Below, piece by piece: positions 1 through 64,000 of a stretch of 64,000 nucleotides of DNA. The notes below the pieces were generated by a model. The model was not told where the DNA came from. It searched no databases and was given only the letters and a program-made list of their open reading frames with translations. The DNA is taken from assembly GCA_903813345.2 (NCBI GenBank), contig CAIIXF020000001.1, positions 24,738,001-24,802,000 of the forward strand, written 5' to 3'. The number at the start of each line of letters is the position of its first letter. The stretch's first letter is position 1. Position numbers and translations under genes: made by a program. Origin of the DNA: Owenia fusiformis (taxonomy: Eukaryota).

Positions 1-3000
1 CTACAGCACCTGATGCTACAACTACAGTGGCTGACACAGCTACAGCTGATGCTACAACAACAGTTGCTGATACAACAACGGCTGATGTAACAACAACATT
101 AGCTGACACAACTACAGTGGCTGACGCAACTACGGCAGATTCTACAGCCTCTGATGCTACAACAACAGTTGCTGATACAACAACGGCTGATGTAACAACA
201 ACATTAGCTGACACAACTGCAGTGGCTGATGCAACTACGGCAGATACTACAGTAGCTGATGCTACAAGTACAGTGGCTGACACAAATGCAGCTGATGCTA
301 CAACAACAGTTGATGATGCAACAACGGCTGATGTTACAACAACAATAGCTGACACAACTACAGTGACTGACGCAACTACGGCAGATACTACAGCAGCTGA
401 TGCTACAAGTACAGTGGCTGACACAACTACAGCTGATGCTACAACAACAGTTGCTGACACAACTACAGTGGCTGACGCAACTACGGCAGATACTACAGCA
501 GCTGATGCTACAAGTACAGTGGCTGACACAACTAAAGCTGATGCTACAACAACAGTTGCTGATGCAACAACGGCTGATGTCACAACAACAGTGGCTGACA
601 CAACTACGGCAGATACTACAGCAGCTGGTGCTACAAGTACAGTGGCCGACACAACTACAGCAGATGTTACAACAACAGTTGCTGATGCAACAACGGCTGA
701 TGTTACAACAACAGTTGTTGACACAACTATAGTGGCTGATTCAACTACGGCAGATACTACAGCAGCTGATGCTACAAGTACAGTGGCTGACACAACTACA
801 CCTGATGCTACAACAACAGTTGCTGACACAACTACAGTGGCTGATGCGACTACGGCAGATACTACAGCAGCTGATGCTACAACTACAGTGGCTGACACAA
901 CTACAGTTGCTGACGCAACTACGGCAGATACTATAGTAGCTGATGCTACAACAACAGTGGCTGACACAACTACAGCTGATGCTACAACAACAGTTGCTGA
1001 TGCAACAACGGCTGATGTTACAACAACAGTTGCTGACACAACTACAGTGGCTGACGCAACTACGGCAGATACTACAGCAGCTGATGCTACAACTACAGTG
1101 GCTGACACAACTACAGCTGATGCTACAACAACAGTTGCTGATGCAACAACGGCTGATGTTACAACAACAAGAGCTGACACAACTACAGTGGCTGACGCAA
1201 CTACGGCAGATACTACAGCAGCTGATGCTACAACAACAGTTGCTGATGCAACAACGGCTGATGTTACAACAACAGTTGCTGATGCAACTACAGTGGCTGA
1301 TGCAACTACGGCAGATACTACAGCAGCTGATGCTACAACTACAGTGGCTGACACAACTACAGCTTATGCTACAACAACAGTTGCTGATGCAACAACGGCC
1401 GATGTTACAATAACAGTTGCTGACACAACTACAATGGCTGACGCAACTACGGCAGATACTACAGCAGCTGATGCTACAACTACAGTGGCTGACACAACTA
1501 CAGCTGATGTTGCAACAACAGTAGCTGACAAAACTACAGCGGCTTACGCAACTACGGCAGATACTACAGTTGCTGATGCAACAACGGCCGATGTTACAAC
1601 AACATTTGCTGACACAACAACAGAGGCTGACGCAACTACGGCAGATACTACAGCAGCTGATGCTACATCTACAGTGGCTGACACAACTACAGCTGATGGT
1701 ACAACAACAGTTGCTGATGCAACAACGGCTGATGTTACAACAACAGTTGCTGACACAACTACAGTGGCTGACGCAACTACGGCAGATACTACAGCAGCTG
1801 ATGCTACAACCACAGTGGCTGACACAACTACAGCTGATGCTACAACAACAGTTGCTGATGCAACAACGGCTGATGTTACAACAACAGTAGCTGACACAAC
1901 TACAGTGGCTGACGCATCTACGGCAGATACTACAGCAGCTGATGCTACAACTACAGTGGCTGACACAACTACAGCTGATGCTACAACAACAGTTGATGAT
2001 GCAACAACGGCTGATGTTACAACAACAGTAGCTGACACAACTACAGTGGCTGACGCAACTACGGCAGATACTACAGCAGCTGATGCTACAAGTACAGTGG
2101 CTGACACAACTACAGCTGATGCTACAACAACAGTTGCTGACACAACTACAGTGGCTGACCCAATTACGGCAGATACTACAGCAGTTGATGCTACAAGTAC
2201 AGTGGCTGACACAACTACAGCTGATGCTACAACAACAGTTGCTGATGCAACAACGGCTGATGTTACAACAACAGTTGCTGACACAGCTACAGTTGCTGAC
2301 GCAACTACGGCAGATACTACAGCAGCTAATGCTACAAGTACAGTGGCTAAAACAACTACAGCTGATGCTACAACAACAGTTGCTGATGCAACAACGGCTG
2401 ATGTTACAACAACAGTAGCTGACACAACTACAGTGGCTGACGCAACTACGGCAGATACTACAGCAGCTGATGCTACAACCACAACGGCTGATAGAACTAC
2501 AGCTGATGCTACAACAACAGTTGCTGATGCAACAACGGCTGATGTTACAACAACAGTTGCTGACACAACTACAGTTTCTGACGCAACTACGGTAGATACT
2601 ACAGCAGCTGATGCCACAACTACAGTGGCTGATACAACTACAGCTGATGCTACAACAACAGTTGCTGATGCAACAACGGCCGATGTTGCAATAACAGTTG
2701 CTGACACAACTACAGTTTCTGACGCAACTACGGTAGATACTACAGCAGCTGATGCTACAACTACAGTTGCTGACACAACTACAGTTGCTGACGCAACTAC
2801 GGCAGATACTTCAGCAGCTGATGCTACAAGTACAGTGGCTGACACAACTACAGCTGATGCTACAACAACAGTTGATGATGCAACAACGGCTGATGTTACA
2901 ACAACAATAGCTGACACAACTACAGTGGCTGACTCAACTACGGCAGATACTACAGCAGCTGATGCTACAAGTACAGTGGCTGACACAACTACAGCTGATG

Positions 3001-6000
3001 CTACAACAACAGTTGATGATGCAACAACGGCTGATGTTACAACAACAATAGCTGACACAACTACAGTGGCTGACGCAACTACGGCAGATACTACAGCAGC
3101 TGATGCTACAAGTACAGTGGCTGACACAACTACAGCTGATGCTACAACAACAGTTGCTGACACAACTACAGTGGCTGACGCAACTACGGCAGATACTACA
3201 GCAGCTGATGCTACAAGTACAGTGGCTGACACAACTAAAGCTGATGCTACAACAACAGTTGCTGATGCAACAACGGCTGATGTCGCAACAACAGTGGCTG
3301 ACACAACTACGGCAGATACTACAGCAGCTGGTGCTACAAGTACAGTGGCCGACACAACTACAGCAGATGTTACAACAACAGTTGCTGATGCAACAACGGC
3401 CGATGTTACAACAACAGTTGTTGACACAACTATAGTGGCTGATGCAACTACGGCAGATACTACAGCAGCTGATGCTACAAGTACAGTGGCTGACACAACT
3501 ACACCTGATGCTACAACAACAGTTGCTGACACAACTACAGTGGCTGATGCAACTACGGCAGATACTACAGCAGCTGATGCTACAAGTACAGTGGCTGACA
3601 CAACTACAGCTGATGCTACAACAACAGTTGCAGATGCAACAACGGCTGATGTTACAACAACAGTTGTTGACACAACTACAGTGGCTGATGCAACTACGGC
3701 AGATACTACAGCAGCTGATGCTACAACTACAGTGGCTGACACAACTACAGCTGATGCTACAACAACAGTTGCTGATGCAACAACGGCCGATGTTACAATA
3801 ACAGTTGCTGACACAACTACAGTGGCTGATGCAACTACGGCAGATACTACAGCACCTGATGCTACAACTACAGTGGCTGACACAGCTACAGCTGATGCTA
3901 CAACAACAGTTGCTGATACAACAACGGCTGGTGTAACAACAACATTAGCTGACACAACTGCAGTGGCTGACGCAATTACGGCAGATTCTACAGCCTCTGA
4001 TGCTACAACTACAGTTGCTGACACAACTACAGCTGATGCTACAACAACAGTTGCTGATGTTACAACGGCTGATGTTACAACAACAGTTGCTGACACAACT
4101 ACATTGGCTGACGCAACTAAGGCAGATACTACAGCAGTTGATGCTACAAGTATAGTGGCTGACACAATTACAGCTGATACTACAACAACAGTTGCTGAGG
4201 CAACAACGGCTGATGTTACAACAACAGTAGCTGCCACAACTACAGTGGCTGACGCAACTACGGCAGATACTTCAGCAGCTGATGCTACAAGTACAGTGGC
4301 TGACACAACTACAGCTGATGCTACAACAACAGTTGATGATGCAACAACGGCTGATGTTACAACAACAATAGCTGACACAATTACAGTGGCTGACGCAACT
4401 ACGGCAGATACTACAGCAGCTGATGCTACAAGTACAGTGGCTGACACAACTTCAGCTGATGCTACAACAACAGTTGCTGATGCAACAACGGCTGATATTA
4501 CAACAACAGTAGCTGACACAACTACAGTGGCTGACGCAACTACGGCAGATACTACAGCAGCTGATGCTACAAGTACAGTGGCTGACACAACTACAGCTGA
4601 TGCTACAACAACAGTTGCTGACACAACTACAGTGGCTGACGCAACTACGGCAGATACTACAGCAGCTGATGCTACAAGTACAGTGGCTGACACAACTAAA
4701 GCTGATGCTACAACAACAGTTGCTGATGCAACCACGGCTGATGTCACAACAACAGTGGATGACACAACTACGGCAGATACTACAGCAGCTGGTGCTACAA
4801 GTACAGTGGCCGACACAACTACAGCAGATGTTACAACAACAGTTGCTGATGCAACAACGGCTGATGTTACAACAACAGTTGTTGACACAACTATAGTGGC
4901 TGATGCAACTACGGCAGATACTACAGCAGCTAATGCTACAAGTACAGTGGCTGACACAACTACAGCTGATGCTACAACAACAGTTGCTGACACAACTACT
5001 GTGGCTGATGCAACTACGGCAGATACTACAGCAGCAGATGCTACAAGTGCAGTGGCTGACACAACTACAGCTGATGCTACAACAACAGTTGCAGATGCAA
5101 CAACGGCTGATGTTACAACAACAGTTGTTGACACAACTACAGTGGCTGAAGCAACTACGGCAGATACTACAGCAGCTGATGCTACAACTACAGTGGCTGA
5201 CACAACTACAGTTGCTGACGCAACTACGGCAGATACTATAGTAGCTGATGCTACAACTACAGTGGCTGACACAACTACAGCTGATGCTACAACAACAGTT
5301 GCTGATGCAACAACGGCTGATGTTACAACAACAGTAGCTGACACAACTACAGTGGCTGACGCATCTACGGCAGATACTACAGCAGCTGATGCTACAACTA
5401 CAGTGGCAGACACAACTACAGCTGATGCTACAACAACAGTTGATGATGCAACAACGGCTGATGTTACAACAACAGTAGCTGACACAACTACAGTGGCTGA
5501 CGCAACTACGGCAGATACTACAGCAGCTGATGCTACAAGTACAGTGGCTGACACAACTACAGCTGATGCTACAACAACAGTTGCTGACACAACTACAGTG
5601 GCTGACGCAATTACGGCAGATACTACAGCAGTTGATGCTACAAGTACAGTGGCTGACACAACTACAGCTGATGCTACAACAACAGTTGCTGATGCAACAA
5701 TGGCTGATGTTACAACAACAGTTGCTGACACAGCTACAGTTGCTGACGCAACTACGGCAGATACTACAGCAGCTGATGCTACAAGTACAGTGGCTGAAAC
5801 AACTACAGCTGATGCTACAACAACAGTTGCTGATGCAACAACAGCTGATATTACAACAACAGTAGCTGACACAACTACAGTGGCTGACGCAACTACGGCA
5901 GATACTACAGCAGCTGATGCTACAACTACAGTTGCTGACACAACTACAGTTGCTGACGCAACTACGGCAGATACTACAGCAGCTGATGCTACAACTACAG

Positions 6001-9000
6001 TGGCTGACACAACTACAGCTGATGCTACAACAACAGTTGCTGATGCAACAACGGCTGATGTTACAACAACAGTTGCTGACACAACTACAGTGGCTGACGA
6101 AACTACGGCAGATACTACAGCAGCTGATGCTACAACTACAGTGGCTGACACAACTACAGCTGATGCTACAACAACAGTTGCTGATGCAACAACGGCTGAT
6201 GTTACAACAACAAGAGCTGACACAACTACAGTGGCTGACGCAACTACGGCAGATACTACAGCAGCTGATGGTACAACAACAGTTACTGATGCAACAACGG
6301 CTGATGTTACAACAACAGTTGCTGATGCAACAACGGCTGATGTTACAACAACAGTAGCTGTCACAACTACAGTGGCTGACGCAACTACGGCAGATACTAC
6401 AGCAGCTGATGCTACAACTACAGTGGCTGACACAACTACAGCTGATGCTACAACAACAGTTGCTGATGCAACAACGGCTGATGTTACAACAACAGTTGCT
6501 GAAGGAAATACGGCAGATACTACAGCAGCTGATGCTACAACTACAGTGGCTGACACAACTACAGCTGATGCTACAACAACAGTTGCTGATGCAACAACGG
6601 CTGATGTTACAACAACAGTTGCTGATGCAACAACGGCTGATGTTACAACAACATTTGCTGACACAACTACAGTGGCTGATGCAACTACGGCAGATACTAC
6701 AGCAGCTGATGCTACAACTACAGTGGCTGACACAACTACAGCTGATGCTACAACAACAGTTGCTGATGCAACAACGGCTGATATTACAACAACAGTAGCT
6801 GACACAACTACAGTGGCTGACGCAACTACGGCAGATACTACAGCAGTTGATGCTACAACCACAGCGGCTGATAGAACTACAGCTGATGCTACAACAACAG
6901 TTGCTGATGCAACAACGGCTGATGTTACAACAACAGTAGCTGACACAACTACAGTGGCTGACACAACTACAGCTGATGCTACAACAACAGTTGCTGATGC
7001 AACAACGGCTGATGTTACAACAACAGTTGCTGACACAACTACAGTTTCTGACGCAACTACGGTAGATACTACAGCAACTGATGCCACAACTACAGTGGCT
7101 GACACAACTACAGCTGATGCTACAACAACAGTTGCTGATGCAACAACGGCTGATGTTACAACAACAGTAGCTGACACAACTACAGTGGCTGATGCAACTA
7201 CGGCAGATACTACAGCAGCTGATGCTACAAGTACAGTGGCTGACACAACTACAGCCGATGCTACAACAACAGTTGCTGATGCAACAACGGCTGATGTTAC
7301 AACAACAGTAGCTGACACAATTACAGTGGCTGACGCAACTACGGCAGATACTACAGCAGCTGATGCTACAGCTACAGTGGCTGACACAACTACAGCTGAT
7401 GCTACAACAACAGTTGATGATGCAACAACGGCTGATGTTACAACAACAGTAGCTGACACAACTACAGTGGCTGACGCAACTACGGCAGATACTACAGAAG
7501 CTGATGCTACAACAACAGTAGCTGACACAACTACAGTGGCTGACGCAACTACGGCAGATACTACAGTTGCTGATGCAACAACGGCCGATGTTACAACAAC
7601 ATTTGCTGACACAACAACAGTGGCTGACGCAACTACGGCAGATACTACAGCAGCTGATGCTACATCTACAGTGGCTGACACAACTACAGCTGATGGTACA
7701 ACAACAGTTACTGATGCAACAACGGCTGATATTACAACAACAGTAGCTGACACAACTACAGTGGCTGACGCAACTACGGCAGATACTACAGCAGCTGATG
7801 CTACAACCACAGCGGCTGATAGAACTGCAGCTGATGCTACAACAACAGTTGCTGATGCAACAACGGCTGATGTTACAACAACAGTTGCTGACACAACTAC
7901 AGTTTCTGACGCAACTACGGCAGATACTAGAGCAGCTGATGCTACAAGTACAGTGGCTGGCACAACTACAGCCGATGCTACAACAACAGTTGCTGATGCA
8001 ACAACGGCTGATGTTACAACAACAGTAGCTGACACAACTACAGTGGCTGACGCAACTACGGCAGATACTACAGCAGCTGATGCTACAACCACAGTGGCTG
8101 ACACAACTACAGCTGATGCTACAACAACAGTTGCTGATGCAACAACGGCTGATGTTACAACAACAGTAGCTGATACAACTACAGTGGCTGACGCAACTTC
8201 GTCAAATACTACAGCAGCTGATGCTACAACTACAGTGGCTGACACAACCACAGCTGATGCTACAACAACAGTTGCTGATGCAACAACGGCTGATGTTACA
8301 ACAACAGTTGCTGACACAACTACAGTGGCTGACACAACTACAGCTGATGCTACAACAACAGTTGCTGATGCAACAACGGCTGATGTTACAACAACAGTTG
8401 CTGACACAACTACAGTTTCTGACGCAACTACGGCAGATACTACAGCAGCTGATGCTACAAGTACAGTGGCTGACACAACTACAGCCGATGCTACAACAAC
8501 AGTTGCTGATGCAACAACGGCTGATGTTACAACAACAGTAGCTGACACAACTACAGTGGCTGACGCAACTACGGCAGATACTACAGCAGCTGATGCTACA
8601 TCTACAGTGGCTGACACAACTACAGCTGATGGTACAACAACAGTTGCTGAGGCAACAACGGCTGATGTTACAACAACATTTGCTGACACAACAACAGTGG
8701 CTGACGCAATTACGGCAGATACTACAGCAGCTGATGCTACATCTACAGTGGCTGACACAACTACAGCTGATGGTACAGCAACAGTTGCTGATGCAACAAC
8801 GGCTGATGTTACAACAACAGTTGCTGACACAACTACAGTGGCTGACACAACTACGGCAGATACTACAGCAGCTGATGCTACAACCACAGTGGCTGACACA
8901 ACTACAGCTGATGCTACAACAACAGTTGCTGATGCAACAACGGCTGATGTTACAACAACAGTAGCTGACACAACTACAGTGGCTGACGCATCTACGGCAG

Positions 9001-12000
9001 ATACTACAGCAGCTGATGCTACAACTACAGTGGCTGACACAACTACAGCTGATGCTACAACAACAGTTGATGATGCAACAACGGCTGATGTTACAACAAC
9101 AGTAGCTTACACAACAACAGTTGATGATGCAACAACGGCTGATGTTACAACAACAGTAGCTGACACAACTACAGTGGCTGACGCAACTACGGCAGATACT
9201 ACAGCAGCTGATGCTACAAGTACAGTGGCTGACACAACTACAGCTGATGCTACAACAACAGTTGCTGACACAACTACAGTGGCTGATGCAACTACGGCAG
9301 ATACTACAGCAGCTGATGCTACAAGTACAGTGGCTGACACAACTACAGCTGATGCTACAACAACAGTTGCTGATGCAACAACGGCTGATGTTAAAACAAC
9401 AGTTGCTGACACAACTACAGTTGCTGACGCAACTACGGCAGATACTACAGCAGCTGATGCTACAAGTACAGTGGCTGAAACAACTACAGCTGATGCTACA
9501 ACAACAGTTGCTGATGCAACAACGGCTGATGTTACAACAACAGTTGCTGACACAACTACAGTGGCTGACGCAACTACGGCAGATACTACAACAGCTGATG
9601 CTACAACTACAGTGGCTGACACAACTACAGCTGATGCTACAACAACAGTTGCTGATGCAACAACGGCAGATACTACAGCAGCTGATGCTACATTTACAGT
9701 GGCTGACACAACTACAGCTGATGCTACAACAACAGTTGCTGATGCAACAACGGCTGATGTTACAACAACAGTTGCTGACACAACTACAGTGGCTGATGCA
9801 ACTAAGGCAGATACTACAGCAACTGATGCTACATACACAGTGGCTGACACAACTACAGCTGATGCTACAACAACAGTAGCTGACACAACTACAGTGGCTG
9901 ACGCAACTACGGCAGATACTACAGCAGCTGATGGTACAACTACAGTGGCTGACACAACTACAGCTGATGCTATAACAACAGTTGCTGATGCAACAACGAC
10001 TGATGTTACAACAACAGTAGCTGACACAACTACAGTGGCTGACACAACTACAGCTGATGCTACAGCAACAGTTGCTGATGCAACAACGGCTGATGTTACA
10101 ACAACAGTTGCTGACACAACTACAGTGGCTGACGCAACTACGGCAGATACTACAGCAGCTGGTGCTACAACTACATTGGCTGACACAACTACAGCTGATG
10201 CTACAACAACAGTTGCTGATGCAACAACGGCTGATGTTACAACAACAGTTGCTGACACAACTACAGTGTCTGACGCAACTACGGCAGATACTACAGCAGC
10301 TGATGCTACAACCACAGTGGCTGACACAACTACAGCTGATGCTACAACAACAGTTTCTGATGCAACAACGGCTGATGTTACAACAACAGTTGCTTACACA
10401 ACTACAGTTGCTGACACAACTACGGTAGATACTACAGCAGCTGATGCCACAACTACAGTGGCTGACACAACTACAGCTGATGCTACAACAACAGTTGCTG
10501 ATGCAACAACGGCTGATGTTACAACAACAGTAGCTGACACAACTACAGTGGCTGGCGTAACTACGGCAGATACTACAGTTGCTGATGCAACAACGGCCAA
10601 TGTTACAACAACATTTGCTGACACAACAACAGTGGCTGACGCAACTACGGCAGATACTACAGCAGCTGGTGCTACAACTACATTGGCTGACACAACTACA
10701 GCTGATGCTACAACAACAGTTTCTGATGCAACAGCGGCTGATGTTACAACAACAGTTGCTTACACAACAACAGTTGCTGACACAACTACAGTGGCTGATG
10801 CAACTAAGGCAGATACTACAGCAACTGATGCTACAACCAGAGTGGCTGACACAACTACAGCTGATGCTACAACAACAGTTGCTGATACAACTACAGTGGC
10901 TGACGCAACTACGACAGATATTATAGCAGCTGATGCTACAACCACAGTGGCTGACACAACTACAGCTGATGCTACAACAACAGTTGCTGATGCAACAACG
11001 GCTGATGTTACAACAACAGTAGCTGACACAACTACAGTGGCTGACGCAACTGCGGCAGATACTACAGCAGCTGATGCTATAACTACAGTGGCTGACACAA
11101 ATACATCTGATGCTACAACAACAGTTGCTGATGCAACAACGGCTGATATTACAACAGCAGTTGCTGATACAGCTACAGTGATTGACGCAACTACGGCAGA
11201 TACTACAGCAGCTGATGCTACAACCACAGCGGCTGATACAACTACAGCTGATGCTACAACAACAGTTGCTGATGCAACAACGGCTGATGTTACAACAACA
11301 ATAGCTGACACAACTACAGTGGCTGACACAACTACAGCTGATGCTACAACAACAGTTTCTGATGCAACAACGGCTGATGTTACAACAACAGTTGCTTACA
11401 CAACTACATTTGCTGACACAACTACGGTAGATACTACAGCAGCTGATGCCACAACTACAGTGGCTGACACAACTACAGCTGATGCTACAACAACAGTTGC
11501 TGATGCAACAACGGCTGATGTTACAACAACAGTTGCTGACACAACTACAGTGTCTGACGCAACTACGGCAGATACTACAGCAGCTGATGCTACAACCACA
11601 GTGGCTGACACAACTACAGCTGATGCTACAACAACAGTTGCTGATGCAACAACGGCTGATGTTACGATAACAGTAGCTGACACAACTACAGTGGCTGACG
11701 CAAGTACGGCAGATACTACAGCAGCTGATGCTACAACTACAGTGGCTGACACAACTACAGCTGATGCTACAACAACAGTTGCTTATGCAACAACGGCTGA
11801 TGTTACAACAACAGTTGCTGACACAACTACAGTTGCTGACGCAACTACAGCAGATACTACAGCAGCTGATGCTACAATTTCAGTGGCTGAAACAACTACA
11901 GCTGATGCTACAACAACAGTTGCTGATGCAACAACGGCTGATGTTACAACAACAGTAGCTGACACAACTACAGTGGCTGACGCAACTACGGCCGATACTA

Positions 12001-15000
12001 CAGCAGCTGATGCTACAACCACAGCGGCTGATACAACTACAGCTGATGCTACAACAACAGTTGCTGATGCAACAACGGCTGATGTTACAACAACAGTAGC
12101 TGACACAACTACAGTGGCTGACACAACTACAGCTGATGCTACAGCAACAGTTGCTGATGCAACAACGGCTGATGTTACAACAACAGTTGCTGACACAACT
12201 ACAGTGGCTGACGCAACTACGGCAGATACTACAGCAGCTGATGCTACAACTACAGTGGCTGACACAACTACAGCTGATGCTACAACAACAGTTGCTGATG
12301 CAACAACGGCTGATGTTACAACAACAGTTGCTCACACAACTACAGTGGCTGACGCAACTACGGCAGATACTACAGCAGCTGATGCTACAAGTACAGTGGC
12401 TGACACAACTACAGCTGATGCTACGACAACAGTTGCTGATGCAACAACGGATGATGTTACAACAACAGTAGCTGACACAACTACAGTGGCTGATGCAACT
12501 ACGGCAGATACAACAGCAGCTGATGCTCCAAGTACAGTGGCAGACACAACTACAGCTGATGCTACAACAACAGTTGATGATGCAACAACGGCTGATGTTA
12601 CAACAACAGTAGCTGACACAACTACAGTGGCTGACGCAACTACGGCAGATACTACAGCAGCTGATGCTACAAGTACAGTGGCTGACATAACTACAGCTGA
12701 TGCTACAACAACAGTTGATGATGCAACAACTGCCGATGTTACAACAACATTTGCTGACACAACAACAGTGGCTGACGCAACTACGGCAGATACTACAGCA
12801 GTTGATGCTACAAGTACAGTGGCTGACACAATTACAGCTGCTTCTACAACAACAGTTGCTGATGCAGCAACGGCTGATGTTACAACAACAGTAGCTGACA
12901 CAACTACAGTGGCTGAAACAACTATGGCCGATACTACAGCAGCTGATGCTACAAGTACAGTGGCTGACACAACTACAGCTGATGCTACAATAACAGTTGC
13001 TGATGCAACAACGGCCGATGTTACAATAACAGTTGCTGACACAACTACAGTGGCTGACGCAACTACGGCAGATACTACAGCAGCTGATGCTACAAGTACA
13101 GTGGCTGACACAACTATAGCTGATGATAGAACCACAGTTGCTGATGCAACTACGGCTGATGTTACAACAACAGTAGCTGACACAACTACAGAGGCTGACG
13201 CAACTACGGCAGATACTTTAGCAGCTCATGCTACAAGTACAGTGGCTGACACAACTACAGCTGATGCTACAACAACAGTTGCAGATGCAATAACGGCTGA
13301 TATTACAACAACAGTTGCTGACACAACTACAGTGGTTGACGCAACTACGGCAGATACTACAGCAGCTGAGGCTACAACTACAGTGGCTGACACAGCTACA
13401 GCTGATGCTACAACAACGTTTGCAGATGCAACAACGGCTGATGTTACAACAACAGTTGTTGACACAACTACAGTGGCTGATGCAACTACGGCAGATACTA
13501 CAGCCTCTGATGCTACAAGTACAGTGGCTGACACAACAACAGCTGATGCTACAACAACACTTGCTGATGCAACAACGGCTGATGTTACAACAAGAGTAGC
13601 TGACACAACTACAGTGGCTGACGCAACTACGGCAGATACTACAGCAGCTGATGTTACAAGTACAGTGGCCGACACAACTACAGCTGATGCTACAACAACA
13701 GTTGCTGATGCAACAACGGCTGATGTTACAACAACAGTAGCTGACACAACTACAGTGCCCGACACAACTACGGCAGATACTACAGCAGCTGATGCTACAA
13801 CCACAGTGGCTGACACATCTACAGCTGAAGCTACAACAACAGTTGCTGATGCAACAACGACTGATGTTACAACAACAGTAGCTGACACAACTACAGTGGC
13901 TGAAGCAACTACGGCAGATACTACAGCAGCTGATGCTACAAGTACAGCGGCTGACACAACTACAGCTGATGCTACAACAACAGTTGCTGATGTAACAACG
14001 GCTGATATAACAAAAACAGTTGCTGACACAAATACAGTGGCTGACGCATCTACGACAGATACTACAGCACCTGATGCTACAACTACAGTGGCTGACACAG
14101 CTACAGCTGATGCTACAACAGCAGTTGCTGATACAACAACGGCTGATGTTACAACAACAGTAGCTGACACAACTGCAGTGGCTGACGCAACTACGGCAGA
14201 TTCTACAGCCTCTGATGCTACAAGTACAGTTGCTGACACAACTACAGCTGATGCTACAACAACAGTTGCTGATGTTACAACGGCTGATGTTACAACAACA
14301 GTTGCTGACACAACTACAGTGGCTGACGCAACTACGGCAGATACTACAGCAGTTAATGCTACAAGTACAGTGGCTGACACAATTACAGCTGATACTACAA
14401 CAACAGTTGCTGATGCAACAACGGCTGATGTTACAACAACAGTAGCTGACACAACTACAGTGGCTGAAACAACTATGGCAGATACTACAGCAGCTGATGC
14501 TACAAGTACAGTGGCTGACACAACTACAGCTGATGCTTCAACAACAGTTGCTGATGCAACAACGGCCGATGTTACAATAACAGTTGCTGACACAACTACA
14601 GTGGCTGATGCAACTACGGCAGATACTACAGCAGCTGATGCTACAAGTACAGTGGCTGACACAACTATAGCTGAGGAAACAACCACAGTTGAGGATGCAA
14701 CTACGGCTGATGTTACAACAACAGTAGCTGACACAACAACAGTGGCTGACGCAACTACGGCAGATACTTCAGCAGCTGATGCTACAAGTACAGTGGCTGA
14801 CACAACTACAGCTGATGCTACAAGAACAGTTGATGATGCAACAACGGCTGATGTTACAACAACAATAGCTGACACAACTACAGTGGCTGACGCAACTACG
14901 GTAGATACTACAGCAGCTGATGCTACAAGTACAGTGGCTGACACAACTACAGCTGGTGCTACAACAACAGTTGCAGATGCAACAACGGCTGATATTACAA

Positions 15001-18000
15001 CAACAGTTGCTGACACAACTACAGTGGTTGACGCAACTACGGCAGATACTACAGCAGCTGATGCTACAGCTACAGTGGCTGACACAACTACAGCTGATGC
15101 TACAACAACAGTTGATGATGCAACAACTCCTGATGTTACAACAACAGTAGCTGACACAACTACAGTGCCTGACGCAACTACGGCAGATACTACAGCAGCT
15201 GATGCTACAGCTACAGTGGCTGACACAACTACAGCTGATGCTACAACAACAGTTGATGATGCAACAACGGCTGATGTTACAACAACAGTAGCTGACACAA
15301 CTACAGTGGCTGACGCAACTACGGCAGATACTACAGCAGCTGATGCTACAACTACAGTGGCTGACTCAACTACAGCTGATGCTACAACAACAGTTGCTGA
15401 TGCAACAACAGCCGCTGATGCAACAAGTACAGTGGCTGACACAACTACAGCTGATGCTACAACAACAGTTGCTGATGCAACAACGGCTGATGTTACATCA
15501 AGAGTAGCTGACACAACTACAGTGCCTTACGCAACTACGGCAGATACTACAGCAGCTGATGCTACAGCTACAGTGGCTGACACAACTACAGCTGATGCTA
15601 CAACAACAGTTGCTGATGCAACAACGGCTGATGTTACAACAACAGTAGCTGACACAACTACAGTGGCTGACGCAACTACGGCAGATACTACAGCAGCTGA
15701 TGCTCCAACTACAGTGGCTGACACAACTACAGCTGATGTTACAACAACAGTTGCTGACACAACTACAGTGGCTGACGCAACTACTGCAGATACCACAGCA
15801 GCTGATGCTACAAGTACAGTGGCTGACACAACTACAGCTGATGCTACAACAACAGTTGCTGACACACCTACAGTGGCTGACGCAACTACGGCAGATACTT
15901 CAGCAGCTAGTGCTACAAGTACAGTGGCGGACACAACTACAGTGGCTGACGCATCTACGACAGATACTACAGCACCTGATGCTACAACTACAGTGGCTGA
16001 CACAGCTACAGCTGATGCTACAACAGCAGTTGCTGATACAACAACGGCTGATGTTACAACAACAGTAGCTGACACAACTGCAGTGGCTGACGCAACTACG
16101 GCAGATTCTACAGCCTCTGATGCTACAAGTACAGTGGCTGACACAACTACAGCTGATGCTACAACAACAGTTGCTGATGTTACAACGGCTGATGTTACAA
16201 CAACAGTTGCTGACACAACTACAGTGGCTGACGCAACTACGGCAGATACTACAGCAGTTAATGCTACAAGTACAGTGGCTGACACAATTACAGCTGATAC
16301 TACAACAACAGTTGCTGATGCAACAACGGCTGATGTTACAACAACAGTAGCTGACACAACTACAGTGGCTGAAACAACTATGGCAGATACTACAGCAGCT
16401 GATGCTACAAGTACAGTGACTGACACAACTACAGCTGATGCTACAACAACAGTTGCTGATGCAACAACGGCCGATGTTACAATAACAGTTGCTGACACAA
16501 CTACAGTGGCTGATGCAACTACGGCAGATACTACAGCAGCTGATGCTACAAGTACAGTGGCTGACACAACTATAGCTGAGGATACAACCACAGTTGAGGA
16601 TGCAACTACGGCTGATGTTACAACAACAGTAGCTGACACAACAACAGTGGCTGACGCAACTACGGCAGATACTTCAGCAGCTGATGCTACAAGTACAGTG
16701 GCTGACACAACTACAGCTGATGCTACAAGAACAGTTGATGATGCAACAACGGCTGATGTTACAACAACAATAGCTGACACAACTACAGTGGCTGACGCAA
16801 CTACGGTAGATACTACAGCAGCTGATGCTACAAGTACAGTGGCTGACACAACTACAGCTGGTGCTACAACAACAGTTGCAGATGCAACAACGGCTGATAT
16901 TACAACAACAGTTGCTGACACAACTACAGTGGTTGACGCAACTACGGCAGATACTACAGCAGCTGATGCTACAGCTACAGTGGCTGACACAACTACAGCT
17001 GATGCTACAACAACAGTTGATGATGCAACAACTCCTGATGTTACAACAACAGTAGCTGACACAACTACAGTGCCTGACGCAACTACGGCAGATACTACAG
17101 CAGCTGATGCTACAGCTACAGTGGCTGACACAACTACAGCTGATGCTACAACAACAGTTGATGATGCAACAACGGCTGATGTTACAACAACAGTAGCTGA
17201 CACAACTACAGTGGCTGACGCAACTACGGCAGATACTACAGCAGCTGATGCTACAACTACAGTGGCTGACTCAACTACAGCTGATGCTACAACAACAGTT
17301 GCTGATGCAACAACAGGCGCTGATGCAACACGTACAGTGGCTGACACAACTACAGCTGATGCTACAACAACAGTTGCTGATGCAACAACGGCTGATGTTA
17401 CATCAAGAGTAGCTGACACAACTACAGTGCCTTACGCAACTACGGCAGATACTACAGCAGCTGATGCTACAGCTACAGTGGCTGACACAACTACAGCTGA
17501 TGCTACAACAACAGTTGCTGATGCAACAACGGCTGATGTTACAACAACAGTAGCTGACACAACTACAGTGGCTGACGCAACTACGGCAGATACTACAGCA
17601 GCTGATGCTCCAACTACAGTGGCTGACACAACTACAGCTGATGTTACAACAACAGTTGCTGACACAACTACAGTGGCTGACGCAACTACTGCAGATACCA
17701 CAGCAGCTGATGCTACAAGTACAGTGGCTGACACAACTACAGCTGATGCTACAACAACAGTTGCTGACACACCTACAGTGGCTGACGCAACTACGGCAGA
17801 TACTTCAGCAGCTAGTGCTACAAGTACAGTGGCGGACACAACTACAGCTGATGCTACAACACCACAAGCTGACACAACTACAGTGGCTGACGCATCTACG
17901 GCAGATACTACAGCAGCTGATTCTACAACTACAGTGGCAGACACAACTACAACTGATGCTACAACGGCTGATGTTACAACAACAGTAGCTGAGACAACTA

Positions 18001-19510
18001 CAGCGGCTGACGTAACTACGCCAGATACTACAGCAGCTGATGCCAAAACCACAGTGGCGGACACAACTACAGCTAATGCTACAACAACAGTTGCTGATGC
18101 AAAAACGGCTGATGATACAACAACAGTTGCTGACACAACTACAGTGGCTGACACAACTACGGCAGATAATGCAGCAGCTGATACTACAACTACAGTGGCT
18201 GACACAACAACAGCTGATGTTACAAAAACAGTTGCTGATGCAACAACAGCTGATGTTACAACAACACTAGCTTACAAAACTACAGTGGCTGACGCAACTA
18301 CGGCAGATACTACAGCAGCTGGTGCTACAACAACAGTGGCTGAAAGAACTACAACTGATGCTACAACAACAGTTGCTGATGCAACAACGGCTGATGTTAC
18401 AACATTAGTTCCTGACACAACTACAGCGGCTGACGCAACTACGGCAGATACTACAGCAGCTGATGCTTCAACTTCAGTGGCTGACACAACTACAGCTGAT
18501 GCTACAACAACAGGTGCTGATGCAACAACAGCTTATGTTACAACAACAGTAGTTGACACAACTACAGTGGCTGACGCAGCTACATCAGATACTACTGCAG
18601 CTGATGCTACAACTACAATTGCTGACACAACTACAGCTGATGATACAACAACAGTTGATGATGCAACAACGGCTGATGTTACAACAACAGTTGCTGACAC
18701 AACTACATTGGCTGTCACAACTACGGCAGATACTACAACAGTTGATGCTTCACTTAGAGTGGCTGTCACAACTACAGCTGATGCTACAACAACATTTGCT
18801 GATGCAAGAACGGATAATATTACAACAACAGTTGCTGGCACCACTAAAGTGGCTGACGCAACTACGGCAAATACTACAACAGCTGATGCTCTAACTACAA
18901 TGGTTGACACAACTACAGCTGATGCTACAACAACTGTTGCTGATGCAACAACGGCTTATGTAACAATAACAATTGCTGGCACAACTGCAGTAGCTGACGC
19001 AACTACGGCATATACTACAGCAGCTGATGCTACAACACAAGTGGCTGATGCAACAGCAGCTGATATAACAACTACAGTTGCTGGCACAACTACAGTGGCT
19101 GACGCAACTACGTCAGATACTACAGCAGCGGATGCTACAACTACATTGGCTGACACAACTACAGCTGATGCTACAACAACAATTGCTGATGCAACAACGG
19201 CTGATGTTACAACAACAGTAGCTGACACAACTACAGTTGATGATACAACAACAGTTGCTGATGCAACAACGGCTAATGTTACAACAACAGTTGCTGACAC
19301 AACTACAGTGGCTAATGTTACACAAGCTGTCACTACGACACATGCAACTACGACAGATACTACAGCAGCTGATGCTACAACTACTGTGGTTGACACAACT
19401 ACAACTTATGCTACAACAACAGTTGCTGATGCAACAACGGCTGATGTTACAACAACACTTGCCAACATAATTACAGTGGCTGACACAACTGCGGCTGATG
19501 CAACAAGTAC
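1..19510 (+). repeat. Coding tandem array A; consensus unit 141 bp / 47 aa, ADTTTV-ADATT-ADTTA-ADATTTV-ADTTT-ADATTTV-ADATT-ADVTTTV
   Basis: Marker tacggcagat recurs at 141-bp spacing (e.g. 1061 and 1202). Shorter units lack whole 15/18/21-bp sub-repeats. The array degenerates after ~17850. Confidence 0.95.
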
Positions 19511-19679
19511 ATTCCCAACATCTGGTCTTACAACTATAAGTTCTTTGCTTTACATAGTTCAACTAAATGGGACTGTCAGAATAACACATTACATGGGGGA
19601 AGCTGCAGAGTATAATTCTACGCTTGACGACGCGACGTCATATTTTTACTCTAAACTGTCGTCCGAGGCATGTGGAGAG
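1..19679 (+). CDS. Giant coding exon A (5'-truncated by the window) of a mucin-like glycoprotein: ~6,500 aa Thr/Ala/Asp/Val repeat plus N-half of a SEA domain
   Basis: Frame +3 is open from base 3 (ACA GCA CCT GAT...), so the GTG at 27 is not a real start. Track ORF 27..19694. The repeat decays near 19500 into unique sequence LYIVQLNGTVRITHYMGEAAEYNSTLDDATSYFYSKLSSEACGE, followed by a phase-0 donor GAG|GTAATG at 19679/19680. Confidence 0.93.
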
Positions 19680-19804
19680 GTAATGTTTTTGTAAATTATT
19701 AATGCCAAATGTCTGTTATTTCTCGATCAAATTGGCATAGTGAAATAAATAAGCAAATGGAAGAGATACATGTCAAGTTTTTATATGTACAATCTTTATT
19801 TTAG
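19680..19804 (+). other. Intron 1 (125 bp, phase 0, GT-AG), splitting the SEA domain
   Basis: Starts GTAATG, ends tctttattttAG; AT-rich with an in-frame stop at 19692-19694; removing it gives a continuous ...EACGE|ITTAF... reading. Confidence 0.9.
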
Positions 19805-20024
19805 ATCACTACTGCATTTGCTTCTACGACATATTCCTCGATTTACGTATCCTGTTCCATAACAGGATTTTCGTCTGGTAGTATTCTTGCAAGTTTTACG
19901 TTGGATTTCGAACAAGAAGTTGAAAGCACGTTGAACTCTTCCAACGCACAGAGTGAGCTTTCTGATAATATAGGAACGTCTACAACAACTGTTGTGTTTG
20001 ACTCATCACATACGACTATATCAG
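19805..20024 (+). CDS. Coding exon B (220 bp): C-half of the SEA domain, ITTAFASTTYSSIYVSCSITGFSSGSILASFTLDFEQEVESTLNSSNAQSELSDNIGTSTTTVVFDSSHTTIS
   Basis: Acceptor ttttAG|ATC at 19804/19805; same frame as track ORF 19901..20086; donor TCA G|GTAAAT at 20024/20025 (phase 1). GFSSGSILASFTLDF fits the SEA pattern F-x-x-G-S-(I/V)-x-x-x-F-x-L-x-F. Confidence 0.9.
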
Positions 20025-20800
20025 GTAAATGTACTGCATGTATTTCTCAATTTATTGAATTACATATTCACGGTGTTATAGCATGACGGTTACGCCACCT
20101 CTGAAAACGAGGTTGGGCGGCTTCGTTCACTGATTTATCCAATAAAATGGCCGCGGTGGAAGAGAAAACTAAGGTTGGTGCATTATTTTCTACAACTGTG
20201 TATCAATGAAAGGATGAACGATTTATGTAAGCCTTGCATTCGGTGATGCATCCAGTAATGTATATTTTGAACGTAGTCTTTGCAAATTGATGCCGGGTGA
20301 TAAAATGAAATAAAAGAAAAACTGTCGAGTTATAAATTCAAAACTACACAAAATTTAGTAATTTGATTATTTTTGTTGTTAGGACATGGTCTATATTGCC
20401 TAACAACCTTGGGGTATATAAATGTAACCTACATACGATCATAAAAAGCCAATTGAGCATTGGAAACCACCTAATATGTTCTACTCAAGCCATAATAATG
20501 TATTTTAAATTTGCGGTAACGTAAAAAGTATACACCACGTTCCTGTTCTGGATTTGTCATTTTATGGCTTGTTTATACACAGTTTACTTACAGTTAATAT
20601 TTTGAGTGGCTCTCAGGCACATGAACTGGGAAAACACGAGGATGGATCAAAAATTATGAATTTGGATATCTTAGTCGGTAGGTTTACAGCTTATATTCTG
20701 TTTCTTGTAGACCACCTGGCAGATTTGACCCAGTCTTTATAACCATCCATATATACGTCACCGAATGGAACTAGTTTAAAGTGTCTCACATATTCGATCA

Positions 20801-21194
20801 AAAGGACGATTCTCGGTTTGGAGAACGAAGTTCATCAATCTAAATGAGCATTATCCCTGCTTCGGACAAATTTGATTTTTTTACATAATATAGATTTGAA
20901 TGTCTTCTTTTGAATAGTCATAATTTAATTTGGGTAATATTTCTTGATTTTTCGCAAAAAGATATCAGCGCAGTACACTGACAGTACACTTTCCCCAAAT
21001 CGAGACTTGTATTTTTATTGAATCGGTCTAATTGAAGGCTATCCCTGCTTCAGACCAATTTGTTATTTTTACATCTTGTAGATTTAAATATCCTCTTTTG
21101 AATATTCATAGTTTAATTTGGGTAATATTTCTATATTTTTCCTGAAAAAATTATTAGTCCAGGAGACTGTTCTCCAAACCGAGAATCGTCCTTT
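20801..21194. mobile_element. MITE-like element (394 bp) nested in the CACGGTG transposon, with perfect 26-bp TIRs and an internal ~188-bp-offset duplication
   Basis: aaaggacgattctcggtttggagaac (20801-20826) is the reverse complement of gttctccaaaccgagaatcgtccttt (21169-21194). Internal direct repeat atccctgcttc...tttaatttgggtaatatttct starts at 20853 and 21041. No clear TSD. Confidence 0.75.
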
Positions 21195-21519
21195 CCCATG
21201 CAAACATGTTAGTCTACTTTACTGGCCCCCTTGCTGTAACAAGGAACACAAAACACATTTTAAACGTAAACATAAACCAATTAGTCAGACGATCACTTTA
21301 CTATGAAAGTTAGGGGTGTTCAAGGCAAATGTGTATTAGCAGAATACGCTGTGTGCATGGACTAACACAATGTCAGTGGTCATTTACTGTGTCAACTTAG
21401 TAACCCTTGCATATCGTGCTCACTCAAGTATTAAATAATTTTTTTATGATCTAAATGTTTGTGGTTTATAAAAAAATGTGATATATTTTAGTTGGAAATA
21501 CATTAATAAATATATTCAT

Positions 21520-21983
21520 TCAAACAGCACTAGAATGCGGGGAGAAAGAGCAATGGTGACAAAATGCAGACCGAATTTTCCGTAAGGGTTTCAAACATTT
21601 CTGGACACAATCATACATGTACTTCATGTGTACTGTTATTTTTAGTGCTGTCTTTATAGATATAATTTCACGTATTAAAATCATATCTTCCAGCAATGAC
21701 TTCAAATTCGGAACCACCCCCATATCACATTTTCTTTAATAACTCCAAACATGTGTAAACATTGACCATGTGCATATAAATTCAGATTTCACGAGCTCTT
21801 TCCTATTCGAGTACCTCATACACCCCTGCATTGATTTGAGTTGGATTCGCCTTTTATACGTGAGCCGGTACACATCGCAAACGCTGATTGGATAAAGATT
21901 GCGAGAATCTTTAAAAGGAAATCTTATCTCTGAATATTGCCTACAGGCAAGAAAGAGGACATGCTGCCTTTCCCATCCGCCAT
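21520..21983 (-). pseudogene. Decayed N-terminus of a RAG1-like/Chapaev-like transposase (CND/Chapa zinc finger, possibly followed by a RING remnant)
   Basis: aaaATGGCGG at 21983 just inside the right TIR; one frame away WERQHVLFLACRQ[Y], then DSRNL[Y]PISVCDV[Y]RLTYKRR (D-x4-H/Y-x4-C-x2-C spacing; bracketed Tyr codons are one transition from Cys or His), a frameshifted EF-YAHGQC-YTC, and CVQKCLKPLRKIRSAFCHHCSF. By-eye motif match only. Confidence 0.5.
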
Positions 21984-22090
21984 TTTTTGTTATCGTTACC
22001 GCAAAATTTTGCAAATCGCCTTGACGTAACCGTCATGCTATAACACCGTGATATTAGGTTACTAATTATTTTTTATATCAGTCCAACCGC

Positions 22091-22655
22091 TAGTCATCCA
22101 GACTGTATTTACTGAAATAAAATTTCTAATTTTTTTTTGATCTTTAAAAAAAATTCTGCAAAAAACACATCTTTTACCCCAAAACACATTTTGACACCTA
22201 TTTCTTCTTGTTAAATCTCAGTATCAATTAAGAAACCAATTATCTTTCAATTAGTTAACATGACTTGCCTGCTCGTCAAAAAGAGGTCATTATATTTTCA
22301 ATGCACTGATTCTAGTCTACATTCATTTCACTATGTGCCAACCATAAGAGAAATCTCTAAAACCTCCCCATAATCACCAAAATCGATCAAAACTAATTAA
22401 TATTCACTTTTCCATAGTCAATCAGATTGTATTTACTAAAATAAAATTTCTAAAAAATGTTTTAAATTTCTAAAAACAAATTCTGCGAAAAAACACGACT
22501 TTTACCCAAAAACACAATTTGACACCTATTTCGTCTTGTTAAATCTCAGTATCAATTAAGGAACCCTTTTCCTTTCAACTAGTTAACATGACTTGCCTGC
22601 TCGTCAAAATATAAGATGTCATTATATTTTCAACCCCCTGATTCTAGTCTATATT
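22091..22655. repeat. Imperfect direct repeat, two copies of ~235 bp
   Basis: tagtca..caga.tgtatttact.aaataaaatttctaa ... gttaaatctcagtatcaattaag ... gttaacatgacttgcctgctcgtcaaaa ... tgattctagtcta at ~22091-22323 and ~22415-22655. Confidence 0.9.
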
Positions 22656-23218
22656 GGAGTATTTTTGATCTACTCTCTTGACTTTGCTCTACTTATTATT
22701 TCTTGACAACAAGCAAATCAAAAAATTCGACATGAACCGATGTCGATCGACTAACCTCATATATACCGAGTGTCAATTCAGAATGATCTTCGGTTTTGAC
22801 TCTACTTAGATACAACTCCTCAGTTGTATCCATAATAGGTGAACGCCTATGGTGCTAGTGAATAACCAAGTCCCAGGTGAGTGGTTCGTATCTCTCCGTG
22901 ATATATTATTTTTGGAGCAAGGAGTAGGTTTGAAAACACGACGCACAAGACAAAATCGTATGGAATAACTTGCGATAAGCTAGTTATTAAGCTTGTTATT
23001 ATGGTCTTACTAGTGGTTATTATTGAGTAATGGTACAGGTATTCGATATGGTATTGCAGCTTACACTTAAGTAATGGTACACGTATCCTTGGATTTTAGG
23101 CCCGAATACCGAAGTTTATTTTTTTAATTATCGTGTATTATTATTTTGTGTTAATATTAGTTAACCATATTAGTTAACTATTGGCATGATATGATAACCT
23201 TGTTATATTAATATAGCG

Positions 23219-23270
23219 CATAGGCGTAGCCAGGGGGATGCGATGTGTGCGATCGCACCCCCCCCCCCTC
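23219..23270 (+). mobile_element. Probable MITE terminus CATAGGCGTAGCCAGG-Gn-TGCGATG (copy 1)
   Basis: The same 16-mer plus G-run plus tgcgatg.gtgcgat recurs at 26177; here it forms a short GGGGG.TGCGAT / ATCGCACCCCC hairpin. No matching opposite end was found. Confidence 0.5.
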
Positions 23271-24259
23271 CATAACCAATGAAAATAGAACCATTAGATA
23301 GAAGAAAAAAGTCTTAAAATGCTTTTTATTTGAAGCTTCTAGCTCGATTTTGAACGAAGTTGCACCAATTTTTGTAAAATTCAAAACAAATCTTCAAAAA
23401 CATTTTTTATGCGACGATAGTTTTATGAAAAATATCACGGAAGATGTATTCTAGATATCAGTAGTATTCTCAGAAATTTATTATCCGAAACGGATAACAT
23501 CTGGCCACTCAGACAAACAATCGCAGACATAGGCTAAGTTTGTTTATTTAACAGTTAGATTTGTTGACTTACCGATCCGTATTTCGATCTCCGGGAAGAC
23601 GTTCTTTTCACTTTGTATTTGCGTGCAGTGTAATATAAGTTGATACTTTTGTTCAAAAATGTACTTTTAATGGCCATTTTATGCCTTTTATTTTCAAATT
23701 ATGTTTTGTTTGGATGTCAGTGTGAAAAGTCAAGAAACGTCAACCCCGACTTTAAATTGTTTTAAAATGTTGGTTAATCACTTATGGCAAATCACAAGGT
23801 TGATGATGTCAACGGACCATGATCGTGGAAGGCTATCAATATATCGCATAGAAAATAAATATAGCTAATTTTTCGCACTGATATGATGATGACTATTCTG
23901 GCGAATCGGGTAGATATTTCTCAGTTTTTTTCCGGTAATAAAACTATTCATTTCTATCAATTTTACAAACGGGGTCCTTTGAATGCACATTAAAACTATA
24001 AAAGTATTTATTGGGCGTACATACTCGTTCTGTCATGTTACTTACATTTCATTTGCAAGTTGTCCACATATTAATCCGGCGTTTTGTTTAATCAAATTTC
24101 CCGCCCCTTGAGGTTTCCGACTGTAAAACTTAATATTTAATACTAACCAATGCATCAGTTAATATTTTCAGATACAAATTTTCCATTTTTATTTCTCTGA
24201 TAGATAAAGTCTCATTTTGAATCTGTTCGTGTATTAAAGAGTATGCTTTTATAATGCCG

Positions 24260-24389
24260 TGGTCACATTTGCTCAGATTTTCAGCACCGGCGCCCGGCCG
24301 ATGAGTATTTTGTTCAAAATTGTATTCAATTCTGAACAAAATACTCAATCGGCCGGGCGCCGTAATGAAAATCGGAACAAATGTTACCA
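24260..24389. repeat. Near-perfect ~130-bp palindrome (foldback hairpin)
   Basis: Arm cggcgcccggccgatgagtattttgttcaaaattg, loop tatt, arm caattctgaacaaaatactcaatcggccgggcgccg (one mismatch and one indel in the core); outer arms tggtcacatttg / caaatgttacca. Confidence 0.9.
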
Positions 24390-24814
24390 AGTCATAACTG
24401 ATGAAAAATCAAATGAGAACATGAACATGGATAATAGGGGAACTATTACGCTGCGTGCAGAGTCTAATTATAAACTACGAGAAGACGAGAAACTCTCATT
24501 AGAGAAGTGAAGTCGAACGAATGCAAAGGGTAGGGTACTATAGAAGGGGATCATATAAAAGCACGATCTATTTCACAACCCCTTTAACTTTTGTTCTTCA
24601 ACTGTTGCCCTTTGTGCATTTCAAAAATAAAATATCTTAATCTGATTTGTTCCACCTTTCTTTTCGCTCAGTTCTGCACTATTATTTCCATATGTTGTTT
24701 AGGATTATGTCATTTGCGAAATAGCTATAAGACATTATGAGAATGAATATGGGAGTTTCCACGATAATGTTGTTCACATGATTTTATACTCATACCTGCA
24801 TAACAATCGGAGAC

Positions 24815-25498
24815 AGAAGTCTTAATATTGTCCAATAAAAAATGAGAATCTAACATTTAATGATAACAAAAGGATTAATTGCTTAGTTCTCTTTGTTTTA
24901 GTCTTTGTTTTCTTAAATGCGGAAGTGTACCAACATCACCTAGATTATATAAGAGATCATCTAACAGTCTAAAATTGCTTTTAATTGCAAGTTAATGCAT
25001 TCCGACCAAAATTTGTATACCTGTAATTGGGGGGGGGGGGGCGATGTTACATCACATAACTACAACGTTCATATAGAAATATACAATAAGCATGTCAGTA
25101 TAAAAGTTAAAATTATAAAAACTCATTTCAAAGTCATTCTGTTCATGGAAGCGTCAAGTTATGAAAAACAATGCTAAACACTCAAACAAATCGACTTGAT
25201 TACCTTTGAAAACTTCTTGAGAGGAAATGGACAAATGTATTTTTCTAACTCATTAGAACGTCTGTCTGATTGAAATACTATTTTTAAATACAAACATAAA
25301 TGATTTAATCTTGGTCAGAAGTCTGAACATTGTCCAACAAAATAATAAGAATCTAACATTTAATGATTACAAAAGGATTAATTGCTATATAGTCTTTGTC
25401 TTAGTCTTTGTTTTTCTAACGGCGGAAGTGTACCAACATCACCTTGATTACCGAAGAGAATCAAGAGATCATCTAACAGTCTAAAATTGCTTTTAATT
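24815..25498. repeat. Imperfect direct repeat, two copies of ~175 bp about 505 bp apart
   Basis: cagaagtct...gaatctaacatttaatgat.acaaaaggattaattgct...gcggaagtgtaccaacatcacc...aagagatcatctaacagtctaaaattgcttttaatt at ~24815-24987 and ~25317-25498. Confidence 0.88.
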
Positions 25499-26176
25499 CC
25501 CGGGTTTTAATTACATTTTATGTATAGACTTTTTTGCCTCTATTCTCATTTTTAAACCTGTTTCTGTTTGCTTATTTAACAATTGTGATAAATTATTCAG
25601 TTAGTGTCGAAACCAAAACAATTTTCTACATTATAGTCCCCTCCTCTTGCACTGACTAAATATTAAAATAAGCTAGTCTGATTGCGAATTTACAAATCCT
25701 GTAAAAGTAGCTTCAAACCGCCTTTTAATCAGAGAAAACAATAAGTTAATTCATCTGATTGCGAAAATACGAATCAATCTGATTATCTGATCTCCATGCT
25801 ATTTGATTCGTGCATTATCTACAAGTCAGTCGGGCAAGGGTGAAATTATTTCATTGAAAACAGAAATAAATATCAGAATCCCTCTAGCATAACTATTCGG
25901 AAGAAATTCATACAAAAAATAAGGTACACAACTGATGAAGGGTCGCAATGCACACACCCCTCTCCTCCTCCTCCGTGTTTGCCCACACACGACCATATTT
26001 GACAATTTTTCTAAAAGCGTTTTCCCCGGGAATATAGGTGTAGCGGTTCCCAGAAGTCGCACAGCTTGGGAGTCAGGGTATCCTGATCCATGCCTCAACG
26101 CCTGACGGGTCTGATATTTAGAGGGGGCGCAAGAATTATTAGGGGGCGGGGTAAACGTGAAAGTTGCCAAAATATC

Positions 26177-26222
26177 CATAGGCGTAGCCAGGAGGGGGGG
26201 GGGGGGGTGCGATGGGTGCGAT
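26177..26222 (+). mobile_element. Probable MITE terminus CATAGGCGTAGCCAGG-Gn-TGCGATG (copy 2)
   Basis: Direct-orientation copy of the 23219 motif; GC-rich island in an AT-rich intron. Confidence 0.5.
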
Positions 26223-27680
26223 AACAATAAGCTTTATATATGCTTTAATGTTTTATTTATCATGATGCTTTTATGTAGGCTATTAATTACAGTTCTTTTT
26301 GCAATATAAAACTGGTATGTTTATGCAAATTCCGATTGGACTAATATAAAAGGATATTGTTTCATTATGTGGACTTGAGAAAGTCCGACATACTCATTGC
26401 TTTCAACCCAAAACTTAAAATAGGAAGTTATCAAGATCCCAAGAACACGATCGCTACTTAAACAATACGTTTGTAAAATCCCGGCGATCGAAATGCAATC
26501 AAACTTTTGCAATCAGGTGCCTAATTAGTCTTTTGATCTCTAAAGTTTTACGACTGAACGTTTCAATGAACTCGTGAGAAGCAAACGCAATCATCATATA
26601 AACATTTTTCTAGTAAATCTAAAATAGAGTAAAACCCAGGGAAAAAGATCGCGTGTTCATAGGAATTAGGCATATTTCAATTTTGAAATAACAAAAGTCA
26701 GTCTCGGAAGAATTTTCCAAGCATTCCCTGCTTCGATGCGTTTTTATTGCAAGGGCCGTTTAGCGCCGATATGAATTCATTATAGGGCATTAGGGTTGTG
26801 CTTTATTTGTTTTATTTATATAAATGTTATAAAATGTGTACGACACTTTAATGAATTATTTTTAGGGTTACAATGCATATTTGACTTTTCCCTCTAAACG
26901 TTTAAAATTCATCTTTTCTTAGTTTGCTTCAATAAGATTAACATTGGATCCCAGACAGTTATCAAATTCTCAGACATTTGATTAATATAGATATTTGTAC
27001 TTCCTTTGACCAGTGGTGCTGGTGTGACTGAGATTCGAATCTAATCTGTTTCATTTTTATGTAAATTGAGAGGAATAAAGTTTTATTTTCAGCGTTTTAA
27101 CAATCTTAACGTTTGGCGTGCAGCTCAACTTAATACACAATCAAAGGTCAGAATACAGAAATAAGAACATGCCTTTTATTTGTTATTCAATCTCGAGCAA
27201 TATCCCCGTTATAAAACCAAAATAACTGCGGTTAGGTACCATATCTTGATTACGGTAAAGACAGGCCATCTCATTCTGGTATGCCAGAGCCACTCTTATC
27301 TGCCGATTGTGGAAGGATAAAGACAAAGGGGTCGCGGCTATCGCGATGAGGCCATCTTATTTCTAGGAATTATTTCTGACTCTCATTCCTTAAACCGGCT
27401 TCATTAAACAGTGCCAAAATATATAAGTCGGAGCCAAAAACAAGACTATTTTTATATTTAAATCCCCTCACCTTGTCAATGTCTATGTCTGCATCTGGTT
27501 TTATACAGATATATACACATAGATTACTTACTGGCCATGGACAGGGGGGGGGGGCACAGAAACGAACATTCTGATGTCATAAGGGATACTTGGGGAAGGG
27601 GGAGAGGTGGTGGTGAATAGTAAAGTCCGGGAGTGAAGTTAATGGGTACTGAAATCTTTCTTTTGATATTGAGTGCTTGA

Positions 27681-27960
27681 ATGGAGACTTGTTTCCACTC
27701 CCCGCATTCTAGTAGAATTTAAATATTTGATCCAAAGGAGTTATTTTAAATCAAACTTGCATTCCGATTAATTAACACTCCAATGATTGTACCGCTTCAC
27801 TATTGTCTAAGATAATTATAATGAATTCACGGGACACTATAAAAAAATAGTCTTCCTTTTAAACTTTAGTGGTTGGATGGAGACTTGTTTCCACAGCCCG
27901 TACACTAGTAAATTTGTAAATTTTAAATATTTGATTTAGGGAGGTATTTGCAATCCAACT
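27681..27960. repeat. Short imperfect direct repeat (~80 bp, two copies)
   Basis: atggagacttgtttccac...ctagta...attttaaatatttgat at ~27681 and ~27877. Confidence 0.65.
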
Positions 27961-29421
27961 CTGATGGTGCAAGACTAGTCAGCCAAGACTAAATTATGAA
28001 GTTATTATCATTTAGACTATTGAGTTCATTAAATTATAATTCCATAGATATCATATTTAATCCTGTCAACACAATAATGGTATTAATTGGCATGATATGT
28101 AGTCAGAGACGGTTTAAAAAGTTGTTTAGTATAGATAGTATTAGGAAAAATCCCAACTCAAAGTTTTTGTTCTCTCGCAATCCAGAGCAAACCACTCGCC
28201 GGGCATAAAAACATGAAGTTTTCACCATGTTGAGCAGTTTTGAAAATTGTCCAATTTGAACCATTGCCTTGTATATTTCTGTAACTGCCCCCCCCCCCTT
28301 GACACTCGAGTGTAAAAATCCTTTCCACACTGTCAATGGTTTTACAAAATCACTGACTGCGATTTGTACGATTGAACATTATACACTTATCATAGATTCG
28401 TAAAGAATAGTTTTAAAATAAACAGCTTGTTTTATGTTATGATTGGAGTGATGTATGCATAGAAGAATGACACTGGTTTTGAAATATCTTAATTATCCCA
28501 TTGAATGAAGCCATCCGTCCCTCTGTCCATTCTTAACTCATACTAGTGGACTGATTTGATTTAAAGGTGAAATGTCTCGGTGTAGAACGTGTACACACTA
28601 ATGGGAACGAATTTTACTCATTTCTATTTAGGATTCGTTCATATACGTGTAGCGGGGCTTTAGAGCATTTACAAACGCACGAATTGTATTGTTTTAAGGC
28701 AACTTTTATGACATATAATGTATTTAAAGCTGATTAATTTTAGATTATATTCGGTTCAATTTTACAAATAATGAATAGTATTACAGTATATCAAAAAATA
28801 TACAATGATTTACATTAAATTGCTCAGACTGCAAACAATGTACATGGTTGGCGAATTTGCATGCGCGTTCTTGATAATAAGAATTAAAGGTTGAACTTAA
28901 AAATCAAACATTTTCTTTTTTAAACATAATAAATCTTTAAATCAAGAAAATAAAAATAAGATTGATGATTGAGCTTTTCAGAGTCAACTGCGACTGTGTC
29001 GACGCATGTTTATTTACTTAGCTAATTGTAAAATTGTTAATGGCCGCAACGGATAATACGTACATCTAAGCTGTTCGGATAAGACATTTCTATATGATTA
29101 ATAACAAATCCCGGGCAGAATGTTATTCAACAGTAACTGATCTTATTATTTATTATTCAATTTGGATAATAAATCTATTATCTCGTCGTATTGATGTTTA
29201 TTATATAGTGTTTCTCGTTGTGACGTTTGTTTGTTTCAAAATAGTTTTGAAAACATTAACTTCTGATAATTGAAGGATTTCCACTTCTGAAGGGCGTCAA
29301 GCTACATTTAGATCTATGAAGTTCATTAATAAAGACAGTGTAATTTTTTTTAGATATGTAATACTGTACGTGTTTGATTAGATACTTTACATATTGAGCT
29401 TATTAGGTTAATTAAAGGGGC

Positions 29422-30466
29422 AACAAGGGCTGAAGATAGAAAATTCGAAAATTCTTACTTTTTCTGAGCAAAATGGCCGCCAAATTGAAAAATTCAAAAT
29501 GGCCACCATGTAATTCAGCAAGCATACCCAAAACCTAATCAGATCTTGGCAATAGTCTGCTCTTGCATCTGTAAAAATTTCAAGTTGAACGGATAAGTAG
29601 TTTTCCTGGAATTTTGATGACAAAATTTGTTGAAAAATTCAAAATGGCCGTCACGTAGTTTACCCAGCATGCCCTAAACCTAATCAGATCTTAGCACCAG
29701 TCTGCTATTGCATGTGTAAAAATTTCAAGTTGAACAGGTTAGCGGTTTTCTTGGAATTTTGATGACAAGAATTGATTTGTAGTCTCAAACTTTGAGAAAC
29801 TTGGATAACATCATTTGTGACCTAATTTAATGACCTTGACCTTCGACCTTGAAAATTTCACTTTTTCAGACCTCAGTAGGTGTTTTGTAATTAAGCTGAC
29901 CTAAATTTAAATCCAAAATATCAATTTAGAAAATCAACTTTTTGATCTTTTCAAGGTCACTGAAGGTGAACGAAAGGTCAAATCTGAAATCTAAGGTCAG
30001 ATTTGAACTTCTGAGAACTTGTAAATGTTTTTTAAAAAAAAAATTGGTCAATTTGGAGCAAGTTGAAAAATTCAAAATGGCCGCCAAATTGAAAAATTCA
30101 AAATGGCCACCATGTAATTCAGCCAGTATACCCAAAACCTATTCAGATCTTGGCAATAGTCTGCTCTTGCATCTGTAGAAATTTCAAATTGAACGGATAA
30201 GTGGTTTTCTTAAAATTTTGATGACAAGATTTGTTGAAAAATTCAAAATGGCCGCCACGTAGTTTACCCAGCATGCCCTTACCTAATCAGATCTTGGTAC
30301 TAGTCTGCTCTTGCATCTGTAAAAATTTCAAGTTGAACAGGTAAGCAGTTATCCTGGAAATTTGATGAAAAGATTTGGTTTATGTGCCGCCCGCCCGCAC
30401 ACCCGGCCGCCCGCCCAACAGCACAAGACGACGACAGTATAGCACTTTTTCAAAGTGCGATAAAAA
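29422..30466 (+). mobile_element. Non-autonomous Helentron/HINE(DINE-1)-like element with internal sub-repeats
   Basis: Starts AACAAG; a ~300-bp block is duplicated at 29471 and 30075; sub-repeats aaaaattcaaaatggcc...cctaatcagatctt...aaaatttcaagttgaac; central tgacctt/aaggtca motifs; GCCC microsatellite (~30386-30416); 3' hairpin tatagcac-tttttcaaa-gtgcgata followed by an A-run. Class inferred from architecture. Confidence 0.65.
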
Positions 30467-31437
30467 CTTCGTTCATTGCAAAAACATTGACATTTGCGTG
30501 TTTGTGACGCAGCGCCTTTTTGTTAGATCTTATATCTAGAAGCCCATCAGTTCAAAATTACCCTAGAAGACCTAACATATTTCCCCATGCCGTTTGTCTA
30601 AGCGATTCAATTGTAAACTTTCTCTTAATAAAACTTCCATATTTGTTTATTTTTCTAGTGAAAATCAGCTACACCCCCTCCGTTCGATTCTTCCGATCAC
30701 CGAGCGTGATTGTGGTATAACCACGATCTAGCTAGGTTTTAGGATTAAAATCTTTTTTTCTTTCACACAAGACTGATTGTAATGAATGTGATACCGAACC
30801 AAGAACTTGATAACCACAATTACACGCGTGTACCCATGCTGAATGCCTATAAATAAAGCTATTTAAGCGAAGATCATTCTGAATAGACTAGATGCGAGAA
30901 GAAATAATAATGATTTACATCATCAAATATTCAAATTTCAGTCAAAGTGATGTCATATTTGAAATCTACATGTAAAACTAGATCTAATAATATGGTTTCG
31001 AAAATTGTTTCTCAACTTTGAAATTTCTTTTTCTTTGAAAATGTGACTTCTAGTTCGGGTTAATTCCCCATAGACCGCATGTTACAAAATCACAAAAAGT
31101 GAAATATCTTTTCTTGTAATGGACAGATACTATTTTCTTTTACTGGACATATTTTTATTTGCATAACTATCAGATACATATAAGGGTTATATAAAAGTTG
31201 AACCACTAAAACAGATGTAATTCAAGTAACGGACGTTTTTTTCTCTGACCTGAAATTTGGGCCCCCCCCCCCCCTTGTTGGTTCCCAGATCCGCCCCTGT
31301 ATATGGTCCTACATGTACGCCTTATGGGCTCTTATGTGTATGGATCTATCACGTGACATTCAAGATGACATTTCTATATAAGCCTTATCTATCGCATGGA
31401 CACCACGTGACCCAATACCAATCAAATAAAAACCAAA

Positions 31438-31700
31438 ATTTTATCTTGACCTTTGGATGAGATTTTATAAAAAAATATTCATGAAAAATATCATCTTGTT
31501 AGAATTTGCACTGAAATTTTATCGTTTTATCTTGACCCTTGGATGGAATTGTATGAGAATAAATTATAAAAACCCGTCTTCATGTAAGGATTTTCACTTA
31601 AATTTGCTCGTTGTATCTTGTCCCTTGGATTGGATTTTATGAAAAAATATCATCATGTTAGGTATTGTTTTTCACGTTTCATCTTAACACTTTGATAAAA
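31438..31700. repeat. Degenerate ~80-88-bp tandem repeat, 3-4 copies
   Basis: tttatcttgacc.ttggatg near 31440 and 31527, tatcttgtcccttggatt near 31614; atgaaaaa(a)tatcatc.tgttag at 31481 and 31639. Confidence 0.65.
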
Positions 31701-32131
31701 TTTCATCGCAAATGAACTTTAAAAATATATATAACTCTTAAATAGGACTTTAATTCATGATCAATGTTTTATCAAAATGTATACTAGGTAGGATTCGCAC
31801 TCTAATTCGCTAATAAAATATCAACCCTAAGGTGGGGTTTCGTTAAAAAGAAAATATGTCGTGTCCAGAATCAAATAATTTGTCCAAAACCTTTAACGAT
31901 CCTGTTTATTGATTCACTGGCTTTGCGTTCACTACGTTGTGAAAAATATCACAATCTTAAACTCTCTATTGCTTGCGAAATACGGTGGTAACCAAGATAC
32001 AATGGCGTCAATATTCTTTTATAGGTACAAGTCAAACCGAACATTACGAAATTTTAGAATTAGATAAACGTATCTATTGTTTTCTATAACAATTCTACAG
32101 ATGTATGAGTGACATAAATGATATGTTACAG

Positions 32132-32268
32132 ATGTTGACGAATGTATTGAAAGCATCGATACCTGTTCACCATATGCAACATGTAGCAATACAGATGGTG
32201 GATACATATGTACCTGCCTGGATGGATACATAGACACATCGCAAGGAGGATATACAGGACGAGTTTGC
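32132..32268 (+). other. Calcium-binding EGF-like domain: DVDECIESIDTCSPYATCSNTDGGYICTCLDGYIDTSQGGYTGRVC
   Basis: Six Cys in EGF spacing, N-terminal D-x-D-E-C, the C-x-N-x-x-G-x-Y-x-C-x-C Asn-hydroxylation consensus, and a preceding phase-1 intron as is typical for EGF modules. Confidence 0.95.
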
Positions 32269-35200
32269 AAAGATGATGCCGCGACAACAGTGGTTGATCC
32301 AACTCGAGTTGATTCTTCAACAACAGCTGATACTGCAACAACTAAGGTCATCACTTTAACTACAGTGGCTGACACAACTACAGGTGATGTTACAACAACT
32401 GTAGCTGAGACAACTAAAGTGGTTGGCATGACTACAGCTGATGCTACAGAAGCAGTTTCTGATGGAACAACGGCTGATGTTTCAACAACAGTTGCTGACA
32501 TATCTACAGTGGTTGACGCAAGTACTGCAGATACTTCAGCAGATGATGCTTCAACTACAGTGGCTGACACAACTACAGATGATGCTACAACAACAGTTGC
32601 TGATGCAAGTACGGCTGATGTTACAACAACAGTAGCTAACACAACTACAGCAGCTGTTGCTAAAAGTACAGTGGCTGACACAACTACAGCTGATGCTACT
32701 ACAACAGTTCCTGATGCAACAAAGGCTGATGTTACAACAACAGTAGCCGACACAACTACAGTGGCTGACGCAACTACGGCAGATACTACAGCAGCTGATG
32801 CTACAACTACAGTGGCTGACAGAACTACAGCTGATGCTACAACAACAGTTGCTGATGCAACAACTGCTGATGTTACAACAACAGTTGCTGACATATCTAC
32901 AGTGGTTGACGCAAGTACTGCATATACTGCAGCAGATGATGCTTCAACTACAGTGGCTGACACAACTACAGATGATGCTACAACAACAGTTGCTGATGCA
33001 AGTACGGCTGATGTTACAACAACAGTAGCTAACACAACTAAAGTGGCTGACGCAACTACGGCAGATTCTACAGCAGCTGATACTACAACTATATTGCCTG
33101 ATACAACTACAGCTGATGCTACAACAACATTTGCTGATGCAAAAACGGCTGATGTTACAACAACAGTTGCATACACAACTACAGTGGCTGACACAACTAC
33201 GGCAGATTTTACAGCAGCTGATGCTACAACTACAGTGGCTGACAGAACTACAGCTGATGTTACAACAATAGTTGCTGACACAAAAACGGTTAATGTTAGA
33301 ACAACAGCTGCTGACACATTGAAATTGGCTGGCGCAATTACGGCAGATACTACATCAGCTGATGCTACAACTACAGTTGCTGATGCAAGAACGGCTGATG
33401 TTAAAACAACAGTAGCTGACACAACTACAGCGGCTGAAACAACTACTGCTGATGCTACAACAACAGATGCTGATGCAACAACGGCTGATGTTACAACAAC
33501 AGTTGCTGTTACAACTACAGTGACTGACGCAACTACGGCAGATACTACAGCAGCTGATGGTCTAACTACAGTGGCTGACACAACTATAGCTGATGCTACA
33601 ACAACAATTACTGATGCAACAACAGATGATGTTACAACAACAGTTGCTGACACAACTAAAGTGACTGACGCATCAACGGCAAATACTACAGCAGCTGGAG
33701 CTCTAACTACAGTGGCTGACACAACTACAGCTGATGCTACAACAACAGTTGCTGATGTAACTATAGTGGCTGACGCAACTACGGCAGACACTACAGCAAC
33801 TGATGCTACAAGTACAGTGGCTGACACAAATACAGCTGATACTACAACAACAGTTGCTGATGCAACAACGGCTGATGATACAACAACAGTTGCTGACACA
33901 ACTACAGTGGCTGAGACAACTACGGCAGATACTACAGCAGCTGATGCTACAAGTAATGTGGGTGACACAACTACAGCTGATGTTACAACAACAGTTGCTG
34001 ATGCAACAATGGCTGATGTTACAACAACAGTTGCTGACACAACTACAGTGGCTGACGCAACTACGGCAGATACTACAGCAGCTGATGCTACAACTACAGT
34101 GGCTGACACAAATACAGCTGATGCTACATCTACAGTTGCTGATGCAACAACGGCTGATGTTACAACAACAGTAGCTGACACAACTACAGTGGCTGAGACA
34201 ACTACGGCAGATACTACAACAGCTGATGCTACAACTACAGTGACTGACACAATTACAGCTGATGCTTCAACAACAGTTGCTGATGCAACAACGGCTGATG
34301 TTACAACAACAGTAGCTGACACAACTACAGTGGCTGACGCAACTACGGCAGATACTACAGCAGTTGATGCTACAAGTACAGTGGCAGACACAACTGCAGC
34401 TGATGCTACAACAACAGTTGCTGATGCAACATCGGCTGATGTTACAACAACAGTTGCTGACACAACTACGGTGGCTGACGCAACTACGGCAGATACTACA
34501 GTAGCTGATGCTACAAGTACAATGGCTGACACAAATACATCTGATGCTACAACAACAGTTGCTGATGCAACAACGGCTGATGTTACAACAACAGTAGCTG
34601 ACACAACTACAGTGTCTGACGCAACTACGGCAGATACTACAGCAGCTGATGCTACAAGTACAGTGGGTGACACAACTACAGCTGATGTTACAACAACAGT
34701 TGCTGATGCAACAATGGCTGATGTTACAACAACTACAGTTGATGCTGCAACAACAGTTGCTGATGCAACAACGGCTGATTTTACAACAACAGTTGCTGAC
34801 ACAACTACAGTGGCTGACACAACTACGGCAGATACTACAGCAGCTGTTGCTAAAAGTACAGTGGTTGACACAACTACAGCTGATGCTACTACAACAGTTC
34901 CTGATGCAACAAAGGCTGATGTTACAACAACAGTAGCCGACACAACTACAGTGGCTGACGCAACTACGGCAGATACTACAGCAGCTGATGCTACAACTAC
35001 AGTGGCTGACAGAACTACAGCTGATGCTACAACAACAGTTGCTGATGCAACAACTGCTGATGTTACAACAACAGTTGCTGACACAACTACAGTTGCTGGC
35101 GCGACTACGGCAGATACTACAGCAGCTGATGCTACAAGTACAGTGGCTGACACAACTACAGCTGATGCTACAAAAACAGTTGCTGATGCAACAATGGCTG

Positions 35201-38200
35201 ATGTTACAACAACAGTAGCTGAGACAACTACAGTGGCTGACGCACCTACGACAGATACTACAGCAGCTGATGCGACAAGTACAGTGGCTGACACAATTAC
35301 AGCTGATGTTACAACAACAGTTGCTGATGCAACAACGGCTGATGTTCCAACAACAGTAGCTGACACAACTACAGTGGTTGACGCAACTACGGCAGATACT
35401 ACAGCAGCTAATGCTACAAGTAATGTGGCTGACACAACTACAGCTGATGTTACAACAACAGTAGCTGAAACAACTACTGTGGCTGACGCAACTACGGCAG
35501 ATACTACAGCAGCTGATGCTCCAACTACAGTGGCTGACACAACTACAGCTGATGCTACAAAAACAGTTGCTGATGCAACAACGGCTGATGTTCCAACAAC
35601 AGTAGCTGACACAACTAGAGTGGTTGACGCAACTACGGCAGATACTACAGCAGCTAATGCTACAAGTAATGTGGCTGACACAACTACAGCTGATGTTACA
35701 ACACTAGTTACTGATGCAACAACGGCTGATGTTACAACAACAGTAGCTGAAACAACTACTGTGGCTGACGCAACTACGGCAGATACTACAGCAGCTGATG
35801 CTACAACTACAGTGGCTGACACAATTACAGCTGATGCTACAACAACAGTTGCTGGTCCAATAACTGCTGATGCTACAACTACAGTGACTGAGACAATTAC
35901 AGCTGATGCTACAACAACATTTGCTGATGCAACAACGGCTGATGTTACAACAACAGTAGCTGACACAACTACAGTGGCTGAAGCAACTACGGCAGATACT
36001 ACAGCAGATGATGCTACAACAACAGTGGCTGACACAACTACGGCAGATAATACAGCAGCTGATGCTACAAGTAATGTGGCTGACACAACTACAGCTAATG
36101 TTACAACACCAGTTGCTGATGCAACAACGACTGATGTTACAACAACAGTAGCTGACACAATTACAGTGGCTGACGCAACTACGGCAGATACTACAGCAGT
36201 TGATGCTACAACTACAGTGGATGACACAACTACAGCTGATGCTACAACAACAGTTGCTGATGCAACTATAGTGGGTGACGCAACTAAGGCAGATACTACA
36301 TTAGCTGATGCTACAAGTACAGTGGCTGACACAACTACAGATGATGCTACAACAACAGTTGCTGGTCCAACAACTGCTGATGCTACAACAACAGTAGCTG
36401 ACACAACTACAGTGGCTGACGCAACTACGGCAGATACTACAGCAGCTGATGCTACAACTACAGTGACTGACACACCTACAGCTGATGTTACAACAACAGT
36501 TGCTGACACAACTACAGTGGCTGACGCAACTACGGCAGATACTACAGCAGCTGATGCTACAACTACAGTGGCTGACACAACTGCAGCTGATGTTACAACA
36601 ACAGTTGCTGATGCAACAACGGCTGATGTTACAACAACAGTAGCTGACACAACTACAGAGGCTGACGCAACTACGGCAGATACTACAGCAGCTGATGCTA
36701 CAAGTACAGTGGCTGACACAACTACAGCTGATGCTACAACAACAGTTGCTGATGCAACAGTGGCTGATGTTACAACAACGGTAGCTGACACAACTACAGT
36801 GGCTGACGCAACTACGGCAGATACTACAGCAGCTGATGCTACAAGTACAGTGGCTGACACAACTACAGCTGATGCTACAGCAACAGTTGCTGGTGCAACA
36901 ACGGCTGATGTTACAACAACAGTAGCTGACACAACTATAGTGGCTGACGCAACTACGGCAGATACTACAGCAGCTGATGCTACAACTACAGTGGCTGACA
37001 CAACTGCAGCTGATGCTACAACAACAGTTGCTGATGCAACAACGGCTGATGTTACAACAACAGTTGCTGACACAACTACAATGGCTGACGCAACTACGGC
37101 AGATACTACAGCAGCTGATGCTACATCTACAGTGGCTGACACAACTGCAGCTGATGCTACAACAACAGTTGCTGACACAACTACAGTGGCTGACACAACT
37201 ACGGCAGATACTACAGCAGCTGATGGTACAAGTACAGTGGCTGACACAACTACAGATGATGCTACAGCAACAGTTGCTGCTGCAACAACGGCTGATGTTA
37301 CAACAACTGTTGCTGACACAACTACAGTGGCTGACGCAAGTACGGCAGATACTACAGCAGCTGATGCTACAATTACAGTGGCTGACACAACTGCAGCTGA
37401 TGCTACAACAACAGTTGCTGACACAACTACAGTGGCTGACACAACTACGGCAGATACTACAGCAGCTGATGCTACAAGTACATTGGCTGACACAACAACA
37501 TCTGATGCTACAATTACAGTTGCTGATGCAACAACGGCTGATGTTACAACAACAGTTGCTGACACAACTACAGTGGCTGACGCAACTACGGCAGATACTA
37601 CAGCAGCTGATGCTACAAGTACAGAGGCTGACACAACTTCAGCTGATGTTACAGCAACAGGTGCTGATGCAACAACGGCTGATGTTACAACAACAGTAGC
37701 TGACATAACTACATTTTCTGACGCAACTACGGCAGATACCACAGCAGCTGATGCTACAAGTACAGAGGGTGACAAAACTTCAGCTGATGTTACAGCAGCA
37801 GGTGCTGATGCAACAACGGCTGATGTTACAACAACAGTAGCTGACATAACTACATTTTCTGACGCAACTACGGCAGATACTACAGCAGCTGATGCTACAA
37901 GTACAGTTGCTGACACACCTACAGCTGATGCTACAACAACAGTTGCTGATGCAACAACGGCTGATGTTACAAAAACAGTTGCTGACACAACTACAGTGGC
38001 TGATGCAACTACGGCAGATACTACAGCAGCTGATGCTACAACTACAGTGACTGACACAACTACAGCTGATGCTACAACAACAGTTGCTGACACAACTACA
38101 GTGGCTGACACAACTGCAGCTGATGCTACAACAACAGTTGCTGATGCAACAACGGCTGATGTTACAACAACAGTAGCTGACAAAACTACAGTGGCTGACG

Positions 38201-41200
38201 CAACTACGGCAGATACAACAGCAGCTAATGCTACAACTACAGTGGCTGACAAAACTACAGCTTATGCTTTAACAACAGTTGCTGATGCAACAACGGCTGA
38301 TGTTACAACAACAGTTGCTGACACAACTACAGTGGCTGACGCAACTACGGCAGATACTACAGCAGCTGATGCTACATCTACAGTGGCTGACACAACTGCA
38401 GCTGATGCTACAACAACAGTTGCTGACACAACTACAGTGGCTGACACAACTACGGCAGATACTACAGCAGCTGATGCTACAAGTACAGTGGCTGACACAA
38501 CTACAGCTGATGCTACAACAACAGTTGCTGATGCAACAACGGCTGATGTTACAACAACAGTAGCTGACACAACTACAGAGGCTGAAGCAACTACGGCAGA
38601 TACAACAGCAGCTGATGCTACAGGTACAGTGGCTGACACAACTACAGCTGATGCTACAACAACAGTTGCTGATGCAACAGCGGCTGATGTTACAACAACG
38701 GTAGCTGACACAACTACAGTGGCTGACGCAACTACGGCAGATACTACAGCAGCTGATGCTACAACTACAGTGACTGACACAACTACAGCTGATGCTACAA
38801 CAACAGTTGCTGATGCAACAACGGCTGATGTTACAACAACAGTTGGTGACACAACTACAGTGGCTGATGCAACTACGGCAGATACTACAGCAGCTGATGG
38901 TACAAGTACAGTGGCTGACACAACTACAGCTGATGCTACAGCAACAGTTGCTGCTGCAACAACGGCTGATGTTACAACAACTGTTGCTGACACAACTACA
39001 GTGGCTGACGCAAGTAAGGCAGATACTACAGCAGCTGATGCTACAAGTACAGTGGCTGACACAACTGCAGCTGATGCTACAACAACAGTTGCTGACACAA
39101 CTACAGTGGCTGACACAACTACGGCAGATACTACAGCAGCTGATGCTACAAGTACATTGGCTGACACAACAACAGCTGATGCTACAATTACAGTTGCTGA
39201 TGCAACAACGGCTGATGTTACAACAACAGTTGCTGACACAACTACATTTTCTGACGCAACTACGGCAGATACTACAGCAGCTGATGCTACAAGTACAGTT
39301 GCTGACACACCTACAGTGGCTGACGCAACTACGGCAGATACTACAGCAGCTGATGCTACAACTACAGTGGCTGACAAAACTGCAGCTGATGCTACAACAA
39401 CAGTTGCTGATGCAACAACGGCTGATGTTACAAAAACAGTTGCTGACACAACTACAGTGGCTGACGCAACTTCGGCAGATACGACAGCAGCTAATGCTAC
39501 AACTACAGTGGCTGACAAAACTACAGCTTATGCTTTAACAACAGTTGCTGATGCAACAACGGCTGATGTTACAACAACAGTTGCTGACACAACTACAGTG
39601 GCTGACGCAACTACGGCAGATACTACAGCAGCTAATGCTACAACTACAGTGGCTGACACAACTGCAGCTGATGCTACAACAACAGTTGCTGATGCAACAA
39701 CGGCTGATGTTACAACAACAGTAGCTGACACAACTACAGTGGCTGACGCAACTTCGGCAGATACAACAGCAGCTAATGCTACAACTACAGTGGCTGACAA
39801 AACTACAGCTTATGCTTTAACAACAGTTGCTGATGCAACAACGGCTGATGTTACAACAACAGTTGCTGACACAACTACAGTGGCTGACGCAACTACGGCA
39901 GATACTACAGCAGCTGATGCTACATCTACAGTGGCTGACACAACTGCAGCTGATGCTACAACAACAGTTGCTGACACAACTACAGTGGCTGACACAACTA
40001 CGGCAGATACTACAGCAGCTGATGCTACAAGTACAGTGGCTGACACAACTACAGCTGATGCTACAACAACAGTTGCTGATGCAACAAAGGCTGATGTTAC
40101 AACAACAGTAGCTGACACAACTACAGAGGCTGAAGCAACTACGGCAGATACTACAGCAGCTGATGCTACAACTACATCGGCTGACACAACTGCAGCTGAT
40201 GCTACAACAACAGTTGCTGATGCAACAACGGCTGATGTTACAACAACAGTTGCTGACACAACAACAGTGGCTGACGCAACTACGGCAGATACTACAGCAG
40301 CTGATGCTACAAGTACAGTGGCTGACACAACTACAGCTGATGCTACAACAACAGTTGCTGATGCAACAACGGCTGATGTTACAACAACAGTAGCTGACAT
40401 AACTACAGTGGCTGACGCAACTACGGCAGATACTACAGCAGCTGTTGCTACAACTACACCAGCTGATGCTACAACTACAGTGGCTGACACAACTGCAGCT
40501 GATGCTACAACAACAGTTGCTTATGCAACAACGGCTGATGTTACAACAACAATTGCTGACACAGCTACAGAGGCTGACGCAACTACTGCAGATACTACAG
40601 CAGCTGATGCTACAACTACAGTGGATGACACAACTGTAGCTGATGCTACAACAACAGTTGCTGATGCAACAGCGGCTGATGTTACAACAACAGTTGCTGA
40701 CACAACTACAGTGGCTGACGCAACTACGGCAGATACTACAGCAGCTGATGCTACAACTACAGTGGCTGACACAACTACAGCTTATGCTTTAACAACAGTT
40801 GCTGATGCAACAACGGCTGATGTTACAACAACAGTAGCTGACATAACTACAGTGGCTGACGCAACTACGGGAGATACTACAGCAGCTGTTGCTACAACTA
40901 CAGTGGCTGACACAACTGCAGCTGATGCTACAACAACAGTTGCTGATGCAACAACGGCTGATGTTACAACAACAGTTGCTGACACAACTACAGTGGCTGA
41001 CGCAACTACGGCAGATACTACAGCAGCTGATGCTACAACTACAGTGGCTGACACAACTGCAGCTGATGCTACAACAACAGTTGCTGATGCAACAACGGCT
41101 GATGTTACAACAACAGTAGCTGACAAAACTACAGTGGCTGACGCAACTACGGCAGATACTACAGCAGCTAATGCTACAACTACAGTGGCTGACACAACTG

Positions 41201-44200
41201 CAGCTGATGCTACAACAACAGTTGCTGATGCAACAACGGCTGATGTTACAACAACAGTAGCTGACACAACTACAGTGGCTGACGCAACTTCGGCAGATAC
41301 AACAGCAGCTAATGCTACAACTACAGTGGCTGACAAAACTACAGCTTATGCTTTAACAACAGTTGCTGATGCAACAACGGCTGATGTTACAACAACAGTT
41401 GCTGACACAACTACAGTGGCTGACGCAACTACGGCAGATACTACAGCAGCTGATGCTACATCTACAGTGGCTGACACAACTGCAGCTGATGCTACAACAA
41501 CAGTTGCTGACACAACTACAGTGGCTGACACAACTACGGCAGATACTACAGCAGCTGATGCTACAAGTACAGTGGCTGACACAACTACAGCTGATGCTAC
41601 AACAACAGTTGCTGATGCAACAACGGCTGATGTTACAACAACAGTAGCTGACACAACTACAGAGGCTGAAGCAACTACGGCAGATACTACAGCAGCTGAT
41701 GCTACAAGTACAGTGGCTGACACAACTACAGCTGATGCTACAACAACAGTTGCTGATGCAACAGCGGCTGATGTTACAACAACGGTAGCTGACACAACTA
41801 CAGTGGCTGACGCAACTACGGCAGATACTACAGCAGCTGATGCTACAACTACAGTGACTGACACAACTACAGCTGATGCTACAACAACAGTTGCTGATGC
41901 AACAACGGCTGATGTTACAACAACAGTTGGTGACACATCTACAGTGGCTGACGCAACTACGGCAGATACTACAGCAGCTGATGGTACAAGTACAGTGGCT
42001 GACACAACTACAGCTGATGCTACAGCAACAGTTGCTGCTGCAACAACGGCTGATGTTACAACAACTGTTGCTGACACAACTACAGTGGCTGACTCAAGTA
42101 AGGCAGATACTACAGCAGCTGATGCTACAAGTACAGTGGCTGACACAACTGCAGCTGATGCTACAACAACAGTTGCTGACACAACTACAGTGGCTGACAC
42201 AACTACGGCAGATACTACAGCAGCTGATGCTACAAGTACATTGGCTGACACAACAACAGCTGATGCTACAATTACAGTTGCTGATGCAACAACGGCTGAT
42301 GTTACAACAACAGTTGCTGACACAACTACATTTTCTGACGCAACTACGGCAGATACTACAGCAGCTGATGCTACAAGTACAGTTGCTGACACACCTACAG
42401 TGGCTGACGCAACTACGGCAGATACTACAGCAGCTGATGCTACAACTACAGTGGCTGACAAAACTGCAGCTGATGCTACAACAACAGTTGCTGATGCAAC
42501 AACGGCTGATGTTACAAAAACAGTTGCTGACACAACTACAGTGGCTGACGCAACTACGGCAGATACTACAGCAGCTGATGCTACAAGTACAGTGGCTGAC
42601 ACAACTACAGCTGATACTACTACAACAGTTGCTGATGCAACAACGGCTGATGTTACAACAACAGTAGCTGACACAGCTACAGTGGCTGATGCGACTACGG
42701 CAGATACTACAGCAGCTGATGCTACAACTACAGTGGCTGACACAACTACAGCTGATGCTACAACAACAGTTGCTGATGCAACAACGGCTGATGTTACAAG
42801 AACAGTTGCTGACACAACTCCAGTGGCTGACGCAACTACGGCAGATACTACAGCAGCTAATGCTACAAGTACAGTGGCTGACAAAACTACCGCTGATGCT
42901 ACAGCAACAGTTGCTGATGCAACAACGGCTGATGTTACAACAACAGTAGCAGACACAACTACAGTGGCCGACGCAACTACAGCAGATACTGCAGAAGCTG
43001 ATGCTACAACTACAGTGGCTGACACACCTACAGCTGATGCTACAACAACAGTTGCTGATGCAACAACGGCTGATGTTACAACAACAGTTGCTGACACAAC
43101 TACAGTGGCTGACGCAACTACGGCAGATACTACAGCAGCTGATGCTACAAGTACAGTGGCTGACACAACTACAGCTGATGCTACAGCAACAGTTACTGAT
43201 GCAACAACGGCTGATGTTACAACAACAGTTGCTGACACAACTACAGTGGCTTACGCAACTACAGCAGATACTACAGCAGCTCATGCTACAAGTACAGTGG
43301 CTGACACAACTACAGCTGATGCTACAGCAACAGTTGCTGATGCAACAACGGCTGATGCTACAACAACAGTTGCTGATGCAACAACGGCTGATGTTACAAC
43401 AACAGTAGCTGACAAAACTACAGTGGCTGACGCAACTACGGCAGATACTACAGCAGCTAATAATACAACTACAGTGGCTGACACAACTGCAGCTGGTGCT
43501 ACAACAACAGTTGCTGATGCAACAACGGCTGATGTTACAACAACAGTAGCTGACACAACTACAGTGGCTGACGCAACTTCGGCAAATACAACAGCAGCTG
43601 ATGCTACAACTACAGTGGCTGACACAACTGCAGCTTATGCTACAACAACAGTTGCTGATGCAACAACGGCTGATGTTACAACAACAGTTGCTGACACAAC
43701 TACAGAGGCTGACGCAACTACGGCAGATACTACAGCAGCTGATGCTACAACTACAGTGGCTGACACAACTGTAGCTGATGTTACAACAACAGTTGCTGAC
43801 ACAACTACAGTGGCTGACGCAACTACGGCAGATACTACAGCAGCTGATGCTACAAGTACAGTGGCTGACACAACTACAGCTGATGCTACAACAACAGTTG
43901 CTGATGCAACAACGACTGATCTAACAACAACAGTTGCTGACACAACTACAGTGGCTGATGCAACTTCGGCAGATACAACAGCAGCTGATGCTACAACTAC
44001 AGTGGCTGACACAACTACAGCTGATGCTACAACAACAGTTGCTGATGCAACAACGGCTGATCTAACAACAACAGTTGCTGACACAACTACAGTGGCTGAT
44101 GCAACTACGGCAGATACTACAGCAGCTGATGCTACAACTACAGTGGCTGACACAACTACAGCTGATGCTACAACAACAGTTGCTGATGCAACAACGGCTG

Positions 44201-47200
44201 ATGTTACAACAACAGTAGCTGACACAACTACAGTGGCTGATGCGACTACGGCAGATACTACAGCAGCTGATGCTACAACTACAGTGGCTGACACAACTAC
44301 AGCTGATGCTACAACAACAGTTGCTGATGCAACAACGGCTGATGCTACAACAACAGTTGCTGACACAGCTACAGTGGCTGACGCAACTACGGCAGATACT
44401 ACAGCAGCTGATGCTACAAGTACAGTGGCTGACACAACTACCGCTGATGCTACAGCAACAGTTGCTGATGCAACAACGGCTGATGTTACAACAACAGTAG
44501 CAGACACAACTACAGTGGCTGACGCAACTACGGCAGATACTACAGCAGCTGATGCTACAACTACAGTGGCTGACACACCTACAGCTGATGCTACAACATC
44601 AGTTGCTGATGCAACAACGGCTGATGTTACAACAACAGTTGCTGACACAACAACAGTGGCTGACGCAACTACAGCAGATACTACAGCAGCTGATGCTACA
44701 AGTACAGTGGCTGACACAACTACAGCTGATGCTACAGCAACAGTTACTGATACAACAACGGCTGATGTTACAACAACAGTTGCTGACACAACTACAGTGG
44801 CTGACGCAACTACGGCAGATACTACAGCAGCTGATGCTACAAGTACAGTGGCTGACACAACTACCGCTGATGCTACAACAACAGTTGCTGATGCAACAAC
44901 GGCTGATGTTACAACAACAGTTGCTGACACAACTACAGTGGTTGACGCAACTACGGCAGATACTACAGCAGCTGATGCTACAACTACAGTGGCTGACACA
45001 ACTGCAGCTGATGCTACAACAACAGTTGCTGATGCAACAACGGCTGATGTTACAACAACAGTAGCTGACACAACTACAGTGACTGACGCAACTACGGCAG
45101 ATACTACAGCAGCTGATGCTACAACTACATTGGCTGACACAACTGCAGCTGATGCTACAACAACAGTTGCTGATGCAACAACGGCAGATACTACAGCAGC
45201 TGATGCTACAACAACAGTTGCTGATGCAACAGCGGCTGATGTTACAACAACAGTTGCTGACAGAACAACGGTGGCTGACGCAACTACGGCAGATACTACA
45301 GCAGCTGATGCTACAAGTACAGTGGTTGACACAACTACAGCTGATGCTACAGCAACAGTTACTGATGCAACAACGGCTGATGTTACAACAACAGTTGCTG
45401 ACACAACTACAGTGGCTGACGCAACTACGGCAGATACTACAGCAGCTGATGCTACAAGTACAGTGGCTGACACAACTACAGCTGATGCTACAGCAACAGT
45501 TGCTGCTGATGCTACAACTACAGTGGTTGACACAACTGCAGCTGATGCTACAGCAACAGTTGCTGACACAACTGCAGCTGATGCTACAACAACAGTTGCT
45601 GATGGAACAACGGCTGATGTTACAACAACAGTTGCTGACACAACTACAGTGGCTGACGCAACTACTGCAGATACTACAGCAGCTGATGCTACAAGTACAG
45701 TGGCTGACACAACTGCAGCTGATGCTACAACAACAGTTGCTGATGCAACAACGGCTGATGTTACAACAACAGTGGCTGACACAACTACAGTGGCTGACGC
45801 AACTACGGCAGATACTACAGCAGCTGATGCCACAAGTACAGTGGCTGACACAACTACAGCTGATGCTACAGCAACAGTTACTGATGCAACAACGGCTGAT
45901 GTTACAATAACAGTTGCTGACACAACTACAGTGGCTGACGCAACTTCGGCAGATACAACAGTAGCTGATGCTACAACTACAGTGGCTGACACAACTACAG
46001 CTGATGTTACAACAACAGTTGCTGATGCAACAACGGCTGATGCTACAACAACAGTTGCTGATGCAACAACGGCTGATGTTACAACAACAGTAACTGACAC
46101 AACTACAGTGGCTGACGCAACTACGGCAGATACTACAGCAGCTGATGCTACAACTACAGTGGCTGACACAACTGCAGCTGATGCTACAACAACAGTTGCT
46201 GATGCAACAACGGCTGATGTTACAACAACAGTAGCTGACACAACTACAGTGGCTGACGCAACTTCGGCAGATACAACAGCAGCTGATGCTACAAGTACAG
46301 TGGCTGACACAACTACAGCTGATGCTACAGCAACAGTTGCTGCTGATGCTACAACAACAGTGGCTGACACAACTACAGTGGCTGACGCAACTACGGCAGA
46401 TACTACAGCAGCTGATGCTACAATTACAGTGGCTGACACAACTACAGCTAATGCTACAACAACAGTTGCTGATGCAACAACGGCTGATGTTACAACAACA
46501 TTTGCTGAGACAACTACAGTGGCTGACGCAACTACGGCAGATACTACAGCAGCTGATGCTACAATTACAGTGGTTGACACAACTACAGCTGATGCTACAA
46601 CAACAGTTGCTGATGCAACAACGGCTGATGTTACAACAACAGTTGCTGACACAACTACAGTGGCTGACGCAACTACGGCAGATACTACAGCAGCTGATGC
46701 TACAAGAACTGTGGCTGACACAACTACAGCTGATGCTACAGCAACAGTTGCTGATGCAACAACGGCTGATGCTACAACAACAGTTGCTGATGCAACAATG
46801 GCTGATGTTACAACAACAGAAGCTGACACAACTACAGTGGCTGTCGCAACTACGGCAGATACTACAGCAGCTGATGCTACAACTACAGTGGCTGACACAA
46901 CTGCAGCTGATGCTACAACAACAGTTGCTGATGCAACAACGGCTGATGTTACAACAACAGTAGCTGATACAACTACAGTGGCTGACGCAACTTCGGCAGA
47001 TACAACAGCAGCTGATGCTACAACTACAGTGGCTGACACAACTACAGCTGATTCTACAACAACAGTTGCTGATGCAACAACGGCTGATGTTACAACAACA
47101 GTAGCTGACACAACTACAGTTGCAGACGCAACTACGGCAGATACTACAGCAGCTGATGCTACAACTACAGTGGCTGACACAACTGCAGCTGATGCTACAA

Positions 47201-50200
47201 CAACAGTTGCTGATGCAACAACGGCTGATGTTACAACAACAGTAGCTGACACAACTACAGTTGCAGACGCAACTACGGCAGATACTACAGCAGCTGATGC
47301 TACAAGTACAGTGGCTGACACAACTGCAGCTGATGCTACAACTACAGTGGCTGACACAACTGCAGCTGATGCTACAACAACAGTTGCTGATGCAACAACG
47401 CCTGATGTTACAACAACAGTTTCTGACACAACTACAGTGGCTGATGCAACTACGGCAGATACTACAGCAGCTGATGCTACAACTACAGTGGCTGACACAA
47501 CTACAGCTGATGCTACAACAACAGTTGCTGATGCAACAACGGCTGATGTTACAACAACACTAGCTGACACAACTACAGTGGCTGACGCAACTACGGCAGA
47601 TACTACAGCAGCTGATAATACAACTACAGTGGCTGACACAACTACAGCTGATGCTACAACAACAGTTGCTGATGCAACAACGGCTGATGATACAACAACA
47701 GTAGCTGACACAACTTCAGTGGCTGACGCAACTACGGCAGATACTACAGCAGCTGATGCTACAACTACAGTGGCTGACACAACTACAGCTGATGCTACAA
47801 CAACAGTTGCTGATGCAACAACGGCTGATGTTACAACAACAGTTGCTGACACAACTACAGAGGTTGACGCAACTACGGCAGATACTATAGCAGCTGATGC
47901 TACAACTACAGTGGCTGACACAACTGCAGCTGATGCTACAACAACAGTTGCTGATGCAACAACGGCTGACACTACAACTACAGTGGTTGACACAACTGCA
48001 GCTGATGCTACAACAACAGTTGCTGATGGAACAACGGCTGATGTTACAACAACAGTTGCTGACACAACTACAGTGGCTGACGCAACTACTGCAGATACTA
48101 CAGCAGCTGATGCTACAAGTACAGTGGCTGACACAACTGCAGCTGATGCTACAACAACAGTTGCTGATGCAACAACGGCTGATGTTACAACAACAGTGGC
48201 TGACACAACTACAGTGGCTGACGCAACTACGGCAGATAGGTCAGCAGCTGATAATACAACTACAGTGGCTGACACAACTACAGCTGATGCTACAACAACA
48301 GTTGCTGATGCAACAACGGCTGATGTTACAACAACAGTAGCAGACACAACTACAGTGGCTGAAGCAACTACGGCAGATACTACAGCAGCTGATGCTACAA
48401 CTACAGTGGCTGACACACCTACAGCTGATGCTACAACAACAGTTGCTGATGCAACAACGGCTGATGTTACAACAACAGTTGCTGACACAACAACAGTGGC
48501 TGACGCAACTACGGCAGATACTACAGCAGCTGATGCTACAAGTACAGTGGCTGACACAACTACAGCTGATGCTACAGCAACAGTTACTGATGCAACAACG
48601 GCTGATGTTACAACAACAGTTGCTGACACAACTACAGAGGTTGACTCAACTACGGCAGATACTACAGCAGCTGATGCTACAACTACAGTGGCTGACACAA
48701 CTGCAGCTGATGCTACAACAACAGTTGCTGATGCAACAACGGCTGATGTTACAACAACAGTAGCTGACATAACTACAGTGGCTGATGCAACTACGGCAGA
48801 TACTACAGCAGCTGATGCTACAACTACAGTGGCTGACACAACTGCAGCTGATGCTACAAGTACAGTGGCTGACACAACTGCAGCTGATGCTACAACAACA
48901 GTTGCTGATGCAACAACGGCTGATGTTACAACAACAGTGGCTGACACAACTACAGTGGCTGACGCAACTACGGCAGATAGGTCAGCAGCTGATAATACAA
49001 CTACAGTGGCTGACACAACTACAGCTGATGCTACAACAACAGTTGTTGATGCAACAACGGCTGATGTTACAACAACAGTAGCAGACACAACTACAGTGGC
49101 TGAAGCAACTACGGCAGATACTACAGCAGCTGATGCTACAACTACAGTGGCTGACACACCTACAGCTGATGCTTCAACAACAGTTGCTGATGCAACAACG
49201 GCTGATGTTACAACAACAGTTGCTGACACAACAACAGTGGCTGACGCAACTACGGCAGATACTACAGCAGCTGATGCTACAAGTACAGTGGCTGACACAA
49301 CTACAGCTGATGCTACAGCAACAGTTACTGATGCAACAACGGCTGATGTTACAACAACAGTTGCTGACACAACTACAGTGGCTGACGCAACTACGGCAGA
49401 TACTACAGCAGCTGATGCTACAAGTACAGTTGCTGACACAACTACAGCTGATGCTACAACAACAGTTGCTGATGCAACAACGGCTGATGTTACAACAACA
49501 GTAGCTGATACAACTACAGTCACTAACACAAATACGGCAGTTACTACAGCAGCTGATGCTACAACTACAGTGGATGACACAACTACAGCTGATGCTAGAA
49601 CAACAGTTGCTGATGCAACAACGGCTGATGTTACAACAACAGTAGCTGACACAACTACAGTGGCTGACGCAACTACGGCAGATACTACAGCAGCTGATGC
49701 TACAACTACAGTGGTTGACACAACTGCAGCTGATGCTACAACAACAGTTGCTGATGCAACAACGGCTGATGTTGCAAAAACAGTAGATGACATAACTACA
49801 GTGGCTGACGCAACTACGGCAGATACTACAGCAGCTGTTGCTACAACTACAGCAGCTGATGCTACAACTAAAGTGGCTGACACAACTGTAGCTGATGCTA
49901 CAACAACAGTTGCTGATGCAACAACGGCTGGTGTTACAACAACAGTTGCTGACACAACTACAGTGGCTGACGCAACTACGGCAGATACTACAGCAGCTGA
50001 TGCTACAACTACAGTGGCTGACACAACTACAGCTGATGCTACAACAACAGTTGCTGATGCAACAACGGCTGATGTTACAACAACAGTAGCTGACACAACT
50101 ACAGTGGCTGATGCGACTACGGCAGATACTACAGAAGCTGATGCTACAACTACAGTGGCTGACACAACTACAGTGGCTGACGCAACTACGGCAGATACTA

Positions 50201-53200
50201 CAGCAGCTGATGCTACAAGTACAGTGGCTGACACAACTACAGCTGATGCTACAACAACAGTTGCTGATGCAACAACGGCTGATGTTACAACAACAGTAGC
50301 TGACACAACTACAGTGGCTGATGCAACTTCGGCAGATACAACAGCAGCTGATGCTACAACTACAGTGGCTGACACAACTACAGCTGATGCTACAACAACA
50401 GTTGCTGATGCAACAACGGCTGATGTTACAACAACACTTGCTGACACAACTACAGTGGCTGATGCAACTACGGCAGATACTACAGCAGCTGATGCTACAA
50501 CTACAGTGGCTGACACAACTACAGCTGATGCTACAACAACAGTTGCTGATGCAACAACGGCTGATGTTACAACAACAGTAGCTGACACAACTACAGTGGC
50601 TGATGCAACTTCGGCAGATACAACAGCAGCTGATGCTACAACTACAGTGGCTGACACAACTACAGCTGATGCTACAACAACAGTTGCTGATGCAACAACG
50701 GCTGATGTTACAACAACACTTGCTGACACAACTACAGTGGCTGATGCAACTACGGCAGATACTACAGCAGCTGATGCTACAACTACAGTGGCTGACACAA
50801 CTACAGCTGATGCTACAACAACAGTTGCTGATGCAACAACGGCTGATGTTACAACAACAGTAGCTGACACAACTACAGTGGCTGATGCGACTACGGCAGA
50901 TACTACAGCAGCTGATGCTACAACTACAGTGGCTGACACAACTACAGCTGATGCTACAACAACAGTTGCTGATGCAACAACGGCTGATGCTACAACAACA
51001 GTTGGTGACACAACTACAGAGGCTGACGCAACTACGGCAGATACTACAGCAGCTGATGCTACAAGTACAGTGGCAGACACAACTACAGCTGATGCTACAG
51101 CAACAGTTGCTGGTGCAACAACGGCTGATGTTACAACAACAGTAGCTGACACAACTATAGTGGCTGACGCAACTACGGCAGATAATACAGCAGCTGATGC
51201 TACAACTACAGTGGCTGACACAACTGCAGCTGATGCTACAACAACAGTTGCTGATGCAACAACGGCTGATGTTACAACAACAGTTGCTGACACAACTACA
51301 GTGGCTGATGCGACTACGGCAGATACTACAGAAGCTGATGCTACAACTACAGTGGCTGACACAACTACAGTGGCTGACGCAACTACGGCAGATACTACAG
51401 CAGCTGATGCTACAAGTACAGTGGCTGACACAACTACAGCTGATGCTACAACAACAGTTGCTGATGCAACAACGGCTGATGTTACAACAACAGTAGCTGA
51501 CACAACTACAGTGGCTGATGCAACTTCGGCAGATACAACAGCAGCTGATGCTACAACTACAGTGGCTGACACAACTATAGCTGATGATACAACAACAGTT
51601 GGTGACACAACTACAGAGGCTGACGCAACTACGGCAGATACTATAGCATCTGATGCTACAACTACAGTGTCTGACACAACTGCAGCTGATGCTACAACAA
51701 CAGTTGCTGATGCAACAACGGCTGACACTACAACTACAGTGGTTGACACAACTGCAGCTGATGCTACAACAACAGTTGCTGATGGAACAACGGCTGATGT
51801 TACAACAACAGTTGCTGACACAACTACAGTGGCTGACGCAACTACTGCAGATACTACAGCAGCTGATGCTACAAGTACAGTGGCTGACACAACTGCAGCT
51901 GATGCTACAACAACAGTTGCTGATGCAACAACGGCTGATGTTACAACAACAGTGGCTGACACAACTACAGTGGCTGACGCAACTACGGCAGATAGGTCAG
52001 CAGCTGATAATACAACTACAGTGGCTGACACAACTACAGCTGATGCTACAACAACAGTTGTTGATGCAACAACGGCTGATGTTACAACAATAGTAGCAGA
52101 CACAACTACAGTGGCTGAAGCAACTACGGCAGATACTACAGCAGCTGATGCTACAACTACAGTGGCTGACACACCTACAGCTGATGCTACAACAACAGTT
52201 GCTGATGCAACAACGGCTGATGTTACAACAACAGTTGCTGACACAACAACAGTGGCTGACACAACTACGGCAGATACTACAGCAGCTGATGCTACAAGTA
52301 CAGTGGCTGACACAACTACAGCTGATGCTACAGCAACAGTTACTGATGCAACAACGGCTGATGTTACAACAACAGTTGCTGACACAACTACAGTGGCTGA
52401 CGCAACTACGGCAGATACTACAGCAGCTGATGCTACAAGTACAGTTGCTGACACAACTACAGCTGATGCTACAACAACAGTTGCTGATGCAACAACGGCT
52501 GATGTTACAACAACAGTAGCTGATACAACTACAGTCACTAACACAAATACGGCAGTTACTACAGCAGCTGATGCTACAACTACAGTGGATGACACAACTA
52601 CAGCTGATGCTAGAACAACAGTTGCTGATGCAACAACGGCTGATGTTACAACAACAGTAGCTGACACAACTACAGTGGCTGACGCAACTACGGCAGATAC
52701 TACAGCAGCTGATGCTACAACTACAGTGGTTGACACAACTGCAGCTGATGCTACAACAACAGTTGCTGATGCAACAACGGCTGATGTTGCAAAAACAGTA
52801 GATGACATAACTACAGTGGCTGACGCAACTACGGCAGATACTGCAGCAGCTGTTGCTACAACTACAGCAGCTGATGCTACAACTAAAGTGGCTGACACAA
52901 CTGTAGCTGATGCTACAACAACAGTTGCTGATGCAACAACGGCTGGTGTTACAACAACAGTTGCTGACACAACTACAGTGGCTGACGCAACTACGGCAGA
53001 TACTACAGCAGCTGATGCTACAACTACAGTGGCTGACACAACTACAGCTGATGCTACAACAACAGTTGCTGATGCAACAACGGCTGATGTTACAACAACA
53101 GTAGCTGACACAACTACAGTGGCTGATGCGACTACGGCAGATACTACAGAAGCTGATGCTACAACTACAGTGGCTGACACAACTACAGTGGCTGACGCAA

Positions 53201-56200
53201 CTACGGCAGATACTACAGCAGCTGATGCTACAAGTACAGTGGCTGACACAACTACAGCTGATGCTACAACAACAGTTGCTGATGCAACAACGGCTGATGT
53301 TACAACAACAGTAGCTGACACAACTACAGTGGCTGATGCAACTTCGGCAGATACAACAGCAGCTGATGCTACAACTACAGTGGCTGACACAACTCCAGCT
53401 GATGCTACAACAACAGTTGCTGATGCAACAACGGCTGATGTTACAACAACACTTGCTGACATAACTACAGTGGCTGATGCAACTACGGCAGATACTACAG
53501 CAGCTGATGCTACAACTACAGTGGCTGACACAACTACAGCTGATGCTACAACAACAGTTGCTGATGCAACAACGGCTGATGTTACAACAACAGTAGCTGA
53601 CACAACTACAGTGGCTGATGCAACTACGGCAGATACTACAGCAGCTGATGCTACAACTACAGTGGCTGACACAACTACAGCTGATGCTACAACAACAGTT
53701 GCTGATGCAACAACGGCTGATGTTACAACAACAGTAGCTGACACAACTACAGTGGCTGATGCGACTACGGCAGATACTACAGCAGCTGATGCTACAACTA
53801 CAGTGGCTGACACAACTACAGCTGATGCTACAACAACAGTTGCTGATGCAACAACGGCTGATGCTACAACAACAGTTGGTGACACAACTACAGAGGCTGA
53901 CGCAACTACGGCAGATACTACAGCAGCTGATGCTACAAGTACAGTGGCAGACACAACTACAGCTGATGCTACAGCAACAGTTGCTGGTGCAACAACGGCT
54001 GATGTTACAACAACAGTAGCTGACACAACTATAGTGGCTGACGCAACAACGGCAGATAATACAGCAGCTGATGCTACAACTACAGTGGCTGACACAACTG
54101 CAGCTGATGCTACAACAACAGTTGCTGATGCAACAACGGCTGATGTTACAACAACAGTTGCTGACACAACTACAGTGGCTGACGCAACTACGGCAGATAC
54201 TACAGCAGCTGATGCTACATCTACAGTGGCTGACACAACTGCAGCTGATGCTAAAACAACAGCAGCTGATGCTACAATTACAGTGGCTGACACAACTACA
54301 GCTGATGCTACAACAACAGTTGCTGATGCAACAACGGTTGATGTTACAACAACAGTTGCTGACAGAACAACGGTGGCTGACGCAACTACGGCAGATACTA
54401 CAGCAGCTGATGCTACAAGTACAGTGGTTGACACAACTACAGCTGATGCTACAGCAACAGTTGCTGATGCAACAACGGCTGATGTTACAACAACAGTTGC
54501 TGACACAACTACAGTGGCTGACGCAACTACGGCAGATACTACAGCAGCTGATGCTACAAGTACAGTGGCTGACACAACTACAGCTGATGCTACAACAACA
54601 GTTGCTGATGCAACAACGGCTGATGTTACAACAACAGTAGCTGACACAACTACAGTGGCTGATGCAACTTCGGCAGATACAACAGCAGCTGATGCTACAA
54701 CTACAGTGGCTGACACAACTACAGCTGATGCTACAACAACAGTTGCTGATGCAACAACGGCTGATGTTACAACAACACTTGCTGACACAACTACAGTGGC
54801 TGATGCAACTACGGCAGATACTACAGCAGCTGATGCTACAACTACAGTGGCTGACACAACTACAGCTGATGCTACAACAACAGTTGCTGATGCAACAACG
54901 GCTGATGTTACAACAACAGTAGCTGACACAACTACAGTGGCTGATGCGACTACGGCAGATACTACAGAAGCTGATGCTACAACTACAGTGGCTGACACAA
55001 CTACAGCTGATGCTACAACAACAGTTGCTGATGCAACAACGGCTGATGCTACAACAACAGTTGGTGACACAACTACAGAGGCTGACGCAACTACGGCAGA
55101 TACTACAGCAGCTGATGCTACAAGTACAGTGGCAGACACAACTACAGCTGATGCTACAGCAACAGTTGCTGGTGCAACAACGGCTGATGTTACAACAACA
55201 CTTGCTGACACAACTACAGTGGCTGATGCAACTACGGCAGATACTACAGCAGCTGATAATACAACTACAGTGGCTGACACAACTACAGCTGATGCTACAA
55301 CAACAGTTGCTGATGCAACAACGGCTGATGATACAACAACAGTAGCTGACACAACTTCAGTGGCTGACGCAACTACGGCAGATACTACAGCAGCTGATGC
55401 TACAAGTACAGTGGCAAACACAACTACAGCTGATGCTACAGCAACAGTTGCTGGTGCAACAACGGCTGATGTTACAACAACAGTAGCTGACACAACTATA
55501 GTGGCTGACGCAACTACGGCAGATAATACAGCAGCTGATGCTACAACTACAGTGGCTGACACAACTGCAGCTGATGCTACAACAACAGTTGCTGATGCAA
55601 CTACAGTGGCTGACGCAACTACGGCAGATACTACAGCAGCTGATGCTACATCTACAGTGGCTGACACAACTGCAGCTGATGCTACAACAACAGTGGCTGA
55701 CACAACTACAGTGGCTGACGCAACTACGGTAGATACTACAGCAGCTGATGCTACAACTACAGTGGCTGACACAACTGCAGCTGATGCTACAACAACAGTT
55801 GCTGATGCAACAACGGCTGATGTTACAACAGTTGCTGAAACAACTACAGTGGCTGACGCAACTACGGCAGATACTACAGCAGCTGATGCTACAATTACAG
55901 TGGCTGACACAACTACAGCTGATGCTACAACAACAGTTGCTGATGCAACAACGGCTGATGTTACAACAACAGTTGCTGACAGAACAACGGTGGCTGACGC
56001 AACTACGGCAGATACTACAGCAGCTGATGCTACAAGTACAGTGGTTGACACAACTACAGCTGATGCTACAGCAACAGTTGCTGATGCAACAACGGCTGAT
56101 GTTACAACAACAGTTGCTGACACAACTACAGTGGCTGACGCAACTACGGCAGATACTACAGCAGCTGATGCTACAAGTACAGTGGCTGACACAACTACAG

Positions 56201-59200
56201 CTGATGCTACAACAACAGTTGCTGATGCAACAACGGCTGATGTTACAACAACACTTGCTGACACAACTACAGTGGCTGACGCAACTACGGTAGATACTAC
56301 AGCTGCTGATGCTACAACTACAGTGGCTGACACAACTGCAGCTGATGCTACAACAACAGTTGCTGATGCAACAACGGCTGATGTTACAACAGTTGCTGAA
56401 ACAACTACAGTGGCTGACGCAACTACGGCAGATACTACAGCAGCTGATGCTACAATTACAGTGGCTGACACAACTACAGCTGATGCTACAACAACAGTTG
56501 CTGATGCAACAACGGCTGATGTTACAACAACAGTTGCTGACAGAACAACGGTGGCTGACGCAACTACGGCAGATTCTACAGCAGCTGATGCTACAAGTAC
56601 AGTGGTTGACACAACTACAGCTGATGCTACAGCAACAGTTACTGATGCAACAACGGCTGATGTTACAACATCAGTTGCTGACACAACTACAGTGGCTGAC
56701 ACAACTACGGCAGATACTACAGCAGCTGATGCTACAAGTACAGTGGCTGACACAACTACAGCTGATGCTACAGCAACAGTTGCTGCTGATGCTACAACTA
56801 CAGTGGTTGACACAACTGCAGCTGATGCTACAACAACAGTTGCTGATGGAACAACGGCTGATGTTACAACAACAGTTGCTGACACAACTACAGTGGCTGA
56901 CGCAACTACTGCAGATACTACAGCAGCTGATGCTATAAGTACAGTGGCTGACACAACTGCAGCTGATGCTACAACAACAGTTGCTGATGCAACAACGGCT
57001 GATGTTACAACAACAGTTGCTGACACAACTACAGTGGCTGACGCAACTTCGGCAGATACAACAGTAGCTGATGCTACAACTACAGTGGCTGACACAACTA
57101 CAGCTGATGTTACAACAACAGTTGCTGATGCAACAACGGCTGATGCTACAACAACAGTTGCTGGTGCAACAACGGCTGATGTTACAACAACAGTAGCTGA
57201 CACAACTATAGTGGCTGACGCAACTACGGCAGATAATACAGCAGCTGATGCTACAACTACAGTGGCTGACACAACAGCAGATGATGCTACAACAACAGTT
57301 GCTGATGCAACAACGGCTGATGTTACAACAACAGTTGCTGACACAACTACAGTGGCTGACGCAACTACGGCAGATACTACAGCAGCTGATGCTACATCTA
57401 CAGTGGCTGACACAACTGCAGCTGATGCTACAACAACAGTGGCTGACACAACTACAGTGGCTGACGCAACTACGGTAGATACTACAGCAGCTGATGCTAC
57501 AACTACAGTGGCTGACACAACTGCAGCTGATGCTACAACAACAGTTGCTGATGCAACAACGGCTGATGTTACAACAGTTGCTGAAACAACTACAGTGGCT
57601 GACGCAACTACGGCAGATACTACAGCAGCTGATGCTACAATTACAGTGGCTGACACAACTACAGCTGATGCTACAACAACAGTTGCTGATGCAACAACGG
57701 CTGATGTTACAACAACAGTTGCTGACAGAACAACGGTGGCTGACGCAACTACGGCAGATACTACAGCAGCTGATGCTACAAGTACAGTGGTTGACACAAC
57801 TACAGCTGATGCTACAGCAACAGTTACTGATGCAACAACGGCTGATGTTACAACAACAGTTGCTGACACAACTACAGTGGCTGACACAACTACGGCAGAT
57901 ACTACAGCAGCTGATGCTACAAGTACAGTGGCTGACACAACTACAGCTGATGCTACAGCAACAGTTGCTGCTGATGCTACAACTACAGTGGTTGACACAA
58001 CTGCAGCTGATGCTACAACAACAGTTGCTGATGGAACAACGGCTGATGTTACAACAACAGTTGCTGACACAACTACAGTGGCTGACGCAACTACTGCAGA
58101 TACTACAGCAGCTGATGCTACAAGTACAGTGGCTGACACAACTGCAGCTGATGCTACAACAACAGTTGCTGATGCAACAACGGCTGATGTTACAACAACA
58201 GTGGCCGACACAACTACAGTGGCTGACGCAACTACGGCAGATACTACAGCAGCTGATGCTACAAGTACAGTGGCTGACACAACTACAGCTGATGCTACAG
58301 CAACAGTTACTGATGCAACAACGGCTGATGTTACAACAACAGTTGCTGACACAACTACAGTGGCTGACGCAACTTCGGCAGATACAACAGTAGCTGATGC
58401 TACAACTACAGTGGCTGACACAACTACAGCTGATGTTACAACAACAGTTGCTGATGCAACAACGGCTGATGCTACAACAACAGTTGCTGATGCAACAACG
58501 GCTGATGTTACAACAACAGTAGCTGACACAACTACAGTGGCTGACGCAACTACGGCAGATACTACAGCAGCTGATGCTACAAGTACAGTGGCTGACACAA
58601 CTACAGCTGATGCTACAGCAACAGTTGCTGCTGATGCTACAACAACAGTGGCTGACACAACTACAGTGGCTGACGCAACTACGGTAGATACTACAGCAGC
58701 TGATGCTACAACTACAGTGGCTGACACAACTGCAGCTGATGCTACAACAACAGTTGCTGATGCAACAACGGCTGATGTTACAACAGTTGCTGAAACAACT
58801 ACAGTGGCTGACGCAACTACGGCAGATACTACAGCAGCTGATGCTACAAGTACAGTGGCTGACACAACTAAAGCTGATGCTACAGCAACAGTTGCTGATG
58901 CAACAACGGCTGATGTTACAACAACAGTAGCTGACATAACTACAGTGGCTGACGCAACTACGGCAGATACTACAGCAGCTGATGCTACAACTACAGTGGC
59001 TGACACAACTGCAGCTGATGCTACAACTACAGTGGCTGACACAACTGCAGCTGATGCTACAACAACAGTTGCTGATGCAACAACGGCTGATGTTACAACA
59101 ACAGTTTCTGACACAACTACAGTGGCTGACGCAACTACGGCAGATACTACAGCAGCTGATGCTACAACTACAGTGGCTGACACAACTGCAGCTGATGCTA

Positions 59201-62200
59201 CAACAACAGTTGCTCATGCAATAACGGCTGATGTTACAACAACAGTTGCTGACACAACTACAGTGGCTGACACAACTACGGCAGATACTACAGCAGCTGA
59301 TGCTACAAGTACAGTGGCTGACACAACTACAGCTGATACTACAACAACAGTTGCTGATGCAACAACGGCTGATGTTACAACAACAGTAGCTGACACAACT
59401 ACAGTGGCTGATGCGACTACGGCAGATACTACAGGAGCTGATGCTACAACTACAGTGGCTGACACAACTACAGCTGATGCTACAACAACAGTTGCTGATG
59501 CAACAACGGCTGATGCTACAACAGCAGTTACTGACACAACTACAGTGGCTGACGCAACTACGGCAGATACTACAGCAGCTGATGCTACAAGTACAGTGGC
59601 TGACACAACTACCGCTGATGCTACAGCAACAGTTGCTGATGCAACAACGGCTGATGTTACAACAACAGTAGCAGAGACAACTACAGTGGCTGACGCAACT
59701 ACGGCAGATACTACAGCAGCTGATGCTACAACTACAGTGGCTGACACACCTACAGCTGATGCTACAACAACAGTTGCTGATGCCACAACGGCTGATGTTA
59801 CAACAACAGTTGCTGACACAACTACAGTGGCTGACGCAACTACTGCAGATACTACAGCAGCTGATGCTACAAGTACAATGGCTGACACAACTACAGCTGA
59901 TGCTACAACAACAGTTGCTGATGCAACAACGGCTGATGTTACAACAACAGTAGCTGACACAACTACAGTGGCTGACGCAACTACGGCAGATACTACAGCA
60001 GCTGATGCTACAACTACAGTGGCTGACACAACTACAGCTGATGCTACAACAACAGTTGCTGATGCAACAACGGCTGATGTTACAACCACAGTTGCTGACA
60101 CAACTACAGTGGTTGACGCAACTACGGCAGATACTACAGCAGCTGATGCTACAACTACATTGGCTGACACAACTGCAGCTGATGCTACAACAACAGTTGC
60201 TGATGCAACATCGGCTGATGTTACAACAACAGTAGCTGACATAACTACAGTGGCTGATGGAACTACGGCAGATACTACAGCAGCTGATGCTACAACTACA
60301 GTGGCTGACACAACTGCAGCTGATGCTACAACTACAGTGGCTGACACAACTGCAGCTGATGCTACAACAACAGTTGCTGATGCAACAACGCCTGATGTTA
60401 CAACAACAGTTTCTGACACAACTACAGTGGCTGATGCAACTACGGCAGATACTACAGCAGCTGATGCTACAACTACAGTGGCTGACACAACTACAGCTGA
60501 TGCTACAACAACAGTTGCTGATGCAACAACGGCTGATGTTACAACAACACTAGCTGACACAACTACAGTGGCTGACGCAACTACGGCAGATAGGTCAGCA
60601 GCTGATAATACAACTACAGTGGCTGACACAACTACAGCTGATGCTACAACAACAGTTGCTGATGCAACAACGGCTGATGTTACAACAACAGTAGCAGACA
60701 CAACTACAGTGGCTGAAGCAACTACGGCAGATACTACAGCAGCTGATGCTACAACTACAGTGGCTGACACACCTACAGCTGATGCTACAACAACAGTTGC
60801 TGATGCAACAACGGCTGATGTTACAACAACAGTTGCTGACACAACAACAGTGGCTGACGCAACTACGGCAGATACTACAGCAGCTGATGCTACAAGTACA
60901 GTGGCTGACACAACTACAGCTGATGCTACAGCAACAGTTACTGATGCAACAACGGCTGATGTTACAACAACAGTTGCTGACACAACTACAGAGGTTGACT
61001 CAACTACGGCAGATACTACAGCAGCTGATGCTACAACTACAGTGGCTGACACAACTGCAGCTGATGCTACAACAACAGTTGCTGATGCAACATCGGCTGA
61101 TGTTACAACAACAGTAGCTGACATAACTACAGTGGCTGATGCAACTACGGCAGATACTACAGCAGCTGATGCTACAACTACAGTGGCTGACACAACTGCA
61201 GCTGATGCTACAACTACAGTGGCTGACACAACTGCAGCTGATGCTACAACAACAGTTGCTGATGCAACAACGCCTGATGTTACAACAACAGTTTCTGACA
61301 CAACTACAGTGGCTGATGCAACTACGGCAGATACTACAGCAGCTGATGCTACAACTACAGTGGCTGACACAACTACAGCTGATGCTACAACAACAGTTGC
61401 TGATGCAACAACGGCTGATGTTACAACAACACTATCTGACACAACTACAGTGGCTGACGCAACTACGGCAGATACTACAGCAGCTGATAATACAACTACA
61501 GTGGCTGACACAACTACAGCTGATGCTACAACAACAGTTGCTGATGGAACAACGGCTGATGTTACAACAACAGTTGCTGACACAACTACAGTGGCTGACG
61601 CAACTACTGCAGATACTACAGCAGCTGATGCTACAAGTACAGTGGCTGACACAACTGCAGCTGATGCTACAACAACAGCTGCTGATGCAACAACGGCTGA
61701 TGTTACAACAACAGTGGCTGACACAACTACAGTGGCTGACGCAACTACGGCAGATAGGTCAGCAGCTGATAATACAACTACAGTGGCTGACACAACTACA
61801 GCTGATGCTACAACAACAGTTGCTGATGCAACAACGGCTGATGTTACAACAACAGTAGCAGACACAACTACAGTGGCTGAAGCAACTACGGCAGATACTA
61901 CAGCAGCTGATGCTACAACTACAGTGGCTGACACACCTACAGCTGATGCTACAACAACAGTTGCTGATGCAACAACGGCTGATGTTACAACAACAGTTGC
62001 TGACACAACAACAGTGGCTGACGCAACTACGGCAGATACTACAGCAGCTGATGCTACAAGTACAGTGGCTGACACAACTACAGCTGATGCTACAGCAACA
62101 GTTACTGATGCAACAACGGCTGATGTTACAACAACAGTTGCTGACACAACTACAGAGGTTGACTCAACTACGGCAGATACTACAGCAGCTGATGCTACAA

Positions 62201-64000
62201 CTACAGTGGCTGACACAACTGCAGCTGATGCTACAACAACAGTTGCTGATGCAACATCGGCTGATGTTACAACAACAGTAGCTGACATAACTACAGTGGC
62301 TGATGCAACTACGGCAGATACTACAGCAGCTGATGCTACAACTACAGTGGCTGACACAACTGCAGCTGATGCTACAACTACAGTGGCTGACACAACTGCA
62401 GCTGATGCTACAACAACAGTTGCTGATGCAACAACGCCTGATGTTACAACAACAGTTTCTGACACAACTACAGTGGCTGATGCAACTACGGCAGATACTA
62501 CAGCAGCTGATGCTACAACTACAGTGGCTGACACAACTACAGCTGATGCTACAACAGCAGTTGCTGATGCAACAACGGCTGATGTTACAACAACACTATC
62601 TGACACAACTACAGTGGCTGACGCAACTACGGCAGATACTACAGCAGCTGATAATACAACTACAGTGCCTGACACAACTACAGCTGATGCTACAACAACA
62701 GTTGCTGATGCAACAACGGCTGATGATACAACAACAGTAGCTGACACAACTACAGTGGCTGACGCAACTACGGCAGATACTACAGCAGCTGATGCTACAA
62801 CTACAGTGGCTGACACAACTACAGCTGATGCTACAACAACAGTTGCTGATGCAACAACGGCTGATGTTACAACAACAGTTGCTGACACAACTACAGAGGT
62901 TGACGCAACTACGGCAGATACTATAGCAGCTGATGCTACAACTACAGTGGCTGACACAACTGCAGCTGATGCTACAACAACAGTTGCTGATGCAACAACG
63001 GCTGACACTACAACTACAGTGGTTGACACAACTGCAGCTGATGCTACAACAACAGTTGCTGATGGAACAACGGCTGATGTTACAACAACAGTTGCTGACA
63101 CAACTACAGTGGCTGACGCAACTACTGCAGATACTACAGCAGCTGATGCTACAACTACAGTGGCTGACACACCTACAGCTGATGCTACAACAACAGTTGC
63201 TGATGCAACAACGGCTGATGTTACAACAACAGTTGCTGACACAACAACAGTGGCTGACGCAACTACGGCAGATACTACAGCAGCTGATGCTACAAGTACA
63301 GTGGCTGACACAACTACAGCTGATGCTACAGCAACAGTTACTGATGCAACAACGGCTGATGTTACAACAACAGTTGCTGACACAACAACAGTGGCTGACG
63401 CAACTACGGCAGATACTACAGCAGCTGATGCTACAAGTACAGTGGCTGACACAACTACAGCTGATGCTACAGCAACAGTTACTGATGCAACAACGGCTGA
63501 TGTTACAACAACAGTTGCTGACACAACAACAGTTGCTGACACAACTACAGTGGCTGACGCAACTACGGCAGATACTACAGCAGCTGATGCTACAAGTACA
63601 GTTGCTGACACAACTACAGCTGATGCTACAACAACAGTTGCTGATGCAACAACTGCTGATGTTACAACAACAGTAGCTGATACAACTACAGTCACTAACA
63701 CAAATACGGCAGTTACTACAGCAGCTGATGCTACAACTACAGTGGATGACACAACTACAGCTGATGCTAGAACAACAGTTGCTGATGCAACAACGGCTGA
63801 TGTTACAACAACAGTAGCTGACACAACTACAGTGGCTGACGCAACTACGGCAGATACTACAGCAGCTGATGCTACAACTACAGTGGTTGACACAACTGCA
63901 GCTGATGCTACAACAACAGTTGCTGATGCAACAACGGCTGATGTTGCAAAAACAGTAGATGACATAACTACAGTGGCTGACGCAACTACGGCAGATACTA
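32132..64000 (+). CDS. Giant coding exon C (3'-truncated by the window): Ca-binding EGF domain followed by >10,500 aa of Thr/Ala/Asp/Val repeat
   Basis: Frame +1 reads (D)VDECIESIDTC...CKDDAATTVVDPTRVDSSTTADTATT... and is still in the same frame at 63961 (GAC ATA ACT ACA GTG GCT). All SATVVV-type antisense shadow ORFs keep one register across the exon (no frameshift), and the track lists no stop-terminated ORF in this frame. Confidence 0.92.
32320..64000 (+). repeat. Coding tandem array C; same 141-bp / 47-aa consensus as array A
   Basis: Same sub-repeats and position-specific codons as array A; degenerate over ~32320-34000, very homogeneous downstream; 282-bp (two-unit) offsets visible (shadow ORFs at 50321 and 50603). 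Confidence 0.95.

Follow-up and report, generated by a model that had tools for sequence, protein, structure and literature searches.

Drosophila Dumpy, an extracellular giant that exceeds 20,000 amino acids and serves as a tension-bearing tether, has huge tandem-repeat exons interspersed with EGF modules. In the matrix proteins agrin and IMPG1/IMPG2, Ser/Thr-rich O-glycosylated stretches flank a SEA domain and EGF modules follow, and in MUC3A/MUC3B/MUC12/MUC17 and MUC13 the module order is EGF-SEA-EGF. Membrane mucins of the SEA type (MUC1/3/12/13/16/17) are characterised by a signal peptide, a membrane span behind the SEA/EGF block, a cytoplasmic tail and densely O-glycosylated repeats. In the portion of Lang et al. 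2006 cited here, a mucin is understood as a protein with a PTS domain plus a SEA or VWD domain. Excerpts from the literature on individual mucins describe a PTS exon of 39,267 bp in human MUC3B (PMC9578598), extracellular SEA, EGF and PTS domains in chicken and mammalian Muc13, and MUC16 as the mucin with multiple SEA domains (PMC1552070).

Here we analyse a stretch of 64,000 nt of Owenia fusiformis DNA (the window), which we take, with a probability of roughly 60%, to come from the interior of a single very large gene of animal type that encodes an extracellular mucin-like protein. It holds two giant coding exons, no shorter than 19.7 kb and 31.9 kb, each a tandem array of a 47-residue Thr/Ala/Asp/Val unit, and the two arrays are bridged by a short non-repeat hinge, namely a SEA domain, interrupted by an intron of 125 nt, and then one calcium-binding EGF (cbEGF).

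Exon structure and the proposed joining of the two arrays

In a stop-to-stop listing of open reading frames, the forward strand shows a frame of 6563 aa (3..19694) that is open at the 5' end of the window and another of 10626 aa (32122..63999) that is open at its 3' end. The first contains exon A (19677 nt, phase 0), which comprises array A (3..19484), an in-frame Thr/Ala/Asp/Val repeat delimited by ORF, TRF and composition data and extending past the 5' end of the window, and a non-repeat tail (19485..19679) ending at the phase-0 donor GAG/gtaatg (19679/19680). Intron 1 (19680..19804; 125 nt, gtaatg...ttttag) has an in-frame stop five codons in, where the exon A ORF ends at 19694, and closes with the acceptor ttttag/ATC (19804/19805). 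Exon B (19805..20024; 220 nt, or 73 codons plus one base) leads through the donor TCAG/gtaaat (20024/20025) to intron 2 (20025..32131; 12,107 nt, gtaaat...ttacag) and its acceptor ttacag/AT (32131/32132). The spare base of exon B and the first two bases of exon C make up GAT (Asp). Exon C, entered in phase 1, carries the cbEGF at its start (32132..32280) and, uninterrupted by any intron, array C (32281..63999), which has the same 47-residue unit as array A and runs past the 3' end of the window. All of these features lie on the forward strand.

The A-B-C join (19679/19805 and 20024/32132) yields 17,255 codons with 0 stops, in a window without any N. This reproduces the uninterrupted series of 6,559 + 74 + 10,622 codons claimed in an earlier note on this DNA, together with its three-exon model of canonical GT-AG sites and compatible phases; the order it gave, Thr/Ala/Asp/Val array, SEA, cbEGF, Thr/Ala/Asp/Val array, is likewise borne out. 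Residues 6495-6693 are the sole non-array island of the spliced product, which has neither a start nor a stop nor a second domain island; as the note also held, the 64,000 nt contain no start or stop of the gene, and neither a signal peptide nor a membrane span was found in them. Exon C lacks an ATG ahead of the EGF, and a mere 10 nt of open frame precede its acceptor, so that it cannot begin a protein alone. A gene on the minus strand was rejected, since even the best frames there are broken by 10 to 40 stops in each array and encode no domain; its repeat-made ORFs nevertheless reach 5192 aa, and such false ORFs are an annotation hazard.

We infer that splicing of exons A, B and C gives a single product longer than 17,255 aa. 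A single product is favoured because the open frames, splice sites and phases fit, the phase-1 entry of the EGF matching the spare base of exon B. The alternative is that two neighbouring genes are present, the first consisting of array A and SEA, and the second having 5' exons in the 12-kb gap, followed by EGF and array C; the first would end at a stop (20084-20086) reached by read-through, or by splicing to a terminal exon. Such an arrangement would accommodate the length of the gap (12.1 kb, beside an intron of 125 nt), the fact that read-through of the exon B donor meets that stop after 20 more codons, and the separate evolution of arrays A and C. Against it, exon C needs a phase-1 entry, and exon B leaves exactly the one base that completes the Asp of the D-V-D-E-C motif.

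The contents of the gap bear on the same question. Intron 2 is AT-rich (GC 0.32-0.37) and dense with dispersed repeats, and a Pfam scan of 87 of its ORFs (all 78 on the forward strand, 9 of 76 on the minus strand) recovered no family at cut-off for any of the 78 forward-strand ORFs of at least 35 aa, so that no recognisable coding exon speaks for a second gene there. Weak matches to DUF6451, UME and NADHdh-2_N, all under their own cut-offs, were taken as chance, and the Rfam matches in the introns, miRNA-like ones on a palindromic repeat and a histone stem-loop, were all sub-threshold and were set aside. A search for a phase-1 first exon resembling a signal peptide also returned 0 candidates in the gap, in a crude scan of low power that gave 0 on the control strand as well. 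The AATAAA hexamer following exon B was rejected as a gene end: there are 44 in the window, all within 19744-31910, and a signal so frequent in the gap does not mark an end.

Read data came from a single raw DNA run and from three raw RNA-seq runs with the same species label, of which 6 to 12% each was read. All three RNA-seq runs have depth 0 on 19314-19754 and 32103-32539 (the end of exon A and the beginning of exon C), and neither splice junction is among the 15 joints listed (beside 144 further ones), the absence of 20024 to 32132 among these 15 being what a pair of genes would lead one to expect. Junctions 19679/19805 and 20024/32132, which the earlier note had predicted, are without read support in these three runs; from the zero RNA depth it follows no more than that expression is low or lacking in the tissues sampled. 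The RNA joints listed within the gap were rejected as splicing, in that they lack GT..AG ends and most occur also in the DNA run; they are repeat variants, and as such lend nothing to exons of a second gene. Very high DNA and RNA depth is confined to 20637-21959, 24165-24605 and 29457-30779. Two joints of the DNA run, 19438>32483 and 32500>19412, have sides of at most 22 letters and were taken as cross-matches of the array edges. Altogether we consider two separate genes quite improbable, and take the locus for a real giant mucin-like gene, probably a single one.

SEA and EGF modules of the hinge

Taken alone, exon B matches the Pfam SEA profile (PF01390) over positions 38-100 of 106 with 21.1 bits (E=3.5e-4), below the cut-off of 26.4. 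Its sole match among 1.84 billion representative proteins (E=4.2e-09, 28% identity) is to 13 stretches of an axolotl protein named 'mucin-1' by NCBI (XP_069506235.1; P0004), in which 13 stretches together score 687.7 bits with the SEA profile. A profile built from these 13 SEA units recovers exon B with 18.7 bits and the spliced 128-residue stretch with 20.0 bits, as against a best score of 8.2 bits in 200 shuffles of this joined stretch. Furthermore, SEA clusters account for 14 of the 30 matches by ESM language-model features of exon B (best score 0.91). The C-terminal half of the SEA domain that the earlier note had placed here is thereby supported by both the axolotl protein and the nearest feature clusters. 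Exon B matched no PDB sequence even at E<=10, and a word-index search of proteins of 129-2000 aa gave none at E<=0.01 among 123 candidates.

The tail of exon A is presumed to supply the N-terminal half, with the first strand and first helix, from about position 19545. The alignment to natural SEA units continues across the A/B joint; the tail adds only 1.3 bits to the SEA profile and by itself matches 0 Pfam families at E<=10. This part of the earlier proposal is accordingly not borne out by the sequence, and the SEA identification rests on half a domain that scores below the Pfam cut-off.

SEA domains fold as an alpha/beta sandwich of about 120 residues. They are described as self-cleaving at a motif GSVVV or GSIVA in the loop between strands 2 and 3, according to an excerpt from PMC6954182. 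Exon B has G-S-I-L-A (19877-19891; Gly 19877-19879, Ser 19880-19882) at the place of this loop, aligned with G-S-V-I-A of the axolotl protein.

The EGF module is recognised above cut-off by two profiles, EGF_CA (PF07645; 35.2 bits versus 27) and EGF_3 (32.9 bits versus 28.5). The earlier note had suggested a Pfam check of both modules, and it is thus the EGF half of that check that comes out above its cut-off and the SEA half that falls below. The six cysteines lie at product residues 6637-6678, and the sequence D-V-D-E-C, which spans the B/C joint, corresponds to the N-terminal D-x-D-E-C consensus of calcium-binding EGF modules. In PDB the best match is the EGF of NELL2 (1.3e-14), among 21 distinct sequences at E<=0.001. 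Profiles, cysteines and motif together establish the cbEGF named in the note.

Repeat arrays and the maintenance of their frame

Both arrays are built of one 47-residue (141-nt) unit, which TRF recovers at period 141 with 135.4 copies and 79% matches in array A and with 219.6 copies and 81% matches in array C. The unit is in turn composed of D...A subunits of 5-7 residues, lengths 5, 6 and 7 dominating. Array C is degenerate beside the EGF and homogeneous toward the end of the window. At both ends of the window the units still show the homogeneity of an array interior, so that each array extends further. Exact matches reach 840 nt inside an array, but no more than 156 nt from one array to the other; since units, for all their common pattern, are more alike within an array than between arrays, A and C are two real arrays, not one region assembled twice.

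The coding frame contains 0 stops in 6496 codons of array A and 0 in 10569 codons of array C, against 10 to 1585 stops per array in the remaining five frames. The best self-lag is a multiple of 3 in all 359 segments of 141 nt, as is the offset of all 20 exact repeats of at least 300 nt, and no stretch of shifted-frame composition was found in the spliced product beyond residues 6495-6693. Openness is partly compositional, because no codon of the main families (ACN, GCN, GAY and GTN) can become a stop by fewer than two changes; among 17065 array codons, just 290 need a single change, and much of the absence of stops is a matter of composition. In 100 simulations, a further 5% of random substitution nonetheless introduced 10.9 in-frame stops on average and never fewer than 4. 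Codons differing at a single position comprise 1027 synonymous and 1861 non-synonymous cases; if the observed ratio of 1.8 is set against a rough neutral estimate of about 2.6 non-synonymous per synonymous change, this would mean weak constraint on residue identity.

These figures allow one to weigh the view that the locus is dead or was never expressed, being a satellite-like 141-nt array that is open by composition and flanks a decayed SEA-EGF remnant. This view could draw on the zero RNA depth over the exons in three runs, the distance of the main codons from any stop, the two nearly open minus-strand frames (10 to 40 stops per array), the weak residue constraint and the sub-threshold SEA half. 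It is at odds with the lack of any frameshift in about 51 kb of array despite some 10% unit divergence and length variation, with both arrays being in frame with the adjoining domain sequences, with 0 stops where about 11 are expected at 5% neutral change, and with intact splice sites and a six-cysteine cbEGF above cut-off. We regard a dead locus as very improbable.

A different reservation concerns length: the gene could be real and its arrays mis-sized by the assembly, whether over-expanded or collapsed, in which case 17,255 aa would not be its true length. Inside the arrays, unique sequences make up no more than 3 to 23% of the 31-mers, and identical copies as long as 840 nt recur at offsets of 1.2 to 15 kb. 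The DNA run has depth 0 to 5 on unique bins, with 29,589 of 31,876 reads fitting no more than partly, and is too thin and diverged to gauge copy number. The diverged units (79 to 81% matches) without frame errors point to an accurate consensus, and the gradient of decay toward the hinge looks biological, though neither is a measure of length. Mis-sizing appears unlikely.

The arrays consist of T (.42), A (.26), D (.16) and V (.10), with Pro at 0.3%. In the spliced product, Thr accounts for 7109, Ser for 315, Pro for 56 and Asp plus Glu for 2893 of the 17,255 residues, with a pI of 4.05 and a protein mass of at least 1.65 MDa. Despite their 42% Thr, the arrays do not qualify as a classical PTS, for Pro amounts to 0.3% and Asp to 16%. 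The term mucin used in the note is therefore retained as an interpretation: the Thr-rich tandem repeats agree with it, whereas the near absence of Pro and Ser and the strong acidity do not. Acidic neighbours may disfavour mucin-type glycosylation.

One might accordingly consider an acidic structural protein in place of a glycosylated mucin, with the D...A subunits as a beta-rich fibre or calcium binder and SEA-EGF as its hinge; this reading envisages a matrix, adhesive or mineral-associated protein. Asp at 16%, the pI of 4.05, the scarcity of Pro and the presence of a calcium-binding EGF are in keeping with this reading, as is a structural model that draws 12 regular strands in 141 residues. 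That model is of low confidence, however (mean pLDDT 52.1 with no residue at or above 70, and five models ranging from 30 to 52), and the array prediction is consistent with a non-globular chain. Subunits of 5, 6 and 7 residues also suit a flexible chain better than a strict solenoid, and 42% Thr together with SEA is the hallmark of mucins used in the cited part of Lang et al. 2006. We consider the acidic structural alternative unlikely.

Database searches yielded no relative with this repeat among proteins of 440-4000 aa: the array query (P0001) retrieved low-complexity matches only, 2 among proteins of 440-1400 aa and 1 among those of 1401-4000 aa, with a query coverage of 4 to 42%. A string search of the literature for three of its peptide motifs gave no match. 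Predicted proteins searched include no counterpart of either array, and the SEA exon has none besides the distant axolotl protein; genes of this type are hence likely to be absent from annotations.

Possible function and comparison with known systems

On the preferred reading of a single mucin-like gene, the product is assumed to be secreted and anchored. Its Thr-rich arrays would carry O-glycans and adopt an extended form, as a brush or tether of polyanionic character, with the cbEGF as a calcium-stiffened connector. The SEA domain with its G-S-I-L-A motif may cut itself during folding, its halves then being held together non-covalently, and such a joint could part under pulling force. The arrays themselves may grow and shrink by unequal exchange; the likeness of their units is greatest in the interiors, and decay is strongest beside the hinge. 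If expressed as one product, it would be among the longest animal proteins; its SEA domain would lie mid-tether instead of adjacent to the membrane, which bears on SEA domains as force-sensitive break points. A further extension, that the gene is a series of several modules, each a cbEGF, a Pro-free polyanionic Thr array and a self-cleaving SEA, with a length far beyond 17,255 aa, is unlikely on present evidence; it takes up the (EGF-repeat-SEA)n chain, perhaps approaching titin in length, that the earlier note had proposed. Were it true, the mature product would consist of giant glycosylated segments joined only by non-covalent SEA joints, acting as mechanical fuses spaced along a megadalton tether, and the repeat chemistry, with its D...A subunits and an Asp content of 16%, would mark a previously undescribed class of mucins.

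Among known systems, MUC3A/MUC3B/MUC12/MUC17 and MUC13 resemble this locus in having a very long repeat exon beside small exons for SEA and EGF modules and a G-S motif at the SEA cleavage loop. In these mucins the SEA/EGF block adjoins the membrane span after a single PTS, whereas here it lies between two giant arrays and is followed in the window by another array and no membrane span. The repeats also differ from those of vertebrate SEA mucins in being made of Thr/Ala/Asp/Val with 0.3% Pro, and we found no similarity in sequence that goes beyond the domains.

MUC16 and the axolotl protein share with this locus a SEA placed inside the repeat region and not only at its end. The axolotl protein has 13 SEA domains with short Thr/Ser/Pro linkers between them, and a hydrophobic stretch near its C-terminal end may be read as a membrane span. 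Linkers in these two proteins are tens of residues long, while the arrays here reach 6,500 and 10,500 residues or more; neither protein has an EGF between its SEA units, and here only one SEA is visible, with an EGF following it. Agrin and IMPG1/IMPG2 share the order of mucin-like stretch, SEA and EGF, but their mucin-like stretches measure hundreds of residues, not thousands, and they have further domains not seen here. Dumpy lacks SEA, has DPY and ZP modules, and its repeat chemistry is unlike that of this locus.

The earlier suggestion that the layout is unlike that of known mucins therefore stands in part: multiple SEA domains between PTS linkers are known from MUC16 and the axolotl protein, and a single PTS exon of 39 kb is known from human MUC3B. 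Overall, the design is mucin-like and of a familiar kind, while its layout and repeat chemistry are unusual.

Proposed exon layout and reading frame of the repeat arrays

We read the window, at a probability of roughly 0.6, as part of a single gene encoding a giant, mucin-like protein of the extracellular space. By composition it consists of two regions with GC near 0.47 and a strong skew of A over T (1-19.5 kb and 32.3-64 kb) and a middle 12 kb with GC of 0.32-0.37 and no such skew. A stop-to-stop listing of the plus strand gave two long open frames, 3-19694 and 32122 to the last base, both of which leave the window unstopped and translate into monotonous Thr/Ala/Asp/Val repeats (array A, 3-19484, and array C, 32281-63999). 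The earlier note had connected these frames through a short central exon into a product of 6,559 + 74 + 10,622 codons. Joining exons A, B and C by coordinate with a script reproduced this product, giving 17,255 codons with 0 stops, and the four splice sites are present in the sequence with fitting phases: the exon A donor GAG|gtaatg (19679/19680), at which exon A ends in phase 0; the acceptor ttttag|ATC (19804/19805) and donor TCAG|gtaaat (20024/20025) of the 220-nt exon B; and the exon C acceptor ttacag|AT (32131/32132). The spare G of exon B and the AT of exon C together supply the Asp of the motif D-V-D-E-C. As just 10 nt of open frame precede the exon C acceptor, with no ATG among them, exon C cannot be a first coding exon.

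Tandem Repeats Finder recovered a common 141-nt unit in both arrays (135.4 copies with 79% matches, and 219.6 copies with 81% matches), whose 47-residue consensus resolves into eight subunits, 5 to 7 residues long, that all begin with Asp and end with Ala. The proposed frame has 0 stops in either array, against 10 to 1585 per array in the remaining five frames. Only 290 of the 17,065 array codons lie one step from a stop, and since it takes two changes to turn any of the prevailing ACN, GCN, GAY and GTN codons into a stop, the array frame is robust to point mutation. Nonetheless, simulated random substitution at 5% introduced a mean of 10.9 stops (minimum 4; 100 trials); about 10% of sites differ between neighboring units. 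A stronger argument against chance than the absence of stops is the keeping of frame: in all 359 windows of 141 nt the best self-match falls at a lag divisible by 3, with lags ranging from 90 to 198, and the offsets of all 20 maximal exact repeats of at least 300 nt are likewise divisible by 3. Constraint on residue identity is weak, with 1027 synonymous and 1861 non-synonymous changes among codons with a single difference and a third position only slightly more variable than the others. Mucin-like repeats are usually constrained at the level of composition, as are the arrays here.

Two minus-strand frames across the arrays are also nearly open. Two open stretches on this strand in the stop-to-stop listing, 2520 aa (1544-9106) and 5192 aa (43635-59213, the longest), are repeat-made, rich in Ser/Ala/Thr/Val and domain-free, and each array is interrupted overall by 10 to 40 stops in these frames; an ORF caller could nevertheless report them as genes.

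The SEA and EGF hinge

Residues 6495-6693 form the sole non-repeat island of the spliced product, and no stretch of foreign composition was found outside this hinge. Toward the C-terminus it consists of a calcium-binding EGF domain (Pfam EGF_CA, 35.2 bits; cut-off 27) with six cysteines, whose closest solved relative in the PDB is a NELL2 EGF domain (1.3e-14). Exon B scored 21.1 bits against Pfam SEA, under the cut-off of 26.4, matching profile positions 38-100 of 106, and its nearest clusters by language-model features are SEA clusters. When exon B was compared exhaustively by HMMER with 1.84 billion representatives, a single protein matched (E=4.2e-09, in 13 stretches), the axolotl protein XP_069506235.1 (2175 aa, named mucin-1 by NCBI), which contains 13 SEA domains (687.7 bits) and, close to its C-terminus, a hydrophobic segment that we read as a probable membrane span. 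At 28% identity, this protein is the only relative of the repeat or the SEA exon that the databases searched contained.

The spliced hinge, aligned with a script, matches natural SEA units unbroken across the junction of exons A and B. A profile built from the 13 axolotl units scored 20.0 bits on the spliced stretch and 18.7 on exon B alone, compared with 8.2 for the best of 200 shuffles, which argues that the SEA C-terminal half predicted for exon B is real. The tail of exon A had no Pfam match on its own; it is presumed to supply the SEA N-terminal half, for which it is correctly placed. The G-S-I-L-A of exon B occupies the place of GSVVV or GSIVA in other SEA domains (motifs described in PMC6954182), suggesting that autoproteolysis at this site is possible. 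Both SEA cysteines precede it.

The 12-kb gap, read mapping and array length

The predicted 12-kb intron separating exons B and C (20025-32131) contains no ORF longer than 135 aa, and among its ORFs of at least 35 aa none reached a Pfam cut-off (0 of 78 on the plus strand; 0 of the 9 scanned, out of 76, on the minus strand). No exon combining a signal peptide with a phase-1 donor came out of a crude scan, but its power is low, as the control strand gave none either. The gap instead holds several repeat families, and Rfam yielded only sub-threshold matches in it. One of its elements is a palindrome at 24254-24395 with arms of 69 nt, 75% complementary and 4 nt apart, that matches microRNA families below threshold (mir-85, 48.4 bits; gathering score 68). 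Its DNA depth is about 380, where unique bins have 0 to 5, and it resembles a high-copy repeat of the MITE type rather than a microRNA gene. Likewise, a histone 3' stem-loop match on the minus strand at 26346-26391 (23.5 bits, gathering score 34, E=0.0076) is sub-threshold, has no histone ORF nearby, and is probably due to chance. At 29457-30779 lie four copies of a 144-145-nt unit (87 to 92% identity), with a summed DNA depth near 1800 and strongly one-sided RNA reads (about 200-300 versus 10-27), which marks a dispersed repeat of very high abundance, transcribed from one strand somewhere in the genome. The element at 20637-21959 has high RNA depth in both orientations (about 55 to 218) and internal joints that are not GT..AG, most of which the DNA run shows too; it probably represents a transposon family that includes deletion variants.

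We mapped three raw RNA-seq runs carrying the same species label and one DNA run. The junctions 19679/19805 and 20024/32132, which the earlier note had put forward for detection in reads, have no read support in these three runs, as the exon A tail and the EGF and array C head had an RNA depth of 0, and neither junction was among the 15 joints listed (there were 144 further joints). The mapped RNA reads pile on three repeat elements that are hugely over-represented in the DNA run too, and the listed joints on these do not have GT..AG ends and for the most part turn up among the DNA reads as well. The gene is thus silent or rare in those three libraries.

Only 3 to 23% of the 31-mers in the array interiors are unique and exact repeats reach 840 nt, so the array length rests on the assembly; the DNA run, which is diverged and has 0 to 5 reads on unique bins, is uninformative on over-expansion. 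Uniqueness is lowest at 47700-63700 in array C (3 to 11%), where long-range exact duplications (e.g. 577 nt at 48162 and 61680; 540 nt at 48199 and 60553) point to recent block duplication within the array or to an assembly effect. Several features of the arrays favor real biology: each is more like itself than like the other, the longest exact match between them being 156 nt; residues other than Thr/Ala/Asp/Val rise from about 3-4% to 6-10% toward the hinge in both; and both are still homogeneous at the window ends, which suggests that they continue beyond.

Nature of the product and comparison with known mucins

The polypeptide in the window amounts to at least 1.65 MDa, with a pI of 4.05, 7109 Thr and 2893 acidic residues. 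Pro makes up 0.3% and Ser 1.8%, a non-classical PTS chemistry, and an acidic structural or calcium-binding protein, instead of a glycosylated mucin, is therefore a live rival. Under the mucin-like reading, comparison with SEA mucins would make the arrays O-glycosylated brushes; the SEA domain would serve as a non-covalent joint that gives way when pulled, and the cbEGF as a connector stiffened by calcium. An AlphaFold model of the array segment 63076-63498 had a mean pLDDT of 52.1 with no residue at or above 70, and the five models (30 to 52) disagreed, which would fit an extended chain. The same untrusted model has 12 strands at even spacing within 141 residues, each 6 to 7 residues long, and the repeat may have a regular beta-rich state.

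Lang et al. 2006 (PMC1552070) recognize a mucin by PTS in combination with SEA or VWD and describe multiple SEA domains in MUC16, and PMC9578598 gives a human MUC3B PTS exon of 39,267 bp. With these precedents neither the exon size nor an SEA domain within repeats is new in kind, and of the unusual layout claimed earlier what stands is the SEA-EGF unit between two giant arrays; a chain of (EGF-repeat-SEA)n modules of titin-scale length we consider improbable. The product differs from known mucins in having SEA-EGF between two arrays, one of at least 6,500 residues and the other of at least 10,500, and in a repeat that is acidic and practically Pro-free (0.3% Pro).

Follow-up and report, generated by a model that had tools for sequence, protein, structure and literature searches.

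We identified a non-autonomous transposon copy of 1982 bp at positions 20069..22050 (plus strand) of the window, that is, of the whole 64-kb stretch of Owenia fusiformis DNA that was analysed. Its bounds are given by its terminal inverted repeats (TIRs) and by the edges of read depth. It is nearly certain that this is a non-autonomous DNA transposon of the cut-and-paste type and that its family has been amplified. A Transib-type transposase is its most likely mobiliser. We hold this reading with moderate confidence, and the superfamily assignment is taken from the structure of the ends, because no transposase was seen.

The window is made up of two huge plus-strand open frames with TTTVAD-type repeats (3..19694 and 32122..63999), which are separated by an AT-rich stretch of 12.4 kb with a GC content of 0.32-0.37. 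A putative upstream host exon (19805..20014, plus strand) would encode the second half of a SEA-like domain; the Pfam SEA match on this exon (E 0.00031, 21.3 bits) lies below the cut-off of 26.4. The SEA-like ORF ends with AG directly followed by GTAAAT (20014/20015), 54 nt ahead of the element. A sequence search with this exon gave no match. The downstream host frame starts with a calcium-binding EGF domain (32122..32300, plus strand; the Pfam EGF_CA match scores 37.6 bits against a cut-off of 27), followed by the TTTVAD-type repeats. Most simply, as judged by the arrangement of these predicted frames, a giant mucin-like gene would contain the element in one of its introns. A scan of the intron yielded 0 Rfam families and 0 tRNAs, and a self-BLAST of the 64-kb window revealed no second copy of the element.

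The left TIR (20069..20094, plus strand) comprises 26 nt and begins with the heptamer CACGGTG; the right TIR (22025..22050, minus strand) is the same as the left one. Both were located by an inverted-repeat and motif search, and both arms read CACGGTGTTATAGCATGACGGTTACG with 0 differences between them. With up to three mismatches allowed, the 26-mer matched twice in the 64-kb window and not once in 100 dinucleotide-preserving shuffles (0/100). The perfect 26-bp TIRs beginning with CACGGTG, to which an earlier note on this DNA had drawn attention, are borne out by these figures. The inverted pair can be extended to 30 nt at 97% (20068-20097 / 22022-22051), which adds one outer T/A pair as well as three inner bases, one of them mismatched. 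Further inward, the similarity between the left and right ends is weak and gapped. At neither end did we find an A-rich nonamer separated from the heptamer by 12 or 23 bp, as in the consensus of V(D)J recombination signal sequences (RSS) and of Transib (excerpts of PMC1131882): positions 31-39 from the tip read CTCTGAAAA on the left and GGCGATTTG on the right, and positions 20-28 read GGTTACGCC and GGTTACGTC, respectively. A 12/23 asymmetry between the two ends of the element was looked for and not found. The divergence of the ends beyond 26 bp and the lack of a nonamer, both described before, were thus seen here as well.

The inner part of each TIR contains the motif CGGTWACG. It occurs four times in the 64-kb window, and all four copies lie inside the element: the first within the left TIR (20087..20094, plus strand), the second internally on the left side (20514..20521, plus strand), the third in a subterminal position 31 nt inward of the fourth (21994..22001, minus strand), and the fourth, found by motif search, within the right TIR (22025..22032, minus strand). 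The second and third copies are the members of inverted pair I7. With the left two copies on the plus strand and the right two on the minus strand, the arrangement is mirrored, and CGGTWACG is a plausible transposase-binding motif, with the copy in the left TIR as a candidate binding site.

We detected no recognisable coding content in the interior, so the window copy is non-autonomous. The longest ORF of the element encodes 98 amino acids, and none of the nine ORFs of at least 50 amino acids reached a Pfam cut-off (0/9), in agreement with the decayed interior noted earlier. The nearest Pfam candidate, NADHdh-2_N, scored 17.7 bits on an AT-rich ORF, below its cut-off of 25, and was discarded. 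For an ORF of 77 amino acids no relatives were found among proteins of 42-135 amino acids. The 98-residue ORF gave one match among 1.84 billion proteins (P0002, E 2.1e-9). This protein is an mTERF-repeat protein in which six repeated stretches were matched, the best pair with 27% identity and 37.7 bits. We judged the match to be a chance similarity inflated by the repeats and rejected the ORF as a captured gene.

The element is flanked by an exact duplication of ATATT in its 5-bp reading (left copy 20064..20068, right copy 22051..22055). With the CAC termini as boundaries, five is the only duplication length between 2 and 10 bp without mismatches; lengths of 2, 3 and 4 bp adjoining CAC give 1, 1 and 3 mismatches, respectively. 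Elsewhere in the intron, an exact flanking repeat of at least 5 bp at a spacing of 1982 bp occurs at 16 of 10402 positions, which corresponds to a chance of about 0.0015. The ATATT on both flanks, as reported in the earlier note, is therefore confirmed as exact, although it can also be read as a 3-bp TAT duplication. Since the window copy has no exact match at the lengths in question, other superfamilies defined by duplications of TA, TTAA, 4 bp or 6-10 bp were ruled out.

In this alternative reading TAT is duplicated (20065-20067 and 22052-22054), and T20068 and A22051 belong to the repeat, which then comprises 27 nt with TCAC...GTGA ends. The element would accordingly be a non-autonomous member of another superfamily, either a relative of the CACTA-Mirage-Chapaev (CMC) elements or an undescribed lineage, and the 5-bp match would be a by-product of TAT and the adjoining A and T. 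We regard this as possible but as falling clearly short of probable. The outermost inverted repeat is indeed 27 nt long with an exact TAT duplication on the same bases as the 5-bp one, and the chance that the extra A and T mimic ATATT is about 0.11. For the 5-bp reading, the chance of a complementary first and last base is about 0.27. The window copy fits both lengths because the same bases are used and the same empty site is predicted, namely ...ACATATTAGG... with a single ATATT. A joint from 20068 to 22056, as expected of an empty allele, is not among the 15 read joints listed, beside which 103 further ones were recorded.

Ends of other family members bear on this point. A contig of run X1 leaves the right end into ATATTGTG... 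and, after 33 nt, enters the left end from ...CCCTTATT. Loose right ends of other copies continue with AT and CAATC... and with A and ATACG... (runs X5 and X13). With the window copy included, right flanks start with A in 4/4 cases and left flanks end with T in 2/2 cases, as counted on the best-supported loose ends only (1848 further ones were recorded), a small and selected sample. The T/A is thus present on all other visible ends of this sample (three right flanks with A, one left flank with T). TAT adjoins it in three of the flanks, the window copy included, and so in two of the other ends. Either insertion favours (A/T)TATT-like targets, which would explain the A/T at the flanks, or the T/A is part of the element. 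Its presence in the flanks of other copies argues against ATATT as a mere accident of AT-rich DNA and leaves both duplication lengths in play.

CACTA, Mirage, Chapaev, Transib and their allies are outlined by Kojima (PMC12730594) as having CA..TG termini and duplications of 2-5 bp, and the same source describes EnSpm-like elements with CAC..GTG termini and 3-bp duplications. The element resembles the published accounts of CMC transposons (CACTA/EnSpm, Mirage, Chapaev) in its CAC...GTG termini and its subterminal repeated motifs, and also in a 3-bp duplication if the T/A is counted in the repeat. In these accounts, however, the duplications abut CAC directly, whereas here 2, 3 and 4 bp each give at least one mismatch and no duplication of 2-4 bp stands directly beside CAC; nor is the end CACTA. 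The outer A/T, moreover, is equally well explained by target preference, and the other ends available for comparison are very few and selected. We know of no superfamily with repeats that start with T-CAC and with a 3-bp duplication.

The preferred assignment to Transib follows from the combination of both features of the ends. CAC...GTG termini place the element in the CACTA-Mirage-Chapaev-Transib group, and together with the exact 5-bp ATATT duplication they make a Transib-type transposase (a DDE enzyme related to the RAG1 core) most likely. According to the excerpted account of Kapitonov and Jurka (PMC1131882), Transib is the only eukaryotic superfamily described with 5-bp duplications, and in its 38-bp end a spacer of 23 bp separates CACAATG from AAAAAAATC, CAC at positions 1-3 being invariant. 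As in the described non-autonomous Transib elements (Transib-N of insects and sea urchin, Hopper and Kodama of Drosophila), CAC occupies positions 1-3, an exact flanking duplication of 5 bp can be read in the window copy, the TIRs measure a few tens of bp and coding capacity is lacking. A short form produced by precise internal deletion and an apparent target-site preference are further likenesses. For a Drosophila Transib family, a dominance of precise internal-deletion derivatives is summarised in a recent preprint (bioRxiv 10.64898/2026.08.26.747230).

The element differs from the described Transib ends in several respects. At both ends the heptamer CACGGTG retains CAC exactly but agrees with the Transib consensus CACAATG (PMC1131882, as excerpted) at 5/7 positions. 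A nonamer similar to AAAAAAATC is absent at 23 and at 12 bp. The targets, finally, are AT-rich (ATATT in the window copy; ATATT and TTATT at other ends) and not GC-rich or CAxTG-like as outlined for Transib. The other flanks listed read ATATT.., ..TTATT, AT.. and AA.., in contrast to the GC-richness of Transib targets, which in the available descriptions is a tendency and no strict criterion. Even where the genome as a whole is AT-rich, Transib is described as inserting at GC-rich targets, with some families being highly target-specific (excerpts of PMC1131882), and the targets of HzTransib are described as showing a slight GC enrichment. Within one Transib lineage, duplications of 5 bp, 3 bp and TA are given in the partial text of a 2026 preprint (10.64898/2026.08.26.747230), so duplication length is a soft character that weighs little in both directions. 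The Repbase rule for non-autonomous elements, as excerpted from PMC4455052, asks for the same duplication length and for termini that match a classified family over positions 1-11 with at most one mismatch. In summary of the Transib affinity suggested before, the CAC termini and the exact 5-bp duplication speak for it, and the missing nonamer, the AT-rich target and the TAT alternative speak against it.

A characterised insect Transib reportedly carries the same heptamer, CACGGTG; we did not use this as evidence. Our literature search returned no paper that pairs 'Transib' with this heptamer. For the heptamer together with 'transposon', the titles and abstracts of the matches listed look unrelated to transposon ends. 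The 12-13-mers of either repeat were found printed nowhere in this search.

A descent from RAG-like transposons (RAG1L-RAG2L, ProtoRAG-type), of which the element would be a non-autonomous derivative, had also been considered in the earlier note. We consider this very unlikely. In common with RAG-like (RAGL) transposons and ProtoRAG, as described for amphioxus, oysters, a nemertean and a hemichordate, the element has the CAC tip, a flanking duplication that can be read as 5 bp and, close to its ends, a YY1-type motif; CAC termini and 5-bp duplications are features of RAGL transposons, and non-autonomous RAGL elements have been reported (excerpts of PMC7204232). The heptamer-plus-TR2 consensus, however, does not describe its ends. 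The protostome RAGL end consensus in the excerpts of Martin et al. (PMC7204232) is CACTWMCAAACKTYKBB; its positions 8-10 are AAA, and the duplications are 5 bp long. The first 17 nt of the element agree with this sequence at 7/17 positions, 3 of the 7 being degenerate. Where TR2 has its conserved AAA, at positions 8-10, the element reads TTA; in the RAGL-A preprint, TR2 is described as important for cleavage. The reading thus fails the published TIR test. Remnants of RAG1L or RAG2L were not detected inside the element (ORFs of at most 98 amino acids, no Pfam family at cut-off), although such remnants are not required in a non-autonomous derivative.

The YY1-type motif deserves a separate comment. 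The sequence CGCCATTTT at 21978..21986 (plus strand), 65-73 nt from the right end, matches the YY1-type motif CGCCATNTT and is its single match in the whole window. An inverted counterpart with one mismatch, AAAATGGC, is located near the left end (20144-20151). ProtoRAG TIRs are described as carrying a YY1 site termed TR5 (excerpts of PMC7481187), which the right-hand motif and its left partner recall. The parallel was drawn post hoc, however; ProtoRAG has its site closer to the tip than the putative one seen here, and promoters commonly contain YY1 sites.

Since CA..TG termini are common to the CACTA-Mirage-Chapaev-Transib clade as outlined in the literature cited (PMC12730594), the resemblance to the RSS heptamer is a generic trait of the whole clade.

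Read depth defines the family to which the window copy belongs. Depths were taken from the raw reads of the public run X17 at a likeness of at least 88%, with both strand columns summed. Single-copy flank bins have depths of 6.8-10.2 (copy number 1), and the bin directly left of the element (19973-20063) has a depth of 1.9. In the outer element the depth amounts to 249-653, which corresponds to roughly 30-80 copies. It rises to 2754-2944 in three bins within 20792-21155, a nested segment of about 330 copies, and falls to 70-138 at 21247-21428 (about 8-16 copies). The edges are sharp: the depth changes from 1.9-10 to at least 313 precisely at the bins starting at 20064 and ending at 22065. Contigs of three additional runs, each belonging to a different study, gave the same depth pattern. 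Copies other than that of the window stop at the same place, as judged by loose ends at 22051/22052 in runs X5 and X13. That the structure is not mobile at all, but an inverted repeat that arose by chance or locally within the AT-rich DNA of the intron, has nothing in its favour beyond the AT-rich flanks. This idea is refuted, with practically no residual doubt, by a depth 30-80 times that of the flanks with its edges at the TIRs, both for the raw reads and for the contigs of the three additional runs, as well as by the lack of the TIR in all shuffles. From rough read depth, the host genome would measure about 200 Mb.

Two structural features of the family were seen. The first is a common short form of 847 bp, in which 20069-20774 is joined to 21910-22050. 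The segment missing from it (20775..21909, plus strand) shows TTTAAA microhomology at the joint. This joint (20774 to 21910) is covered by 112 raw reads of run X17 (the 'both' count being 6) and by contigs of X1, X5 and X13. The second is a nested, more abundant MITE at 20801..21194, recognised by inverted pair I2, depth and joints. It has perfect inverted repeats of 26 nt and an internal direct duplication of 142 bp with 80% identity (self-BLAST, 20839-20980 against 21027-21169). Outer copies without the nested MITE are represented by the joints 20803 to 21192 (52 reads) and 20803 to 21196 (88 reads). A 21-mer of the outer TIR gave 0 matches in metagenome contigs and 0 in viral contigs, and a 23-mer of the nested MITE gave 0 matches in metagenome contigs.

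A comparison of the window copy with these reads also bears on its age. Among the 1588 positions of the outer element, no fewer than 22 are sites where 90% or more of the X17 reads differ from the window copy; this is a lower bound, drawn from 40 variant entries beside which 361 further ones were recorded. None of the variants listed falls within the TIRs. The window copy thus departs from the majority of the family at 1.4% or more of the sites and is not brand-new, and its intact repeats need no special explanation. Reads that carry such a variant with 0 other differences show that near-identical sister copies exist. The fairly recent mobilisation proposed in the earlier note can be taken in a relative sense only.

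Based on the structure of the ends and the composition of the family we propose the following course of transposition, in which the superfamily, the chemical steps and the recognition of the CGGTWACG motif by the transposase are inferred. Mobilisation would occur only in trans, with a transposase supplied from elsewhere in the genome binding to the ends of the element. The enzyme would recognise the 26-bp repeat as a CAC tip combined with the CGGTWACG motif that recurs subterminally. It would then nick the DNA at the CAC boundary, and the element would be freed via hairpins on the flanking DNA. In the next step the element would be inserted with 5-bp staggered cuts at AT-rich, (A/T)TATT-like sites. 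As far as its history can be read from the data, the lineage acquired the nested MITE, and an internal deletion at the TTTAAA microhomology produced the 847-bp short form.

Overall, the element is an ordinary one, probably of Transib type, and a link to RAG is unsupported. As it stands, it is of little consequence: CAC-ended non-autonomous DNA transposons are common in invertebrate genomes, ends of Transib or CACTA type are nothing unusual in marine invertebrates, and resembling the V(D)J heptamer implies no special link to RAG. For annotation, the useful outcome is a pair of repeat families, one of the outer element and one of the nested MITE, together with a common deletion form. A more far-reaching reading, which we regard as speculative and rather unlikely, would take the family as the trace of a RAG1-related transposase of Transib type that is active to this day and has an unusual preference for AT-rich (A/T)TATT sites. 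Its ends would combine a CAC heptamer and CGGTWACG with ProtoRAG-like subterminal YY1-type sites on both sides, in a marine animal with a small genome and with an autonomous copy yet to be described. If the autonomous partner is of Transib type and chooses AT-rich targets, the finding would gain some added value: in the RAG1-related Transib group, variation in target selection and end recognition is known and is of interest for the mechanism.

The element, a non-autonomous transposon copy with CAC ends and 26-nt inverted repeats (positions 20069–22050), lies in an inferred AT-rich intron between two long open frames on the plus strand. The first comprises 6563 codons (3–19694) and the second 10626 codons (32122–63999). 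Both consist nearly throughout of TTTVAD-type hexapeptide repeats with periods of 18, 141, 282 and 423 nt, and the stretch between them holds two modules, one SEA-like and one EGF_CA. Together, the two frames and these modules look like a single giant, membrane-mucin-like gene that exceeds the window at both ends.

The same intron contains further repeats. By eye, a direct duplication of ~220 bp (22098–22310 and 22420–22640) starts a few bases to the right of the element, its units being spaced by some 320 bp. Part of it (22157–22338) is moderately repeated genome-wide, with a read depth of 25–113 compared to ~8. Two arrays, each composed of two units of 144–145 bp, were observed at 29485–29773 and 30089–30377; they are 600 bp apart and their consensus sequences are almost identical.

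Within the element, a nested MITE of ~394 bp occupies positions 20801–21194. It is bounded by perfect inverted repeats of 26 nt (AAAGGACG...CGTCCTTT) and contains an internal direct duplication of 142 bp. The edges of this MITE family fell at 20801 and 21194 in four runs, and the read depth corresponds to roughly 330 copies. Members of the element's own family that are free of the MITE either lack 20804–21191 cleanly or carry ATTG/CTTG at that place. No flanking duplication of the MITE was seen at the 20801/21194 site.

An open reading frame of 98 residues on the minus strand (21736–22032) runs into the right inverted repeat of the element. Its single match in the protein library, the mTERF-repeat protein P0002, showed weak, repeated similarity with a library E-value of 2.1e-9; the best pair reached 37.7 bits at 27% identity. 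We judged this to be a repeat-inflated chance match rather than a captured gene.

In one contig assembled from the public sequencing run X1, a join from 22026 to 20065 places two family copies in like orientation with 33 nt between them. The first copy apparently lacks 13 nt of the right repeat (22027–22039).

Family contigs from X1 often break at 20527–20529, where 17 continue behind 20527 and 38 enter before 20529. One of the continuations holds sequence resembling the terminal repeat in its inner portion. These breaks and this continuation make the element look like a mosaic made up of pieces of the family.

Follow-up and report, generated by a model that had tools for sequence, protein, structure and literature searches.

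Whether a single coding exon can run for more than 31.8 kb, beside another of more than 19.6 kb, and whether two such exons belong to one gene, are questions raised by a stretch of DNA from Owenia fusiformis (assembly GCA_903813345.2, contig CAIIXF020000001.1, positions 24,738,001-24,802,000, forward strand), which spans 64,000 nt and is referred to here as the window. The locus is read here, with a probability of roughly 70%, as part of a giant animal mucin-type glycoprotein gene in which each of two repeat blocks would form one uninterrupted coding exon. Its predicted parts, numbered from the first letter of the window, are as follows.

1-19679, + strand: array-1 coding exon, cut by the 5′ end of the window; no stops in 6,559 codons
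19680-19804, + strand: putative intron of 125 nt, GTAATG...TTTTAG, GC 0.26; based on splice motifs and a frame continuing into the SEA match
19805-20024, + strand: SEA exon (C-terminal two thirds of the domain), 73 codons and a final G; Pfam SEA and phmmer
20025-32131, + strand: gap of 12,107 nt ending in TTACAG, GC 0.34, filled with repeats
32132-32270, + strand: EGF module opening the array-2 exon, calcium-binding, with six cysteines; Pfam EGF_CA and EGF_3
32271-32539, + strand: ramp of degenerate Thr/Ala/Asp/Val repeats leading from the EGF module to the regular array; sequence and composition
32540-64000, + strand: regular array 2, about 220 copies of a 141-nt unit, without stops (TRF); cut by the 3′ end of the window

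No signal peptide, transmembrane (TM) segment, or gene end was recognised within the 64-kb window, and the gene runs off both of its ends.

Open reading frames and exon boundaries

Array 2 occupies 31,869 nt of the window (32132-64000), and its forward frame from 32134 to 63999 contains no stop in 10,622 codons, against 156 and 1,569 stops in the other forward frames and 1,585, 41, and 10 in the reverse frames. The same holds for array 1 (1-19679), where the forward frame 3-19679 is open over all 6,559 codons and the remaining five frames contain 119, 933, 30, 19, and 991 stops. GC content in 100-nt windows never falls below 0.38-0.39 inside the arrays, compared with 0.26 in the 125-nt intron and a mean of 0.34 in the gap. 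The first-pass annotation had described an unbroken frame free of AT-rich breaks over the 31,869 nt, and these values bear it out. Thr, Ala, Asp, Val, and Ser make up less than 90% of a 100-residue window in just 3 of 130 cases in array 1 and 4 of 211 in array 2, all at array edges, and these composition windows revealed no non-repeat island inside either array.

At its edge each block has a canonical splice site (acceptor or donor), and its frame continues into an EGF module or a SEA module. The array-1 exon consists of regular 141-nt units to about 19313, followed by degenerate repeats and, from about 19521, a non-repeat tail that ends at a GAG/GTAATG donor in phase 0. The donor of the SEA exon, G/GTAAAT, is in phase 1, as is the start of the array-2 exon, which begins with AT directly after the TTACAG acceptor at 32131. 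Downstream of the last in-frame stop (32119-32121), the AG at 32130-32131 is the only one before the first EGF cysteine is reached, and 32132, the start originally assigned to the exon, is exactly the first base past it. Both blocks look like single coding exons in their anatomy, the splicing itself being predicted from motifs. Single exons of more than 31.8 and 19.6 kb, as first proposed, are supported by frame, edge splice motifs, and domain continuity, and no splicing was seen in RNA.

Repeat unit and encoded protein

The two arrays share a unit of 141 nt, or 47 codons, which is recovered by TRF as a period of 141 with 135.4 copies in array 1, while array 2 also has higher-order periods of 282 and 423 nt. 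Within the repeat, the sub-units TTTVAD, ATTAD, and ATTTVAD can be recognised. The encoded protein consists of 41-42% Thr, 27% Ala, 16% Asp, 10% Val, and 1.6-1.9% Ser. The array-1 product would have at least 6,559 residues and the array-2 product at least 10,622, the latter having a peptide mass of about 1.0 MDa and containing 4,360 Thr and 1,741 Asp. A long tandem repeat dominated by Thr/Ser, one hallmark of mucins, thus extends over 6,559 + 10,622 residues, but the proline richness that gives PTS domains their P is missing, Asp at 16% serving as the regular non-hydroxy residue instead. Pro accounts for about 0.3% of residues (23 of 6,559 in array 1 and 33 of 10,622 in array 2). This near-absence of Pro is atypical compared with classical PTS mucin domains.

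Word-indexed protein searches returned no related array protein among longer proteins for a query made of the EGF module and linker, and no match for a 9,999-residue query scored over residues 1-400. A 500-residue array query gave one marginal match (E=9.2e-4).

SEA and EGF modules

The SEA exon matches Pfam SEA at E=4.6e-4 over profile positions 38-99 of 106, with a score of 20.7 bits that lies below the 26.4-bit cut-off. Searched with phmmer against 1.84 billion representatives, the exon has a sole match (E=4.2e-9), to a protein of 2,175 aa that carries 13 SEA domains (Pfam 1.7e-211), a TM segment, and a tail; the exon aligns to the core of the SEA repeats of this protein, with 28% identity over one domain. 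The same exon matched no sequence in the PDB. The tail of the array-1 exon probably supplies the N-terminal half of this domain; it matched no Pfam family, and BLASTP against P0001 reached only E=34. The EGF module scores above the Pfam cut-offs for both EGF_CA (E=5.8e-8, 33.3 bits against 27) and EGF_3 (E=2.6e-7, 31.2 bits against 28.5).

Two features of tethered mucins are present, namely a SEA domain adjoining the mucin domain, with a Pfam match below the curated cut-off and a phmmer match at E=4.2e-9, and an EGF-like module, with EGF_CA and EGF_3 above their cut-offs. VWD/C8/TIL and cystine-knot domains, which mark gel-forming mucins, gave no matches in the 32 translated pieces scanned, and the ends of the gene lie outside the window.

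One gene or two

The 12,107-nt gap is most likely a single intron. It is rich in high-copy and locally duplicated repeats, with DNA depth reaching about 1,600 on parts of it, and it contains no Rfam family. The final G of the SEA exon at 20024 and the AT at 32132 together make an Asp codon, which opens the D-V-D-E-C start of the EGF module. The phases are consistent with a single gene exceeding 17,000 codons, and both arrays are probably parts of that gene, predicted in the order array, SEA, 12.1-kb intron, EGF, array.

A second arrangement, which is possible though distinctly less probable, consists of two neighbouring paralogous mucin genes, one ending array 1-SEA and the other beginning EGF-array 2, with the end and start exons hidden in the gap. 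The arrays differ by 16-17%, as diverged paralogues would, and no junction read joining the SEA and EGF exons was found in RNA runs X15 and X16. Matching phases say little in favour of one gene, since genes for shuffled extracellular proteins often contain symmetric phase-1 modules. Ten hydrophobic 21-residue stretches, which could point to hidden exons, also pass a loose filter on the + strand of the gap. These candidates for TM or signal exons were rejected, as they look like chance or sit in repeats; the best of them (22638-22700) runs directly into a stop and lies within a local duplicate. On the other side, the SEA donor and the EGF acceptor would each need another partner in two genes and match each other exactly (G+AT = Asp), the 28 ORFs of the gap that were tested yielded no credible Pfam domain at its curated cut-off, and none of the 153 + strand ORFs passed a strict TM filter.

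If one gene is correct, the two arrays might also be super-modules in series (giant mucin exon, SEA, EGF) within a gene extending past both ends of the window, which is improbable on the present sequence. Such a gene would have a coding sequence of more than 100 kb and a product larger than titin, built on a proline-free polyaspartate/threonine repeat type that is absent from the protein libraries searched.

Splicing signals and transcript data

The first-pass annotation had asked whether cryptic internal splicing shortens the mRNA, and the sequence appears to give the spliceosome almost nothing usable. GTRAG[TAG] donors number zero in array 1 and two in array 2, and AG dinucleotides with at least 11 pyrimidines among the 15 upstream positions are absent from both arrays, as compared with 38 in the gap. 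The longest pyrimidine run in the arrays is 5-6 nt, and their sense strand is T-poor (19.5% T).

Arrays that are transcribed and then shortened by internal cryptic or in-frame splicing, leaving much shorter effective exons, are thus an unlikely outcome. GT and AG dinucleotides occur in thousands (1,237 GT and 2,057 AG in array 2), the removal of 3n lengths within the repeats would escape frame analysis, and such splicing is compatible with the present RNA data. These dinucleotides lack the context of splice sites, however, with zero and two matches to the donor consensus and no pyrimidine-rich tract before any AG, and the composition across the arrays is that of exons.

In RNA runs X15 and X16, of which about 6% each was covered, depth was zero on 19300-19756, 32096-32552, and 32553-33000, except for 0.47 in one column. 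Among the 8 of 8,293 contig pieces listed, X4 contigs span 19679/19680, 20024/20025, and 32131/32132 unspliced at a depth of 6-7; the type of the X4 run is a guess, and these depths are summed over thousands of repeat contigs, so that no conclusion on expression is drawn from them.

Coding constraint

Depth of zero in two RNA runs would also be expected of a silent relic, that is, a mucin-derived minisatellite or unexpressed pseudogene held open merely by a stop-proof unit and 3n expansion. Every codon of the unit (ACN, GCN, GTN, GAY) is at least two substitutions from a stop, and permutation of the observed differences predicts merely 1.0 and 0.8 stops in the two arrays. The absence of stops was accordingly rejected as proof of selection, since stop-proof codons make missing stops alone no sign of it, and the coding evidence rests on frame-keeping and third-position excess. 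Slippage at the level of the unit is likewise in frame by nature.

In a codon-level alignment, differences from the unit consensus at codon positions 1/2/3 number 390/472/753 in array 2 and 266/309/611 in array 1, and synonymous/non-synonymous codon differences number 659/823 and 510/548, respectively, against a neutral expectation of about 28% synonymous by our own arithmetic; the counted differences are not independent events because the copies share ancestry. The third-position excess appears in the codon-level alignment only. A nucleotide-level wraparound alignment, which gave no such excess (0.041/0.057/0.051), was replaced on account of many compensating 1-2-nt gaps, an alignment artefact of the internal sub-repeats. 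The codon-level alignment also contains 264 in-frame indel runs in array 2 and 213 in array 1, with no frame breaks. About 340 of these 477 runs are 1-2 codons long, shorter than whole sub-units, and none is out of frame. These short in-frame indels, the third-position excess, and the two junctions, with their splice sites and domain exons intact, all argue against a relic, which is given little credence here.

Assembly soundness

Long tandem arrays are prone to assembly error, and an over-expanded or mis-joined array is the least probable explanation of the locus, a very remote one by our estimate. Signs that might be read in its favour are a 1.9-kb near-identical (98-99%) duplicate at 14001-18000, an 840-nt exact repeat, and, among the 15 of 174 joints listed, 'skips' and 'goes back' joints in DNA reads inside 32594-32987. 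Against these stands the diversity of the copies, which is sufficient for accurate long-read placement: 22 of the 24 2-kb tiles have a best other copy of 87-96% identity, so not above 96%, and arrays 1 and 2 are just 83-84% alike in whatever register. An intact frame over 51 kb is also unlikely in a chimeric assembly. Read depth, which the first-pass annotation had named as the check for over-assembly, agrees with the assembled window in an independent DNA run. In run X18, depth rises to 66 on 32553-33000 compared with 1.1-4.0 on single-copy bins, and this pile-up of about 17-60-fold fits the 25-fold predicted from reads simulated from the window at its assembled copy number.

Comparison with known giant exons

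To our knowledge, mucins as a rule carry giant VNTR exons, and larger ones than those of this locus have by now been reported from humans. Human MUC12, MUC3A, and MUC17 combine a mucin domain with adjoining SEA and EGF modules, and their giant Thr-rich VNTR lies on one central exon, as is predicted for this locus. The repeat described here differs from theirs in having 0.3% Pro and 16% Asp, and no relationship of repeat sequence was found; moreover, the EGF module lies upstream of the second giant array rather than beside a membrane anchor, and a TM segment and tail are absent from the window. MUC16-like multi-SEA proteins are likewise single, very large proteins in which SEA modules alternate with mucin sequence, whereas the spacers at this locus are arrays of 20 to more than 30 kb and there is also an EGF module. 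Balbiani-ring products are salivary secretory proteins of another repeat type without SEA or EGF modules, and their genes offer a parallel in size.

Chironomus Balbiani-ring genes are described as about 40 kb long with four introns and a repetitive coding centre of about 35 kb, which was not recovered in that study's assembly (PMC4192438). BR1, BR2.1, BR2.2, and BR6 share with the locus an uninterrupted coding block of similar size (PMC4192438). The array described here, unlike their centres, is fully sequenced within the window. Repeat coding sequence split over two giant exons is also found in spider AgSp1, for which 42,270 bp in two similar-sized exons have been confirmed by long genomic and RNA reads (PMC6553539). 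AgSp1 is one of the spidroins and has terminal domains peculiar to that family, and each of its exons, at about 21 kb, is shorter than array 2. For human mucins, a 2026 preprint reports MUC12 proteins of up to 23,080 aa and a 27,843-bp MUC4 VNTR allele (PMC13345508). The literature on invertebrate SEA/EGF mucins and giant exons yielded no comparators past PMC13345508, PMC4192438, and PMC6553539.

The ceiling of 17-22 kb for known exons that had been assumed at first is outdated by MUC12, MUC4, Balbiani-ring, and AgSp1. Given the MUC12, MUC4, and Balbiani-ring examples, the array-2 exon does rank in the top tier, as the description 'among the longest coding exons' implied, but it is not unprecedented. 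The locus is remarkable in size but of known type, and nothing is overturned by it.

Proposed origin and significance

The arrays may have grown via unequal exchange of 141-nt higher-order units, which are themselves composed of 15-, 18-, and 21-nt sub-units; all these lengths are multiples of three, so that length changes preserve the frame. The exon would be kept open because no unit codon can become a stop by a single substitution, and the T-poor strand, pyrimidine runs of at most 6 nt, and scarce donors would leave no internal competition with the edge splice sites. The product is predicted to be a densely O-glycosylated, polyanionic, micrometre-long brush, interspersed with SEA and EGF modules in the manner of cell-surface mucins, and may serve in a glycocalyx or mucus.

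If transcribed as read, array 2 would be among the longest uninterrupted coding exons sequenced end to end in any animal, measuring at least 31.9 kb in the window with its end not reached, and the 64 kb of this locus may code for more than 17,000 residues. It would represent a mucin chemistry of Thr, Ala, Asp, and Val without Pro, unlike that of vertebrate PTS domains, and a fully resolved, sequence-diverse case of how a giant exon may be kept safe, through stop-distant codons, 3n sub-units, and a splice-poor strand.

Two Uninterrupted Open Frames

Array 1 (1-19679) and array 2 (from 32132 to the window end) are repeat blocks on the plus strand, very probably coding. An ORF scan of the whole window recovers plus-strand open frames at 3..19694, open at the window start, and at 32290..63999, open at the window end. 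The first-pass annotation had described array 2 as 31,869 nt free of AT-rich breaks and frame changes and array 1 as exceeding 19.6 kb, and both descriptions are borne out: the frame from 32134 contains no stops in 10,622 codons and the frame from 3 (followed to 19679) none in 6,559, with 10 to 1,585 stops in each of the remaining five frames of either block. GC content is flat along both blocks at 0.46-0.48, compared with 0.32-0.37 between them, and the lowest value of any 100-nt window within the arrays is at least 0.38 (0.26 in the one clear small intron).

Both blocks belong to one array family (18-19313 and 32540-64000; Tandem Repeats Finder) with a base period of 18 nt, a 141-nt unit present in 135 copies in array 1 and 220 in array 2, and higher-order periods of 282 and 423 nt; windows of non-repeat sequence are confined to the array edges. 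The translated blocks consist of Thr (41-42%), Ala (26-27%), Asp (16%), and Val (10%), with 0.3% Pro, and their most frequent sub-units are ATTAD, TTAAD, ATTTVAD, VTTTVAD, TTTVAD, and TTTAD. The array 2 peptide alone, containing 4,360 Thr and 1,741 Asp residues, would reach ~1.0 MDa. An internal duplicate of ~1.9 kb (98-99% identity) within 14001-18000 of array 1 and an exact 840-nt repeat at 60552-62555 of array 2, whose copies lie 1,164 nt apart, suggest recent duplications and ongoing unequal exchange.

Evidence for Coding

All unit codons (ACN, GCN, GTN, GAY) need at least two changes to become a stop. Shuffling the observed differences within codon columns gave an expectation of 1.0 stops in array 2 and 0.8 in array 1; of 500 shuffles, 33% and 45%, respectively, had no stop. 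Since about one stop is expected per array, the absence of stops proves nothing about coding. Support comes from frame-keeping and from third-position and synonymous excesses. Aligned to the 47-codon consensus by a codon-level wraparound procedure, the arrays show 264 and 213 in-frame indel runs, ~340 of them spanning only one or two codons, and no frame breaks across 51 kb. Differences from the consensus at codon positions 1/2/3 number 390/472/753 in array 2 and 266/309/611 in array 1. Synonymous/non-synonymous differences are 659/823 and 510/548, against a neutral expectation, by our own estimate for this codon mix, of ~28% synonymous. None of these counts represents independent events, because the repeat copies share ancestry. 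The third-position excess is absent from a nucleotide-level alignment, which is distorted by compensating small gaps. The blocks are real, their frames are uninterrupted, and they are very probably a pair of giant coding mucin exons.

Splicing within the arrays appears unlikely from their signals. A makes up 34% of the sense strand and T 19.5%, and no pyrimidine run exceeds 5-6 nt. The donor consensus GTRAG[TAG] occurs nowhere in array 1 and twice in array 2, and AG preceded by at least 11 pyrimidines among 15 upstream nt is found in neither array, compared with 38 instances in the 12.1-kb gap between them.

Exon Edges and Flanking Modules

Predicted features at the exon edges
19679, plus strand: end of the array-1 exon at donor GAG/GTAATG (splice motif)
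After 19679, plus strand: putative small intron of 125 nt ending TTTTAG, frame back at 19805 (splice motifs)
19805-20024, plus strand: SEA exon of 73 codons ending G/GTAAAT (frame and donor motif)
32130-32131, plus strand: AG of acceptor TTACAG, directly before the array-2 exon

The acceptor AG is the sole AG from the last in-frame stop to the first cysteine. The array-2 exon begins in phase 1 (AT-GTT-GAC-GAA-TGT), and residues 1-33 score above the curated cut-off for Pfam EGF_CA (E=5.8e-8). The SEA exon matches Pfam SEA (E=4.6e-4) with a score under the cut-off, and matches exactly one protein among 1.84 billion representatives (E=4.2e-9). Besides a membrane anchor and a tail, this protein carries 13 Pfam SEA domains (1.7e-211), and the alignment lies in the core of every SEA repeat. 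Pfam scan and sequence comparison gave no match for the last part of the array-1 exon, presumed to form the first third of the SEA domain. Cleaving SEA domains carry the self-cleavage motif G|S-V-V-V. At this position the aligned SEA exon has G-S-I-L (19865-19885), and the module may undergo self-cleavage.

A Probable Single Gene Across the Gap

Phase 1 is shared by the end of the SEA exon (G) and the start of the EGF exon (AT), and their join reads Asp-Val-Asp-Glu-Cys, a type of start usual for calcium-binding EGF modules. We place the probability that both arrays belong to one gene, in which 20025-32131 would be an intron of 12,107 nt, at roughly two in three. Within this gap, 28 scanned ORFs contain no Pfam domain at the curated cut-off, none of 153 plus-strand ORFs passes a strict transmembrane filter, and no Rfam family is found. 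A looser filter gives ten hydrophobic stretches, of the sort that arise by chance in AT-rich sequence. The best of them was rejected as a transmembrane exon, as it leads into a stop and sits in a local duplicate.

High-copy repeats make up large parts of the gap. The very high-copy element at 29354-30724, with internal 144-145-nt tandem duplicates, reaches a depth of ~1,500-1,600 in DNA run X18 (~2 on single-copy bins), has strongly strand-biased RNA coverage (e.g., 305 vs 18 in RNA run X15), matches nothing in Rfam or Pfam, and resembles a non-autonomous repeat that is abundant and transcribed. Another transcribed high-copy repeat lies at 20671-22041 and has a variant with CTTG in place of 20804-21195. 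This variant occurs in DNA as well as RNA runs, which rules out a splice product and indicates another genomic copy or allele. X18 depth is at or near 0 on 24784-26154, 26612-27068, and 27526-28439, with neighboring bins covered; these stretches are absent or strongly diverged in the X18 individual, which makes the putative intron structurally polymorphic. An inverted repeat at 24254-24395 (69-nt arms, 4 nt between, 75% complementary) shows DNA reads with an opposite-strands joint at 24283/24364.

Reads and Assembly

Reads from two RNA runs (X15, X16; ~6% of each sampled), X4 (of unknown kind), and X18 were aligned to 19300-33000. RNA depth in these samples is 0 at 19300-19756, 32096-32552, and 32553-33000, save for 0.47 in one column, and expression of the gene is not visible in them. 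Three X4 contigs (depth 6-7) are colinear with the genome over all three exon borders, which indicates DNA or unspliced RNA.

A read-depth check for over-assembly, proposed in the first-pass annotation, gave no sign of it. X18 depth is 66 at array bin 32553-33000 vs 1.1-4.0 on single-copy-looking bins, a ratio of ~17-60, and a simulation of 150-nt reads across the entire window, with placement at ≥95% identity, predicts a 25-fold pile-up; the test is rough, given a divergent X18 individual, arrays that extend beyond the window, and possible paralogues. The arrays are only 83-84% identical in any register and are thus not mutual duplicates. For 22 of 24 2-kb tiles, identity to the closest other copy is 87-96%, partners at 98-99% exist only for 14001-18000, and exact repeats reach at most 840 nt. 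Copies this diverse can be placed by accurate long reads.

Comparison With Known Giant Exons

The 17-22 kb ceiling that the first-pass annotation gave for the largest human coding exons is out of date; MUC12, Balbiani-ring genes, and AgSp1 reach the scale of the present exons. Human MUC12 proteins span 4,677 to 23,080 aa and a human MUC4 VNTR allele 27,843 bp, according to a 2026 mucin pangenome preprint (PMC13345508). Chironomus Balbiani-ring genes are described as having a length of ~40 kb, four introns, and a ~35-kb repetitive center (PMC4192438), and spider AgSp1 as having two similar exons that jointly hold 42,270 bp of coding sequence, as confirmed by long reads (PMC6553539). The array-2 exon belongs to this giant repeat-exon class. 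Its repeat chemistry differs, with almost no Pro (0.3%) and 16% Asp, and the locus differs by placing the EGF module ahead of another giant array. Word-indexed, length-limited searches of protein libraries gave no counterpart of the repeat and are weak evidence of absence. Transcription, splicing, and one-gene structure of the locus are predictions from sequence. If the arrays do form a single gene, its part within the window would run to 17,254 codons or more, with both ends open.
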